Shown one piece after another: positions 1-64,000 of a stretch of DNA of 64,000 nucleotides. The notes under the pieces were generated by a model. The model made no database searches. It had not been told where the DNA came from and worked only from the letters and a program-made list of their open reading frames with translations. Within the stretch, counting starts at the first letter, position 1. Each line of letters starts with the position of its first letter. Source of the stretch: a bacterium. Lineage in GTDB: Bacteria > Fidelibacterota > Fidelibacteria > Fidelibacterales > Fidelibacteraceae. The translations under genes and the position numbers were made by a program. The stretch is from positions 864,001-928,000 of the forward strand of contig OY781066.1 of assembly GCA_963676395.1 (NCBI GenBank), in the 5' to 3' direction.

Positions 1-165
1 CTTACCTCACCGTTTCACCATTACCTTTCACCAAAGCGAAAGGCAGACTGCTCTCTGTTGCGCTTTCCAACCCTCACGGGTTCCTTGTGTTACAAGGCAT
101 CCTGCTCTGCGGAGTTCGGACTTTCCTCACCCCAAATTATGGGGAGCGGTCACCTCTCCGGCTTT
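1..165 (-). ncRNA. rnpB: RNase P RNA, 5' portion (truncated by window edge)
   Basis: Reverse complement reads ...GGTGAGGAAAGTCCGAACTCCGCAGAGCAGGATGCC...GGAAAGCGCAACAGAGAGCAG...GGTGAAACGGTGAGGTAAG, containing the class A RNase P signatures GAGGAAAGUCC and GUGAAACGGUG. Confidence 0.93.
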
Positions 166-168
166 AAG

Positions 169-888
169 CTATTCTTCCTCTTCTTGTTCTGCGGCATAGA
201 GGAAGCGGCCACAGAAATCACAGGTTACAACCTGATTTTTCTTATATATGTCAACCCGCTTCTGGGGTATTACTCGATTATGACAACCACTGCAAGCATC
301 GCGGACCAGCGGAACAACAGCTAAACCTTTTCTTGCTTTACGAACGCGATTATAGACTGAATAATAGTTGCGAGGAACAGCTTTAACCAATTCTTCTCTT
401 TTGCTTTCCAGCTGAGATTTCTCTTCTTCAGTTTCTTTTTGTGTCGCTGCCAAAGAACTTTTAGCTTCAAGAAGATTCTTTTCCATTTCATCAACGGTAG
501 AACCGGATTCATCATGAGCTTTGCTTAAACGTTCGGTTTCGGTCTCCGCCTGTAGAATTTGATCTTCGGCTTCTTTTATAGCTGATTTATTAAAATCGAT
601 CTCTGCAGTCAATGCATCATATTCGCGATTTGTAGTAACCAAATATAATTGTTCTTCATATTTTTTTATCTTTAGCTGTAGATCTTCGATCTTTGCCTGG
701 TTACTGCGAATAGTTGTCGCATTCTCTTCAATACTGGTCGTGCGAATACCGTTCTGGTCTTTTTCATTTTCAATTTGAATTTCAAGTGTCTTTACGGTTT
801 CGGGAAGATCGCCTAATTTCTCAATGAGTTCATCCAGACGAGAATCGAGTTCTTGTAGTTCCACCAGTTGTTGAAGCACTTTTTGCAT
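169..888 (-). CDS. Coiled-coil protein with C-terminal C4 zinc ribbon (DUF164/CT398-like)
   Basis: Long coiled coil, then CSGC...CDFCGRFLY; NREYDAL motif; adjacent to rnpB as is common for this family. Confidence 0.88.
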   Translation of the reverse strand: MQKVLQQLVELQELDSRLDELIEKLGDLPETVKTLEIQIENEKDQNGIRTTSIEENATTIRSNQAKIEDLQLKIKKYEEQLYLVTTNREYDALTAEIDFNKSAIKEAEDQILQAETETERLSKAHDESGSTVDEMEKNLLEAKSSLAATQKETEEEKSQLESKREELVKAVPRNYYSVYNRVRKARKGLAVVPLVRDACSGCHNRVIPQKRVDIYKKNQVVTCDFCGRFLYAAEQEEEE

Positions 889-1195
889 ATTACCTTTCCT
901 CCAAAAATATTATATAAAAAAAACGCACACTTGTTTATGCGCGTTATTTCTTTGCTACCCCGTGGTCAGCCATGTATTTCATGTCTTCCAATTTCTAAAA
1001 AGACCTCATTTTAAAATGAACAATGCAACCTTGTAATATCGTGCTTTTCGTTTTGGATGTCAAATGATAATTTGTTTTTTTAAAATTGAAGTCTTAAACA
1101 AACATCCAAAATTCTTATTGATAATTTATCACTCATTCGTCAACTGACAGCTCTCCCAGCTCCCCTTATTTACCCCACATAATAATTTCTATAAA

Positions 1196-1228
1196 AGGAA
1201 AGGGCGAACATACTAAGTTCGCCCCTAT
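1196..1228 (-). terminator. Probable intrinsic terminator after nrdJb
   Basis: Hairpin GGGCGAAC-atactaa-GTTCGCCC followed by a T-rich tract on the minus strand. Confidence 0.65.
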
Positions 1229-1254
1229 AATTCAGTTTATCTTAATACCTCTTT

Positions 1255-1887
1255 TTACTTATCACACTTGGTATATCCACACTGCACGCAAAATTCACAT
1301 CCATTCTCGAATTTCAACGAGCGGTTATTACACTCAGGACAAATTTTAAAAGTATTGTTATTTGTTGGATCGTTCTCATCATCCGTAATGGTATGCACAG
1401 ATGAAATATCCGTTTTGATCGGTAGCGCTATCTGTTCACCTTGTTCCGGTGTTGCCAGCATGCCTTCATCACGAAAAAAACGTTCGATCACATCGGCGAC
1501 TTCAGAATAAAAAGAATGAATATACTTCCCTTCCTTAAAATAACCGCCATTAGGATCATAGATCGAGCGAAGTTCTTCTAAAATAAATTGAGCGTCACCG
1601 GCACGACGGAAGATCGCTGAGATTAAACGGGTCAGTACTGCGTACTGCGCCGAGTGAGTCAAGTCCTTGGAATTAATAAAGATCTCAATCGGACGCTTGC
1701 GGCCATATTCCATGATGTAACCCAATGTCACGTAAACATTGAATTTCACAAAAGGACTTTTAATTTTATATACCCTGGCATCAACAACATCCGGACGTTT
1801 AAGCGTTAGGGATTGGGGACGCTTTTCAGCTTCTGTTTTTTCGGGTTTCTTTTCACGAATACGATACGATTTACTGTATGTCAACAT
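1255..1887 (-). CDS. nrdJb: Class II RNR C-terminal subunit NrdJb (TSCPD domain + Zn ribbon)
   Basis: RP..V...VYKIKSP, RPIEIFINSK, LTRLISAIFR; C-terminal CPEC..ENGCEFCVQCGYTKC; TAATG overlap with the nrdJa stop. Confidence 0.85.
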   Translation of the reverse strand: MLTYSKSYRIREKKPEKTEAEKRPQSLTLKRPDVVDARVYKIKSPFVKFNVYVTLGYIMEYGRKRPIEIFINSKDLTHSAQYAVLTRLISAIFRRAGDAQFILEELRSIYDPNGGYFKEGKYIHSFYSEVADVIERFFRDEGMLATPEQGEQIALPIKTDISSVHTITDDENDPTNNNTFKICPECNNRSLKFENGCEFCVQCGYTKCDK

Positions 1888-4391
1888 TATACCACCTCTA
1901 TCTCATTTGGGTCTTTTACACCCATTGTCTTTCTAAAATAATGAAAGGGTGTAGATAATGTCCCATCTTCAAGCACCATAATTTCATCACCGGTAAATTC
2001 AACCACTTCATCTTGTGAGATTTGCATTTCAAATTTCTTGTCTTTAAAATCCTGAAATTCTGTTTTTTCACCTTCAACACTCAAGATCGGGAAACGAGAA
2101 CCATCACGATAGATGGTAATTCCTTTTAAACCCTTTGACCATGCATTCAAATAAATACTTGAAATAACCTCGGGCTCAATATCTTCGGGTAGGTTAATTG
2201 TTGATGAAATTGAATGATCAATATATTTCTGACATACAGATTGAATTTCAATTCTACGTTCATGAGAAATAGAATGTGCGGTTCTAAAGAAATACTCAGG
2301 CAGCACATCTTCGAGATCAAATTCTTTCTTAACATCCTTGATTTTATCATTCAGATTATTCAAGTCAAGATATGCCTGTAAAGTTGAATGGAAAACCTGG
2401 AAGAATTGATTGTCAAATGATTCCGCCCTGCGTGTATAGAAAAGAGCGAAAAGAGGTTCAATACCGCCACTAACACCGATATAATTACGCTTACCGATCT
2501 CAAATGATTTAATAATATTCGAGATAGAACCGGTAGGTGCAATAGATGTGATGGCAATATTTCTTAAACCGAATTGAGAAATATGATCTTTAACTTCGGG
2601 ACTCAATGACTCTTCAAAGAAAGGACAATCGGCATATTTTTCATATTCAAAGATTGCTGACTGACCTTTTTCTTTTGCCAATTCAGATGAAGTTTGATAA
2701 GCTGTATTATTAATAAAGCTCATTACCTCTTCCATGGTTTCCACACCCATTTCCGAATCATAATCTATTCCTAATTGGAAAAACATATCCGCTATTCCCA
2801 TAACACCCAAACCTAATCGGCGGGTCTCACTCGCGGCATCGCGTTGTTTTTCCAGAGGGTTCAATGTTTCATTCCATGTAACCACATTATCCAAAAAGCG
2901 AACACATGACCCGGTTGAGATACGCAGTTGCTCCCAATCGATCTTTGCTCTATCACTGAAAGCGTCTTGCACGTAACGACTTAAGTTAATCGAGCCAAGA
3001 TTACAAGCGCCACCATCTTCCAAAGGAACTTCCGCACAAGGGTTTGTGGAAATAATAGGACGGCCGACATAATTGGAGGGTGAATATTTACTCATCTGAG
3101 TCCAAAAAATCAAGCCCGGCTCAGCCGAACGATAGTTAGATTCAACAAACAGATTCCAGATATCCCGTGCCTTCACGAGATTGCGTATTTCGCCCGAAGG
3201 GCCGGAAGCAAAATAAAGCAGGAAATCACCGGAATACTTAATTGCAAGTTCCCAATCATCTTTCCCGACTTCCATAAGATAATCACCGTAAACATCACGT
3301 TTTTGAGGATCATTAAGATCTCCGACTGCAAGTTTCTTACCAAAATGATCATCTAACCAAATATTCAATTTCTTGCTATCGCTAAAGGATTCCATAAACT
3401 CATATTCTTCAATATTCTTACTGGGAATACCCAATGAGTAGTATGTGTTGTCATCTTGTATGGCTTCGGTTAAACGACGTTTATGACGTTTACGATATAC
3501 TAAAATTTTATCAGCACTGAACTTGGCCTGCTCTTCAACGGCTTGCATAAATTCATCTGAAGTTTTAATTGAAATATTTGCAAAACGGATCTGGGTATTT
3601 TCTATAACCTGTTTTTTAATCTCAGACAATTGATCATCGGAATATTTCCCGCTCCAACGAAGCTGTTCAACAATCTGATTGGTTACCCAGTTAGGCGATT
3701 TTTTTACTTTAATAAAATGCATGATATCCGGATGCTTAATATCAATGGTGAGCATCAAGGCACCGCGACGACCGGACTGTCCAATCAAGCCGGTTGTCAT
3801 AGAGAACAAATCCATGAAAGAAACAGCTCCCGTAGAAGAGTCCGCTGCATTATGAACAATAGAATCACGAGGACGCAAGGGTGTGATATCAACACCAATA
3901 CCACCACCATAAGAATATGTTCGCGCACATTCCGCTGCAGTTTTATAAATGGCCTCAATATTATCGGATTCAATACCGGTTACAAAACAGTTCGCCAAAG
4001 TTTTTAAACGATAGAGGTCTCCTGCGCCGGCAAGAACACGACCACCCGCGATCCAGTGCCCTTTAAACAGATCACGATAAAAATGCTCCGCCCATTGCAT
4101 CTGCTTAATCTTTGATGTTTCTTGCGCAGCAATAAACGCAGCTATTCTCATAAAAACATCTTCAGGACGGTGTTCGATAGGCTTACCTGTAATATCCTTT
4201 AAAAAGTATTTCTTCTCATAAATACTTTTTGCCAGCTCATTGTCTCCCAGATAGCTTTCGTGCTCGGGTAAATTCCCGGCTTCAACCTCCGCCTTGAGAT
4301 GCTGATATAAGTTCTGGTAAGAGCGGATTTTTTCTTCCCCGACCATTTTGGTAAACTTACCGCGATACTTAAACATGTTATTAAATGACAT
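1887..4391 (-). CDS. nrdJa: Adenosylcobalamin-dependent ribonucleotide reductase (class II), catalytic subunit
   Basis: LANCFV, GGGIG, GRRGALM, TNPCAE, CNLGSINL, IAPTGSIS, GITIYRDGSR motifs. Start moved to ATG 4391 (MSFNN) because NrdR boxes lie upstream of it. Confidence 0.93.
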   Translation of the reverse strand: MSFNNMFKYRGKFTKMVGEEKIRSYQNLYQHLKAEVEAGNLPEHESYLGDNELAKSIYEKKYFLKDITGKPIEHRPEDVFMRIAAFIAAQETSKIKQMQWAEHFYRDLFKGHWIAGGRVLAGAGDLYRLKTLANCFVTGIESDNIEAIYKTAAECARTYSYGGGIGVDITPLRPRDSIVHNAADSSTGAVSFMDLFSMTTGLIGQSGRRGALMLTIDIKHPDIMHFIKVKKSPNWVTNQIVEQLRWSGKYSDDQLSEIKKQVIENTQIRFANISIKTSDEFMQAVEEQAKFSADKILVYRKRHKRRLTEAIQDDNTYYSLGIPSKNIEEYEFMESFSDSKKLNIWLDDHFGKKLAVGDLNDPQKRDVYGDYLMEVGKDDWELAIKYSGDFLLYFASGPSGEIRNLVKARDIWNLFVESNYRSAEPGLIFWTQMSKYSPSNYVGRPIISTNPCAEVPLEDGGACNLGSINLSRYVQDAFSDRAKIDWEQLRISTGSCVRFLDNVVTWNETLNPLEKQRDAASETRRLGLGVMGIADMFFQLGIDYDSEMGVETMEEVMSFINNTAYQTSSELAKEKGQSAIFEYEKYADCPFFEESLSPEVKDHISQFGLRNIAITSIAPTGSISNIIKSFEIGKRNYIGVSGGIEPLFALFYTRRAESFDNQFFQVFHSTLQAYLDLNNLNDKIKDVKKEFDLEDVLPEYFFRTAHSISHERRIEIQSVCQKYIDHSISSTINLPEDIEPEVISSIYLNAWSKGLKGITIYRDGSRFPILSVEGEKTEFQDFKDKKFEMQISQDEVVEFTGDEIMVLEDGTLSTPFHYFRKTMGVKDPNEIEVV

Positions 4392-4422
4392 CTCTACCCC
4401 AATTTGCTCAATTTTGTTCTTT

Positions 4423-4471
4423 ATACTATATTTTGTGTATCCTTCGTAAGACATAATACAACATGTTGTAC
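4423..4471. promoter_or_regulatory. Tandem NrdR boxes
   Basis: atactatattttgtgt (4423-4438) and atacaacatgttgtac (4456-4471) fit the consensus acaCwAtATaTwGtgt; 33 bp apart, directly upstream of nrdJa. Confidence 0.8.
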
Positions 4472-5033
4472 GTAAAATCAAATTAATTTTTGCTCAATAA
4501 GGTCTGGAAATATTAAATACTCACATTTACAGTAGGTTAGACAACAAAAAAAATCCCAAACAAATCAAGGTGAATTTTTCCGTGTTTTTTCTTGCTTTTT
4601 AGCACAATTTTCTATCTCTCTGTTTTTCTCGAATTTATGGACCATAATGTTTTTTTATATATAATGATATTGAAAAGTGATTATAAAACAGAAAACAAAA
4701 TATTTAAAAAATAATTATTGATGAATAATTAAGAACAAGAGAATAAGGCAACTTGCAAAAATCATAGACAAATCGATAATTCACCGAAATCTTCTGGAAA
4801 AGCATCATAAACAACAACAGATCGGTTCAACGATTTAATAATTGTCTTTTTCAACTGAAAGGTATGAATATATATTAACTACAAAACTCTTTATTTTCAA
4901 TTAATACTCCACTCTCTATCCTCAACGCCCAACCATCTCTTTACGATTTCACTTGACAAGATGAAACAACTTATTTACCTTATGTTACAACGTCGGACTT
5001 TAATATCACAACTGTAATAATAGAGGTTTTTAG

Positions 5034-6332
5034 GTGAGCGAGAATAATACCGCTTTGATTGAGGAAGAGAAAATAGCGCATTATACTATTTCCGATCTAC
5101 ACGAATATAATTTAAAAGAACTCCAAAGTATTGCCCATGGTTTCGAGATACCGGGTGTACAAAATCTTAAGAAAAAAGAATTGGTCTTTAAGATCTTGGC
5201 CTCTCAGGCGGAAAGACAAGGCCATGTTTTTGAAGAAGGTATTATGGAAGTTCTTCCCGATGGATACGGATTTCTCCGTTCCGTTAGATTTTCATACTTA
5301 AGCTCTGATCTTGATGTTTATGTGGCACCAACACAGATTCGTCGTTTCGGACTTAAAACCGGTCATCTTGTTGCCGGCCAGCTTCGTCCACCAAAAGAAG
5401 GTGAAAAGTTCTTTGCACTTTTAAAAGTTGAAGCTATCAACAATCAAGATCCCGCAAAAGCCAAAAGCCTGGAAGCCTTTGAAAATTTAACACCTCTTTA
5501 TCCTGAAGAACGGCTTCACCTCGAACGTTACGACGAAAATGATCTTTCCACTCGTATCATGGATCTCTTGACCCCAATCGGCAAAGGACAGCGTGGACTT
5601 ATCACCGCCCAACCTAAAACCGGAAAGACAATTTTATTACAAAAAATCGCAAATTGCATACTTGCGAATCACCCTGAAGTTATTTTAATGGTATTACTTA
5701 TTGATGAACGCCCCGAAGAAGTTACCGACATGGAACGTCATGTAGGTGCTGAAGTTATAAGTTCTACCTTTGACGAACCACCCGAACGCCATGTACAGGT
5801 ATCCGAGATGGTTCTTGAAAAATCCAAGCGCCTCGTTGAGTATGGCCATGATGTTGTGATCCTTCTTGATAGTATCACTCGTCTTGGACGCGCACACAAC
5901 GCGGTGGTCCCCCACTCCGGCAAGATATTGTCCGGTGGTATCGACAGTAATGCTTTGCATAAGCCAAAGCGTTTCTTTGGGTCAGCCAGGAACATCGAGA
6001 ATGGCGGGAGTCTCACCATTATTGCTACAGCCCTTATAGATACGGGCTCGCGCATGGATGATGTGATTTTCGAAGAATTCAAAGGTACAGGTAACATGGA
6101 ACTCGTACTTGATCGCCGTTTGAGTGATCGACGGATATTCCCATCGATCGACATCAACCGTTCAAGCACACGTAAAGAAGAATTGCTGCTCAGCAAGAAT
6201 GAACTTGCCCGCGTATGGATCTTACGTAAGTTCCTGAATGAAATGAGCCCAATGGAGGCAATGGAGTTCATGATCGATCGTATGAATCATGCTAAGAGCA
6301 ACAAGGAATTCCTACGTACAATGAATTCGTAA
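5034..6332 (+). CDS. rho: Transcription termination factor Rho
   Basis: [51 protein letters not shown] start. Confidence 0.98.
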
Positions 6333-6548
6333 AATGTTGACAAATTACCATTTAACGGAAACAAGATAACTTGAGGGTGACTCCCGGCTTCGCCAAGACT
6401 ATATTGCGCAAGCTCGTCACCCATACTTTTTCGCAGTAGCGCAGAAATTCACTTTATCTTGTAAATCCTGTTATCTATCAGGTTAATCATCCTATTATCC
6501 TGTTTAAAACAGGTAATCCTGTCAACAAAATTCAAAAAGGGTGGTAAT

Positions 6549-8930
6549 ATGAAAATTCTACTTCGCGCTGTGCAGATACTTATTCTGCTGATCGTTATTG
6601 TTTTTCTATCTGGATTACTTTTTATCGATCATATCAATTCACGGGCTCTCCCCGATTACAACAAAGATTTGGATATTGACAATATCTCTTCCCCTGTCGA
6701 AGTGTTTAGAGACGAATACGGCATTCCTCATATTTTTGCCAAAAACGAAGAAGATCTCTATCGGGCGGTAGGTTATGTCATGGCTCAAGATCGCATGTGG
6801 CAAATGGATCTTATCCGTCGCGGTACCACCGGCCAACTGGCCGAAATCTTTGGCGATGACTTGATCGAAACCGACGCTCTCATGAGAGCCTTGCGCATTT
6901 CTGAAAAATCTCAAAAAATCCTCGACAATATGGATGCTGATATAAAATTGACTCTCCGGGCTTTTAGTGATGGAGTAAATCAATATATCCGGGATTACTC
7001 CCGCAAGCTTCCTCTCGAATTTACGATCCTAGGCTACAAACCTGAAACTTGGGAACCTTTACATTCCATCAATATGATTGGTTATATGTCATGGGATCTT
7101 ACCAGTGGTTATCGCTCAAAAATAGATCTTCATAAATTGGTCAAAGTCGCAGGCGAAGAAAAAATCCGCTATTTCCTACCTTCTGAGGGGACTCATTCAA
7201 CCCTCGTTTTTCCAGGATTAAAAGATACCTTAGTCAATTCAGATCTTTATACGGCTTTCGAAAAGCTAAGTGATATGGGATTATCCGGTGTATTTCACGG
7301 ATCTAATAACTGGGCAATCAATAAGCATAAAGTCAACAATGGACGAGCCATCATGTGTAACGACATGCACTTGGGTTTATGGGCACCCGGCATCTGGTAC
7401 CAAATGCACTGTTGCGTTCCGGGAAAATTAGATGTTACGGGAGTTGCCGTACCCGGACAGCCATATATTATTGCAGGACATAACGATAAAATAGCTTGGG
7501 GTATGACCAATGTTGGTTCTGATGACACGGATTTCTACATCGAAAAGCTTAACGAAGATTCTACGCAATATCTCCTGAACGGAGAATGGAAAGACCTGCG
7601 TATTGACAATGAGATCATTAAAAGTAAAACCGGACTCGAAGTTGAGCGCACATTACGCTATACACATCGCGGTCCGATAATTTCTTCCTTCAAGAACATG
7701 AATGAAGCCGCCATATCCATGCGTTGGATTGGCAATGAAGCCAGCAATGAGCTCCTGGGTGTGTATATGCTAAACCGTGCAGACAACTGGGAAGAATTTC
7801 GTACTGCCTGTTCAAATTTCAAATCGGTATCACAGAATATCATTTATGCAGATATCGAAGGTAATATCGGCCTGCAAAACTCTGCCGGTGTTCCATTGAA
7901 AAAGGATCACTTCTATTCCATCTATCCGGGTGACACAGATGAATATGACTGGGAAGGATTGATGGATTTTGAACTACTACCAAACTCTTACAATCCCGAA
8001 AACGGTTTTGTATCGTCAGCCAACAACCGTATTTCAGGAAAATATTATCCTTTCTTTATTTCCCATTGGCCGGATATCCCTTATCGCATCAATCGAATAC
8101 GTCAGCTATTGAATGCAAAAGACAACATGGGTATTGCCGACATGAAAGCCATTCATAACGATCAATATTCCCTTTTGTACGAGGATGTAAAGCCGGCAAT
8201 CGTTCATATTCTTGACACTGAGAAACTCAGCGACCAGGAGGCCAAGGCTTACAGTATTTTTAAAACATTTGATGGTGTATTGGATCGTAATGCGGCAGCT
8301 CCTTGTATTCTTGAAACCTTTTACATAAAATATTTGGAATATTGCCTAAGCGATGAATTAGATTCTCTGCACTATGATATGGCTATGCGTTCCTCATCCT
8401 TTGCCCGCAACTTTGTTGCAAATTCATGGATGCGTGATAAATGCCCTTGGATAGATGACGTTCGAACCGACAAAGTAGAAGATTTTTCCGATATAGTCCT
8501 TCTATCATTTAAGGCCAGTGTACGAGAGCTAAGCGAAAAGCTTGGTGAAAATCCGGAAAAATGGCAATGGGGTGATATTCACCAGCTCACGCTCGAACAT
8601 CCCATTGGCGGTGTAAAAATTCTTGAAAAAGTCTTCAACTTAAATCGTGGACCCTATCGAGTAGATGGCGATCCACTGACCGTTGGCCCCTATGCCTACC
8701 GCTACTACAATCCTTTTAAAGTTGTTCATGGAGCTTCCGAACGTCACATTTACACCACAGACGATTGGGATCGATCCCAAACCGTGATCCCCACCGGCAC
8801 ATCGGGAATCCCAAAAAGCAAACATTATTGTGACCAAAGCGAGATGTATATCAACGGAAAATACCACGACGATCACTTTGGCAAACATTTAATCAGGGCC
8901 AATGCAGTATATAAGATGACAATCAAATAA
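6549..8930 (+). CDS. Penicillin acylase family (Ntn hydrolase) protein
   Basis: RDEYGIPHIFA, AQDRMWQMD, GSNNWAI (catalytic Ser), NDMHL, SANN; N-terminal membrane anchor. Confidence 0.92.
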   Translation: MKILLRAVQILILLIVIVFLSGLLFIDHINSRALPDYNKDLDIDNISSPVEVFRDEYGIPHIFAKNEEDLYRAVGYVMAQDRMWQMDLIRRGTTGQLAEIFGDDLIETDALMRALRISEKSQKILDNMDADIKLTLRAFSDGVNQYIRDYSRKLPLEFTILGYKPETWEPLHSINMIGYMSWDLTSGYRSKIDLHKLVKVAGEEKIRYFLPSEGTHSTLVFPGLKDTLVNSDLYTAFEKLSDMGLSGVFHGSNNWAINKHKVNNGRAIMCNDMHLGLWAPGIWYQMHCCVPGKLDVTGVAVPGQPYIIAGHNDKIAWGMTNVGSDDTDFYIEKLNEDSTQYLLNGEWKDLRIDNEIIKSKTGLEVERTLRYTHRGPIISSFKNMNEAAISMRWIGNEASNELLGVYMLNRADNWEEFRTACSNFKSVSQNIIYADIEGNIGLQNSAGVPLKKDHFYSIYPGDTDEYDWEGLMDFELLPNSYNPENGFVSSANNRISGKYYPFFISHWPDIPYRINRIRQLLNAKDNMGIADMKAIHNDQYSLLYEDVKPAIVHILDTEKLSDQEAKAYSIFKTFDGVLDRNAAAPCILETFYIKYLEYCLSDELDSLHYDMAMRSSSFARNFVANSWMRDKCPWIDDVRTDKVEDFSDIVLLSFKASVRELSEKLGENPEKWQWGDIHQLTLEHPIGGVKILEKVFNLNRGPYRVDGDPLTVGPYAYRYYNPFKVVHGASERHIYTTDDWDRSQTVIPTGTSGIPKSKHYCDQSEMYINGKYHDDHFGKHLIRANAVYKMTIK

Positions 8931-8954
8931 AACAATTACAAATTTCACTAAAAC

Positions 8955-8980
8955 AGCCTCGACAAATCGGGGCTTTTTTA
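8955..8980 (+). terminator. Intrinsic terminator
   Basis: AGCCTCGA-caaa-TCGGGGCT followed by TTTTT. Confidence 0.7.
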
Positions 8981-9142
8981 TTAGAATCCAGAATAGAAGG
9001 ATGTAAAAACGTCACTAAAATTGCTCGCACATCCGAAATTAAAATAATTACCCCCCTTTTGCTTTTGATTATTTAAAAGTTATCATTATTATAAAAGACC
9101 TTGTTATTCTAGAGGTTAACACATAAGAAATTCCAGGCATTT

Positions 9143-10756
9143 ATGAAAAAGAACAAAGTTATTGTCGTTGGTGGTGGTATGTCAGGTTTAACCGCTGCAG
9201 CTTTTCTTGCAAAAGAAGGAATACCTGTAACGGTCATTGAAAAAGAAGATCAGGTTGGCGGACTCGTCTGCTCATTTGAACGTGATGGATACATATTTGA
9301 TGGCGGTCTCCGTGCCGTTGAAAGCTCCGGTTTGATCATGACCATGATCAACGACCTTAAACTTGATGTTAAATTGATCAAAAGCACGGTTTCTCTGGGG
9401 ATAGGCAATACAATTCTTCCCATGAAAGAAACGGATGATATAAAGAATTTTGAAAAACTACTTAAAACCCTTTTCCCAAAAAACTCTGATGAAATCGACA
9501 TCATCATGAACGATATTTATGATGTTATGAAATATACCATGGTACTGCTAGGTGGTGATGCTCCTGTTTACCAGGAAGAGGGAAACAAAGAAAAACCCTC
9601 GGTCAAAGCCATGTTAAAGTGGCTCAAAGAACTTATTAAGGCAATTCCGAAATTAAGGAAATATCGTATATCTGTTGAAGAACATCTGGCAAATATCACA
9701 AACAATCAAGCCTTGATCGATGTTATCATTCAACATTTTTTCGATGGGACACCCGCTTCTTTTGCCTTGAGTTATTTTCTTTTCTATTTTGATTACAACT
9801 ATCCTCGCGGGGGAACCGGAGCGCTTACACAAGACATAGAGCGCTACATAACGGAGCATTCGGGCACCGTGATAAAAAACACCAAAATCGTATCCGTAGA
9901 TCCCGAAGACCAAAGCATTCTTGATAGCAAAGGAATTAAATACGATTATGATCATTTGATATGGACGGCAGATAATAAGTATCTTTATAATATTGTTGAT
10001 ACCGATAAAATCAAAAGTAAAAAAATCAAAAAACCAATTATTGAGAAACAATCGACTGTTAAGGATCTGCGTGGTGCCGAATCAGTCCTGAGTGTGTATC
10101 TTGGTGTTAATAAAGATCCTGAATATTTTGCAAAACGCACAACCGAACATATCTTTTATACACCGGTTGCAGAAGGGTTAAGTGTTGCGAAAGTTGCTGA
10201 TATGCGAAAATGGATAAAAGAGAGCAAACCCGATAGCAGTGAAGAACAAAAAGAATATATTAAAAACTTTCTCAAAAATTATTTTTATTATAACACCTTT
10301 GAAGTTTCATTCCCCGTTTTGCGGGACCCCGAATTGGCACCTAAAGGAAAAACCGGCATGATCGTTTCACTTTTATTTGATTATGACCTATGTAAATTTA
10401 TTCAAGATGCCGGTTGGTACGAAGAATTTAAATTATTCAGCGAAGAGCAAATTATTGACCTTGTTGATAAATTTATTTTTCCTGATCTCAAAGAATCAAT
10501 TGAACTGTGCTTTTCGGCAACACCGTTAACAATACAGCGATACACCGGCACAACAGATGGCGCAATCGTGGGTTGGTCTTTTATGAACGAGCACATGCCT
10601 GTTCCCAACTCTATGATAAGCATGCCTCAGGCTATTAATACCGCCATCCCAAATGTTTATCAAGCCGGGCAGTGGAGTTATAGTCCGGCAGGATTGCCGA
10701 TTTCCTTATTGTCAGGTAAGATCGTGGCCGCTAAGGTAAAGCGAAAATGCAAATAA
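9143..10756 (+). CDS. FAD-dependent oxidoreductase, phytoene desaturase/amine oxidase-like
   Basis: VVGGGMSGL Rossmann motif, GGLVCSFERDGYIFDGG, YPRGGTGAL, C-terminal GQWSYSPAGLP. Confidence 0.8.
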   Translation: MKKNKVIVVGGGMSGLTAAAFLAKEGIPVTVIEKEDQVGGLVCSFERDGYIFDGGLRAVESSGLIMTMINDLKLDVKLIKSTVSLGIGNTILPMKETDDIKNFEKLLKTLFPKNSDEIDIIMNDIYDVMKYTMVLLGGDAPVYQEEGNKEKPSVKAMLKWLKELIKAIPKLRKYRISVEEHLANITNNQALIDVIIQHFFDGTPASFALSYFLFYFDYNYPRGGTGALTQDIERYITEHSGTVIKNTKIVSVDPEDQSILDSKGIKYDYDHLIWTADNKYLYNIVDTDKIKSKKIKKPIIEKQSTVKDLRGAESVLSVYLGVNKDPEYFAKRTTEHIFYTPVAEGLSVAKVADMRKWIKESKPDSSEEQKEYIKNFLKNYFYYNTFEVSFPVLRDPELAPKGKTGMIVSLLFDYDLCKFIQDAGWYEEFKLFSEEQIIDLVDKFIFPDLKESIELCFSATPLTIQRYTGTTDGAIVGWSFMNEHMPVPNSMISMPQAINTAIPNVYQAGQWSYSPAGLPISLLSGKIVAAKVKRKCK

Positions 10757-10757
10757 A

Positions 10758-12050
10758 CTAACTCGTCTTAGCCAATGATGATTTATACACTTCAATAGCT
10801 CTTAAACGTGCCATGGCGTGGTCAACCATCATATCCGGATAATCTGATGTATATAGATCCGGCAACCATTTTTTAACATATAGCTCATCGGGGTCAAATT
10901 TTTTCTGCTGAGTTATCGGGTTAAATACTCTAAAATAAGGCGCCGCATCACAGCCTGTTCCGGCCGACCACTGCCAATTCCCATTATTCGACGACATTTC
11001 ATAATCCAACAATTTCTCGGCAAAATATGCTTCGCCCCAACGCCAATCGATCAATAAATGTTTACACAAGAAACCTGCCGTAATCATACGAACGCGATTA
11101 TGCATATAACCCGTAGCATTTAACTGCCGCATGCCGGCATCTACCATCGGATATCCCGTTTCACCGTTTTTCCAGGCATAAAACTCATCAGAATCGTTTC
11201 GCCACGCAATGTGATCATATTTTGACCTGAAATTATTGTGTTCAACATGGGGATAATGATAGAGTATCTGCATAAAAAATTCACGCCATATCAGCTCATT
11301 TAAAAATGTATCATGACATAACGCCTGCTTGATAATTTTTCGAACACTGACAGTACCAAAACGTAAATGAACCGACAAATAGGATGTTTTATCAAGAGCG
11401 GGAAAATCTCGATACGCCTCATAATCACATAAGATACTCAAACTATAATCTCGCACACTTATCGGTGATGACCGGAAGCCCAGAGCACTTAGTTCAGGTA
11501 AAGGACTTTCATGTTTGAAAAACAAACCTATCTTGCAATCATAGTCCGCAAGCTTCAGCTCCTTAAATTGAGTTAGCCATTTATTCTTGTATGGCGTAAA
11601 AACGGTATAGGGCATCCCATCATTTTTAAGCACTTCATGCTTTGCAAAAACAAGCTGATCTTTATATAGTTTAAGCTCAATACCTTTTTTAGCAAGAAGG
11701 GTTTTAATTTCATTATCTCGATCTCTTGCATAAGGTTCATAATCTTCATTGGCATATACTGTTGCGATATCAAAGTGCGCCATTAAATACTCAAAACTCT
11801 CCTTAACACTTCCCTTTAGGCAATATATTGAAGCGTCTTGGTCTTTTAATTTTTTGTTCAGCTCCAATAATGTTGAATGAATAAATGTCAAGCGCGCATC
11901 ATCTTTATTAAGATCACAAAGAATATGATCATCAAAAATAAAAACCGGTAAAACCGGTAGCGGGTCACCTAAAGCGTGGTGCAAAGCATGGTTGTCGTCA
12001 AGGCGCAAATCCCGCCGAAACCAAAATACCGTTACTCTATTTAAACTCAT
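10758..12050 (-). CDS. phrB: Deoxyribodipyrimidine photolyase (class I CPD)
   Basis: WFRRDLRLDDN, TSYLSVHLRFG, ELIWREFF, GYMHNRVRM, NNGNWQW, PYFRVFNP. Confidence 0.93.
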   Translation of the reverse strand: MSLNRVTVFWFRRDLRLDDNHALHHALGDPLPVLPVFIFDDHILCDLNKDDARLTFIHSTLLELNKKLKDQDASIYCLKGSVKESFEYLMAHFDIATVYANEDYEPYARDRDNEIKTLLAKKGIELKLYKDQLVFAKHEVLKNDGMPYTVFTPYKNKWLTQFKELKLADYDCKIGLFFKHESPLPELSALGFRSSPISVRDYSLSILCDYEAYRDFPALDKTSYLSVHLRFGTVSVRKIIKQALCHDTFLNELIWREFFMQILYHYPHVEHNNFRSKYDHIAWRNDSDEFYAWKNGETGYPMVDAGMRQLNATGYMHNRVRMITAGFLCKHLLIDWRWGEAYFAEKLLDYEMSSNNGNWQWSAGTGCDAAPYFRVFNPITQQKKFDPDELYVKKWLPDLYTSDYPDMMVDHAMARLRAIEVYKSSLAKTS

Positions 12051-12216
12051 AAATCAATTTATCCAATTCACTTACATTTTTACAACACTTTTCTTATCAC
12101 TTGCTTTCCTATCACACATTATTTTATTATTTAAATTTGTGATTATTCTTATACTCATATCCCATTACTATGACGAAGCAATTTAGGGGATATAAATAGT
12201 TTTTATCAATCAACGC

Positions 12217-13098
12217 TCAATATAATCCACTATTTCCAAACAGACTAAACTCAATAAAAATCCTATCGGGTCTATCAACATCTGGTACTAAATTGATGTT
12301 CATAGCCTTATGTACTGCATTTTGCAATAAAACTCTGATAGCATCTGCATCATAACCGATTGACATTTCAAAAGCATTATATTTAATTGTGGCAAAAAGT
12401 AATCCCAAGGTATAGTCACCACCAAATATATCACTAAAGTCATAATATAAATGTGACCCACGAGAAATCTGGGCAGAGTAATCCCCGTGCCAGATTTTAT
12501 AGCCAAGTGTCAAACCCCATAAATACTCATCTTGATTCACATATATACTTACTTCACCGGCCGCAGATCTAAAGCCATCGCGGTAAGCGGCATAAGCATC
12601 ATTACCAAAATTGATAACCAGCAATTTGTTTGAAAAATTCCAGGTGTAAATATATTGTGCAAAGGGTTGAGATGTGCCATCGGTATCGAAATAATAAGTA
12701 TAGCGTTTTGCAAAACTATAACGAAAAGGACGCTCCTCCAGCCATTTCGAATCACCAAACTCAGAGTCTTGCCCCCAGCCTAACATTATCGTTCCGCCTG
12801 TCTCAAGAATGGCTGAATATCCCGGCAAGCCGAAGTGACTTAAATATCCGGTAGCATTGATATCCGCCTTTACTCCTATTCCTAGAGGTAACTTAAAAAA
12901 AGGCAGCCAAACAAAGGCATCGGCATTTATACCCAGGCCATTCCTGTGTGATCCAATGTACAAACTCGGACTATATGAATAATTGAATTCCCCTCTTTTT
13001 TGAACAAGGTGAATTGGCTCGAAATGAACAGGAGCAACACCAAACGTGTTAGCAAAAACCAATGATACACAAAGTAATAATCCGCTTAATTTCTTCAT
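12217..13098 (-). CDS. Secreted hypothetical protein, possible Ntox23-like (ND/DxxR) beta-rich domain
   Basis: Signal peptide; GNDAYAAYRDGFRS and GYDADAIRVLLQNAVH motifs. Confidence 0.45.
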   Translation of the reverse strand: MKKLSGLLLCVSLVFANTFGVAPVHFEPIHLVQKRGEFNYSYSPSLYIGSHRNGLGINADAFVWLPFFKLPLGIGVKADINATGYLSHFGLPGYSAILETGGTIMLGWGQDSEFGDSKWLEERPFRYSFAKRYTYYFDTDGTSQPFAQYIYTWNFSNKLLVINFGNDAYAAYRDGFRSAAGEVSIYVNQDEYLWGLTLGYKIWHGDYSAQISRGSHLYYDFSDIFGGDYTLGLLFATIKYNAFEMSIGYDADAIRVLLQNAVHKAMNINLVPDVDRPDRIFIEFSLFGNSGLY

Positions 13099-16000
13099 GT
13101 TGTTTTCAGGCTTGATATAACCTCCAAAAGCTTCACCAATTCAATTGGTTTCGTAACAAAGGCATTACAACCGGCAGCATAACTTTTCTTTTTGTCACTG
13201 GATAGAGCATATGCCGTTTGACTGATAATTAAAACCTTCTTGTTGAATTTACGGATCTCTTTTGTTGCATCAAGACCATTTAACACAGGCATTTTTACAT
13301 CCATTAAAATCAGCTCCAGATCAGAGTTCTCCTTGGCCATTTCCACAGCTTCCCGACCATCACAAGCACGCATCAAAACATCGACATATGGTTTTAAACC
13401 AATAGATAACAACTGAAAACTTATGTCATCATCTTCAGCGATCAAAACCTTTGAAAGCTTTAAGTTTTCGTGCTTATTTTCAATCACATCATCAACTTTA
13501 GAAATCTTATTTGACTCTCCTACGGGTATAAGCACATGAAAACATGACCCTTCTCCTACTTCTGATTCTAAGCGGATCGTTCCACCCATCATATCCACAT
13601 AACTTTTAACAATGCTTAAGCCCAGGCCGGCCCCATCATAGGCATTATTACCACTAATGTCTTCTTGAACAAATCTATCAAAAACAGCATCCTGACGCTC
13701 CTTTTTGATCCCGGGGCCCGTATCTTTAACAGAAAATGAAATTTTATCATCAAGCCTCTTGGCACTTACTGTAATGCTTCCCTTTATGGTAAATTTTATA
13801 GCATTCTTAATCAAATTTCGAACGATAGCATTAAACTTAACAACATCCAAATCAACAACATTATATAAAGGATCTTCTTGCTCAAAAATAAATTTCAAGC
13901 CCTTATCTTCCGCTAATGGTCTAAAAAATTCACATATATCATTAACTAATTTACATGGCACAACTTTTTCAAGATGAAGGACTTCCTGACCGGTCTCAAT
14001 TTTTGATATATTGATCAGATCATTAACCGTATCCAACATACGTTTGCCACTTTTTTGAATAATATTAATATAATATTCTCTTGTCTCTGAACTGAGTTTT
14101 GGATTTTCCAGGAGAGAAGTAAATCCCAAAATGCCATTCATTGGGGTGCGTATCTCATGGCTCATATTTGCTAAAAATGAAGATTTTAACCTGTCGGATT
14201 CCTCAGCTTTTTCCTTTGCAAAAATCAAATCATTTTCAACTTCTTTTCGTTTTGAAATATCAATAAAGTTTAGGATGAATAAATCCTCATAAAGTAAAAA
14301 CGCGGTAATTTCTAAGGTCCTATCGTATATCTCAAAATATTCTTCATAATTAATAGTTTTCCCTGTATTAATAACACTGCCATACAGGTTTACAAACTTT
14401 TTGCATGTCACCGGATCCATCATCTCTGATGCTTTTTTCCCTTTTATTTGATTTAACTCAAATCCCGTATGATGTTTAACGGATTCATTCAAATCAATAT
14501 GTAAAAAATCACAATATTCATTCTGTTCATTTTTCAACATTTTACAAACAATAATTCCAAATGGTGATTTTTCATATAAATTCCGAAACTTCTCTTCACT
14601 TTCCTTAAGCTTGTTTTCATTCTTTTTTCGCTCTGTGATATCTCGTCCCACTCCAAGAACACCGATTACTTTATTGTCTTTATTTATTAATGGGGTTTTA
14701 ATTGTTTCAAGAATTTCACTGTGACCATCGTTGGCAAAAGTAATCTCTTCTTCATTAACAGATGGGTGATTAGCCTTCATGGCCATTTGATCATGCTGCG
14801 TAAAAAAATCAGCCAACTCTTTATCTAAAAAATCATAATCCGTTTTTCCGATAATTTCTTTTTGAGAGTATCCAAAAAAATCTTCAAACCTTTTATTGCA
14901 ATTCAAATAAACCCCATTTACATCTTTTAACCATACCAGATCAGGAGTTGCATTTATAATTGTTTGAAGCATTATTCTGTTTTCTTCAATATATTCATTA
15001 GCCTCAAGAAGAGCTTGATTGTTCCTGGCCAATTCTTCGTTGTAAGCCTTTAGTTTTTCCTCAGATTTCCTTCTATCGGTAATATCCCAATTAACACCAA
15101 TCATGCTTTTGGGAGTACCATCAAGCTCCCGAGTAACAATGGCATGGGCTTCGAGATGACGAATCTGCCCACCTGGCCATATTACACGAAATTGAGTATG
15201 GAACTCCTTGTCCCCGGCAATAGCATCTTGAACTTCAAAATCCATCCTTTCCAAATCATCGGGATGAACGCCATTTTTCCATGCTTCGTAGGCAGCAGTA
15301 AAATCTTCTGCTTCTATACCATATAGTTCAAACATACGCTTATCCCAGGTCAATGTATTATTCTAGAGATCAAGCTCCCAAATCCCTATACTGGCAGATT
15401 CTGTTGATATTTTTAACCTTCTCGTTATATTTTTTATTTCTTCTTCACTTTTTTTCCTTTCGGTTATATCAACCAAAGAACCCACAATACCACTTACTTT
15501 TCCATTTTCAACAATTGGTGCTTCTCTTACTTCAACCAATATTTTCTGTCCATCTGCACGTCTCAATTCCAGCTCATAGGTACCTTGTCGCTCCCCGGTC
15601 TCTATTGCTTTTTGGGTCAGCTTATAACCATGTTCATTTATCGGATTATCCGTAACAAATTCAGTCCACTTCTTAATAGCATCCTTTGGCTCACACCCCA
15701 AATATTCACGAACTTGCTGAGAAACAAATGTTAGCTGATTATCTACAGTGTGGGAATAAAACATATTTGTACTGTTCTCAATAATATTTGTTAATATTTT
15801 TTCTTTTTCTATTAACTCTTTTTCAGCTTTCCTTTTTTGAGTAATATCTTGAACTGTGGAAACCATTATATTTTGATCGAATAATGGAATATTATAAGCA
15901 TGCACTATTTTTTTTAGTCCATTTTGCGTTGTGATCTCCAAATCATCCCAGTTCATTCGTTCGGGATCACCACTTTCAATATCCATCATGATCCGTTTTT

Positions 16001-16994
16001 GCAACTTTTCTCTTTTATCGGGATCTGGAAACACTTTTTTAAAAAAATCAAATATAGTTGGAAATTGTTCTATTGACCATCCATAGATATCTGAAAATTT
16101 GGGATTTATATAATTTATCTTCTGTGTGTCCATCTCATTGGTTGCGATACCTATTGGGAAATTATCCAAAATCATTTGAACAAAAGAATTTTGATTTTTC
16201 AACTCTTCCAAATTGTTCTGTGATTCTGTTATATCATTTACAAAGCCCAAAATTCTATTATCAGATAATTTAACACCAGCGATTTCCCAAAAACGCTTCT
16301 CAGCATTCTTAGGAATATATCCGATAACATTTCGAGCAAAACCTTTATTTTTTACTAATTCAAAGTATTGTAGTCCTTTTTCAATTTCGGATTCTTGCAG
16401 AAGGTCAACAATATGTTTATTCAACAATTCGCTCTCGAAATATCCGGTTATCTTACATGCTGCAGGGTTTACTTCAAGGTATTTACCGGATTCGTCCAGC
16501 AACAATACACCATAAGGTGCGTGATCAATAAAAGAACGAAATTTAGCCTCATTTTCAGCAAGAATGGCTTCAACTCTCTTGCTTTCAGAAATATCCATGA
16601 ATGTTCCAATGGTCTTCAAAGGCAATCCTTTTGTATCATAAAAATTTCTTCCAATTCCATGAATATGTACAATATTCCCATTCTTTTGAACAATTCTAAA
16701 TTCAACATCCATAGATATTTTTTCTTCTAAGGAAGTTCGGATATGGTCCCTAACCATATCAACATCATCTTTATGGACATAGCTTATAAAATCTTCATGA
16801 CGGCAATCAACTCCCTTTTCATTTTCTCCAAGTAATTTATAAAAGCCCTCTGACCAATAGCCTTCTCCTGTTTTCCAGTTTCGCTCAAAGAATCCCAAGC
16901 CTGCAATTTTCTCACCTAAATTTACAATCTCTTGATGTCTGACTTGCTCTTCGCTTTTCTGAGATATTGAAATTTCGGACTTTTGCTTGTTCAT
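13095..16994 (-). pseudogene. Multi-PAS hybrid sensor histidine kinase/receiver with a single in-frame TAG at 15363-15365
   Basis: ORFs 15363-16994 and 13095-15353 are in the same frame: GIWELDL*NNTLTWDKRMFELYG. HisKA (FLANMSHEIRTPMNGI), HATPase (DTGPGI, GAGLGL) and receiver (DVKMP) are intact. Confidence 0.75.
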
Positions 16995-17300
16995 AATCAG
17001 GGCCTTTGATTTAGGGTAAAGTAATCCTGGCAGCTTATCATTTTTTTATAAATATAAGCCGCGAACTATTGATCGAATCATAAAAACATCTTATAGGTTT
17101 TCTCAATACACTTTTTTGACCATGCTTTTTTATGCTACTATCAAAATAAGTCATACTTTGACTAATGACAACAGAAAAAATGTGCCTCAAAAACACAGCT
17201 CCCTTATGTAGTAAAAAATGAAATCAATCTTCCGGCAATGAAGAAAACATTGAATTGGCTTATCCTACTCGACGAGTATATAATCGTGATACTAATTAAT

Positions 17301-17329
17301 AAAAGCCACCTTTAACCAGATGGCTTTTT
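17301..17329 (-). terminator. Intrinsic terminator (possibly bidirectional)
   Basis: AAAAGCCA-cctttaaccaga-TGGCTTTT. Confidence 0.6.
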
Positions 17330-17363
17330 ATTTAAATATTTATGATGGTTTAATAATTCTTTT

Positions 17364-18839
17364 TTATCTTAAATACATTACTTTTTGAGCATCCATATGA
17401 TCCTTAGAAACAAAGCGAATAATATACATTCCGGAACCAATGTTTACAGGTTGCCAAAGAATGCTATGTTCGCCGCTTCCCTTGACTTCATTTACTAGTG
17501 TCTCAAGCAAATTTCCTTTTAAATCATATACGCTAATAGATACCATTGCCTCTTCCTGCAATAAATAAGAAATTGTTAAGGCAGGATTGAAAGGATTAGG
17601 ATACAGCGTTTTTAAACCAAAACTTTCAGGCATGTTATTTTCGTTTTCCGGATAGTCTTCCCGAAGTATATCATGCCACACAACAGTACCTGAAAAATCC
17701 ACATCAGCCACGCGATATTCATAACTTAAACCTGGAATAACTTCGGCATCGACAAAACTATATTGATACGTTTCATATGTTGTTCCCTGTCCTTTAAGAG
17801 CATCATCATGTGTATAATCCGCTAGTCGTTCCCAAGAAGTATCTCCACTTATACGTTTTTCAAGAATAAAACCCTGATTCTCGGTTTCACTTTCCGTAAT
17901 CCAAATTAAAGTGATTCCTTCAGGACCGGTTTCGGCAGTAAATGACGCTAACTCAATTGGTGTAGCAGATTCTGCCGTTGTCACCTCTTGGTACACAGTA
18001 TAATCGCTAGTACCGTCTTCATTTCTAGCCCGAAACCTCACATAATACGTTGTACTTACATCTAAGCCACCAACTTCTTCAGTTGGTACAAGCATTTCCG
18101 TATTACTTTTAACAATGTTTGTAAATGATGTATTGGTACTTACCTGATAATCCCAGTGCGTAATGCGATAATCTTTTTTGTCGGTCAAAGTAATTGTAAA
18201 AGATGTTGGCTTGACGTCAGATAATGTGAATACCGGATTAACAGGAGTAGACCAAGTCCAATAAACATCAAACTCTATCTTATAATATCCATTAATGCCA
18301 ACTGTACCGCAATCAACATAATCGACATCGCTTTGCTCGGCATTTTTAAAATCAGTCCATATACCTCGTGCATGGTTTCCGCTAATGTCATTATCGTAGT
18401 CGATGTCATAACTATAGAATTTATCCTTGCTGCTTTCATAGGTACAAGGTGTGCCGTTTTGTTCCTCCCAAGCTTCTATGGTAATATAAATATTATCGGC
18501 ATTATCAAGACACGTTCCAGACCATACCTCCTCTGTATCTCGTGTATACCACTGACCTTGATTCCAAGCACCATACGTACCTACATTTGTCAAATAAACA
18601 CATTTATAAGGCGACCACGAACCAGATGAAGAAGATGAACTTACCATCCCCCGGAAATGCCATGTAGGATCGGCATACGAGAAATCACCAAACCCGGTTT
18701 CATCGACACGAGCATAGAAATCATCAGTACGAATTTTATAATCCATTTTTTCCTGCGCAAAAGCATTGCCACAAACAATGAGTAACATGACGAGCACTTG
18801 TAAAAACATAATTTTTAATTGAACTTTTTTCAATTTCAT
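17364..18839 (-). CDS. Secreted protein: variable N-domain + FN3 + Ig-like + T9SS-type/FlgD-like C-terminal sorting domain
   Basis: Signal peptide (start MKLKK after AGGAG), FN3 'LDVSTTYYVRFRARN', 'PIELASF..W.TESETENQGF', 'LYPNPFNP...KVMYLR'. Confidence 0.8.
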   Translation of the reverse strand: MKLKKVQLKIMFLQVLVMLLIVCGNAFAQEKMDYKIRTDDFYARVDETGFGDFSYADPTWHFRGMVSSSSSSGSWSPYKCVYLTNVGTYGAWNQGQWYTRDTEEVWSGTCLDNADNIYITIEAWEEQNGTPCTYESSKDKFYSYDIDYDNDISGNHARGIWTDFKNAEQSDVDYVDCGTVGINGYYKIEFDVYWTWSTPVNPVFTLSDVKPTSFTITLTDKKDYRITHWDYQVSTNTSFTNIVKSNTEMLVPTEEVGGLDVSTTYYVRFRARNEDGTSDYTVYQEVTTAESATPIELASFTAETGPEGITLIWITESETENQGFILEKRISGDTSWERLADYTHDDALKGQGTTYETYQYSFVDAEVIPGLSYEYRVADVDFSGTVVWHDILREDYPENENNMPESFGLKTLYPNPFNPALTISYLLQEEAMVSISVYDLKGNLLETLVNEVKGSGEHSILWQPVNIGSGMYIIRFVSKDHMDAQKVMYLR

Positions 18840-18992
18840 CTCCTGTTTATTACTTAAAAAAAACACCCTAATATACAAGTAGAACTTATACAGTAATAAT
18901 TACACAGAAAATATCAATGTGATGAATGGGACAATATTATATAAAATGACAGGCTTTACATTTGTTCGAATTAAACTATTGTTGACAATTAA

Positions 18993-19847
18993 TCAGGTAT
19001 TAAATGCATTAAAATGCTCTTGGGGAAAGCTTCTGGAAACAGGAATAGTAAATTCAAGATTGGAAATATACAAGCTAAGGTTCCTTGCGTTCCCAGTGAC
19101 CTTTTTTACATTTTCAAGATTAACTAAAAATGAACGATGACAGCGCTTTATATTGCTGTATGTATTTAACTGTTCCTCAATATTCGCAATTGAATTTCGA
19201 ATAAGTTTTGATTTAACATTTTTTTCATGACGATAGAAAACCATCAAATAATTTCCATCTGCTTTTATGCATAGCAAATCATTTAACTCAAGTTCAATAT
19301 TTTCATTTTTGTTCTTAGATAAAATACTAATGTTTGTGCTCTCATTATTTCTATCAGTTTTGTTAATTTTATCTGTAATGGTCGAAGCAAATTTCTCATT
19401 CTTCCTAGCCAGAAATTTTTCAATAAGCAATAATAAAAATATTGTCGGCGTGATCCCCACTGCAATTGTAGAAAACAGAAAGTAAAATAGACTCTTTTGT
19501 TGAATAATCTCTTTCCCGACAGTTGAGTTATAAATCCAATTTAATGGAGTCATGATGAGAAAAAAAACAAGGGTATATAGCATGAATTTTCCCAATGTCC
19601 ATTTGTCAAAATCAAAGAAATTCTTAAAAACACATGGAAGAACAAAAAAACAGAATAATGATATCAGTAATGTAATTAAAGAGTAACCTGATATAAATAG
19701 TGCTTTATTATGTTCAATTTCCGACATGCCAAATGGCTGAAATACGTAAAGAAAAACTAAAATAAACCCTGATAAGAATATAGACGCAAGCAGTCTATGA
19801 TTTCTTTTTTCGATAAAGGGAAACGGTTTGCTTAAATATTTATTCAT
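18993..19847 (-). CDS. Membrane-anchored LytTR-domain transcriptional regulator
   Basis: Four TM helices (FQPFG), then LytTR motifs IKADGNY, RCHRSFLVN, IPVSRS. Confidence 0.9.
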   Translation of the reverse strand: MNKYLSKPFPFIEKRNHRLLASIFLSGFILVFLYVFQPFGMSEIEHNKALFISGYSLITLLISLFCFFVLPCVFKNFFDFDKWTLGKFMLYTLVFFLIMTPLNWIYNSTVGKEIIQQKSLFYFLFSTIAVGITPTIFLLLLIEKFLARKNEKFASTITDKINKTDRNNESTNISILSKNKNENIELELNDLLCIKADGNYLMVFYRHEKNVKSKLIRNSIANIEEQLNTYSNIKRCHRSFLVNLENVKKVTGNARNLSLYISNLEFTIPVSRSFPQEHFNAFNT

Positions 19848-19992
19848 ATCATTATTTTTTTCTTTAAGAGAATTATCAATTGCTGTGTTAAAGCGCTCTT
19901 ACTCTCCTATAATTAAAATCTATCGAATATACCTTAATATCTTTTCATAAACATGTTGCTAAATTGCTCTTATTCAATTCCCAATAATAATG

Positions 19993-21177
19993 TCATGCAC
20001 CATAATAGTCTTTAAGTATTTTATTAACAAGAGGACGATAATATTTCCAAAAGAATATTGCTCGTTCATTAACGGCCGAGCCATAAAACAAAAAATCAAA
20101 CTTTTCAATGTGCTTATAATAAGATGTTCTCATTGAAATTTTATTATCTGCAAAATCACCGGCAAAATAATAATATGGATAATCCTGATTACTTTTAATA
20201 ACAGCAGGAAATACGTTTGGAATATTCCACCTGCTAAGTGTCGAATCCCCCTTACTATTGCTAACAATATGGTACTCTGAAATAACATCATTCTTTGGTC
20301 CACTTGAACAAATATCAAACCAAAACGAATATTTCAATACGGCAGGTAGACCATAAGGTTTAGTATACTGTGAATTTGTGATAATGATAGGAATATCTTT
20401 AATCAAATGAGTTTGATCTTCTAAAATTATTATTTTGTCATCATTTCGTACAAAAGCTATCCCCGATTCAGTAAATGGCCATTGACCATTATTCTGCTCC
20501 ATATAATTATTAACAAGCCAATTGGGTAACTCCTTATTGACATTTGTATCTAAATCATCAAAATAACGTCCAACCCACCCGGACCAATCAATATCGAACT
20601 CATCTTCATATCTTAGCCGGATATAATGTGGGGTTGGTGAAGCGATAATATTAAATTCATTTATTATTAGCTTCCTTTGATTTTTCATTAATCTAAGTAA
20701 CTCTAATTCATTTCTGTTCAACCCCCCATAGATTAATGGTGATCTTTCACCAACATCAATAGGCGGATACTTTGGTTTTATAAAAGGATACTCATCATAC
20801 CACTCAGCCCAATACATACCATAGGCATCAGTGTAGTAAATCATATCATATTTAAGAGAAAGCTGCTCTAATTCTTTTTGATTTATAGGCTTTATATCAC
20901 TTATCTCATACCCACCTTTTTCATCAGGAAAGAAACCCGAATAATCAAACATGGGTAAATAGATATTACCATCCGGTTTTACATATCTATTATTATTTAA
21001 TACCCAATTAAAGGATATATGCTCTTGATAGGTATGATTTAAAACGGTTTTGTCTAATATAAATATTTCTGTGTGTTTCTTTTTAGAATACCTCCAACCC
21101 CATTTCATAAATTGCGGAGTAAGCAATAATAGAACAACTAGTAAAACAGGTATAAATATCATTAAGAATTTCTTCAT
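19993..21177 (-). CDS. Hypothetical membrane-anchored/periplasmic protein
   Basis: 394-aa ORF with N-terminal TM; motifs ILDKTV, WSGWVGRYF, YYFAGDFAD; function not recognised. Confidence 0.7.
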   Translation of the reverse strand: MKKFLMIFIPVLLVVLLLLTPQFMKWGWRYSKKKHTEIFILDKTVLNHTYQEHISFNWVLNNNRYVKPDGNIYLPMFDYSGFFPDEKGGYEISDIKPINQKELEQLSLKYDMIYYTDAYGMYWAEWYDEYPFIKPKYPPIDVGERSPLIYGGLNRNELELLRLMKNQRKLIINEFNIIASPTPHYIRLRYEDEFDIDWSGWVGRYFDDLDTNVNKELPNWLVNNYMEQNNGQWPFTESGIAFVRNDDKIIILEDQTHLIKDIPIIITNSQYTKPYGLPAVLKYSFWFDICSSGPKNDVISEYHIVSNSKGDSTLSRWNIPNVFPAVIKSNQDYPYYYFAGDFADNKISMRTSYYKHIEKFDFLFYGSAVNERAIFFWKYYRPLVNKILKDYYGA

Positions 21178-21422
21178 ACAGCAAATATCCTTATTTAATA
21201 TATCTCATTTCCAAGTAAGTTAAGAGGTATATTCCATTTTATCAAGAAAGTTTATACTTGTTCAGCAGGCCGGCACAAAGCAAAAAGGAATTAAATATTC
21301 CATGTTCGAATTCTCAAATCCACTCATCATTCTATCTCTTATACCAGTTGCCAAACACAATATAAATGACATGTATTAAAATTTTACACAATAAAATAAG
21401 CCCCTCATTTCTGAAGAGCGAA

Positions 21423-21438
21423 TGGTATGTCATCAGGA
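21423..21438 (-). repeat. Highly decayed tRNA-Lys 3'-end remnant
   Basis: tggtatgtcatcagga vs tRNA tggtacgccatcaggg; preceded by a terminator-like remnant. Confidence 0.45.
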
Positions 21439-21544
21439 AGGTCCACCAGTTGACATATAAGAATATGCCGAAAACCTTTTATCTACATAGATTTTAGAGG
21501 CCATGAGTATCAAAATGGAGCAACAATAAATTCATCGCTTCATT

Positions 21545-22459
21545 TTAATGGAATTCAGTTTCTCTATTATATACTCTTCTTGTTGGGTAAGCCAGTTCGA
21601 TAGTGTTTTCTTTATGAAATTCCTGCAAAACAGTTTCCCATATATTATGCTCACTGGTTCGACGTTGACGAGGATTAACCAAATATCTAAGTGTTAGCAG
21701 AACACCACTTTCTTTTACACTTGTGTAGATAATAGGAGTCAATTTATCATAAAAGATCATATACTTTCTTGCTGCCTTCTTGATTTGTTGCTGGGCGCCT
21801 TGAGAAAGGTGCATAACATTTTCTTCGGCAACTTTTTCCATAAGTTGTTTTGCTTTTTTCCAATCACTCTCAAAGGTTATCAAAACCGGTATTTCATTCC
21901 AAATATACTGAAAACCTATTTCATAATTGGCAATTTTACCTGTAATAGCTTTACTATTGGGAATATGAATAATTCTTCCCGTGCTCTGATCCGCATCTAC
22001 CCAATTGCCACATTCAACCATGCTAAATTGCATTACACGCAGATCAATAACATCACCAATCACATTATCTACTTCAATACGATCTCCTACTTTAAAAGGC
22101 TTAACCCACATTATATAGAGCCAACCAGCAAAATTTGTTATTGTATCACGAAGCGCAATGGCAATACCCGCAGAGGCAAGTCCCAAAAAAGTCGTGATAG
22201 ATTTCATTCCTTTAAACCAAACAGAGCCTACAAGAATAATTAGAAATATCGAGTATATATAAAGTATAGCCCTATTCCATCTATATAAATTAGCATCATC
22301 TTTTACCCTTTTTTTTATAATAAAATTTGCCATCAACTTCAGCAAAGTAAGGACAAGAAAAATAATCCCGGAAAACAATATTTTACGCCAGGTTGCATCT
22401 GATATCGAAAAGGACTCAAAGAAAGACAACATATAAACCTCAATATTATAAATAGACAT
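21545..22459 (-). CDS. Small-conductance mechanosensitive channel MscS family
   Basis: GLASAGIAIALRD, PFKVGDRIE, GDVIDL, TGRIIHIPN, IELAYPT. Confidence 0.9.
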   Translation of the reverse strand: MSIYNIEVYMLSFFESFSISDATWRKILFSGIIFLVLTLLKLMANFIIKKRVKDDANLYRWNRAILYIYSIFLIILVGSVWFKGMKSITTFLGLASAGIAIALRDTITNFAGWLYIMWVKPFKVGDRIEVDNVIGDVIDLRVMQFSMVECGNWVDADQSTGRIIHIPNSKAITGKIANYEIGFQYIWNEIPVLITFESDWKKAKQLMEKVAEENVMHLSQGAQQQIKKAARKYMIFYDKLTPIIYTSVKESGVLLTLRYLVNPRQRRTSEHNIWETVLQEFHKENTIELAYPTRRVYNRETEFH

Positions 22460-22559
22460 CTTAAAATAACATAAAGCTCTCTTTTATTGCAAGAATATCT
22501 TGATTTATTAGCGTTGGAATAGCTAACATATAAAGTAATTCATTAAACAAAGGATAAAT

Positions 22560-23624
22560 ATGGCAAGATTCCTAAAAAACAAAAGTGTTGCACTGGGTAA
22601 TATTCCGGGAGATCCTGTTTTTATTGGTGATAAAAAAATGGAAAAAACCGAAATACATATCATCGAATACGATAAAAATGAAATCAAAGAATATGACCTG
22701 GAAGCAAAAGACATCACTACGCTTACTCTTAACAAAAATAAAAATACCTGGATAAATATTAACGGTTTGCACGATATTGAAATGCTTAGGTCACTCGCTG
22801 ATGTATTCCACATTCATATGCTAACACAAGAAGATATCGTAAACACAGGTCAAAGATCGAAAATTGAAGAGTATGATAATTATCTATATTTCGTCATGAA
22901 AATGCTGCAAATTGATAAGAATAATCTTCTGGTTCAAAGTGAACAATTAAGCTTAATTCTTGGTGAGAATTTCCTAATCACATTTCAAGAAAGAACCGGA
23001 GATGTCTTTACGTCAGTCAGAAATAGACTAAGAAAACAAAAAGGTCGGGTTCGAAAAATGGATACCGACTACCTTGCGTACTCTCTTTTAGACTGCATTA
23101 TTGATAGATACATGGTAATCATTGAACATTTTGGTGAAGATATTGAGAATATTGAAAATGCAATACAAGACAATCCCGATAAATCCATTTTAAACAAAAT
23201 ATATGATTACAAGCGAGAAATGAATTACTTAAGAAAAACAATAAGACCCGTTAAAGAATGTGTGTCCGGATTTTCACGCTTAGATTCAGATATTATCAAT
23301 GAGAAAACCTTACCTTTTACTAAAGATTTATTAGATTCGGTGACACAATCACTGGAAATTATTGATGCATACAGAGATATGCTATCAGATCATTTAAATA
23401 TTTATTCAACAAACATAAACAATCGTCTGAATGAGATTATGAAAATACTCACTATTTTTTCAGCTATTTTCATTCCCTTAACGTTTATTGCAGGAATATA
23501 CGGTACCAATTTCGATTTCTTGCCTGAACTACATTTTAAATATGCTTATCCAATTTTTTGGGCTATTTTATTACTTATTGCCGGTCTTATGCTGAGATTT
23601 TTTAAAAGAAAAAATTGGTTCTAA
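22560..23624 (+). CDS. corA: Mg2+/Co2+ transporter CorA
   Basis: WININGLHD, EDIVNTGQRSKIE, FIPLTFIAGIYGTNF (GMN variant GTN), MPEL-like LPEL. Confidence 0.92.
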   Translation: MARFLKNKSVALGNIPGDPVFIGDKKMEKTEIHIIEYDKNEIKEYDLEAKDITTLTLNKNKNTWININGLHDIEMLRSLADVFHIHMLTQEDIVNTGQRSKIEEYDNYLYFVMKMLQIDKNNLLVQSEQLSLILGENFLITFQERTGDVFTSVRNRLRKQKGRVRKMDTDYLAYSLLDCIIDRYMVIIEHFGEDIENIENAIQDNPDKSILNKIYDYKREMNYLRKTIRPVKECVSGFSRLDSDIINEKTLPFTKDLLDSVTQSLEIIDAYRDMLSDHLNIYSTNINNRLNEIMKILTIFSAIFIPLTFIAGIYGTNFDFLPELHFKYAYPIFWAILLLIAGLMLRFFKRKNWF

Positions 23625-23787
23625 AGCTTAGCCATAATATATAGTTTTATTTACCACTTTTTCAGATTAGGATTTCCATCTTATCTGTATGTTGGCTATA
23701 AATTTAAATTTGTATTTTAGCGTTACGTTCAAAAAGCTTTGGATGTAATATTTTTTTAATATCGTTTATAAAATTAATGCTGATAGC

Positions 23788-23812
23788 AAAAAAGGGCTCC
23801 AATGGAGCCCTT
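23788..23812 (-). terminator. Intrinsic terminator, identical copies at ~27744-27768 and ~29542-29566
   Basis: AAGGGCTCCA-T-TGGAGCCCTT followed by TTTT on the minus strand, downstream of three paralogous CTD genes. Confidence 0.8.
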
Positions 23813-23840
23813 AAATATTCTATTTACAATCAACTGTTTA

Positions 23841-24944
23841 CTATTTTACAAATGCAATCTTCTGCACATTTACAACATCTTCAACCATAACTTTCACAAG
23901 GTAAAGACCTGTTGTCATGTTACTGGCATTTATGCGTAATTCATGTGATCCGGCATTCATTGTACCGTTGACCAGCGTTGCAATTTCACGACCGCTTAGT
24001 GTGTAAATTTTTGCGTTTACAATGGCATCGCGTGAAAGTTCTACAGGAACGACAGTGCTAGGATTGAAGGGATTGGGATATGCGGTACCAATCTCAAAAC
24101 CAGCATCCTCAACATCGTTATCAACTGTAACGACAACTGCTTTTGATTCGTATTTTGTTTCATTATTTTCATAATCAACATCGGCTAGCACATAGGTGTA
24201 TTCAACACCGGGAACAACTGTTGCATCTGTGTAAGTATAATTGTTTGTTTTGCTTGTTGTACCGGCGCCCTCAACCATAGCAAGAACGGCATTATTTCGG
24301 TAGACAATGAAAGATGCATTGTTTGTTTCTGAGGCAGTTTCCCAAGATAACTCTACAACTCCTGCATCTGCTGTTGCCCGAAAATCAGCAAGGGTAATAG
24401 GGGTCACAGCCGCAGAAGTGAAGGTGAAATCATCAATCATTAGATACTGGGTTTGATTGAGCTCATAGGGTTCAATTTCAAACTCAATTTCATCAAGAGT
24501 ATATGATGAATAGCTACTTAAATCAACGAATGTATAATAGTTATTCGCCGAAGAATTATTAAATTCATTAAATAATATCTTATGAGTAAATTCAGTAGAT
24601 CCGGCAAATTTCCCCTTGATTAGTACATTATTATATATTGATATGGTCTCTGTATTTGATTTAAGAGGAATTATCCATAAACTACTAACATGGAAATTAT
24701 TTGATGAATTGGTAAACGAACCAACAACCCCACCTCCTATAACAGCAGTATTATTCATCATATAATTATTATCATCAAATCCATAAGCAGGTCGAATGTC
24801 CACTCCAAAACCTGTTGCATTAAAAGTCAGCCCACCTTCTGAAAAACTAGTAGCACCATAGGCCTCAGTTGTAAACTTCTCAGTAATCTGCGCTAAGAGA
24901 ACTACCGGTACTAAAAACATAGTAACAAGTAAAAGTTTTTTCAT
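23841..24944 (-). CDS. Secreted protein: unique N-domain + shared Ig-like/CTD sorting module
   Basis: Signal peptide; PITLADF..W.TASETNNASF; AYPNPFNPST...QKIAFVK. C-terminal ~175 aa near-identical to 27797-28906. Confidence 0.85.
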   Translation of the reverse strand: MKKLLLVTMFLVPVVLLAQITEKFTTEAYGATSFSEGGLTFNATGFGVDIRPAYGFDDNNYMMNNTAVIGGGVVGSFTNSSNNFHVSSLWIIPLKSNTETISIYNNVLIKGKFAGSTEFTHKILFNEFNNSSANNYYTFVDLSSYSSYTLDEIEFEIEPYELNQTQYLMIDDFTFTSAAVTPITLADFRATADAGVVELSWETASETNNASFIVYRNNAVLAMVEGAGTTSKTNNYTYTDATVVPGVEYTYVLADVDYENNETKYESKAVVVTVDNDVEDAGFEIGTAYPNPFNPSTVVPVELSRDAIVNAKIYTLSGREIATLVNGTMNAGSHELRINASNMTTGLYLVKVMVEDVVNVQKIAFVK

Positions 24945-25270
24945 TAAAATACTCCCGTTTAAGTGTTAGGTGTTATTTTTTATATCAAAACATCTGATAT
25001 ATATATCACCCGATTCTAACTAATTATTAAATACATGCCCTTAAGTATAGATAATAACTTTATTTGCATTAATATATACAAAATTTTTGATTACTCCAAA
25101 TAATTTGAATACTTAAGAATTCAGCACATTATCTTTCTCTTGTAAAACGGTGATACAAAAAAGTATTTTTCTAATCGCTCACTACTGGTTTGTATTTACA
25201 TTCTTCATCTTTTGGCTTCGAAAAACCGCTTAACAACAAAACAGCCCCCTTTTTTCGAGAGATCTGTAAG

Positions 25271-25347
25271 TGTTCGCCATTGGGGATGGATAGATTGCAG
25301 ATTCCAGATTGATGATTGATGATTTGTGATTTGATATCCGAACAAGG
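25271..25347 (-). repeat. Decayed tRNA-Lys 3'-end remnant plus GATT heptamer-repeat flank
   Basis: tgttcgccattgggga..gattgcagattccagattgatgattgatgatttg..gaacaagga parallels 38446-38517. Confidence 0.55.
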
Positions 25348-25561
25348 AACATAGATATGTGATTTGCAAAGATTTCTAATTCCAAAATATATTTCAAATG
25401 TTCTATTATTCAAACATTCACGAAGCTAAACAAATAACAGTTATTTAGGGAGCATGGTTTATACTTTTACACATATCCATTTGTTGTTTCCAATAATTAT
25501 AGTAAATTACTAATTGATATATTACAATAAATCAAAAGGGAAATAATACGAAAGGAGTATT

Positions 25562-27340
25562 ATGAAAAAGATTTTGTTACTGATGTCTGTTCTGATGATA
25601 CCGATTACGATGCTAGTGGCCGGCGATTACGATGAATTGATGAAACTCGTTGCCTCAGATCGTGATGAGGGCGATTATTTTGGCATTACCATTTCAATCT
25701 CCGGCGATTATGCGATCGTTGGGGCAGACGGAAAGGATGATAATGCCGGTTCAGCATATATTTTTAAACGCGATGGTGTCAGTTGGTCACAGCAGGCCAA
25801 GCTTGTTGCCGCAGATCGTGCTTTGGGTGATCGATTTGGTAGTTCCGTTTCAATCTCCGGCGATTATGCTATTGTTGGGGCGGCTCATGAAGATCATGAT
25901 GTGTCCGGTGCAAACGAATTGCATGATGCCGGTTCAGCATATATTTTTAAACGCGATGGCGTCAGCTGGTCCCAGCAGACTAAACTCGTTGCCTCAGATC
26001 GTGCTACGAGCGATTTTTTTGGTGTTTCCGTTTCAATCTCCGGCGATTATGCGATCGTTGGGGCACTTTTTGATGATGATGCCGGTTCAGCATATATTTT
26101 TAAACGCGATGGTGTCAGTTGGTCACAACAGACCAAACTTGTTGCCTCAGATCGTGCTGCAATGGATCTATTTAGCCATTCCGTTTCAATCTCCGGTGAT
26201 TATGCGATCGTTGGGGCATATTATGAAGATCATGATGTGTCCGGTGCAAGCGAATTAAGTAATGCCGGCGCAGCATATATTTTTAAACGTGATGGTGATA
26301 GCTGGTCCCAGCAGGCCAAACTTGTTGCCGCAGATCGTGCTTTGGGTGATCGATTTGGTGTTTCCGTTTCAATCTCCGGCGATTATGCGATCGTTGGGGC
26401 AGACGGAAAGGATGATGATGCCGGTTCAGCATATATTTTTAAACGCGATGGCGTCAGCTGGTCCCAGCAGACTAAACTCGTTGCCTCAGATCGTGATGCA
26501 GGCGATCGATTTGGCACTTCCGTTTCAATCTCCGATGATTATGCTATCGTTGGGGCACTTTTTGATGATGATGCCGGTTCAGCATATATTTTTAAACGCG
26601 ATGGTGTCAGTTGGTCACAACAGACCAAACTTGTTGCCTCGGATCGTGCTACGGACGATTTTTTTGGCTATTCCGTTTCAATCTCTGGCGATTATGCTAT
26701 CGTTGGGGCACTTCAGGAAAATTATGGTGCATTCGGTTCAGCATATATATATTCGGTTCCAGCATCAGATGTGCCTCTTCCCATATCTCTTGCTTCTTTC
26801 GGGGCAAAGGTTCAGGGTGGCTCTGTTGAATTGTCTTGGAAAACGGCATCCGAAACCGATAACGCACATTTTCTGATCTATCGTAACAACGAAGTTATTG
26901 CTTCTATTGATGGCGCCGGAACGACCAGTGAACCGCAGAGCTATTCGTTCACAGACAATACCGTTGTTCCGGGTGTAAGTTATACCTATGTACTTGCTGA
27001 TGTTGATTATGCTAATGAAGAAGTAAGACATACTGATAAAGCAGTTACAATGGTTATCCCGGAGAATGATCTACCGCAAGAATTTGCGCTTAACGCCAAT
27101 TATCCCAATCCTTTCAATCCATCAACCACTATCAGTTATCAGCTTTCAGCTAATAGCCAGGTTGAACTATCTATTTATGACATGAGTGGTAAGAAAGTCA
27201 TGACCTTGATCAATGATAATATGCCGGCCGGTTATCATGAAACAAGTTGGAATGCATCTGATTTCACTTCCGGTATCTATTTCTATCGCCTGACCGCCGG
27301 TAACTTTGTTGAAACTAAGAAGATGGTCTTAATGAAGTAA
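25562..27340 (+). CDS. Secreted 7x FG-GAP (integrin-like beta-propeller) protein with CTD sorting domain
   Basis: Seven KLVASDR...FG.SVSISGDYAIVGA...AGSAYIF repeats; PISLASF; NYPNPFNPST...KKMVLMK. Confidence 0.9.
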   Translation: MKKILLLMSVLMIPITMLVAGDYDELMKLVASDRDEGDYFGITISISGDYAIVGADGKDDNAGSAYIFKRDGVSWSQQAKLVAADRALGDRFGSSVSISGDYAIVGAAHEDHDVSGANELHDAGSAYIFKRDGVSWSQQTKLVASDRATSDFFGVSVSISGDYAIVGALFDDDAGSAYIFKRDGVSWSQQTKLVASDRAAMDLFSHSVSISGDYAIVGAYYEDHDVSGASELSNAGAAYIFKRDGDSWSQQAKLVAADRALGDRFGVSVSISGDYAIVGADGKDDDAGSAYIFKRDGVSWSQQTKLVASDRDAGDRFGTSVSISDDYAIVGALFDDDAGSAYIFKRDGVSWSQQTKLVASDRATDDFFGYSVSISGDYAIVGALQENYGAFGSAYIYSVPASDVPLPISLASFGAKVQGGSVELSWKTASETDNAHFLIYRNNEVIASIDGAGTTSEPQSYSFTDNTVVPGVSYTYVLADVDYANEEVRHTDKAVTMVIPENDLPQEFALNANYPNPFNPSTTISYQLSANSQVELSIYDMSGKKVMTLINDNMPAGYHETSWNASDFTSGIYFYRLTAGNFVETKKMVLMK

Positions 27341-27398
27341 ACCTTGAAACGTAAAACGTGAGACGTAAGACATCGTGAAACGTGTTTTCGTAAAATGT

Positions 27399-27427
27399 AA
27401 GGACTCGAAATTTCGGGTCCTTTTTTC
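27399..27427 (+). terminator. Intrinsic terminator
   Basis: AAGGACTCGAAA-TTTCGGGTCCTT followed by TTTT. Confidence 0.7.
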
Positions 27428-27796
27428 TTTATAGTAGCCAGAAGCTAGAAGCCAGAATAGATATTCGAATATGGATTAATGTTATTCGATCTTCGAAAAT
27501 TTCACATATTGTTTTCGATATTCGTAAATCTTCGTACTCTCCCTCCCTCTTTCCCTCGTGCTCTCGCTCGCTTCTTGAAACATATCACAGAACTTCCCTC
27601 ACAAAATCCAACACATATAAAATCCCCATCGCAAGGATGAGAAAGTGGAAGTTTATGTTTTATTAGTATTAAATCTAGAGCTTTGACTAATAAAGATGTA
27701 ATCTTTCTTTTAATATCTCGCTTGCGAAATTAATGCTGATAGCAAAAAAGGGCTCCAATGGAGCCCTTAAACATTCTATTTACAATCAACTGTTTA

Positions 27797-28906
27797 CTAT
27801 TTTACAAATGCAATCTTCTGCACATTTACAACATCTTCAACCATAACTTTCACAAGGTAAAGACCTGTTGTCATATTACTGGCATTTATGCGTAATTCAT
27901 GTGATCCGGCATTCATTGTACCGTTGACCAGCGTTGCAATTTCACGACCGCTTAGTGTGTAAATTTTTGCGTTTACAATGGCATCGCGTGAAAGTTCTAC
28001 AGGAACGACAGTGCTAGGATTGAAGGGATTGGGATATGCCGTACCAATCTCAAAATCAGCATCCTCAACATCGTTATCAACTGTAACGACAACTGCTTTT
28101 GATTCGTATTTTGTTTCATTATTTTCATAATCAACATCAGCAAGCACATAGGTGTATTCAACACCGGGAACAACTGTTGCATCTGTATAAGTATAATTGT
28201 TTGTTTTGCTTGTTGTACCGGCGCCCTCAACCACAGCAAGAACGGCATTATTTCGGTAGACAATGAAAGATGCATTGTTTGTTTCCGAGGCAGTTTCCCA
28301 AGATAACTCTACAACTCCTGCATCTGTATTTGCAACAAAAGAGGAAAGTTCAATAGGTGTTGCTCCTCCAATTCCGGAGATAGTAATATCAACATAATTA
28401 TAATTCCTTGTATAATGTTGTACCGGCGTTTTTAAATCGAAAATGATTTCAGCAACATTATTAATAGGAGTCGATGTTCCATTATCAAAGAAACTTGTCA
28501 AAGCAGTATTACTTGTTGTTAAAGTCTTATCTGCGATCAATGTCATTGTTTGAAGTGTAAAGCCATATTTATCTTTAAAAACGACGGTTGATGAAGCCTC
28601 TACATTAGTATTAAGATAAGCTCTTAACGTCATCGCTTCAAAAGTGAAATCATCAACACCATATGCTTTTATTGTAAATGACGAACCTTGTATATCTGTA
28701 AACATTTCTGTACCATCATTTACCATAACATTGCTCACAACAAGATTGCTATTATTTGCCATTGTCTTAAAACCGGGTCCTCCTGAATCAGGATTTCCTA
28801 AATTAGCAAAATTCGTTTGAGCATTCAGAGATGTAACACACCCCAATAGCAGAATAGCAAGATATAATGTGAATGTTTTAGTAAAATTATATTTTTTGGT
28901 TACCAT
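27797..28906 (-). CDS. Secreted protein: one copy of an unknown ~150-aa domain + shared CTD module
   Basis: Signal peptide; TNFANLGNPDSGG domain; PIELSSF; AYPNPFNPST...QKIAFVK. Confidence 0.85.
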   Translation of the reverse strand: MVTKKYNFTKTFTLYLAILLLGCVTSLNAQTNFANLGNPDSGGPGFKTMANNSNLVVSNVMVNDGTEMFTDIQGSSFTIKAYGVDDFTFEAMTLRAYLNTNVEASSTVVFKDKYGFTLQTMTLIADKTLTTSNTALTSFFDNGTSTPINNVAEIIFDLKTPVQHYTRNYNYVDITISGIGGATPIELSSFVANTDAGVVELSWETASETNNASFIVYRNNAVLAVVEGAGTTSKTNNYTYTDATVVPGVEYTYVLADVDYENNETKYESKAVVVTVDNDVEDADFEIGTAYPNPFNPSTVVPVELSRDAIVNAKIYTLSGREIATLVNGTMNAGSHELRINASNMTTGLYLVKVMVEDVVNVQKIAFVK

Positions 28907-29113
28907 TATTTTTCCCTTAAATTTTTCGTCATTACTTATGATAATAATTCTTCGACGTTTATATCCACTCTTAACACCGAATTATTGTTTCAAACGAGAC
29001 TTCATAAAACCAATTCGATATAATAGATTTTTCAATCTAGCTATTAAATATCTCTTAAACAATAGAAATTTTTTCGTTTACCTTCTCCCGATAATACAAA
29101 ACTTTCATATTTA

Positions 29114-29313
29114 TTAACCTAGATCGCGAATAGGTACGAGGGTATAATAAATAGCTACAAGAATGAAAACCCTACCGGTAATTTTACGCACCCGGATATA
29201 GATCTAAGTCAGCTTGGTAAATATCTTGCTAACTGATTTTGTAGCAAAGGCAAGTAGAAAGGCTAAAATAATAACCGGCAAGGCAATTGCGACACCATAG
29301 ATTAAAGGAAAAA
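29114..29313 (-). pseudogene. 3' fragment of arsG-like permease gene
   Basis: Translates FPLIYGVAIALPVIILAFLLAFATKSVSKIFTKLT*IYIRVRKITG...LG*, homologous to the C-terminus of 38639-39322; internal TAG. Confidence 0.85.
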
Positions 29314-29333
29314 ATATCACTAGGATGGGAAAG

Positions 29334-29446
29334 TGGTACGCCATCAGGAACTTGAACCCAGAACCATCGGCTTAACAATACAGTGGAAACCCTTTATTTA
29401 TGAGGATTTTACGTTTCATGTGTACCAAGATGTGGCTGGTGAGTGG
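29334..29446 (-). repeat. tRNA-Lys 3'-half remnant (att-like) plus conserved flank
   Basis: tggtacgccatcaggaacttgaacccagaaccatcggcttaa, ~38/42 identical to 40592-40633; flank ends ccaagatgtggctggtg. Confidence 0.85.
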
Positions 29447-29594
29447 AAGTTTGTGTTTTATTAGTATTAAATCTAGAGCTTTGACTAATAAAAATGTAAT
29501 CTTTCTTTTAATATCTCGCTTGCGAAATTAATGCTGATAGCAAAAAAGGGCTCCAATGGAGCCCTTAAACATTCTATTTACAATCAACTGTTTA

Positions 29595-31166
29595 CTATTT
29601 TACAAATGCAATCTTCTGCACATTTACAACATCTTCAACCATAACTTTCACAAGGTAAAGGCCTGTTGTCATGTTACTGGCATTTATACGTAATTCATGT
29701 GATCCGGCATTCATTGTACCGTTGACCAGCGTTGCAATTTCACGACCATTTAGTGTGTAAATTTTTGCATTTACAATGGCATCGCGTGAAAGTTCTACAG
29801 GAACGACAGTGCTAGGATTGAAAGGATTGGGATATGCGGTACCAATCTCAAAACTAGCATCCTCAACATCGTTATCAACTGTAACGACAACTGCTTTTGA
29901 TTCGTATTTTGTTTCATTATTTTCATAATCAACATCGGCTAGCACATAGGTGTATTCAACACCGGGTATAACTGTTGCATCAGTATATGTATAATTATTT
30001 GTTGCGCTTGTTGTACCGGCACCCTCCACTTTGGTAAGAAGAACATTGTTACGGTAGACAACAAAAGAAGCATTATTTGTTTCAGAGGCAGTCTCCCAGG
30101 ATAACTTAACAACGCCTGCATCTGTATTTGCAACAAAAGAGGAAAGTTCAATGGGTGTTGCTCCTCCAATTCCGGAGATAGTAATATCAACATAATGATA
30201 ATTTGTAGTATAATGTTGTACCGGTGATTTTAAATCAAAAACGATTTCAGCAACATTATTAATAGGAATCGATGCTCCATTATCAAAGAAACTCGTCAAA
30301 GCAGTACGATCCATTGTTAAAGTCTTATTCGCGATCAATGTCATTGTTTGAAGTGTAGCGCCATTTTTATCTTTAAAAACGACGGTTGATGAAGCCTCTA
30401 CAATCTCAGTCATATAAGCTCTTATCGTCATCTCTTCAAAAGTGAAATCATCAACACCAAATGCTTTTATAGTAAATGACGAATGTTCTGTGCTTGTAGA
30501 CATTTCTGTACCATAATTTTCCATAACATTACTCACAACAAGATTGCTATTATTGGCCATTGTCTTAAAACCGGTTCCTCCTGAATTAAGATTTCCTAAA
30601 TTAGCAAAATCATTCGTTTGAGCAATCAGAGATCCACTGATAGTAATATCAGCATATTGATAATTCGTAGTATAATGTTGCACCGGTGATTTTAAATCAA
30701 AAACGATTTCAGCAACATTATTAATAGGAGTCGATGTCCCATTATCAAAGAAACTTGTCAAAGCAGTATTACTTGTTGTTAAAGTCTTATTTGCGATCAA
30801 TGTCATTGTTTGAAGTGTATCGCCATTTTTATCTTTAAAAACGACGGTTGATGAAGCATCTACAATCTCACTCATATAAGCTCTTATCGTCATCTCTTCA
30901 AAAGTGAAATCATCAACACCAAATGCTTTTATAGTAAATGACGAATGTTCTGTGCTTGTATACATTTCTGTACCATCATTTACCATAACATTACTCACAA
31001 CAAGATTGCTATTATTGGCCATTGTCCTAAAACCAGTTCCTCCTGAATCAGGATTTCCTAAATTAGCAAAATTCGTTTGAGCATTCAGAAATGTAACACA
31101 CCCAAAGAGCAGAATAGTAAAGCATAATGTGAGGGTTTTAGTAAAACGATGTTTCGTGGTTACCAT
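29595..31166 (-). CDS. Secreted protein: two tandem copies of the unknown ~150-aa domain + shared CTD module
   Basis: Internal duplication (FANLGN..SGGTGF.TMANNSNLVVSNVM twice); AYPNPFNPST...QKIAFVK. Confidence 0.85.
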   Translation of the reverse strand: MVTTKHRFTKTLTLCFTILLFGCVTFLNAQTNFANLGNPDSGGTGFRTMANNSNLVVSNVMVNDGTEMYTSTEHSSFTIKAFGVDDFTFEEMTIRAYMSEIVDASSTVVFKDKNGDTLQTMTLIANKTLTTSNTALTSFFDNGTSTPINNVAEIVFDLKSPVQHYTTNYQYADITISGSLIAQTNDFANLGNLNSGGTGFKTMANNSNLVVSNVMENYGTEMSTSTEHSSFTIKAFGVDDFTFEEMTIRAYMTEIVEASSTVVFKDKNGATLQTMTLIANKTLTMDRTALTSFFDNGASIPINNVAEIVFDLKSPVQHYTTNYHYVDITISGIGGATPIELSSFVANTDAGVVKLSWETASETNNASFVVYRNNVLLTKVEGAGTTSATNNYTYTDATVIPGVEYTYVLADVDYENNETKYESKAVVVTVDNDVEDASFEIGTAYPNPFNPSTVVPVELSRDAIVNAKIYTLNGREIATLVNGTMNAGSHELRINASNMTTGLYLVKVMVEDVVNVQKIAFVK

Positions 31167-31381
31167 TATATTCCTTTTCAGTTTTCCGTTATTGCCTAAT
31201 ATTATGATTCTTCGACGTTTTTATCCACTTTCAACACCGACTTACTGCTTCAAACTAGACCTTATGATATCAAGTCTACATGAATATATATAATACACTA
31301 TAACTTAACTATTTAATATTTCCCAGACAATAAAATTATTTTCGTTTACCTTCTCCCAATAATACAAAACTTTCATATCTA

Positions 31382-31558
31382 TTAACCTAGATCGCGAATA
31401 GGTACGAGGGTATAATAAATACCTACAAGAATGAAAACCCTACCGGTAATTTTACGCACCCGGATATCGATCTATGTCAGCTTGGTAAATATCTTGCTAA
31501 CTAATTTTGTAGCAAAGGCAAGTAGAGGATAACCGGCAAGGCAGTTGCGATACCATAA
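31382..31558 (-). pseudogene. Second 3' fragment of arsG-like gene (with internal deletion)
   Basis: Near-identical to 29114-29313, with a short deletion and the same internal TAG. Confidence 0.8.
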
Positions 31559-31579
31559 AATATCACTAGGATGGGAAAG

Positions 31580-31693
31580 TGGTACGCCATCAGGAACTTG
31601 AACCCAGAACCATCGGCTTAACAATACAGTGGAAACCCTTTATTTATGAGGATTTTACGTTTCATGTGTACCAAGATGTGGCTGGTGAGTGGA
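31580..31693 (-). repeat. tRNA-Lys 3'-half remnant (att-like) plus conserved flank
   Basis: Identical by eye to 29334-29446. Confidence 0.85.
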
Positions 31694-31900
31694 CGTTTAT
31701 GATTTTAGATGTTTTGAGTAATAATAATGCGTGGACTAGCTTGTTTGACATATTTATTGGACTCCTTTGCTACATAAAAAGGTCTCTTAATTTCTTACCT
31801 TAAACTGTCCACTTCAGGCTGACGTTAAATACGATCAATTTTTGAATCTTAACTTTGCAATTATGAAAAACAACCTAAATATTGATAAAAGGGCTATGAT

Positions 31901-31928
31901 AAAAAGAGAGCTCAATTGAGCTCTCTTA
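31901..31928 (-). terminator. Intrinsic terminator
   Basis: AAGAGAGCTCAA-TTGAGCTCTCTT palindrome followed by a T run on the minus strand. Confidence 0.7.
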
Positions 31929-31958
31929 TATTATTTATCACAATTTCAATATTATTTG

Positions 31959-33404
31959 CTACTTAACATAAATCACTTTTTGAGAATTAATTAAATCACC
32001 GGATTGTAATCGAACAATATAAACGCCTGAACCAAGATTATCCGGTTGCCATTTAATTGAATAAGCGCCCTTATGTTTATAAGTATTCTCAAGTACATCA
32101 ACCAACAGTCCGCCAATATCATAAATTCTCAAAGTAGTTTGTGCATCTTTTGTTAAATAATAATCTAATGTTACACTTGGATTAAAGGGATTAGGGTAAG
32201 CTTTCTGCAATCCAAATTGCATGGGTAATTTCACGTTTTCTGATTCAATAGTAATTTCAATTGGATCATGCCATATAATTGTACCACTAAAACCCACATC
32301 TCCTAAACGATAAGTATACCTTGCTCCAGGTTTTACATTTATATCGACAAATTGATAATTGTGTTTTTCTGTTGTTGATCCATATCCGACCAAAGCATCA
32401 TAATGCAAATAATCTGCAAGATGTTCCCAGGACAATTCATCAACTAGACGCTTTTCAAGAATAAACCCTTGATTCTCGGTTTCACTTTCGGTTTCCCAAA
32501 TTAGAGTAATACCTTCGGCATCAGGCTCGGCATAAAAGGATGTCAGCTCAATAGGTGTAGCAGATTCTGCCGTTGTCACCTCTTGGTACACAGTATAATC
32601 GCTAGTACCGTCTTCATTTCTAGCCCGAAACCTCACATAATACGTTGTACTTACATCTAAGCCACCAACTTCTTCAGTTGGTACAAGCATTTCCATATTA
32701 CTTTTAACAATGTTTGTAAATGATGTATTGGTACTTACCTGATAATCCCAGTGCGTAATGCGATAATCTTTTTTGTCGGTCAAAGTAATTGTAAAAGATG
32801 TTGGCTTGACGTCAGATAATGTGAATACTGGATTAACAGGTGTTGACCAGGACCAATATAAATCAAATTCTACTTTATAATATCCATTTTCACCTTCGAC
32901 ACCACAATCGACATAATCTATACTTGTACTACCATTGTTTTTGAAATTTTGCCATGTATTCCTGATGATAGAGCTACTCAAATTATTCATATAATCATAA
33001 TCTGCACTGTAAACATCATCATCGTCACTTTGATATGTACTCACCGGATCTACATCATGCTCCCATCCTTCTAGCCTAATATAAATATTATCGGCATTAT
33101 CTAAACAAGTACCGCTCCACACAACATTCACATCTTCAGAATCCCAAGCACCATTACTATATGCCCGCTCATTGATACTTGAGTGATATTTTACATTTGA
33201 AAAGCTATTGGAGTAAGATGCACCAATATATAAAGAATAGCTCCAAACCGGATCAGCATTTCCAAACTCAAAATTAGTTAAAGCATAAAAATCATCCGTA
33301 CGAATCTGAAAGTCTATTTTTTCTTGAGCAAACAAATTGACCAAAGGAATAATTAAAATGATTACTGTTACTAATACTAAAATTTTCTTCCTACCTAATC
33401 TCAT
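31959..33404 (-). CDS. Secreted protein: variable N-domain + FN3 + Ig-like + CTD (paralog of 17364-18839)
   Basis: AQEKIDFQIRTDDFYA; FN3 nearly identical to the paralog; AYPNPFNP...QKVIYVK. Confidence 0.82.
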   Translation of the reverse strand: MRLGRKKILVLVTVIILIIPLVNLFAQEKIDFQIRTDDFYALTNFEFGNADPVWSYSLYIGASYSNSFSNVKYHSSINERAYSNGAWDSEDVNVVWSGTCLDNADNIYIRLEGWEHDVDPVSTYQSDDDDVYSADYDYMNNLSSSIIRNTWQNFKNNGSTSIDYVDCGVEGENGYYKVEFDLYWSWSTPVNPVFTLSDVKPTSFTITLTDKKDYRITHWDYQVSTNTSFTNIVKSNMEMLVPTEEVGGLDVSTTYYVRFRARNEDGTSDYTVYQEVTTAESATPIELTSFYAEPDAEGITLIWETESETENQGFILEKRLVDELSWEHLADYLHYDALVGYGSTTEKHNYQFVDINVKPGARYTYRLGDVGFSGTIIWHDPIEITIESENVKLPMQFGLQKAYPNPFNPSVTLDYYLTKDAQTTLRIYDIGGLLVDVLENTYKHKGAYSIKWQPDNLGSGVYIVRLQSGDLINSQKVIYVK

Positions 33405-33556
33405 TCTCTTCTCCTATTTTTTTCGAGTATAATCATACTTCTAAGCAAATTACACTGTTAAAATATTTACTAATATTTGCGCAACGAACATCTTTGTGAT
33501 GAATAGGAATAATTTATATAAAATGACGTCTTTTTTATTTTAAATTGATCAATTGC

Positions 33557-34411
33557 CTAAGTACTAAAGTCCCTGATCATTTCTTTAGGAAAATCTCTTG
33601 ATACCGGAATAGTAAATTCAAGCTTCGAAATGTGCAAACTGAGGTTTCTGGCATTACCGTCAACCTTTACCACATTATTCAAGTTCACTAAAAATGAACG
33701 ATGGCAACGTTTCACCTTACTAAATTTATTTAACTGCTCTTCAATACTTGTTATCGAATTTCGAATAATTTTTGATTTAACGATTTCATCATGACGATAA
33801 TAAACAATTAAATAATTTCCCTCAGCCTTTAAACACAAAAAATCATTTAGATCGATCTCAATATTTTCATTTTTATTTCTAGATAAAATACAAATACGAG
33901 TTTCCTCATTATTCTTGTTAATTTTATAAATATTATCGGTAATATCAGCAGCAAATCTCTCATTGGTCTTTGTCAGATATTTTTCCATAAGCAAAAATAA
34001 AATAAATGTCGGAGTAATCCCGACCGCTATCGTCGAGAACAAAAAATAAAACAGACTTTTTTGTTGGATAATCCCCAAACCAACTGTTGAGTTATATATC
34101 CAATTTAATAGAACCATTATAATAAAATGGTAAATTGTAAAAACAAATGTCCTACCGATTGTCCAATTGTCATAATCAAAAAATCGTTTAAAAATACAAG
34201 GAAGCAGAAAAAAACCGGATATCATAACAGAAAAATTAATTATTGAATAGCCGGCGATAAAAAGTGATTTATTCTTTTCAATTTCAGACATACCGAAAGG
34301 TTGAAATATCTCAAGAAAAATTAAAATAAACACAGAAAATATTATAGAGGCCAGTATTCTATATCTTCTTTTTTCAATAAAAGGAAAGGGCTTACTAAAA
34401 AAATTATTCAT
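33557..34411 (-). CDS. Membrane-anchored LytTR-domain regulator (paralog of 18993-19847)
   Basis: SKPFPFIEK, FQPFG, LKAEGNY, RCHRSFLVN, IPVSR; start set at MNNFF by alignment with the paralog. Confidence 0.9.
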   Translation of the reverse strand: MNNFFSKPFPFIEKRRYRILASIIFSVFILIFLEIFQPFGMSEIEKNKSLFIAGYSIINFSVMISGFFLLPCIFKRFFDYDNWTIGRTFVFTIYHFIIMVLLNWIYNSTVGLGIIQQKSLFYFLFSTIAVGITPTFILFLLMEKYLTKTNERFAADITDNIYKINKNNEETRICILSRNKNENIEIDLNDFLCLKAEGNYLIVYYRHDEIVKSKIIRNSITSIEEQLNKFSKVKRCHRSFLVNLNNVVKVDGNARNLSLHISKLEFTIPVSRDFPKEMIRDFST

Positions 34412-34659
34412 ATTAAATCCATAATAAACATTGTTCTCAACAAAAAATACTTCATTTAACACCCAATAGCCAAAAGCTTTTTATAAATATCATATAAATT
34501 TTTAGTTTGAGTGCCTCACCGACCTTCCTCCCATAATCAAACACTCAAATACTTAATTTTTTCAACTTCCTTCCGACAAATCCAAGTACAATTAAACCCA
34601 GTGTATAATGGAAAAACATACTGATTTCAGAATCGAGGCAACATCTTCATCTCATTGCT

Positions 34660-34900
34660 ATAAAATTGTGCCCATTTTGTGGAAGCTTTTTGTCCCAAAA
34701 TGTCCAGAAATGCCGAAACTCGCAGTAATACTATAAAAATGCAGTAAAGAAAAAAGCCCTCATAATCTCATTATTTACAAGGGCTTATAGTGTACGCCAT
34801 CGGGGACTTGAACCCCGAACCAACGGATTAAAAGTAAAGTGGAGAGCCTTTATCTAAGCGGGTTATACGGTTTGTGTACACCAAGATGTGGCTGGTGGAG
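34660..34900. mobile_element. attP-like junction of a tRNA-Lys-targeting integrative element
   Basis: Core 34792-34835 is 42/44 identical to the tRNA-Lys 3' half through the anticodon loop. Left arm has direct repeats ttgtgccca/ttgtccca/atgtcca and hairpin AAGCCCT..AGGGCTT; right flank is shared with 29376-29446. Confidence 0.65.
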
Positions 34901-34967
34901 GAAAATTCTGACGTATTCATTATTTGGTAAACTTGTATACAGCATTAAAGATCGTTTAGAAATAAAA

Positions 34968-35744
34968 TTACCTAATAGCTTTTTTAAAGGCTTTTAGTGC
35001 AAGCCACATACCAAGAATTGAGAATACTGCAAGAACTAAAAATGAAAGCCACAATGGAATATTAGCAGGTATACCCATACCAGGTGTTGCTTCTAAGCTG
35101 ATTTGTCTCATACCTGTTACAATATAGGTTGTGGGATTGATATAAGCACCTATTCTCATCCACATAGGTAGGGTCTCTAAGGGGTACAATGAATTACTCA
35201 AGAAAAGCAAAGGTAATTGAAGCATAAATATCATCATATGATATCCTTCTGAGCTATCGGTAGAAGAAGCGACAGCTAAAGCTATGCCTGAAAATCCTAT
35301 TCCATAGCCTGTAACCAAAACAAGGCCACCTATCCACCCCAGTGGATTGCTCCCCAATTTTGCACCCATTAAAACACCTACGATAAAAATAATTATGGAT
35401 TGAACTAAAACCTTTGTAAGAATACTACTAGCATTCCCCATTAGTATACTTAATCGTGAAATTGGAGCGACAAGATATTCTTTTACTACGCCCATTAGAC
35501 GTTCGTTTAACCATGTTGACCCTCCGGCGATCGCTCCACTCACAGCTGTAAGCGCCACGATCCCGGGAACCATAAACGTCATATAATCATTTCCATTTGT
35601 TGAGGAACCACTCATTAAACTACGCATGCCAACTCCGAACAATACAACCCATAATATAGGTTGTATTAGCATACCAATGATCTCTTCGGGGTGAATCCGA
35701 ATTTTTTTTATTTGTTTCTGCCATAATAAATACGTTTTATTCAT
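34968..35744 (-). CDS. ABC-2 type transporter permease (DrrB-like)
   Basis: Six TMs; YMTFMVPGI, KEYLVAPISR, LSNSLYP, INPTTY. Confidence 0.9.
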   Translation of the reverse strand: MNKTYLLWQKQIKKIRIHPEEIIGMLIQPILWVVLFGVGMRSLMSGSSTNGNDYMTFMVPGIVALTAVSGAIAGGSTWLNERLMGVVKEYLVAPISRLSILMGNASSILTKVLVQSIIIFIVGVLMGAKLGSNPLGWIGGLVLVTGYGIGFSGIALAVASSTDSSEGYHMMIFMLQLPLLFLSNSLYPLETLPMWMRIGAYINPTTYIVTGMRQISLEATPGMGIPANIPLWLSFLVLAVFSILGMWLALKAFKKAIR

Positions 35745-35755
35745 ATTATTTATCC

Positions 35756-36709
35756 TTATTTATCTCGTAATTGCCTTCCGGTATATTTCAAAAACACATC
35801 TCCCAGGTCAGGTTTTGAAACTGAAATATCATCGATTGAAAATCCATTCTCATTGGCTATCCTTATAACTTCAACTAGGCGCTGATTACCCTTATCTACG
35901 CCGATCTGCATAACATCATCAGAAGTATCTATATTTTCGATATACGATAGTTTTTCTATCTTTGACAAGAATTTCTTAGCATTGCCACTTCCATATATTT
36001 TTATATTGTCGGCACCCATTTTATCGATAAGATCATCAGGTGATCCCTCTATCACGATCTTTCCTTGATCGATGATACCAACTCTATCGGCTAGCGCTGC
36101 CGCTTCGTCCATATAGTGAGTTGTTAAGATAATTGTCATGTTTGTATTTGTTTTTAAGGTCCTGATATAATCCCAGATTTTCATCCGGTTCTGGGGATCT
36201 AAGCCTTGGGTCGGTTCGTCAAGGAACAATATTTCAGGATCAGTTATTAATCCACGAGCTAACTCCAAACGTCTTTTCATACCTCCGGAATATGTTTTGG
36301 TCAATCTATCTGCTGCTTCTTCCAACTCAATAAGCTGTAATAGCTCATCGACCTTTTTACTGCGCTCTGATCTATTCATACCATAGAGTCGTGCATGAAA
36401 ATCCAACGATTCACGCCCCGTCATATCAGGATCTAGAACAATTTCTTGAAAAGTCACTCCAATTTTCCGACGAACTTTATCTGCTTCTTTAACAATATTT
36501 AAGCCCTTTATTTGTGCGCTTCCGGATGTGGGCTCTGTTAAGGTTGTCAGCATAGATATTGTTGTTGTTTTTCCGGCACCATTGGGGCCCAATATGGCAT
36601 AGATCGTATTATTTGGTATGCTAAGATCAAGATGATCGACAGCCAGAACATCCTTATCATATGTTTTAGTCAGACCTTTCGTTATGATCGCTTGTTCTTT
36701 TTTTTGCAT
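35756..36709 (-). CDS. ABC transporter ATP-binding protein (DrrA-like)
   Basis: GPNGAGKTT, YSGGMKRRLE, LFLDEPT, LTTHYMDEA. Confidence 0.93.
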   Translation of the reverse strand: MQKKEQAIITKGLTKTYDKDVLAVDHLDLSIPNNTIYAILGPNGAGKTTTISMLTTLTEPTSGSAQIKGLNIVKEADKVRRKIGVTFQEIVLDPDMTGRESLDFHARLYGMNRSERSKKVDELLQLIELEEAADRLTKTYSGGMKRRLELARGLITDPEILFLDEPTQGLDPQNRMKIWDYIRTLKTNTNMTIILTTHYMDEAAALADRVGIIDQGKIVIEGSPDDLIDKMGADNIKIYGSGNAKKFLSKIEKLSYIENIDTSDDVMQIGVDKGNQRLVEVIRIANENGFSIDDISVSKPDLGDVFLKYTGRQLRDK

Positions 36710-36717
36710 ATTTCTTC

Positions 36718-37545
36718 CTATACTTTAACATTTGTCAACGTTTCAGCGACTTTTAATAGTTTTTCCGTTTTGTCTAATTCTTTTTCCGGGATCGACATCT
36801 CCCGTTTTTCATCTTTATAACAATATATTCCGGATACATTCTTAAATTCATCCGAAATGGCCATTGTTGCTATTCTTTCACCGCCATATTGGGGTTTTTC
36901 TAAAAATGAATTAAGAATTCTCATAAAGAATTTTGGGTATTCTCTGAATGAGTCTGTTGCCAGTACTCCGGGATGTAGCGCGTTTACAGTGATCCCAAGA
37001 TCTTTATATTTCCGGGACAGGGTAAGCGTAAATAGTATTCCTGCCAATTTAGAATTTGCGTAAGCATTACTTGCTTTATATTTCGATTTCATCATGAGAT
37101 CCTGCAGATCTATTGTACCGCTTTTGTATAGTTCGGAGACCACATTTACAATGCGTGCGTTATCGGCTCTCTCTAAGTTTGGCTGTAGGAGCTTTGACAA
37201 CATGTAAGGGGCAAGAAAATTTACAGCGAATGTCAATTCCATACCGAGCGCATTTTCCTCTCTTTTAACTTTATATACACCGGCGTTATTAACCAAGACA
37301 TCAATGACCGGGAATTGACTGTTGATCTTTTTTACTACAGAAGTGATTGACTTAGGATCTGCCAAATCCGCTGTAAACAATACGATATTTTTATTTCCGC
37401 TTGCCTCTATGATCTCCTTTTGAGCCAAACGGGATTTTTCACTGTCACGACAAAGCATAAGGACCTGATGTCCTTGTTTAGCAAGAATGAGTGCTGCTTC
37501 TTTTCCAATTCCTGAATTTGATCCTGTTATGATAATAGTTTTCAT
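36718..37545 (-). CDS. SDR family oxidoreductase (retinol dehydrogenase-like)
   Basis: ITGSNSGIG, LVNNAG, YANSK, LHPG. Confidence 0.9.
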   Translation of the reverse strand: MKTIIITGSNSGIGKEAALILAKQGHQVLMLCRDSEKSRLAQKEIIEASGNKNIVLFTADLADPKSITSVVKKINSQFPVIDVLVNNAGVYKVKREENALGMELTFAVNFLAPYMLSKLLQPNLERADNARIVNVVSELYKSGTIDLQDLMMKSKYKASNAYANSKLAGILFTLTLSRKYKDLGITVNALHPGVLATDSFREYPKFFMRILNSFLEKPQYGGERIATMAISDEFKNVSGIYCYKDEKREMSIPEKELDKTEKLLKVAETLTNVKV

Positions 37546-37568
37546 TGTATTATTTATCCTTTCTTCAA

Positions 37569-38072
37569 TTAGCTTTGATATCGTTCAATAATTTTCGTTA
37601 ACCATTGAATTTCATTTTTGTAATAATTGTGATGATATTCTATGGACAAGTGACTCTGTCGAATGTCTTCTGAAAGAGCGTCCAAGGCTTGAAACTTTTT
37701 ATTAATTTGCTCAAGACGTTCCTGTAATAGAATCGCCACTTCATCCGAGGAAAGTGCATATAAATAATCCAGACCAACAACCGCGGGAAACTGAGGAGAG
37801 GGGCAAGTGGCAATGTTTTTACGAAGAAAATTTAAAAATGCTTCTTCACCTTTCTTGGTGATCGAATAAACACGTCGCACAGGTCGATTTCCCTCTTGCT
37901 TTTCATGATGAATGATCAAACCTTCATTTTCCATGTCTGTTAATAACTTATAAGCATTGGATTTTTTTAACTTAATCGGAAGTCCAAGTTCATTTTTTAA
38001 TATTTCATTTAATTGATAACCATGCATTTCGTGGCTTCTCAGTAGCCCTAAAAGTAAAAGTCTTTTCTCCAT
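37569..38072 (-). CDS. PadR family transcriptional regulator
   Basis: LLLLGLL..MHGYQL, Y..L..ME.EGLI, RPVRRVYSIT.KG; AAGGAG RBS before MEKR. Confidence 0.88.
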   Translation of the reverse strand: MEKRLLLLGLLRSHEMHGYQLNEILKNELGLPIKLKKSNAYKLLTDMENEGLIIHHEKQEGNRPVRRVYSITKKGEEAFLNFLRKNIATCPSPQFPAVVGLDYLYALSSDEVAILLQERLEQINKKFQALDALSEDIRQSHLSIEYHHNYYKNEIQWLTKIIERYQS

Positions 38073-38445
38073 TTTAATATCTCCTTTCATTTAGTCACAA
38101 ACGGACTATTCATTAATGACCAATATATGCTTTAAATTTTCTTAAGTCAATCTTTTCCCATGTTTTTTTATCTAATGACAAAAATGACAACTATAAGTCA
38201 TAACTAAAGAGGCGTATTCGAATAAATAACCAATCAAGGATTAACCTTATTCGATTTTCGAAGACTTCATATATAGCCTGTCCTTCGAAGCTTTAGCGAA
38301 GAAGGATAATCCTTGTTCATTATTCGTAAATCAATTCCCCTCTTCTCCTTTTCGCCCCCTCTCCCCATCGCTTCTTAAAATGCTACCAAACATCCCTCAT
38401 AAAATTCAAGGTAATAAAAACTCCCCATCGTCTAAATGGGGAGAG

Positions 38446-38463
38446 TGGTATGCCATCAGGGAC
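38446..38463 (-). repeat. tRNA-Lys 3'-end remnant with terminator 38416-38444
   Basis: tggtatgccatcagggac (17/18 to the tRNA 3' end); hairpin CTCCCCAT..ATGGGGAG with a T run on the minus strand. Confidence 0.75.
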
Positions 38464-38638
38464 GGGTCGATTAGAGATTTTAGATTGATGATTGTTGATT
38501 TGATCTCAGAACAAGGATCACCGATATCCGGTTCACAAATTTTTATCTTTTTCCTGACCCCACACCCCTGACCCCAGGTGAATGTGGCTGGTGTAGGAAA
38601 GGAAGTACTATAATAACATTACCTCATTTTCATGTTCA

Positions 38639-39322
38639 TTAACCCAGTCCGTAAATATGTACGAGGGTATAATAAATACCAACAAGAATAAAAAGCCCCC
38701 CTGTGATCTTACGTACCCAGATCTCGATCTGCGTCAGCTTGGTAAATATCTTGCTAACTGATTTTGTTGCAAAGGCAAGCAGGAAAGCAAAGAGAATAAC
38801 CGGCAAGGCAGTTCCGACACCATAGATTAAAGGAAAAATAATAATGGAGTTTTCTTTTATGGCAAGCGGTACCAGCCCACCAAAAAACAATCCCGCTGAA
38901 ACAGGACAAAAACTCAGGGCAAAAAGTGCTCCGATTGGTAAAGCCAAAAATATTCCACTTTTCGCAGCTTTTTCTTGAATGTGGTCTGTTTTGAATGAGA
39001 ACGAGATGTTCTTTCCCAGCCAATTCAACAATAGCATTCCCAACAGGATCATCACAGGTCCGAGAATCTCATTCATGTGTTTTTGCAAAAATCGGGAGAT
39101 CTCAGCATTTGCCAGTAATCCGGCTGCGATGCCAGCGCCCAATAGGATATACACGAGAGTTCGGCCAAGAGTATACAATAATCCGGATGTGAGGACATGA
39201 GCTTTATTGCCTGCTTTTCGAGAAATAAAAGAAATTGAGGCAATATTTGTTGCAAGCGGGCAAGGACTGATGGCCGTCATAATTCCTAACCACAAAGCGC
39301 TGAAAATGGACAGCTCCATCAT
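38639..39322 (-). CDS. ArsG-family / DsbD-like transmembrane permease
   Basis: LGIMTAISPCPLATNI, LFALSFCPVS, YGVGTALPV. Confidence 0.8.
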   Translation of the reverse strand: MMELSIFSALWLGIMTAISPCPLATNIASISFISRKAGNKAHVLTSGLLYTLGRTLVYILLGAGIAAGLLANAEISRFLQKHMNEILGPVMILLGMLLLNWLGKNISFSFKTDHIQEKAAKSGIFLALPIGALFALSFCPVSAGLFFGGLVPLAIKENSIIIFPLIYGVGTALPVILFAFLLAFATKSVSKIFTKLTQIEIWVRKITGGLFILVGIYYTLVHIYGLG

Positions 39323-39801
39323 TTTCTCACCTCTTTACTGAGGTAAATATCAATCGCATCGCTGATATGTTGATCAAATGCTTCAGGATCTTTCATCAGT
39401 GTCCAAACCTCGTTTAATCGCTGAAAGTCAATGACCTCTCCATTTTGGATATCGGCGACAACAACACACGATGCGGCAACATCAAATTGTTTAGATAGGT
39501 CGATGTCTTTCATAAAATCAATGTCTTGCCATTGGATACTTCCGTCTTCAAGAAAAGAGCTATATTGTCTATCCAGCAGATTTCGGGTCATCGTTTCGAT
39601 GGTATTACAGGTTTCACAGCGAAAGGTGGAATGCATGTAATAAACCGCAACGAAATCAATATTTTTGTTAATTGTTTGACTATCTTGCCTGTTGACAGAA
39701 TTTTTCCCTAACATAAAACCGATACTGACGAAGATGAAAATCAACAGCAAATAGGTAGCAATGGATTTTAACCCGTCTTTATTGACTATCATGTTTAGCA
39801 A
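39319..39801 (-). CDS. ArsF-family thioredoxin-like protein (nitroreductase subunit family)
   Basis: YYMHSTFRCETCNTIE motif; N-terminal TM; adjacent to the arsG-like gene. Confidence 0.75.
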   Translation of the reverse strand: MLNMIVNKDGLKSIATYLLLIFIFVSIGFMLGKNSVNRQDSQTINKNIDFVAVYYMHSTFRCETCNTIETMTRNLLDRQYSSFLEDGSIQWQDIDFMKDIDLSKQFDVAASCVVVADIQNGEVIDFQRLNEVWTLMKDPEAFDQHISDAIDIYLSKEVRK

Positions 39802-40265
39802 CCACTGCTTCCGCAGCCGACAGTTTCCCTTGAATCACAGTCACCGCAGGCGTCATCAATGATCGTATCATTTAGTGGTTTCTTCGAAGGTTTAAGATCA
39901 TATCCCAGTTCGGCCCATTTTTCAAGAATATTATTTTTTGATATAAATCCGATATGCCGCCAGAGCTCATTACCTTTAGCATCGAAAAAGATTTGGGTAG
40001 GGATCTTGGTTATCCCATATTTTTCTGCTTCAAGTTGGTTCTCCGGTTTCCAGACATCGATAAACTCAACGTCGAGCACACCGGCATACTCTTCCTTCAA
40101 TTCTTCAAGTATAGGTGCCATTTCCTTGCATGGAATGCATTTGTCTGCCCCCAGATCCAATAGCTTAGGTGTGCCGTTGACAGATTTTCCGCAAGATAGC
40201 AATAGCACAAATACAAGTAAGACAGTAAAGAAAGTGAACCGTGAATTCATTTTACTTATTTTCAA
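39795..40265 (-). CDS. Thioredoxin family lipoprotein
   Basis: LLSC lipobox; DLGADKCIPCKEM; IPTQIFFD; Cys-rich tail. Confidence 0.85.
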   Translation of the reverse strand: MKISKMNSRFTFFTVLLVFVLLLSCGKSVNGTPKLLDLGADKCIPCKEMAPILEELKEEYAGVLDVEFIDVWKPENQLEAEKYGITKIPTQIFFDAKGNELWRHIGFISKNNILEKWAELGYDLKPSKKPLNDTIIDDACGDCDSRETVGCGSSGC

Positions 40266-40472
40266 ATGTAGGCCTCCTGGACGTATTTTTCATTATCCTT
40301 TATGTAGTAAAGGAGTATTTGGTAAAATAGCCCAATGTTTATTGATTACCAAATTCAAAATTGATAGTCCTTGCCCAATATTCTCAAATATAATTTTATT
40401 TTCATTGTTTATCCTACTTTTCCACTCATATGATAAAATAATGCCAAACAACTTTATAAAACTCAGGGCAAT

Positions 40473-40500
40473 AAAAAATCCCCATCACTAGAATGGGGAA
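40473..40500 (-). terminator. Terminator of the tRNA-Arg/tRNA-Lys transcript
   Basis: TCCCCAT-tctagtg-ATGGGGA followed by TTTTTT on the minus strand. Confidence 0.7.
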
Positions 40501-40591
40501 GTTTTATTAGCCAGCCTTCGCTACCAACTACGCTTTTGCTTCGTCGGTCAAGAAAGCTACGGCTGACCTTCGCCCCGAATACTCGGGACCT

Positions 40592-40667
40592 TGGTACGCC
40601 ATCAGGGACTTGAACCCCGAACCAACGGATTAAGAGTCCGGTGCTCTACCAATTGAGCTAATGGCGC
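40592..40667 (-). tRNA. tRNA-Lys (anticodon CTT)
   Basis: GCGCCATTAGCTCAATTGGTAGAGCACCGGACTCTTAATCCGTTGGTTCGGGGTTCAAGTCCCTGATGGCGTACCA; cloverleaf, CCA encoded. Confidence 0.96.
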
Positions 40668-40745
40668 ATATGAAAGCTATCAGCCTTCAGCTATTAGCAA
40701 TCAATCGACTGACTGCTGACAGCTGATTACTGTAAGCTATGATTG

Positions 40746-40819
40746 TACGCACGGAAGGATTCGAACCCTCGGCCTTCGGAACCGGAATCCGACGCTCTAT
40801 CCAGCTGAGCTACGTGCGC
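40746..40819 (-). tRNA. tRNA-Arg (anticodon CCG)
   Basis: GCGCACGTAGCTCAGCTGGATAGAGCGTCGGATTCCGGTTCCGAAGGCCGAGGGTTCGAATCCTTCCGTGCGTA; CCA not encoded. Confidence 0.95.
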
Positions 40820-40975
40820 AAATGCTATTTCAACAAGCGGAGTAATATAATTTAAATCATTTTCGTTTCAAAATGATTTATTGTTTGGTATGATGACAAT
40901 CTGACTTAAATACAAGATGCTCGCATTATATTTCAAACAAACAGGATTAATACAACAATTATATATACAACACTA

Positions 40976-41890
40976 TTATCTATCAACTTCTGGCTTTTGG
41001 CTTCCGAACTCCGGCTCCGGAGGAAATATATCATTCCTAATCTCCATCAATTCCTCAACGGTATCAATCGAAGGATCTACTGGCACCAAAATTATCGGGT
41101 TCATACCCGGATCAGGATGCTGAATATTATTTGATTCCTGTTTTAAAATCTTCAGGGAAGCGTCAATTATAAATTGCTCTGAATTGTCAATCACATACCC
41201 AGTCAATGACCCATCTAAATTCAAGGTTAGATAATTTTCATATATTTCTCTTCGAGTAATATATATTTCTCCTTTAATTAATCCGGCAATACTGATCTCA
41301 ACAGTTACTCCCGGATGACCATCTTTATCGGGGTCAATTAAATTCGGGTCGTTTGGATCCGTTGACAGTGGTAATAAAGGATCTCCAACAATCCCTAAAA
41401 GCGTGGGGGTCGGCTCACGATAAAGCAACACTGTGCCATCACCGGTTAATCTTAAATTCACTTCCTGAATACGTGGTTTTATTGCTTGAACAGATGCATC
41501 GCTGAATTTTGAATTCACTATAGCCTGATTTATCTTTTGTGATGCTCTTACAAAAGAATCTTTTTGCATGAGCTTGCCATTTTCCAAATAAAAATCAGTA
41601 AAACCATAAGATATTATAAAAGTGCGCATAGGTGTTTTGGTTGTTGTATCTTCATATGATACAATATCGTAATGAGCATAATGACCGACTAAATTCTGTT
41701 TTACCACCTCCATATTGTTTTCTGCAAGAAGCGGTTCCGATGCGCTAAAATCATATAAAGGTGATCCGGGCCAAGCAAGTGGTTCCTGAGAACATGAGCT
41801 GAATATCAGAAGAAAGGATAAAAACATCAGACATAAAATAGTCCTTTGCCGATCATTCCTTTGTATAGCAAACAAGTATTGTTCTTTCAT
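40976..41890 (-). CDS. Hypothetical lipoprotein
   Basis: Lipobox-like FSSC; DPDKDGHPG Ca-binding-like loop. Confidence 0.7.
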   Translation of the reverse strand: MKEQYLFAIQRNDRQRTILCLMFLSFLLIFSSCSQEPLAWPGSPLYDFSASEPLLAENNMEVVKQNLVGHYAHYDIVSYEDTTTKTPMRTFIISYGFTDFYLENGKLMQKDSFVRASQKINQAIVNSKFSDASVQAIKPRIQEVNLRLTGDGTVLLYREPTPTLLGIVGDPLLPLSTDPNDPNLIDPDKDGHPGVTVEISIAGLIKGEIYITRREIYENYLTLNLDGSLTGYVIDNSEQFIIDASLKILKQESNNIQHPDPGMNPIILVPVDPSIDTVEELMEIRNDIFPPEPEFGSQKPEVDR

Positions 41891-42030
41891 GGGTTATCTC
41901 CCGTATAATTAAATAATTATACGAAATTTCAATTTCAAATAAAACAGCATTGTCATTTTAATGATATCTTTTTGATTTTTCTAATTTCCTTTGTAGTCTT
42001 TGTTATTAAAACATATTCCGGAGTCATTCT

Positions 42031-42816
42031 ATGAAACGAACATTTTTCATTTTCTTAATTTGCATTTCTACTTTTCTATCCGCTGAAACAAAGATCATTG
42101 CTCATCGCGGTTTTTCTGCCAAAGCACCCGAAAACACGTTAAGAGCTTTTAAACATGCTATTCGCAGCGGCGCAGAATATCTAGAATTGGACCTTCACAA
42201 ATCTAAGGACGATTCTATCATGGTCATCCATGATAAATATGTAGACAGAACAAGTTCTGATGGTTCTCGTGGAGCGGTAGCACAAATGACTTACGCAGAA
42301 TTACGAAAAGTTTGTGTTGGTTATTCAGATAAATTTGGAAAAAAATACAAACACGCCAAAATCCCAACCTTAAAAGAGACTTTATCTGCAACAAAAGGAA
42401 AGATCAAAGTCTGTATTGAAATAAAAGTTCACGATATCGAAAAAGATGTCATGAAAATTATCAACGACCTTAACATGAATAACGAAGTAATTATCTTTTC
42501 GTTTTACTATGATGTACTTGAAAAAATCAGAGAATTAGATGCGAATATTCCAATACTATATCTAAAAGGTAAAGCCACAGAAGAAACGCTTGAGCAAGCG
42601 CTTGCCATTTCGGCGCAAGCCGTGGGAATTGGCAGTCGCACGATGATCACGAAAAGTTACGTTGATCATGTTCACAAAAAAGGTCTTGAGCTTTGGCAAT
42701 GGACCGTCAACGAACCAAAAGATATGGAGCGTTTACTAGAGATGGACATAGATGGAATTATTACAAATTACCCGGATAAAGCGTTGGGTTTAAGAAAATT
42801 GAAAGCTAAAAATTGA
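42031..42816 (+). CDS. Glycerophosphodiester phosphodiesterase
   Basis: IIAHRG, APENTL, ELDL, VIHD, WTVN, DGIITNYP. Confidence 0.93.
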   Translation: MKRTFFIFLICISTFLSAETKIIAHRGFSAKAPENTLRAFKHAIRSGAEYLELDLHKSKDDSIMVIHDKYVDRTSSDGSRGAVAQMTYAELRKVCVGYSDKFGKKYKHAKIPTLKETLSATKGKIKVCIEIKVHDIEKDVMKIINDLNMNNEVIIFSFYYDVLEKIRELDANIPILYLKGKATEETLEQALAISAQAVGIGSRTMITKSYVDHVHKKGLELWQWTVNEPKDMERLLEMDIDGIITNYPDKALGLRKLKAKN

Positions 42817-43135
42817 GGCTGTTTAGTTTAATTTTATGCCCTGTTTTATAATCTAAAACCGAAATGTGAGCCCCTAAAGAATGAACGCCGGATAATAGAA
42901 TGTAAATGGTTTTTATTAATTCAACTGACTCAGTTTTCTTCATCTCCATAATATTTTAATCCTGCAAGTCGATAGAATTAATGCTCAAGTGGACCTTGAA
43001 TTTGGTATTATTCGGATCGAGGGCTAATTTCAATTCCACCCAAAAATCATTCTACCATTTAGACCCTGCTCCGCCCTTAGACTACCCTCCTACGTTTCTT
43101 TGGATCTAATAAAAAGCATAACGCCCTCTTCGTTG

Positions 43136-43603
43136 CTAATTTCTGCTAATGCTTTCCCTTAGTGAAACCATTTCTATCGCACTCATCACAGCATCCCAGC
43201 CTTTATTTCCGGCTTTGGTACCGGCGCGTTCCAGTGCCTGCTCAATACTATCAGTGGTAATAACTCCAAAAATGATCGGTTTACCGCTATCAAGTGAAAC
43301 CTTGGCAATACCTTTGCTAACTTCAGCAGCAACATAATCAAAATGCGGAGTCGCACCGCGAATCACAGCTCCCAAACACACAACAGCATCATAATCTTTG
43401 CCAGCCAACAGTTTCGCGGTAAGCGAAATTTCAAAAGCTCCCGGCACCCATGCGATATCAAGATCATTTTCACTACCGCCGTGACGTACAAAACAGTCCT
43501 TTGCGCCAGCTAGAAGTTCTTTGGTAATCAAATCATTAAATCGTGAAATCACAATGGCGATCTTCTGTCCCTTTGCGATAAGTTGTCCTTCGAAATGTTT
43601 CAT
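43136..43603 (-). CDS. ribH: 6,7-dimethyl-8-ribityllumazine synthase
   Basis: [33 protein letters not shown]. Confidence 0.97.
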
Positions 43604-43643
43604 ATATAGTTCTCCATGTTATTTGCTCTATTCAACCTCTTCC

Positions 43644-44885
43644 TTACTTTTGACTTTTGCCTTCAAGTATCATATGCTCCATTTTATCCCGCTTCGTCTC
43701 CAAATAAAACTTATTCTCTTCATTGGGTTCTATCTCTATCGGTACGCGTTCAATTATTTCTAAATCATAACCCGATAATCCGATAATCTTCTTAGGGTTG
43801 TTCGTCATCAATCGGATCTTATGAATACCCAAATCTTTAATAATTTGTGCACCTACACCATAATCACGCAAATCCGGTTGAAATCCCAATTCAATATTTG
43901 CTTCGACGGTATCCAATCCCCGATCCTGCAATTCGTATGCCATAAGTTTGTGCTTGAGACCAATGCCTCGACCTTCCTGCCTTAGATAGATCAAAGCGCC
44001 CTTGCCTTCTACAGCGATCTGTCGCAGTGCAGCATCCTTTTGTGCTCCGCAATCGCATCGGGCAGAATGAAAAACGTCCCCGGTAATACATTCGGAATGC
44101 ACTCTCAAAAGCACCGGCTCGTCTTCCTTAAATTCACCCATAGTGATGGCCAAATGTTCTTTGCCGTCCAACTGATCTTTATACATGGTAATATAGAAAT
44201 CACCATATCTGTTCGGAAATCTTACAGGTTTTTGTTTTTTAATAAAGCGTTCGTGCTTTCGACGGTAGCGAATCAAATCGGCAATGGTGATGATCTTGAT
44301 CTCGTATTTTTCAGCAAATTCCATTAGATTCGGTAAACGCATCATGGTCCCATCCTCATCCATGACCTCACACATCATTGCAACTGGGTTGACGTCTGCC
44401 AATTTACACAAATCCACCGATGCTTCGGTATGTCCGGTACGCCGTAACACACCACCTGCTTTCGCCGTGATCGGGAAAATATGCCCGGGTCGTCCCAGCT
44501 CTTTGGGTTGCGATATTTTATCTGCCAACACTTCAAAGGTCCTCGATCTATCCGCAGCGGATATACCGGTGCTTGTTCCTTCTACGGCATCCACCGAAAC
44601 GGTAAATCCTGTTTCATGCAATGATGAGTTCTGTCCCACCATGGGATGCAGTTCCAGTCGCTTGGCCGTACTCTCATCCACCGCCGCGCAGATCAGTCCG
44701 CGCGCTTTTCCTGCCACAAAATTAATGCTCTCGGCAGTTACAAATTCCCCAGCCTGTACAATATCTCCCTCATTTTCTCGTTGCGGATCATCCACTACAA
44801 GCAGCATCTTTCCCTGCCGAATATCTTCTATTGCTTCCTCAATACTATTAAACTTTCCTTCGTCATATAATTGCCGTTCAGTCAT
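43644..44885 (-). CDS. ribBA: Bifunctional DHBP synthase / GTP cyclohydrolase II
   Basis: DDPQRENEGD, TGISAADR, RPGHIFP, RVHSECITGD, RCDCG, QEGRGIGL; ATGA overlap with the ribE stop. Confidence 0.97.
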   Translation of the reverse strand: MTERQLYDEGKFNSIEEAIEDIRQGKMLLVVDDPQRENEGDIVQAGEFVTAESINFVAGKARGLICAAVDESTAKRLELHPMVGQNSSLHETGFTVSVDAVEGTSTGISAADRSRTFEVLADKISQPKELGRPGHIFPITAKAGGVLRRTGHTEASVDLCKLADVNPVAMMCEVMDEDGTMMRLPNLMEFAEKYEIKIITIADLIRYRRKHERFIKKQKPVRFPNRYGDFYITMYKDQLDGKEHLAITMGEFKEDEPVLLRVHSECITGDVFHSARCDCGAQKDAALRQIAVEGKGALIYLRQEGRGIGLKHKLMAYELQDRGLDTVEANIELGFQPDLRDYGVGAQIIKDLGIHKIRLMTNNPKKIIGLSGYDLEIIERVPIEIEPNEENKFYLETKRDKMEHMILEGKSQK

Positions 44886-45517
44886 AATGTATATCCCCAT
44901 GTTCTGAGTTTGTCTTTACTAATTTTGTTTTCTTCCTTCTTCATTTTCATCACATATTTCCCAAGAATATCTGTCTCGATATTCACCTTATCCCCCATTT
45001 TTATTTTTCCAAGAATACTATGGCGCAGGGAAAACGGAATCACTGCAATACTGAATTCTCCACCACGCACACTCATTATAGTCAGCGATACGCCATCAAT
45101 AGCTACGCTGCCTTTATTCACCATTAAATCAGTAAGTGCACGCTCGCAAACGAAAGTCATTTCGACACTATCGCCGATAGTCTTGATAGATATTAAAGTC
45201 GCTTGGCCATCAATATGTCCCTGAACTATATGACCATCCAATCGCCCCGAAGCCGGCATACCGCGTTCAAGATTCACTTCGCTCCCACTACGCCAAAAAC
45301 GGCATGTACTGCGTTGAATTGTCTCGTGGACCGCATCTACAGTAATGCTATTTGCATTCTTTGCCATCACCGTCAGACAAATACCATTCACAGCAAGTGA
45401 GTCATCAATCTCGATTTCAGAAGCGATATCGGGAGCCGAAATAGTAATGGTTTTTCCGGTTGCGGTGGACGTGATGAATTGTATTTTACCGATGGTTTCG
45501 ATGATACCTGTGAACAT
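44882..45517 (-). CDS. ribE: Riboflavin synthase
   Basis: MFTGII N-terminus, NGICLTV, GHIVQGHID, KGSVAIDGVSLT. Confidence 0.96.
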   Translation of the reverse strand: MFTGIIETIGKIQFITSTATGKTITISAPDIASEIEIDDSLAVNGICLTVMAKNANSITVDAVHETIQRSTCRFWRSGSEVNLERGMPASGRLDGHIVQGHIDGQATLISIKTIGDSVEMTFVCERALTDLMVNKGSVAIDGVSLTIMSVRGGEFSIAVIPFSLRHSILGKIKMGDKVNIETDILGKYVMKMKKEENKISKDKLRTWGYTL

Positions 45518-46663
45518 TTATTCTCCCAATGAGCGGACAAATGGATCCGCAGCAATGTTTTCCGTATAAGATTTTATAATGCCAGAAAAATACATATCAG
45601 AGCCAATCTGCTGCCATGTATGTGTTTTAAATTTCTGTGCATCGGGCATAAGTTTTTCGGGAATACGCATCATACGAATTCCGCTACCAAGAAGCATGGG
45701 GGCAATTACACAATCCACACGATCAATAAGATCTAGTTCTGCCAACATGCTATGAAGTCCGCCTCCACCTTCGCAGAGAATCGAATTCACCCCTTTCTTT
45801 CCAAGAATTTTCAAACCCTCGCGCAAGCTTCCGATCCCGGGTGTTTGACATTCTATCAATTCCACCCCCCAATTTTTCATCTGAGCACGCCATTGCAAGG
45901 TGGCTTGAGGTCCGCATATAACCATGGTAGAAATATCTTTTGCTCCTTGAACAAGTTTTAAATGCGTCGGCAGAGCACCCTCCGGATCATACACCACTCT
46001 TATCGGATCATCACCTTCGGCATCACGAACCGTTAACATAGGATCATCTTTTATGGCGGTGCCCAAGCCAATGAGGTCGGCATCCATACGAGCACGCATT
46101 TTATGCACAAGTACACGGGCAGCATCATTGGAAATCCATTGAGATATTCCATTTTTATCGGCAACATAACCATCTAAAGTAATGGCCATTTTGGCGATCA
46201 CATAAGGCAAATCTGTTTGCATTATTTTTATAAAAGGTTGATTCAATGCCAAACAATCTTCTTGCAATACATTTTCCACCACCTCGATACCCGCATCTTG
46301 CAATTGCTTTACACCCTTGCCGGCTACCAGAGGATTAGGATCTCGCATACCGATCACAACACGCTTAATGCCCGATCTGATAATTTTCTGCGTACAGGGA
46401 GGTGTCTTACCGGTATGACAACAAGGTTCCAGTGTGACATAAATATCACAGTCTCGTACATCCGGACCTGAATTATTAATGGCTTTAACCTCAGCATGCG
46501 GACCGCCGTAACATTCATGCCGACCACGTCCAATGATATTTCCATCTCGAACGACCACAGCTCCGGTTCTTGGATTTGGCGAGACCCGACAGCGTGTACT
46601 TTCTGCCATGCGTATCGCTTCACGCATCAGCGAACGCATGGGCGCAACATTTTTATTGTCCAT
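45518..46663 (-). CDS. ribD: Diaminohydroxyphosphoribosylaminopyrimidine deaminase/reductase
   Basis: PNPRTG, HAEV, TLEPCCH..TPPC, DPNP, EGGG; start set at MDNKN, downstream of the riboswitch. Confidence 0.95.
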   Translation of the reverse strand: MDNKNVAPMRSLMREAIRMAESTRCRVSPNPRTGAVVVRDGNIIGRGRHECYGGPHAEVKAINNSGPDVRDCDIYVTLEPCCHTGKTPPCTQKIIRSGIKRVVIGMRDPNPLVAGKGVKQLQDAGIEVVENVLQEDCLALNQPFIKIMQTDLPYVIAKMAITLDGYVADKNGISQWISNDAARVLVHKMRARMDADLIGLGTAIKDDPMLTVRDAEGDDPIRVVYDPEGALPTHLKLVQGAKDISTMVICGPQATLQWRAQMKNWGVELIECQTPGIGSLREGLKILGKKGVNSILCEGGGGLHSMLAELDLIDRVDCVIAPMLLGSGIRMMRIPEKLMPDAQKFKTHTWQQIGSDMYFSGIIKSYTENIAADPFVRSLGE

Positions 46664-46704
46664 AAAAATTCCCCATGACTCGGGGAAGAAAGAGGGTTCT
46701 ATGT

Positions 46705-46823
46705 TATCTTCTATCATCCGGACTATACCGTCGGCGACTGAATTTCACAGTCTCAGTCCATACTGTTGTACAGACTCGCGGGCTTTCACCGCCGGTAGGG
46801 ACATGCTCCCTTCCCCGAAGATA
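46705..46823 (-). promoter_or_regulatory. FMN riboswitch (RFN element)
   Basis: TATCTTCGGGG..TCCCTACCGGCGGTGAAAGCCCGCGA...GTGAAATTC..GCCGACGGTATAGTCCGGATGATAGAAGATA upstream of ribD; downstream hairpin TTCCCC..GGGGAA+TTTTT covers the RBS. Confidence 0.92.
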
Positions 46824-47304
46824 CAAGAATATAGGAAGAGGAAAGAATAAAGACAAAAGATAAAAAGTTAAATCGTGGAATCGTTTAAGGATCCCTTGGT
46901 CATATAAATACAACCGACTCGACTCGATATCAACTCAAGCGAGGCGGTTGCAAACAATATAAACCGACTCGGTTCCATTAGCTCAAAATCGAGTCGATCA
47001 TTTATTCAATCTTACATATCCTCACAATACTTGCCTCCAAATATATTTGTCGAGTTAACTCAACTTAAAGCATCTGTAATTAAGTCAATCATATTCTTTT
47101 GCATTAACTCAATAATAAAACACCTCAATTGATTCAATCATAACTTTTCACATATATGTCCCTGCTAATACCAAAATAAGATAAACACGCATGCTATTTA
47201 ATTCAATACTTTAACAATTCAGCAATTCAACCCCATTATTCTTAATCTCAGTCTTAACACTCAAATATCTTCCTCTTTATAAACTAAAGCATTAGATTAA
47301 AACC

Positions 47305-47934
47305 ATGGCACTAGAACAGCTCCTATCATTCATCATCGCCTCTGCAGTACTGACGATTCTGCCCGGGCCGGATAATATTTTCGTATTAACACAAAGTCTA
47401 ACACTAGGTAGACGCGAGGGTGTGTCCATTTCCCTTGGACTCGTATCCGGATTGATCGTACATACCTTTCTTGCTGCTTTTGGTATTTCTCTATTGATCT
47501 CACAATCCCCCACAGCTTTTGCGATCATAAAATATTTGGGGGCTGCTTACATATTCTATATAGCACTTATGGCATTAAATGAAAGATCCAATCAGGAAAT
47601 TCAGTTTAATGGCAGTACCCCAAAAGAACGATCCTTTGCGTCACTCTGGGCAAAAGGTTTTGTCATGAATCTCTTAAACCCCAAGGTCATCATTTTTTTC
47701 CTGGCTTTCTTTCCTCAATTTCTCATTAAAAGCTCTCTACCCAATCACTGGCAAATGGTCATTCTTGGCTTATGCTTTATGCTAATTGCCTTCATCATTT
47801 TTTCACTCATTGCTTTTCTCGCCGGATCTTTCAGTAAATATATTAACAAGCCGCGGTTTTGGCTTATGGTTAAATGGGTGAAGTTCTTTGTCTTAACGGG
47901 GATCGCTTTGGCCTTATTGCTGACATCACATTAA
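47305..47934 (+). CDS. LysE/RhtB family translocator
   Basis: PGPDNIFV, KYLGAAY, NLLNPKVIIFFLAFFPQF. Confidence 0.92.
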   Translation: MALEQLLSFIIASAVLTILPGPDNIFVLTQSLTLGRREGVSISLGLVSGLIVHTFLAAFGISLLISQSPTAFAIIKYLGAAYIFYIALMALNERSNQEIQFNGSTPKERSFASLWAKGFVMNLLNPKVIIFFLAFFPQFLIKSSLPNHWQMVILGLCFMLIAFIIFSLIAFLAGSFSKYINKPRFWLMVKWVKFFVLTGIALALLLTSH

Positions 47935-48169
47935 ACATCATACAAAAACACAAACCTTATTAGGTCACAAAGAATAAAATTAGTTCAATTTTGCATACTA
48001 TCTTCTGTCTTTAATTATTTGCACTGTAGGGTGACGTATTGTTTTGGTTTTTTTTATTTTCTCCCTAAATTCATGTAACGATATTTTACGTTTCAACAAA
48101 CATCGGGATTTATTCCCTAAAGTCGGATGTAGCATTCCCGGCACTTTTTGCATTGTATGGAGAACATGA

Positions 48170-49108
48170 ATGAAAGTCATTACCATCGCTCTCGGCGGTA
48201 ACGCACTCGGAAAAAACCCACAAGAACAACAAGAAAACATTGCGAAAGCTGTCCCTTCCTTAGTCGATCTGATCACTCAAGGACATAAGATCATTCTCAC
48301 TCACGGCAACGGCCCTCAGGTCGGCATGATCTATAACTCATTTGCCTATGGTTCTAAAAATTCCGACAGGATCGCCTCCATCGCTCTTCAAGAATGTACG
48401 GCCATGAGCCAAGGATATATCGGATATCATCTTCAGCAAGGTATTATGAAAGAACTTCGTCGCCTGGGTATGCCCTGGAATGTTGCCACCCTGGTTTCTC
48501 AGGTCTCTGTAGATCCAAATGATCCATCTTTTAAAAAACCCACTAAACCTATCGGTGATTTTTATACCAAAGAAGAAGCTGAATCGCTTATGACAGAAAA
48601 TCCTGATCAAATTTTCATGGAAGATGCCGGTCGTGGATGGCGGCGGGTGGTTGCATCACCTAAACCTATCTACATTGTCGAGCAAAAATCCATTCTTAAC
48701 CTTTTGGATCATAAATTCATTGTCATCACTTGTGGCGGTGGGGGTATTCCGGTCATAAAAGATGAACATAATAATTACCACGGTGTATCAGCCGTGATCG
48801 ACAAGGATTTTACCGGCGCCATGCTGGCCGATATTGTTGACGCGCACTACCTGTTTATCCTGACAGCTGTTGATCATGTTTGTTTAAATTTTGGTACCAA
48901 GAAAGAAAAAATCATTAAAGAAATGTCTGCCAAGCAGGCAAGAAAGTACATCAAAGCCGATCATTTTGCCGAAGGTTCCATGTTACCCAAAATCGAGGCC
49001 GCACTTCATTTCGTCGAGGCCGCACCTAACAGAAAAACCGTGATCACCTCATTGGAAAAAGCCAATTATGCAATGAGCGGTGAGGTTGGAACAGTGATTT
49101 ACAGTTAG
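48170..49108 (+). CDS. arcC: Carbamate kinase
   Basis: IALGGNAL, THGNGPQVG, PTKPIG, GGGGIPV, AVIDKD, GSMLPKIEAA. Confidence 0.95.
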   Translation: MKVITIALGGNALGKNPQEQQENIAKAVPSLVDLITQGHKIILTHGNGPQVGMIYNSFAYGSKNSDRIASIALQECTAMSQGYIGYHLQQGIMKELRRLGMPWNVATLVSQVSVDPNDPSFKKPTKPIGDFYTKEEAESLMTENPDQIFMEDAGRGWRRVVASPKPIYIVEQKSILNLLDHKFIVITCGGGGIPVIKDEHNNYHGVSAVIDKDFTGAMLADIVDAHYLFILTAVDHVCLNFGTKKEKIIKEMSAKQARKYIKADHFAEGSMLPKIEAALHFVEAAPNRKTVITSLEKANYAMSGEVGTVIYS

Positions 49109-49244
49109 CTTATACACTGAGAAAATATATTATCATTAGTATAAAAACATTGAGGTGGACAAAAAATGGAAAATTAAACCTATTCTTAACTCTCATTTTT
49201 TTCTGCTAAGCACTCATTATCTCTAAACCCTTTGTTCACAACTC

Positions 49245-50375
49245 TTATTCGTACCCAAACTCTCTAAAATAAAAATCCAGATCCTTGCGCACTCTTATTT
49301 TCTGTTCAGGTGACAATTCTTTAAAGACGTTTTTTTTGTATCCTTTGACCTCTTCCAGGTGCTGTTTGATCTGGGGTTCCACTACCTTGAAATCAGGTAA
49401 ACTCAACTTTTCATAGATATTTTTAATCGTTTCATAAGGCTTTTCTGAAAGATCTTTATAAGCGATCTCAATTAGATTCCCTTCAGGGATTAAATGACGA
49501 TCATCCAAATATTTTCTGAGTGTTTCGCGCGATTCATACATGACCAGATCTTCTATCTCTTTATCAGAAACATCATGAAAAAATTGCGTGCGAACAACTT
49601 TATCATACATATGCAATGTTGACAAATAAACCGTATAGGGATCACGGTGTAAAAAGACAAACTTTGCGTGCGGAAATAATTCCAGCAATTCTTTGACACG
49701 TCCCGTATTATGCGGATTTTTCAATAGAAGGGGTTTGTAATTATTATAGACCGAAATATTCCTGAGCAAATAAATGAAATCCCGGCGCCATAAACGTTTT
49801 TCCCTAATGGAAATACCTTTAAAAACATTGTATTTATCAAAGTACATACGGTTTCTCGGAAAAAAGAACGTATGCATACCGGTACGAGTCGAGATCATGC
49901 TGAAAGGCTGTTCTTCTTCGGCGGGATAGGTGGGTCCAACTTTGATATTATCCTGCGACCGTTCATCGGGAAAAAGAGGTTTAGACAGAATCCGCATTAG
50001 TTTGGGACTGAGCAAGGCCACGGTAAAAATAAAGGCCTGATAATTGCTCAAGTACCCGAAGCGCTTATCCAGATGAAGCAAATTGTGCATAAACGTCGTG
50101 CCGGTTCGCCAGTGGCCAATTACGAACAGAGGTGGTTTATCTTCAAAATTGATCCGTTTTAGTCTTCCTCTAAATAAATTATTCTGCAATAATTGCAAAG
50201 GACGAGACAAATATGACATAAAAGCAATGCGTCGTGTCATGGGACGATATTTTTTATCGATCGTATTTTCTCGTTTCAATTTTCTCCACACATCGGGGCG
50301 AGATAAATACAGTGAATGTTGGGAGATCACATAGCGTTTCTTGGGGTTCTTATGATCATTTTGAATGATATCCAT
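49245..50375 (-). CDS. PAPS-dependent sulfotransferase (Sulfotransfer_3 / Stf3-like)
   Basis: PLFVIGHWRTGTT (5'-PSB loop), P.EEE, LLKNPHNTGR, FVFLHRDP (3'-PB). Confidence 0.88.
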   Translation of the reverse strand: MDIIQNDHKNPKKRYVISQHSLYLSRPDVWRKLKRENTIDKKYRPMTRRIAFMSYLSRPLQLLQNNLFRGRLKRINFEDKPPLFVIGHWRTGTTFMHNLLHLDKRFGYLSNYQAFIFTVALLSPKLMRILSKPLFPDERSQDNIKVGPTYPAEEEQPFSMISTRTGMHTFFFPRNRMYFDKYNVFKGISIREKRLWRRDFIYLLRNISVYNNYKPLLLKNPHNTGRVKELLELFPHAKFVFLHRDPYTVYLSTLHMYDKVVRTQFFHDVSDKEIEDLVMYESRETLRKYLDDRHLIPEGNLIEIAYKDLSEKPYETIKNIYEKLSLPDFKVVEPQIKQHLEEVKGYKKNVFKELSPEQKIRVRKDLDFYFREFGYE

Positions 50376-50383
50376 ATTTTTTC

Positions 50384-52285
50384 CTACTTACTTTGAATTA
50401 TTTCTACAATGCTCTCAACACTAGCGGTTTTAATATCAAGCGTTACATCCGGATTTTTAGGTATCTCGTAAGGCGAATCAACGCCTGCGAGGTGTTGTAG
50501 TTTTCCTTCTTCAGCAAGTTTATATAATTCAGGTGCGTGTATTTTGCTTGTTTCAAGATCCGTAGACATATATACCAATGAAAATCTGTCTTCACCAATG
50601 ATCTTTTTAACCTGTTTTCTAATATCTTTTAAGGGCGAAATAAAAGTACAGATCACAATAATACCCTGATCGTTTAAAAGGCGACACACTTCGGCAACAC
50701 GACGTAAATGCTCAGCGCGGTCTGCCGATGAATAATCCAGCTCCTTGGATAATCCGGCACGAACTTTGTTGCCGTCCAGCAAGACAGTCACATGTCCAAG
50801 ATCAAATAGTCGTTTTTCCAGCATATAAGCAACATCGGTTTTACCGCTGCCGTGAAGACCAGTGATCCAAATGGTCTGACCCTTTTGTTGCATCTTTGCT
50901 TCACGTTCTTTTAGAGAAACTAAACTTTCACCTTCAGCAACCTTTTTTCTATCGGCATCCGAAATACGATTCGGCAGATCTTCGGCAGATACGCGATCGA
51001 TGATCATACCAACGGCACAGGTATTATGCGTCACGGGATCGATCAAGATAAATGACCCTGTTTCACGATTTTTTTCATAGGCATCAAAGAATAAGGTCTT
51101 CGATGTTGTCACCACCACACGACCAATCTCATTTAGTTTAAAGTAATCCACTTCTGAGCGATGCATAGAATTGACATCTATCTTATAGCGGATCTTGTCA
51201 ATACGAGCTTTGGTCAGATTCGTGGTTTGTTTGATAATAAAATTTGTATTCGGATTCATCTCATTTTCATCCATCCATACCAACATGGCTTCAAAATGTC
51301 GTTCCACTCTGGGTTGGTTATGTGGATGTACCAGCATATCACCGCGCGAAATATCAATTTCGTCTTCAAGTGTCACCGTTACGCTTTCAGGTGGAAATGC
51401 ATAATCCTGCTCACCATCATAAGTAACAATCTCCTTGACCCTAGATGTTTTGCGCGACGGCAATACCATCAGCTCATCACCCTTACGGACAATACCGGAG
51501 GCAACCTTTGCTGAAAAACCACGGAAATTATGTTCGGGACGCAACACATACTGTACCGGATAACGGAGATCGGTAAAGTTACGATCTGAAGATACATGAA
51601 TAGTTTCCAACAATTCAAGGATCGGCTGACCATTGTACCATGTCATGTTTTGGGACAAGTTCACAACATTATCACCATTAAGTGCCGACATTGGAATAAA
51701 ATGCACATCCGGGATATCTAATCGAGTTAAAAAAGCTTTATAATCTTCACAAATACTATTAAAGACGTCCTGCTTATAGTCAACCAGATCCATTTTATTT
51801 ACAGCTAAAACAACATGCTTAATACCCAATAGAGAGATCAAAAATGTATGGCGTTTAGTCTGAGTGATCACACCTTTGGTGGCATCAACTAGAATAATGG
51901 CCAGGTTAGCAGTTGATGCACCGGTCACCATATTTCGTGTATACTGTTCATGTCCGGGTGTATCGGCAATAATGAATTTACGACGATTCGTTGAAAAATA
52001 ACGATACGCCACATCAATAGTGATACCCTGTTCACGTTCGGCTTTTAATCCATCCAGCAACAGTGCGTAATCAATCTTTTCACCGGCATGGCCCACGCGT
52101 TTAGAATCGCGCTCAAGAGCGACCAATTGATCCTCGTATAAACGTTTTGAATCAAATAACAAACGACCGATCAAGGTTGATTTGCCGTCATCCACCGAAC
52201 CGGCGGTTAATAAACGAAGGAGATCTTTCTTCTCGTCCTGTGCGAGAAATTCCTCTATGTTTAATGCTTTTGTTTTGTCTTCCAT
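50384..52285 (-). CDS. cysNC: Sulfate adenylyltransferase subunit 1 fused to an APS kinase-like domain
   Basis: [43 protein letters not shown]-terminal [15 protein letters not shown]. Confidence 0.95.
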
Positions 52286-52354
52286 GGTGTCCTGTATCTT
52301 TTATGTGTAGGAAACCCCGCAGCTTCGGGGAGACCGTTCCTTACATTTAATAAT

Positions 52355-53269
52355 TTAGAAATAGCCTTCGCGTTTTTTCTGTTCCATACTCGCTTCCTGA
52401 TCAAAATCGATCACGCGAGTGGTACGTTCGGATTCGGTGGTGGTCATCATTTCTTCTACGATCTTTTCAATGGTGTCGGCTTCGGATCTTACCGCACCGG
52501 TGAGAGGATAACAACCCAATGTTCTGAATCTGACCATTTCCATTTTCGCTTTAGCGGCCAATTCTTTTGGCATTCGCTCATCGTCAACCAAGATCAATGC
52601 GCCGTTGTATTCAACTACGGGACGTTCTTTTGCGTAGTACAAAGGAACAATGGGAATATTTTCCAAACGGATATATTGCCAAACATCCAATTCAGTCCAA
52701 TTTGAAATCGGAAAAACACGAATAGATTCACCTTTCATTACCCGGGTATTATAGTTCGCCCACAATTCGGGACGCTGATTTTTGGGATCCCATTGATGAA
52801 ATTGATCACGAAATGAAAAAATACGTTCTTTCGCTCGTGATTTTTCCTCATCTCGTCTAGCTCCACCGAATGCCGCATCAAAACCGTGCTTATTCAAGCC
52901 GGCAAGAAGTGCCTGAGTTTTCATGATATCGGTATGAACTTTTGATCCATGCGTAAAAGGACCCACGCCACTCTCAAAACCTTCTTTATTATAATGAACG
53001 ATCAAATCCCAACCTTTTTCTTTGGCATAATTATCTCTAAAATCAATCATTTCCCTGAACTTCCATTTAGAATCAATATGCATCAAAGGAAAAGGAACTT
53101 TTCCGGGGTAAAATGCTTTTTCGGCCAAGCGAACCATCACAGAAGAATCCTTCCCAATGGAGTAAAGCATAACCGGATTTTCAAATTCTGCAGCCACCTC
53201 ACGTATAATGTGAATGGCCTCTGCTTCAAGTTCTCTCAAATGCGAGAGCGAATAATTTTCTATACTCAT
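52355..53269 (-). CDS. cysD: Sulfate adenylyltransferase subunit 2
   Basis: [42 protein letters not shown]. Confidence 0.97.
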
Positions 53270-53871
53270 TTCGTCTCAATAATATGGTTTTCGATTAAAT
53301 ATTGTATCACAATGCCTGCAGATTCCTCCAGGCTTTCTTTATTTGTATTTACAATGATCTCAGGTTCTTCGGGAGCTTCATATGGTGAGCTGATCCCGGT
53401 GAAAGCCTTGATCTCATGACTTCTTGCTTTAGCATATAAACCTTTTACATCGCGTTGTTCGCAGACCTCCAGAGGACAGTCAACAAATACTTCAATAAAG
53501 CGTCCTTTTTCAAGAATGCTTCTCACTTGGGCTCTATCATCCATAAAGGGTGAAATAAAGGCCGTCAGCGTAATCAATCCGGCATCTGTAAACAGTTTAC
53601 TTACCTCGCCAATACGGCGAATGTTTTCTTTTCGATCTTCGTCGGAAAACCCAAGATCACCATTCAAACCGTGGCGTACATTATCACCATCAAGGATATA
53701 CGATGGATAACCCATGTCATATAATTTTTTTTCCACAGCTTCGGCGACGGTACTTTTACCCGAGCCGGAAAGTCCGGTAAACCACAAGCAAACACCTTTC
53801 TGTTTCAGCAGAGCTTCGCGATCTTTTTGACTAATGGCGTGATCCTGCCATTTTACATTTGTAGACTTCAT
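53266..53871 (-). CDS. cysC: Adenylyl-sulfate kinase
   Basis: [38 protein letters not shown]. Confidence 0.97.
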
Positions 53872-55085
53872 TTTTTCAAGGCCTCCAAAAAGGGCATCAA
53901 ATGTACACGGGGTACATTCATACCTAATTCGATATCCGGCTTTATGCTACCATGAAAATCGGAGCCTGCCGTCACTAACAAATCATATTTTTTTGCGTAT
54001 CGTAAGTACTCTTTTTGTTCTTCTTTACTGTGTTTAGAGTAATAAGCTTCAATTCCCATTAGGCCATAGCTCTTTAATTCAGCGATCAGTGCTTCTAATT
54101 CTTCACCCTTAAGCTTGGTTTGATAAGGATGAGCAATCACCGGAATACCACCGGCATCCAGAATTAATCTTATCGCATCTTTGGGTGCAAGTCGCTGTTT
54201 ATCCATATACAAAGGTTGGCCTTTAGCCAGATATTTATCAAAAGCTTCCTGATAACTTGTAACATAGCCCTTCGCCAACATCAAGTTGGCGAAATGAGGA
54301 CGACCGATCATTCCACCTTTAGCTTCTTCTAACAACTCATCCATTGTGATATGAAAGCCTTCCTTTGCCATTTTTTTCAACATGGTTTCATTGCGTTTTC
54401 GGCGAGCCTCCTGCAAGAATGTCAAACTTGTTTTCAGCCCTTCATGATCGGGATGAAAGCCATAACCTAAAATGTGTAAAGTGCCTTTGTATTCAGCGGA
54501 GATCTCAACGCCTGGAATATAAGTCAATCCTTCCGGCACCATGCCGATGTGTGAAACATGGTCAAAATTATCGTGATCGGTGATAGAGATATACTCACAT
54601 TTTTCTTCAACTGCCTTCGCGATCAGCTCTTTGGGTGTCATCGTACCATCGGAATACGTCGTGTGTGAGTGCAAATCAATTGAGATATTCAACTGATAGC
54701 TCAAATTCCATACACGCTCATGTAAATAGTAACCAATGGTTTTTATCACGGTTTCTATCAGTGCCGCCCACCCGGCCCATATAGGTTCATTGGTAACCAG
54801 TAAAACCAGAACCAGCGTATCCAACATAGCAACACCACGCCAGGTAAGGGTTTTTAACAAAGAACGAAGCTTGCTGCCTTTCACCGGCTTATTGATCAAT
54901 GCCCACCCTTTTTCATGCAACCAATACAGTCCCATTTTAGTGAAAAATTCCGCTCCAACAATGGAAACTGCCGCGATCATATCGCGTGACAACATAAAAA
55001 TTATAGAAATAGTTAAAACGGACGCAATAATGCGCCAAGAGATGGTTTTAACCAATGCTCGGTTTTTTAGGATAAATTTGTTCAA
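53868..55085 (-). CDS. Fusion: two DUF2061-like membrane hairpins + PHP-family phosphoesterase (TrpH/YciV-like)
   Basis: R.L.KT.SWR...YWLHEKGW and [10 protein letters not shown]...YYLHERVW; then [38 protein letters not shown] start. Confidence 0.85.
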
Positions 55086-55342
55086 AAAGCAGTCCTGTGT
55101 GTAAAAATATCAATGTGTAATATAGGTTTTTGCGAAGTAAATAGAAATGAAAATCGTGAGGCGCGGAGACTCAAAATGTCAAATTTAATGAATCAAAGTG
55201 ATTCGAGAGTCATCTATAAAAACATAAGAAAGAAGAGGCACGCAAAACGTGCCTCCCAAAAGACTCAACTTTCAATTATTTATTAAGTGCTAAAATAATC
55301 TTTATGTTGTTTTTTTAGTTTTATTTTATGCCTTGACTTCGA

Positions 55343-56680
55343 CTACGCCAAAGACCCCATCGGATCCCACGGTTTCAATTCGATTGGCTTAGTTTCCCAT
55401 GCGGCAAGCTGTTCCTGACTAAGATATTTCTTATCGATCACGATCTGATAAACATATTCATCAAACCATTTGTCACTCATTACAAAATAACCTTTATCGC
55501 CGTTCTTTTCACCCCAGCTGTTCTCAACCTTCCAACGATTAGGTTTTCCCTCCACCAAATTTACACCGGCAATAACCATAGCATGAGTCATGAGACTTTC
55601 ACCATAATCCAAACGACCGGCTTTATCAAGGGTAAATTCGACATCTAAAACATCTTCATAAGCATAAACATCTTCATCAAGAATGCCACGTTCGCGTTTC
55701 ATTTTTTTACCAACATCCGAACCGAACCATACAGGTTCATTATCCATCAGCGGCTTAAGCGTGAGCGCTTTGAATTCACTCATATCCAAATTCAAATACT
55801 TGACCGAATTACCACCTTCGACATTTCCCAAGTACTGAACCGTGTAAGTCTTATTAAAAGGCTTATCTTTTGTTGGCGCATTGATAATGGAAATATAATT
55901 TTTCAGATCCATGCCTACATATTTTTCATAAAATGACTTAGGTGTCAAGTTGCGTTCCGCAATGAAATTTTTATCTTTATCCACAACCTCAAAATCAAAC
56001 TCCATCGGTGGAATCCCCAGAAATAGCGTCAATTGTCTGTAAAATTCTTCCAACATGGTTTTCTTGCAAGAATACAACTGCTCAAGACTTTTTCCTTTTG
56101 CGTATGCCTCACGAAGTTTTTGCGCATTACCCCGGAGAATCAGCGTAAGGATCTGATTCATACGTGATGAATTTGAGCTGTGGAAAGTTTCCGGCATCAC
56201 GGCTTTTGGCACCACACCATATTTATCGATCAAGGCGGTAAACATATCCCACTGACCACCATCTTGCAACGGACTGGCAAGCAACCACATGATCAAGCGA
56301 GAGTCGACATCCTCATCCAATGTTTCAAGGATATTTTCTAAAAAGTAGTTCGCTTTTTCAAGTTTATCAAAAAACATGGCATATGATTGAGATAATTCAA
56401 ATTCTTTTAAATTTAACTTTTGCATCACTTTAAAACGCATGGTATTTAAACCGGCAAACAACCAGCAACGACCACTACGTTGTTGATCTGTGATCTTACC
56501 TGTTTCTATATCGATCGAAAATGTATGCTGCTGTAAAGATGCGGCTTTGTGATCCAGTGAAGCTTCGTCCAATCCTACATTTAAAATAGAATTGCGAACC
56601 ATCGCGTCTCGTTTATTTTCTTTGGCGGCTGATTCCAGTTTTTTATACCAGTCGGCAGAAATAGCTGTACGTTTATTCAT
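55343..56680 (-). CDS. pepC: Aminopeptidase C / bleomycin hydrolase (C1B)
   Basis: QQRSGRCWLFA, DGGQWDM, MTHAM, WKVENSWG, PWDPMGSLA. Confidence 0.95.
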   Translation of the reverse strand: MNKRTAISADWYKKLESAAKENKRDAMVRNSILNVGLDEASLDHKAASLQQHTFSIDIETGKITDQQRSGRCWLFAGLNTMRFKVMQKLNLKEFELSQSYAMFFDKLEKANYFLENILETLDEDVDSRLIMWLLASPLQDGGQWDMFTALIDKYGVVPKAVMPETFHSSNSSRMNQILTLILRGNAQKLREAYAKGKSLEQLYSCKKTMLEEFYRQLTLFLGIPPMEFDFEVVDKDKNFIAERNLTPKSFYEKYVGMDLKNYISIINAPTKDKPFNKTYTVQYLGNVEGGNSVKYLNLDMSEFKALTLKPLMDNEPVWFGSDVGKKMKRERGILDEDVYAYEDVLDVEFTLDKAGRLDYGESLMTHAMVIAGVNLVEGKPNRWKVENSWGEKNGDKGYFVMSDKWFDEYVYQIVIDKKYLSQEQLAAWETKPIELKPWDPMGSLA

Positions 56681-56918
56681 ATATGATCTCCTTTAATTTG
56701 TGGAAAATTTACAACAATATGAGGCAAGAGACAAACCTCAAGAAACAATAATAGTTAATTTACTCTTCTTAAAATTATATGTATGATTCGAGTTATATTA
56801 CCACCATCAATTCAATTAATTTTTAATATTATTCGTTATTAGATTATTCATTGCCAACTATTCTCTTGCCCTTCCACGCTTTTTTCCCGAATTTACATCA
56901 TCAACCTAAGGAGATTCC

Positions 56919-57572
56919 ATGAAAACGTTTAATCATGTTTTGATCATTACTTTAGCTGCACTTACTCTTCTTTCCTGTGGGTCACAATCCAAAACTTATT
57001 ATCCCATGGAAAAAGGATTAACGTTAAGCTACAGCATCGACGGCGATCTTAAAACCATAGAATATTTCGGAGAAAGAAAACTCGAAGGTAAAAAAGTGAT
57101 ACCTTTAAAGATCACAAAAGGCGAGGATATTTCCTTTATGTTCTTTTCAAAGAATGGCAAAGGCGTTTCGATATTTGCCGAACAAACTGCCAATATGAGT
57201 GAGCCGGTAATTTTTGAAGAACCCGAACTACTATACGCCGAACCTTTTAAGGCGAAACAAAGCTGGAAACGCAATTTAACAACAACACTCATGATGGTTA
57301 AAGAACAAGTTCCCATGACCTATGTCATTCAAAAAGGAACTGAAACTGTCACAGTTGCTGCCGGTACTTTTAACAAATGCATGAAAGTGATCGCTACCGG
57401 ATCTATCGAACGTGAAAAAGGTCTTTGGGGTACAGTGAGACTTGATGTCACTCGCACAGATTGGTATGCACCAAAAGTCGGACTGATCAAATCGGTCGTT
57501 CATAAAGTGGCAAACCATGTGATGGTTGGTGAAGAAACCAAGATCACGCAGTTGACAGAATATAAAAAATAA
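56919..57572 (+). CDS. Hypothetical lipoprotein
   Basis: LLSC lipobox; ETVTVAAGTF..C, WYAPKVGLIK motifs. Confidence 0.75.
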   Translation: MKTFNHVLIITLAALTLLSCGSQSKTYYPMEKGLTLSYSIDGDLKTIEYFGERKLEGKKVIPLKITKGEDISFMFFSKNGKGVSIFAEQTANMSEPVIFEEPELLYAEPFKAKQSWKRNLTTTLMMVKEQVPMTYVIQKGTETVTVAAGTFNKCMKVIATGSIEREKGLWGTVRLDVTRTDWYAPKVGLIKSVVHKVANHVMVGEETKITQLTEYKK

Positions 57573-57758
57573 GTCAATTGATATATGATAATAAATACAA
57601 GGAACGGTCACGACCGTTCCTTACTTTTTTTATAAGATGATTTTTTATCGGTTGCTATAATTCTAGATATTGTAAAATCGTTATTGTAAGAAGAGACTTA
57701 AATATACTCCCGCACTACGTTTCCGTGGATAGGCTATCGTGTCTCTGCATTTTACAAT

Positions 57759-58214
57759 TTACGAAATCGCGTCAATCCTTAGGCTGATCTTACGCGCGTG
57801 TCCAATTTCTTGCAAACGCAATTCATCAAATACGTTGACAATATCATCGGAAATATAAGAAAGAGTCATCAACATCGAATAAGTTAATTCCGTGTTTTTT
57901 TCTCGTTCCAATGCAACTTTCAACACTTCCAAAGCTGTAGGATCTTCAGGGATCACAGACGTTTGAACGACTTTATTCATAATGCTCGTATCAACTTCCA
58001 TTTCTTTTAATAATGTGTCCGCTGCGACCTTTTCTTCGTCGAGCAATTCTTTTAATCGATTTTGATGATCGATCTCTTCGCTCGAAAGTTTTACCAAAAG
58101 ATCTTTTACATCGCCGGCTTCAATTTTTTGGGATGCTCGTGTGTAAAATTGAAAACTTTCGTTTTCGATCTTGATAGCATACTCAATGATCTCTTTGACT
58201 GTAAATATTTTCAT
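57759..58214 (-). CDS. Ferritin-like/rubrerythrin family di-iron protein
   Basis: AIKIE...FY, EEIDH, ALERE...Y, QEIGH. Confidence 0.85.
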   Translation of the reverse strand: MKIFTVKEIIEYAIKIENESFQFYTRASQKIEAGDVKDLLVKLSSEEIDHQNRLKELLDEEKVAADTLLKEMEVDTSIMNKVVQTSVIPEDPTALEVLKVALEREKNTELTYSMLMTLSYISDDIVNVFDELRLQEIGHARKISLRIDAIS

Positions 58215-58291
58215 TTTAGCCTCGTTATTTCTAACAAAATAATGTTCGTTTATAAAGGCGAATACATAGATCAGCCCCTACATTCGGATTT

Positions 58292-60082
58292 TTATGCTTG
58301 ATTCAGGTATTTATCAATTCCCTTGGCCGCGCGATGTCCATCGGCAATGGCAGTAATGGCATCGGTGCCTCCGGTGATATCGCCACCGACAAACAACCAT
58401 GGAATTGAACTCTGTGAAAAGGCATCGACTTTTACACGATTGCGCTCTGTCATTGCAAGTTCTTCATCCAAATCTTCGCTCATGTAGTTTATATCCATAC
58501 CTTGACCGATAGCCTCAACAATCTGATCTGCTTCAAAGAAATTACTGTCATCTTTATCGAACTTAGGATTAAATCTGCCTTCTTCATCAAATACACTTAA
58601 ACAACGGATCACATTCAATCCCTTGATCTTATCGTTTTCGATCTTAATATCCTTAGGACCCCATCCGGCATTGATCACAACATTTTCTTCACGAGATTCT
58701 ACGATCTCTTCTAAGTCTGCAGGCATCACATCTTCGGTTTCAAGGGAAGTCAAAATCAGCTGAACCTTGCCATACTTTTGATTTTGTATGCGTGCCATGG
58801 TCCTTGCGATATCCATAGCAACATTTCCACCACCAATTACGACAACCTTTTCGGCGACTTCGATCTCTTTGCCGTCGGTCACATCACGAAGCAGATCCAC
58901 TGCTTGGAATACCATCGAATGATCTGTTCCCGCTACACGCGTTGAACGACCCAAATGCAAACCGGTCGCAGAGAAAACGGCATCATTTTCTTTATGCAGT
59001 TTTTTCATGCTGATATCTTTACCGACACGCGTATTAAAAATAAACTCTACACCCAGGTCTTTAATATATTGAATATCTTTATCCAATTGGTCGTAAGGTA
59101 AACGATATTCGGGAATACCGTAACGAGTCATACCACCGGGTTCCGCCATTGCTTCATAAACCTTAATTTGATAACCTAAGTTGGCAAGATAATATGCGGC
59201 AGACAGGCCACCTGGACCGGCGCCAATAATAGCGATCTTCTTGTCTTTCTGTTCAAAGCCGTCGGCTCCCAGGATATCTTTATATTTTTCAATGGGAACC
59301 TGGTCGGCAATATAACGCTTCAGCCAGCGAATAGATAATGGATCGCCCTTGTATTGCATAGCACAAACCGTTTCACAGTTGTGAGTACATACACGGCCAC
59401 AAACTTCGGGAAGCGGGTTGGTTTCATAAAGAATTCTCAAACCTTCTTCCATATCGTCATTTCGTATGGCTTTAATGTATTGGGGAATGCCCATGTGTGC
59501 CGGGCAAGTGGCAATACAAATACCGCATTCAACGCAACGGTCGGCTTCTTTGATCGCTTGTTCTTTTGAATATCCCTTAACGATCTCTATAAATGACTTA
59601 TCGCGATCTTCGGGTTTAAGCTCTTCCATTTGAACGCGTGACGTGGGATACAATTCATAATTATCGGGTTTTCTGTAACCTTTTTCATGATTGTCCCAAG
59701 GCTTGTTCTCGGCACCAGGAACAAAGCGAAATACTTCGGGATCATTATCCACCCATTTAAATTCGTTGGACATGCTCAGAGAACCCGTTGTACAGATATC
59801 CACGCAAAGTCCACACCAACAGCAGCGGCCATAATCAATTTTAGGGCGCAAGCCACTATCGCCGGATTTTGTTTCTTGTCCCTCGACCGGTACCATATCA
59901 ATGGCAGCGTTCTGACAAATCGCTTCGCAAGTTCCGCAACCGATACATGTTTCCATATCATTTTGATGGAAACCACGGTAGCGGTCTGCACCTTCTCGTT
60001 CGAGAGGTTTCTTTATTGTGCCCGGTTCTTGAACAACATTCTTCCAGGCTAAAAAGGGAGAGAGTACATCTTTTAAGCTCAT
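58292..60082 (-). CDS. 2x[4Fe-4S] (MbxN/NuoI-like) domain fused to a GltD/SudA-like NAD(P)H flavoprotein
   Basis: RYRGFH..CIGCGTCEAIC, CCWCGLCVDIC; EADRCVEC, CPAH, CGRVCTH.CE; IIGAGPGG, VIGGGNVAMD. Confidence 0.88.
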   Translation of the reverse strand: MSLKDVLSPFLAWKNVVQEPGTIKKPLEREGADRYRGFHQNDMETCIGCGTCEAICQNAAIDMVPVEGQETKSGDSGLRPKIDYGRCCWCGLCVDICTTGSLSMSNEFKWVDNDPEVFRFVPGAENKPWDNHEKGYRKPDNYELYPTSRVQMEELKPEDRDKSFIEIVKGYSKEQAIKEADRCVECGICIATCPAHMGIPQYIKAIRNDDMEEGLRILYETNPLPEVCGRVCTHNCETVCAMQYKGDPLSIRWLKRYIADQVPIEKYKDILGADGFEQKDKKIAIIGAGPGGLSAAYYLANLGYQIKVYEAMAEPGGMTRYGIPEYRLPYDQLDKDIQYIKDLGVEFIFNTRVGKDISMKKLHKENDAVFSATGLHLGRSTRVAGTDHSMVFQAVDLLRDVTDGKEIEVAEKVVVIGGGNVAMDIARTMARIQNQKYGKVQLILTSLETEDVMPADLEEIVESREENVVINAGWGPKDIKIENDKIKGLNVIRCLSVFDEEGRFNPKFDKDDSNFFEADQIVEAIGQGMDINYMSEDLDEELAMTERNRVKVDAFSQSSIPWLFVGGDITGGTDAITAIADGHRAAKGIDKYLNQA

Positions 60083-60086
60083 TCTC

Positions 60087-61265
60087 TTACCTTTCAATTT
60101 CGGGTGGATAGGTATGTAGTGAGGTCATTAATCCCGCCGTATCGGCGATATTACAATCGATGGCCAATTTTTCCATCAAGGCAACGGCATGTGTGTATGA
60201 CGGTCCCCGAACATTCACACGTCGAGGATATCCGCTTCCATCGGTGACAGTATAAAAACCATACTCACCGCGAGTACATTCCGCGCGAACATAAGTCTCA
60301 CCTTTAGGTATCTTCCAGTGCAGCATATTGGGCATCTTAGCCATAAAATCGCCCTTTTTAGGCATTTTTACCAGAATCTGACGAATGAGATCTACGCTCA
60401 TCTTCATTTCCCGGAAACGCAACCAAACACGGTTATAAGCATCGGAGTGCGTATCGGTCAATACCTCAAAATCCAATTCCGGATACTTCAAGTAGGGATA
60501 ATCCTTACGAACGTCTTTAGCCACACCTGCCGCACGGGCGTTTGGTCCTGTTACACCATATTGTTCAACCATTTCAGGAGTAATTATACCAAGATCTTTA
60601 GCACGCAATTTAAAGATACTATTCGAGAAAAGAGTCGATTCTATATCCTTCATTGCGCGTTCAACTTCTTTGAGTGTCTCTTCCATACGACCTTCAAAGC
60701 CTTCGGGAAGTGTCCCGCGGACACCGCCGGGGATAATGAACATACGGTAAATGCGACCTCCGGTGAGTTCTTCAAAACGATCCAACATATAATCACGGAC
60801 CAGATTACTCCACTGTGCAATAATGCCCAATCCAAAAGCGCCACTCTGACCGCCCAACCACATCAAAAAAGATGTAAGTCGTGACATTTCCAGAATGAGT
60901 GTTCTCATCCATTCGGCATATTCGGGGATCTTGATCCCGGCTAATTCTTCTACGGATGCCGCAAAACAATATTCATTAAAATCAGGCTCGGGAACAGCAA
61001 TTCGGCATACCAGCGGAAAGCACTGGATGAACTTACGTCGTTCCATTAATTTTTCAAAACCCCGATGCAGATAACCCACATGGGTTTTACAGCTCATAAC
61101 TTCATCACCTTGCAAGATCAGCTCCAACGACATATTACCGGTAATACCGGGATGCTGAGGTCCCTGCCAAACATGGATGAACTTATGACTTTCAAGATCA
61201 ATGATGTTGGTTCCATCCGGATTTTTGTCGGGGAACTTATCTCTGTATTTTTTCAAGTCAGCCAT
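60087..61265 (-). CDS. MBX/MBS large subunit (MbxL, NuoD homolog; no NiFe ligands)
   Basis: GPQHPG, GYLHRGFEKL, RIAVPE, PGGV, E.TRGE, RGPSY, PPEIER. Confidence 0.85.
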   Translation of the reverse strand: MADLKKYRDKFPDKNPDGTNIIDLESHKFIHVWQGPQHPGITGNMSLELILQGDEVMSCKTHVGYLHRGFEKLMERRKFIQCFPLVCRIAVPEPDFNEYCFAASVEELAGIKIPEYAEWMRTLILEMSRLTSFLMWLGGQSGAFGLGIIAQWSNLVRDYMLDRFEELTGGRIYRMFIIPGGVRGTLPEGFEGRMEETLKEVERAMKDIESTLFSNSIFKLRAKDLGIITPEMVEQYGVTGPNARAAGVAKDVRKDYPYLKYPELDFEVLTDTHSDAYNRVWLRFREMKMSVDLIRQILVKMPKKGDFMAKMPNMLHWKIPKGETYVRAECTRGEYGFYTVTDGSGYPRRVNVRGPSYTHAVALMEKLAIDCNIADTAGLMTSLHTYPPEIER

Positions 61266-61266
61266 C

Positions 61267-61794
61267 TTATTCCTCCGGATAGAGTTTTTTCTTCATGTAT
61301 TCGGCCGGATCATGCGTCACACGTCCGGGTCTCTCAAAATATGTTTCTTCCGAATACTTCTTGGTATCAAAGTCGCGACGATAAGGCGGGATATCCTGCC
61401 AACCTTCAAGAATGAAAGGCTCGTCGATACGCGGAGAGTTCGGGAAATCGATACCAAACATCTCTTTTAATTCACGCTGATAGGTCGCTGCTTGCTTCCA
61501 TAGGTGATGAATTGAATCCATTTCGGCTTTATCCCGGTCCAACATGACTCTCACCGCAATGTCGATTTTCTTGCTATGATTATTGAGAATATAGGTCAAT
61601 TGAAACTGACCATCTTCCAACCAATCAACCGCCGTCAACAGCACCAAATGTCCAAAACCTGCATCATTTTTCAGATAGCTGATCAATGCCAAAGCATTGA
61701 CCTTTTTAACCGTTAAAAATACTTCGTTGGGACGCTGTTCCACGACCTTGGAAGTAGCAAAACGATCTTTTAATTCTTTTAATAGTTCTTTCAT
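61267..61794 (-). CDS. MbxK / NuoC-like subunit
   Basis: LTAVDW, FQLTY, RELKEMFGIDF, PPYRRDF. Confidence 0.85.
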   Translation of the reverse strand: MKELLKELKDRFATSKVVEQRPNEVFLTVKKVNALALISYLKNDAGFGHLVLLTAVDWLEDGQFQLTYILNNHSKKIDIAVRVMLDRDKAEMDSIHHLWKQAATYQRELKEMFGIDFPNSPRIDEPFILEGWQDIPPYRRDFDTKKYSEETYFERPGRVTHDPAEYMKKKLYPEE

Positions 61795-61814
61795 GATTGC
61801 TTCCTTGATCGGGT

Positions 61815-62459
61815 CTACCAGTTATAATCCGGCATATCCCATTGTTTAATAATCTTTTTCTGATTGGCTTTATACCATTCGAAATTTTCGGCATACTCGT
61901 TCTGCCCTTCGGCCTTTCCGGCACGAATGCGTTTCTTGAGTTCTTCAAAACCCGCAAGAAGAGCTTCGGGACGAGGCATACAACCGGTGATATAAACATC
62001 CACAGGCAAATAATGATCAAGACGATTAATGGTATTATAAGAATCCCAATACATACCGCCGTTCACGGTACACGACCCAAGGCCAACAACAAACTTAGGG
62101 CCCTGCATCTGCTCGTAGGAACGAATAACGCGTTTTAAGGTCTTTACAGACATGTAACCGCTGATCATAAAGACATTCGCCTGACGAGGGGTAGGACGCC
62201 ACTGGATACCAAAACGGTAGGCATCAAAGCGCGGTGTCATCAACGGACGCATTTCAATGGCGCCGCAGCCGGTGCCAAAACCGAGAATCCACAAGGATTC
62301 ACTGCGTGCCCAATTAAGAAATTTTTCCCAAATCTTCACAGCCGACGCTTTATGAACTTTCGGTACTTCTCCGCAGAAATAATCCTGCATAGGATCGACC
62401 TCGAACTGTTTGCCGTCCGGGCCGGTGACCATTCTTTTTTTATTATCGTATTCTGACAT
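61815..62459 (-). CDS. MbxJ / NuoB-like Fe-S subunit
   Basis: GTGCGAIE, PTPRQAN, GSCTVNGG, PVDVYITGCMPRPEA; start set at MSEYDN. Confidence 0.88.
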   Translation of the reverse strand: MSEYDNKKRMVTGPDGKQFEVDPMQDYFCGEVPKVHKASAVKIWEKFLNWARSESLWILGFGTGCGAIEMRPLMTPRFDAYRFGIQWRPTPRQANVFMISGYMSVKTLKRVIRSYEQMQGPKFVVGLGSCTVNGGMYWDSYNTINRLDHYLPVDVYITGCMPRPEALLAGFEELKKRIRAGKAEGQNEYAENFEWYKANQKKIIKQWDMPDYNW

Positions 62460-62475
62460 GAATAATCCTTCTTGT

Positions 62476-63399
62476 CTATAATAGTAATGATGTAACGATG
62501 ATTGCAATAATACCTAAAGGCAATGCATATTTATAAAACCAGCGTATTGAGTGATCAGCGCGAAATCTTGGAAAAACAACACCCACGATAACCGAAACCA
62601 TATAGATCAAAAAGACCTTCAGGATCAGCACGCCCCAATTGGTAGCTCCACCAAAAAAGAGATTCATAAACAGCACGGTCTTAGCCATAGGAAAGATGGC
62701 TCTATTGGTTTGCAAAACACCCAAAAAAGTGGAATGAAATTCTGTAGGTGGTCCAATGGGAATTTCCTGAGGCGCAAGCACAATATCAAACGGCGAACGC
62801 ATCATGGTTCCAAGAAAAGCGATCAAACCAAGAACAGTAACCAAAGGATTGGTCATCATGGTCCAATTCATGATCCCCCCTTGCTGTGCAGCAACAATGG
62901 TGGTAATATTCAGCGATTGATACTGAATAGCCACGCCAATGAATGACAACACCATAGGGATCTCAGCGGCTGTCACCTGTGCCAAACCTCGACCAACACC
63001 CAGTGCGGAGTAAGGATGTCCACCTTGACCGGCACCTAAAGCCATACCCAATGTTCCAAAGAAAATAAAGTACAGCACCAGAATCATATCTCCTGCCACC
63101 GAAAAGTTTGAAAACATCTCAGAACCAAAAATCGCCGGTACAAACAAAAACACACCAATACCGCCTGTTAGTCGAAAAACAGGACCCAGATAGAACATCA
63201 CGCCATGTGAAATATTTGATCGCAACCCATAATTTTTAATAAGATCAATATAAGGTTGATACCATCGAATACCATAGCGCCCTCCAACACGAGCACCGAT
63301 CTTTCGAATAACACCCTGAAGGATTAATCCAACATTTAAAATAATGAATAACGAAAGTATCGCATAAGGTATTTTTATCCATTGAAATTCCATCATCAT
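62476..63399 (-). CDS. MbxM / NuoH-like membrane subunit
   Basis: RKIGAR..R.G...QP..D..K, RSPFD..A.QEI..GP.TE, PRFR.D. Confidence 0.88.
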   Translation of the reverse strand: MMMEFQWIKIPYAILSLFIILNVGLILQGVIRKIGARVGGRYGIRWYQPYIDLIKNYGLRSNISHGVMFYLGPVFRLTGGIGVFLFVPAIFGSEMFSNFSVAGDMILVLYFIFFGTLGMALGAGQGGHPYSALGVGRGLAQVTAAEIPMVLSFIGVAIQYQSLNITTIVAAQQGGIMNWTMMTNPLVTVLGLIAFLGTMMRSPFDIVLAPQEIPIGPPTEFHSTFLGVLQTNRAIFPMAKTVLFMNLFFGGATNWGVLILKVFLIYMVSVIVGVVFPRFRADHSIRWFYKYALPLGIIAIIVTSLLL

Positions 63400-64000
63400 C
63401 CTCCTATCACAAAAGCATAAACAACCACAACAAATAGGATGATATGCATAAGATATGTTTGTCCATTACCGTTGTAAATCCGTCTTAAGAAATCACCGAC
63501 AGCATGAAAGGACCTACCGACACCTTTCCAAAAATTCACAGCCAGCGGAGTTGATAAAATACCAAGCGCCTTACTGTAATGAGCAAAAAAGTTATAACCC
63601 ACATGCGTTAACTCGGGACGAGATGGTCGCTCTGCGGCATAAACGATATTGAATTGTTTAACCTTTTGGCTCTTACGATTCGAAATCAATAACCACACAA
63701 GCACCATCATAAAAACAACGCCTGTGATCATTAAGATCGTTAAACCATCCCAATGACCAAAAGGTGTAAACGCTACACCGTTTTGCCAATTAATGGCACC
63801 ATTCGGGAAGATTTTTACAAGGAAATCACCCACATGACCCAAGATCAATCCCGGGTATATTGAGAAAACCATAATTGCCATCATCATGATCACTTGTGGA
63901 ATAATGATAGGTAGAGGTGCTTCCTTTACATGGCGATGCTCATCTTTCAGCTGTCCCAAGAAGACCGAATATATCAACCTAAAGCAATATAGAAAAGCAA
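63396..64000 (-). CDS. C-terminus of a proton-conducting antiporter-like subunit (MbxH'/NuoL-like), truncated by window edge
   Basis: VFLGQL...VKEAP, hydrophobic helices, RRIYNGN.QTY; operon context. Confidence 0.75.
   Translation of the reverse strand, partial: AFLYCFRLIYSVFLGQLKDEHRHVKEAPLPIIIPQVIMMMAIMVFSIYPGLILGHVGDFLVKIFPNGAINWQNGVAFTPFGHWDGLTILMITGVVFMMVLVWLLISNRKSQKVKQFNIVYAAERPSRPELTHVGYNFFAHYSKALGILSTPLAVNFWKGVGRSFHAVGDFLRRIYNGNGQTYLMHIILFVVVVYAFVIGG

Follow-up and report, generated by a model that had tools for sequence, protein, structure and literature searches.

We conclude that the interval 21300..40667 of the window, the whole 64-kb stretch of DNA that was analysed, is probably the fossil of repeated integration at tRNA-Lys(CTT) by one tyrosine-integrase family, now reduced to an array resembling the cis-mobilizable elements known as CIMEs. 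The intact tRNA-Lys(CTT), on the minus strand at 40592..40667 (ARAGORN; 68.8 bits with the Rfam tRNA model), constitutes the attB/attL core and anchors the array, and tRNA-Arg(CCG) lies on the same strand at 40745-40819 (ARAGORN). Beyond the inserted DNA, as in genomic islands, the 3' part of the tRNA recurs as a direct repeat at 38446, 34792, 31580, 29334, 25271 and 21423, always on one strand. The original prediction had named this anchor and the six copies in shared orientation, and both were recovered here, the copies at 25271 and 21423 being weak.

The 3' 25-mer of the tRNA, with at most 3 mismatches, matched 29334, 31580, 34790 and the tRNA gene, and none of 100 shuffled sequences gave any match. 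When the complete genome of 2.34 Mb was searched on both strands with the 3' 18-mer, all five matches with at most 3 mismatches (29334, 31580, 34790, 38446 and 40592, the last being the tRNA gene) lay in the locus on the same strand; remnants of this grade are thus confined to the tRNA-Lys locus and not scattered over the genome. Allowing 4 mismatches added 21423, with 6 of 11 matches in the locus. This copy has 4 mismatches in 18 nt, but together with its terminator it aligns at 43/49 positions with the attR of the closest relative, G004, a score reached by none of 500 shuffles. The copy at 25271 has 6 mismatches in 18 by our own count, and its acceptance depends solely on the stretch just upstream (25276-25358), which shares homology with the flank of copy 38446 and with that in G011:C98 (0/500 shuffles). 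Two classes are evident: long copies of ~42-59 nt that begin at the anticodon stem (34792, 31580 and 29334), and short copies of ~18 nt comprising the T-stem 3' strand and the acceptor (38446, 25271 and 21423). In the three long copies, tRNA homology begins sharply at about tRNA positions 24-27, with a non-tRNA arm (the P arm) upstream.

The junctions, all on the minus strand, are best described outward from the tRNA. The J0 flank (40471..40591) consists of a ~92-nt spacer, 97.8% identical in the relative G018, which ends in a weak tRNA-end-like stretch and is followed by a CCCCAT..ATGGGG terminator ('T2'). J1 (38320..38590) comprises a partial P-arm motif (38578-38590), an AATC-rich flank (38464-38560), a short tRNA copy (38446-38463, 17/18), T2 and a ~125-nt trailer; this unit also occurs in G011:C98 and G007:C261. 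J2 (34680..34900) combines a P arm (34842-34900), a long copy (34792-34841) matching the tRNA at 39/40 positions and a P' arm (34680-34791) made up of a terminator and GGACA repeats. P and P' arms thus flank the core as in integrase-bearing copies, and J2 is 80% identical over 145 nt to the attL flank of G004 and 92% over 99 nt to its attR; it is an attP-like junction where two tandem elements meet. A 53-nt repeat with the GGACAGTTTAA motif (31777..31832, minus strand), found also at genome position 2010616 and in six relatives, can be read as a distal piece of the P arm.

J3 (31371..31705) carries a P arm, a long copy (31580-31631), a truncated T2 and a 3' fragment of arsG (31371-31557), and J4 (29103..29459) duplicates it, with a tRNA copy at 29334-29385, a truncated T2 and an arsG 3' fragment at 29103-29313. 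The two are identical at 121/121 positions over the P arm and tRNA copy, within a repeat of ~87% identity, and the copies at 31580 and 29334 are products of one tandem duplication; the array does not represent seven separate insertions. At J5 (27519..27660), the left stub of a P arm is joined straight to a full T2 terminator and a trailer that aligns to J1, while ~107 nt, corresponding to the remaining P arm and the tRNA copy, are missing between two CCAC words; the predicted terminator-only scar (~27620-27650) is real, and it is a deletion derivative. Outermost are J6 (25271..25378), a decayed short copy with an AATC-rich flank as in J1, and J7 (21389..21440), a decayed short copy (21423-21440, 14/18) whose terminator shares homology with the G004 attR on its chromosomal side. 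J7 is likely the oldest, outermost attR. Recognisable att copies delimit the segments J0-J2 and J2-J3, in which no integrase was found, and in this they correspond to CIMEs, which are att-flanked but devoid of integration and transfer genes; the outer copies are decayed.

Two sequence features named beforehand fared differently. The flank motif CACCAGCCACATCTTGG was found as described, at ~29425, 31671 and 34881 and in part at ~38581, whereas the statement that most copies keep a CCCCAT..ATGGG terminator holds only in part: it is complete at the tRNA, 38446 and 27650, truncated at 31580 and 29334, and replaced by different hairpins at 34792 and 21423. At J1, J3, J4 and J5, a T2-type terminator and trailer stand where P' would be expected, and the P-O-P' form occurs only at J2. 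Simple serial integration predicts P-O-P' at each inner junction, so this anatomy counts against it in that plain form. The T2 terminator and trailer flank looks like chromosomal sequence or, alternatively, resembles a P' from a different class of element.

An incoming element would bring its own tRNA 3' part, terminator and P' arm, and would push the older tRNA copy outward with the element's P arm before it; the two crossover classes would lie in the anticodon stem (long copies) and in the T arm (short copies). From the anatomy we infer that the integrase genes were later lost, that a unit running from the P arm through the tRNA copy, the truncated terminator and the arsG 3' fragment to the start of a T9SS gene was tandem-duplicated, that ~107 nt between CCAC words were lost at one junction, and that the entire segment was inverted; the present immobility of the array would follow the same line of inference. 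This segment of ~32 kb (8990..40900) is inverted relative to seven of the eight relatives examined, where tRNA-Arg/tRNA-Lys come immediately after a penicillin amidase gene and share its orientation.

An assembly artefact, in which repeats were collapsed or mis-joined, is barely credible. The host genome is a single contig of 2.34 Mb with zero N, the copies vary among themselves, and junctions homologous to these occur in other genomes. Logan contigs of 5964 and 1912 nt from run X1, which may be the source sample of the genome and is kept as contigs only, cover J2 and J1 as far as the tRNA without a single difference. Contigs of this run end within 27.6-31.7 kb, and J3-J5 are for this reason left unbridged, the one point in favour of an artefact; variant junctions were not seen in the contigs of this single run.

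The relatives compared are fragmentary MAGs of species other than that of the host. In G004, a P' arm containing four GGACA repeats comes next after tRNA-Lys, then a truncated integrase (202 aa; PF00589, E 3.8e-22) and, 2.2 kb downstream, a P arm with a 53-nt tRNA copy. Together with the shared arms, this attL/attR homology supports the proposal that tyrosine-integrase elements targeting tRNA-Lys left the repeats behind as att scars. It also bears on the notion that no mobile element was involved and that unequal crossing-over and tandem duplication of the tRNA-Lys region, neighbouring genes included, built the array, with the extra tRNA copies later decaying at the 5' end. Tandem duplication does account for J3/J4 and for the T9SS paralogues, and each copy carries a terminator and trailer homologous to the native downstream flank of the tRNA. 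However, every long copy stops at one tRNA position, the truncated integrase of G004 occupies the homologous place, and ahead of the long copies lies a conserved arm of non-tRNA sequence, common to integrase-bearing and tRNA-Met-linked sites; when this arm was considered as a diverged tRNA 5' half, ARAGORN and Rfam gave no similarity and no tRNA call. This explanation, already disfavoured, seems very unlikely.

We are still more sceptical of a reading that has nothing to do with integration, in which the P arm and tRNA-like unit would be a gene for a small non-coding RNA or a miniature mobile repeat. Its high conservation, the terminator directly after it and the small GC-rich hairpins inserted at constant points in several relatives would suit such an entity, but Rfam at E<=1 matched only the two tRNAs, GGACA arm-type repeats also occur in P' arms beside integrases, and the copies occur in linkage with tRNA loci.

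In agreement with the earlier claim, the window contains no integrase: a six-frame PF00589 search of the genome located 5 places, 0 of them in the window, and 10 integrases used as tblastn queries (E<=1) produced nothing above noise in the array, with no integrase remnant. No integrase cognate to the array sites was found in the complete genome, whose sole non-Xer recombinase (279 aa, genome position 712955) lies within an Abi/SIR2 islet and has no detected link to these sites. Beside the tRNA-proximal att site, the place held in G004 by the truncated integrase is here empty of one. The family's full-length integrase homologues, of 336-350 aa, adjoin tRNA-Phe, tRNA-Met, tRNA-SeC, tRNA-Leu(CAA) and tRNA-Leu(TAA); the P' motif recurs at two of these integrase loci (tRNA-Met and tRNA-Phe), and two metagenome contigs have P arms downstream of tRNA-Met, at distances of 1.3 and 2.9 kb. 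In the host itself, tRNA-Leu(TAA) is followed by two P-O-P' units with an integrase remnant in each, tRNA-Met by a 100-aa remnant and tRNA-Phe by one fragment. The element family is common in this Neomarinimicrobiota genus. That remnants persist at tRNA-Leu and tRNA-Met, whereas the tRNA-Lys array in the same genome keeps none, counts against our interpretation of the array as a fossil.

The same applies to the arms: P arms are 82-96% alike between species, whereas the cargo is not alignable and the amidase protein is only 62-73% identical, a degree of conservation too high for old neutral scars and therefore indicative of recent movement or constraint. This conservation favours an active accretion platform, in which the junction units (P arm, tRNA copy and terminator) are maintained recombination sites and integrase-less cassettes, for the most part T9SS-sorted proteins, are inserted, excised or swapped by the trans-acting integrase of a rare element; in known terms, this is the cis/trans mobilisation of CIMEs, and it corresponds to the integron-like idea first put forward. 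The unrelated cargo beside such arms accords with it, as do single islands in G005, G021 and G015, which lie between tRNA-Lys and a P arm with a tRNA-derived copy 5-7 kb downstream, differ in cargo and have no integrase homologue in the stretches examined; the conserved flank 3' of tRNA-Lys was read in G005 and G021, not in G015. G002, G011 and G015 likewise have several P arm and tRNA copies adjoining T9SS genes without an integrase, many MAG contigs end at or just after tRNA-Lys, and T9SS genes are enriched in the array. Against this stand the closed genome without a cognate integrase, the decayed cores of J6 and J7, the origin of several units by duplication or deletion and not by insertion, and the absence of any high-identity cassette shared between species. 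On balance we consider an active platform rather unlikely for this array, and it is unlikely that the tRNA-Lys locus is, genus-wide, a maintained exchange platform with arm, tRNA-copy and terminator modules as sites and a rare trans integrase. Were it so, integrase-less cassettes, chiefly of T9SS-sorted surface or secreted proteins, would be exchanged from cell to cell, in a cassette system built from tRNA att sites, integron-like in its working, that diversifies the cell surface.

With or without mobility, the content after tRNA-Lys is variable, as anticipated: it differs in every relative examined (G002, G004, G005, G015, G018, G020 and G021, all of other species), and in none of the loci examined was a cargo order shared. 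The predicted gene names were confirmed with Pfam and NCBIfam. Minus-strand cargo comprises a thioredoxin-ArsF-family-ArsG operon (38639..40265), a PadR-SDR-ABC ATPase-ABC-2 permease group (34968..38090), a LytTR regulator with a 481-aa T9SS-sorted protein (31959..34462), a pair paralogous to that at 17364-19847 (72-83% at the nucleotide level), a 523-aa T9SS-sorted protein (29595..31166) whose gene contains an internal duplication (30177-30633 and 30639-31092, 93%), and a 369-aa T9SS-sorted protein (27797..28906), a paralogue of the 523-aa and 367-aa proteins. A 592-aa FG-GAP-repeat T9SS-sorted protein (25562..27340) lies on the opposite, plus strand, and the last interval (21545..24944) holds the 367-aa T9SS-sorted protein (minus), CorA (plus) and MscS (minus). 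The three T9SS genes adjoining J3/J4 are paralogues with 3' ends 92-97% alike.

T9SS sorting domains occur in five proteins of the interval and in a sixth just outside it, such that 6 of the genome's 74 T9SS-sorted proteins fall within 14.8 kb, an enrichment of ~13-fold (Poisson 1e-5). The array is accordingly rich in secreted proteins, as had been proposed, and T9SS-sorted proteins are its main variable content. The further proposal that each interval is a separately added cassette failed at the J3/J4 duplication, at the J5 deletion and at genes that belong to the genus at large. Homologues of the trx-arsF-arsG operon are found elsewhere in G001, G009, G016, G018, G020 and G021, the CorA-MscS pair is conserved across the genus, and arsF/arsG and CorA/MscS adjoin each other elsewhere in G001 and G016. 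The thioredoxin-arsFG operon is conserved in the genus and not island-specific; because conserved genus genes lie between the scars, not every interval is an island.

An integron is a directional array of promoter-poor cassettes between recombination sites that grows at one end, and the likeness of the present array goes no further. The window has no tyrosine recombinase, no IntI adjoins the array, whose head is a tRNA gene in place of attI and Pc, and the separators are, by repeat anatomy, direct tRNA-derived repeats with an arm of ~70-100 nt and not attC hairpins; moreover, several units contain multi-gene operons with their own regulators. The description 'integron-like' is therefore better replaced by tandem accretion of decayed cis-mobilizable islands.

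The array is an instance of a known process, att-scar accretion, which is a known route to variable regions. Tandem islands between tRNA or tmRNA repeats, some without integrases, are described in the accounts of PMC3146451, PMC5704250 and bioRxiv 10.1101/2020.12.28.424599. McMurdie et al. 2011 (PMC3146451) describe tandem ssrA islands of Dehalococcoides downstream of one small-RNA gene, between 3'-end direct repeats each preceded by a conserved extra motif, with strain-specific content dominated by one adaptive gene class and some units, proposed to be cis-mobilizable, without an integration module. The likeness in tandem arrangement, repeats, upstream motif and integrase-less units is close; as that account has it, however, the Dehalococcoides islands use a serine recombinase and a 20 bp repeat and many keep their module, whereas the present family is of the tyrosine type, its long-armed repeats measure 18-59 nt, an integrase is absent from every unit and the cargo consists of T9SS-sorted proteins. 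CIMEs, as presented in PMC5704250 (which cites Pavlovic 2004 and Bellanger 2011), are elements, known from the ICESt1 family and streptococcal IMEs, whose integration and transfer genes have disappeared but whose attL/attR remain, and they lie in tandem at target-gene 3' ends, tRNA-Lys included, through integration, decay and further integration. They share with our array the att-flanked, integrase-less tandem units at a tRNA 3' end. Their cis mobilisation was shown experimentally, by that account, whereas this array is known from sequence, has several decayed att cores and resides in an uncultured marine lineage with no known conjugative partners. For Prochlorococcus, Hackl et al. (10.1101/2020.12.28.424599) describe tRNA-adjacent islands built by tycheposons, in which each new integration displaces the earlier elements further inward; the islands are strewn with partial tRNAs and integrase fragments, and elements that are still intact are few and short-lived. 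Compared by behaviour only, the likeness lies in a marine habitat, a small genome, conserved tRNA positions and partial tRNA copies; phylum and integrase family differ, and the cargo described there is nutrient-uptake and defence genes instead of T9SS-sorted proteins.

The pattern thus extends the parallel with Prochlorococcus and Dehalococcoides to another phylum, the Marinisomatota, abundant uncultured ocean bacteria with small genomes in which gene exchange is little understood. At tRNA-Lys, tRNA-Leu(TAA) and tRNA-Met, one tyrosine-integrase element family would write the tRNA-adjacent variable regions of the group, and the material retained, mostly T9SS-sorted proteins, belongs to the exposed repertoire of the cell. 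If integrase-less units were mobile in trans, the locus would be a convenient case in which to study cassette exchange as a source of surface variation. The conserved arm is also a practical marker: the P arm of ~70-100 nt gave 23 matches (20 distinct sequences) in 11 genomes of the genus, and a sequence of ~70 nt can locate such islands in fragmentary MAGs.

ARAGORN places tRNA-Lys(CTT) at 40592-40667 and tRNA-Arg(CCG) at 40745-40819, both on the minus strand, and the stretch downstream of tRNA-Lys is probably a fossil tandem array of tRNA-Lys-targeting integrative elements: such elements would have integrated in tandem, their integrases would have been stripped from the array, and duplication, deletion and inversion would have reshaped it. 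The genome is one contig of 2,335,625 bases with no N. Across both strands of it, the tRNA-Lys 3' 18-mer has five matches with at most three mismatches, all five in this locus and on a single strand, which bears out the original prediction that the copies cluster at tRNA-Lys and are not spread genome-wide; with at most four mismatches, 6 of 11 matches lie in the array locus. The 3' 25-mer (at most three mismatches) finds the gene and the copies at 29334, 31580 and 34790, and none of 100 shuffles gave any match. When the 3' 45 nt of each tRNA were searched by blastn, extra fragments were found for just 4 of 44 tRNAs, namely three for tRNA-Lys(CTT), two for tRNA-Leu(TAA), one for tRNA-Phe and one 19-nt piece for tRNA-Met; one additional match was a cross-match at a tRNA-Leu fragment. 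The copies at 21423 (4/18 mismatches) and 25271 (6/18, by our count) are weak alone and are validated by their flanks: 21389-21437 aligns at 43 of 49 positions with the attR of G004, the closest relative, and 25276-25358 aligns with the flank of copy 38446 and with a contig of another relative (G011:C98), scores that 0 of 500 shuffles reached in either case. An independent RNA or miniature repeat as the recurring unit seems to us very doubtful; an Rfam search of 8000-44000 at E<=1 returned nothing beyond the two tRNAs and one sub-threshold chance match.

Eight junctions (J0 at the tRNA to J7, the most distal) were read in the tRNA sense, that is, on the window's minus strand. At J0, a ~92-nt spacer after tRNA-Lys leads to a CCCCAT..ATGGGG terminator (T2), an arrangement also present in G018 (97.8%). 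At J1 (38446), part of the flank motif and an AATC-rich flank precede a tRNA end of 18 nt, with T2 and a trailer of ~125 nt behind it; J6 (25271) is a decayed version of J1. J2 (34792) begins with 59 nt of P arm (…CACCAGCCACATCTTGGTGTACACAAACCG…), the conserved non-tRNA stretch that precedes long tRNA copies, and continues with a tRNA copy that starts at the anticodon stem and runs to the 3' end, then a non-T2 terminator and GGACA/GGGACA repeats; a terminator with such repeats is called the P' arm. J3 (31580) and J4 (29334) have the same make-up: a P arm of a second subtype leads into a tRNA copy, T2 breaks off after 19 nt, and the terminal ~200 nt of arsG follow. At J5 (27650), a left P-arm stub is joined to a full T2 and trailer, and ~107 nt read as absent between two CCAC words, a gap that looks like a microhomology deletion. 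J7 (21423) has a third type of terminator, placed behind a short copy. All three types agree in what comes beyond the hairpin (TTTTTATTGC..GAGTTTTAT), so they represent a single tRNA-Lys downstream flank that has diverged; most inner junctions carry the T2-type flank instead of P'. The original description holds for the flank motif, for the terminator-only scar near 27650 and for gene content. A 53-nt repeat (31777-31832) was considered as an integrase coding remnant and rejected, because it contains stops and, in G004, falls immediately beyond the C-terminal remnant of the integrase; we read it as a putative distal arm piece with the GGACAGTTTAA motif.

One public run (X1), which may be the source sample, contains the stretch as contigs, and these span 32799-38762 and 38738-40649 with 0 differences, so that J2 and J1 are bridged. 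Assemblies based on k-mers usually break into short contigs over repeats; the repeat-rich 27.6-31.7 kb falls into such contigs in X1, where cover gives no conclusion. Misassembly is the reading that we consider least credible of all. Several joints in X1 skip 171-8211 nt and one goes back, and since their sides are short (21-42 nt) or their depth is 2, they were taken for contigs of paralogues or other organisms and not for excision products. The X1 contigs, in which rare forms are invisible, hold no trustworthy excision or circle junction.

The closest relative offers a counterpart. In G004, the order is Rho, penicillin amidase, tRNA-Arg and tRNA-Lys, then a flank in which a CCCCTG..CAGGGG terminator is accompanied by four GGACA repeats, past which lie an opposite-strand 202-aa ORF with a Phage_integrase domain (E 3.8e-22) and, beyond it, small ORFs and a piece of the 3' end of tRNA-Leu(TAA). 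At 2.2 kb from the tRNA, a tRNA-Lys copy of 53 nt (98%) adjoins a P arm, and the final element is a terminator resembling that of J7. This arrangement is an attL...attR pair with a decayed integrase. J2 matches both arms of G004 (P arm and core, 92% over 99 nt; core and P' arm, 80% over 145 nt) and so has the attP-like P-O-P' form that a junction of two elements integrated in tandem should show. Besides G004, a P' type flank follows tRNA-Lys in G020, G021, G005 and G002.

A homologue search of the genome contigs with the G004 integrase fragment gave three loci, one of them G004 itself. Full-length homologues have 336-350 aa; one adjoins tRNA-Phe in G001, and the tRNA-Phe-side copy in G003 carries stop codons. 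Further homologues adjoin tRNA-Met (G029, G021), tRNA-SeC (G038), tRNA-Leu(CAA) (G019) and tRNA-Leu(TAA) (G004:C39). The P' motif is seen again beside the G029 and G003 copies, and in two metagenome contigs P arms lie downstream of tRNA-Met, at distances of 1.3 and 2.9 kb. The arms are thus those of an integrase family in which the targeted tRNA varies from member to member. In one relative (G006:C201; L058, 1557-1879), a 52-nt tRNA-Lys 3' copy (100%) with a P' arm lies 80 nt downstream of an intact tRNA-Ser(CGA).

The same process is found elsewhere in this genome, where tRNA-Leu(TAA) at 2002461 is followed by a second tandem array (2002461-2013667; L064). Two near-identical units of arm, tRNA copy, terminator and P' lie at 2003657 and 2013150, each with an adjoining integrase remnant (99- and 145-aa ORFs), and with a 1327-aa protein bearing a T9SS sorting domain between them. 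At the tRNA-Met at genome 33814, a 100-aa integrase N-terminal remnant (33356-33888), 75% identical to the tRNA-Met-adjacent integrase of G021, adjoins tRNA-Met(CAT)/tRNA-Val, and three T9SS genes lie within 10 kb downstream. A solitary P arm at genome 1863176-1863272 (L056), 958 kb from the tRNA-Lys gene, retains only the anticodon-stem part of a tRNA-Lys copy and has a convergent T9SS gene (886 aa) behind it.

In the 64-kb window, no tyrosine recombinase could be detected, in agreement with the earlier statement that the array has no intact integrase. The genome has three full-length recombinases, two of them Xer-like in housekeeping contexts and one of 279 aa by Abi_alpha and SIR2_2 genes, and none showed a tie to the tRNA-Lys sites. 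The locus of the 279-aa enzyme (genome 712955-718328; L062), where the recombinase is followed by the Abi_alpha and SIR2_2 proteins after rsgA, looks like a small defence islet. In G008:C44, a P arm has fragments resembling this recombinase (58-62% identity) at a distance of 240 nt.

The original prediction also proposed that the cargo may be mobilised in trans, to which we give a low but appreciable probability. This reading stays alive because the P arm is 82-96% conserved across species beside unrelated cargo, because integrase-less islands with both arms recur in several species, and because most inner junctions have the T2-type flank; the same points weigh against a purely fossil array. 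We counted 23 P-arm matches (20 distinct sequences) in 11 genus genomes, over all the loci collected, and in the stretches fetched, which were limited by contig ends, integrase-like sequence lay near a P arm in only two genomes: a truncated integrase in G004 and fragments of a different recombinase in G008. G005, G021 and G015 each have a single 5-7 kb island, bounded on one side by tRNA-Lys and on the other by a P arm plus tRNA-derived copy, and the stretches fetched showed no integrase homologue in any of the three. The conserved sequence that follows the tRNA was recognised in two of them (G005 and G021) and not in G015. Cargo differs from island to island. G020, G021, G005 and G025 were first read as having no downstream tRNA fragment, a reading dropped for G021 and G005, whose diverged, hairpin-interrupted tRNA copies were found via the P-arm search. 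A 16-base P-arm pattern occurred in at least 118 listed metagenome stretches, which is no measure of abundance, and 3 of the 80 whose DNA was examined hold true P arms (L081, L089, L116).

Duplication is evident in the array. J3 and J4 are identical over 121 nt inside a ~1.09 kb repeat at 87%; the att unit is best kept (118/120 positions over its two bins, 60/60 in one), and selective homogenisation of it is not claimed, the neighbouring bins being nearly as high (57-59/60). The T9SS genes at 23841, 27797 and 29595 are 93-97% alike over their 3' ~630 nt, a 523-aa T9SS protein has an internal duplication, and the LytTR and T9SS pair at 31959-34462 has a paralogous counterpart at 17364-19847 (72-83%). 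From the arsG 3'-end fragments at 29103-29313 and 31371-31557, fused to the truncated tRNA terminator at J4 and J3, we infer that the tRNA-proximal region gave rise to a duplicate copy, which then lost internal sequence. Pure tandem duplication of the tRNA region as the origin of the whole array is improbable in our view and, like the RNA or miniature repeat and misassembly readings, less likely than either the fossil array or mobilisation in trans. In G001 (L038, 12119-12214), an arsG 3' fragment comes after a 2.6 kb insertion that follows intact arsG; by our reading, the insertion holds putative pyridine-nucleotide disulphide oxidoreductase-like and ACR3-like ORFs.

Occurrence across the genus, and as neighbours in G001 and G016, marks the trx-arsF-arsG operon, CorA and MscS as conserved genes caught in the array and not cassettes. 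The proposal of repeated cassette addition thus survives in that the junctions are att-derived, but not as seven independent insertions, since J3 and J4 are duplicates and arsFG, CorA and MscS are conserved. In seven of the eight readable relatives (G002, G004, G005, G015, G018, G020, G021), the amidase is directly followed by tRNA-Arg/tRNA-Lys in the same orientation, whereas in the window the tRNAs point the opposite way and adjoin the rib side; the segment ~8990-40900 (~32 kb, with tRNA-Arg, tRNA-Lys and the array) is therefore inverted. The variable stretch of G020 ends at ribH, and G019 has the window's rib-upstream arrangement.

The T9SS sorting domain has 74 matches genome-wide, and six lie within 14.8 kb of the array against 0.47 expected (Poisson 1e-5); T9SS genes also occur within the tRNA-Leu array and next to the solitary P-arm remnant (genome 1863176). 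Over 25643-26748, the FG-GAP T9SS protein is made of seven ~153-183-nt tandem repeats, 75-86% alike. Segment GC (0.32-0.45) lies mostly inside the genome's 5-95% range (0.32-0.43), and composition was accordingly rejected as a mark of foreign origin. At 12217-13098, a 293-aa ORF matches Pfam Ntox23 (bacterial toxin 23; E 2.6e-11) and adjoins two large PAS-domain ORFs (13095-16994), of which 13095-15353 is a hybrid histidine kinase.

The array is not an integron, as the original prediction had likened it to, because no IntI, attI or attC is present. Its likeness is to known tandem islands. In Dehalococcoides, several islands stand in tandem behind ssrA with repeats of ssrA as their boundaries, and those without an integration module were proposed to be cis-mobilizable (PMC3146451); cis-mobilizable elements (CIMEs) and accretion are defined in the streptococcal literature, with tRNA-Lys among the sites (PMC5704250); and Prochlorococcus islands show successive tRNA integrations, partial tRNAs and fragmented integrases (bioRxiv 10.1101/2020.12.28.424599). 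The present array differs in its phylum and in its main cargo, T9SS-sorted proteins, and the tRNA-Lys locus extends the known tandem-island process to another phylum.

In relatives' tRNA-derived copies, small GC-rich hairpins (e.g., CCCCGATCGTTCGGGG or TCCGCCAGCTGGCGGA) are inserted at constant positions in the P arm, the anticodon arm and the T loop; hairpin-inserted junction units are found at L016 ~12200, L041 ~7440-7520, L043 ~8140, L050 1340-1440, L054 ~2080 and L116 570-745, and these hairpins could be palindromic repeats of a miniature kind or traces left by additional recombination. In a different family of this order (G025:C36; L017, ~4965-5230), the same terminator accompanies another short 3' end of the tRNA ~230 nt past tRNA-Lys, and the pair resembles an element that has collapsed to its attL and attR.
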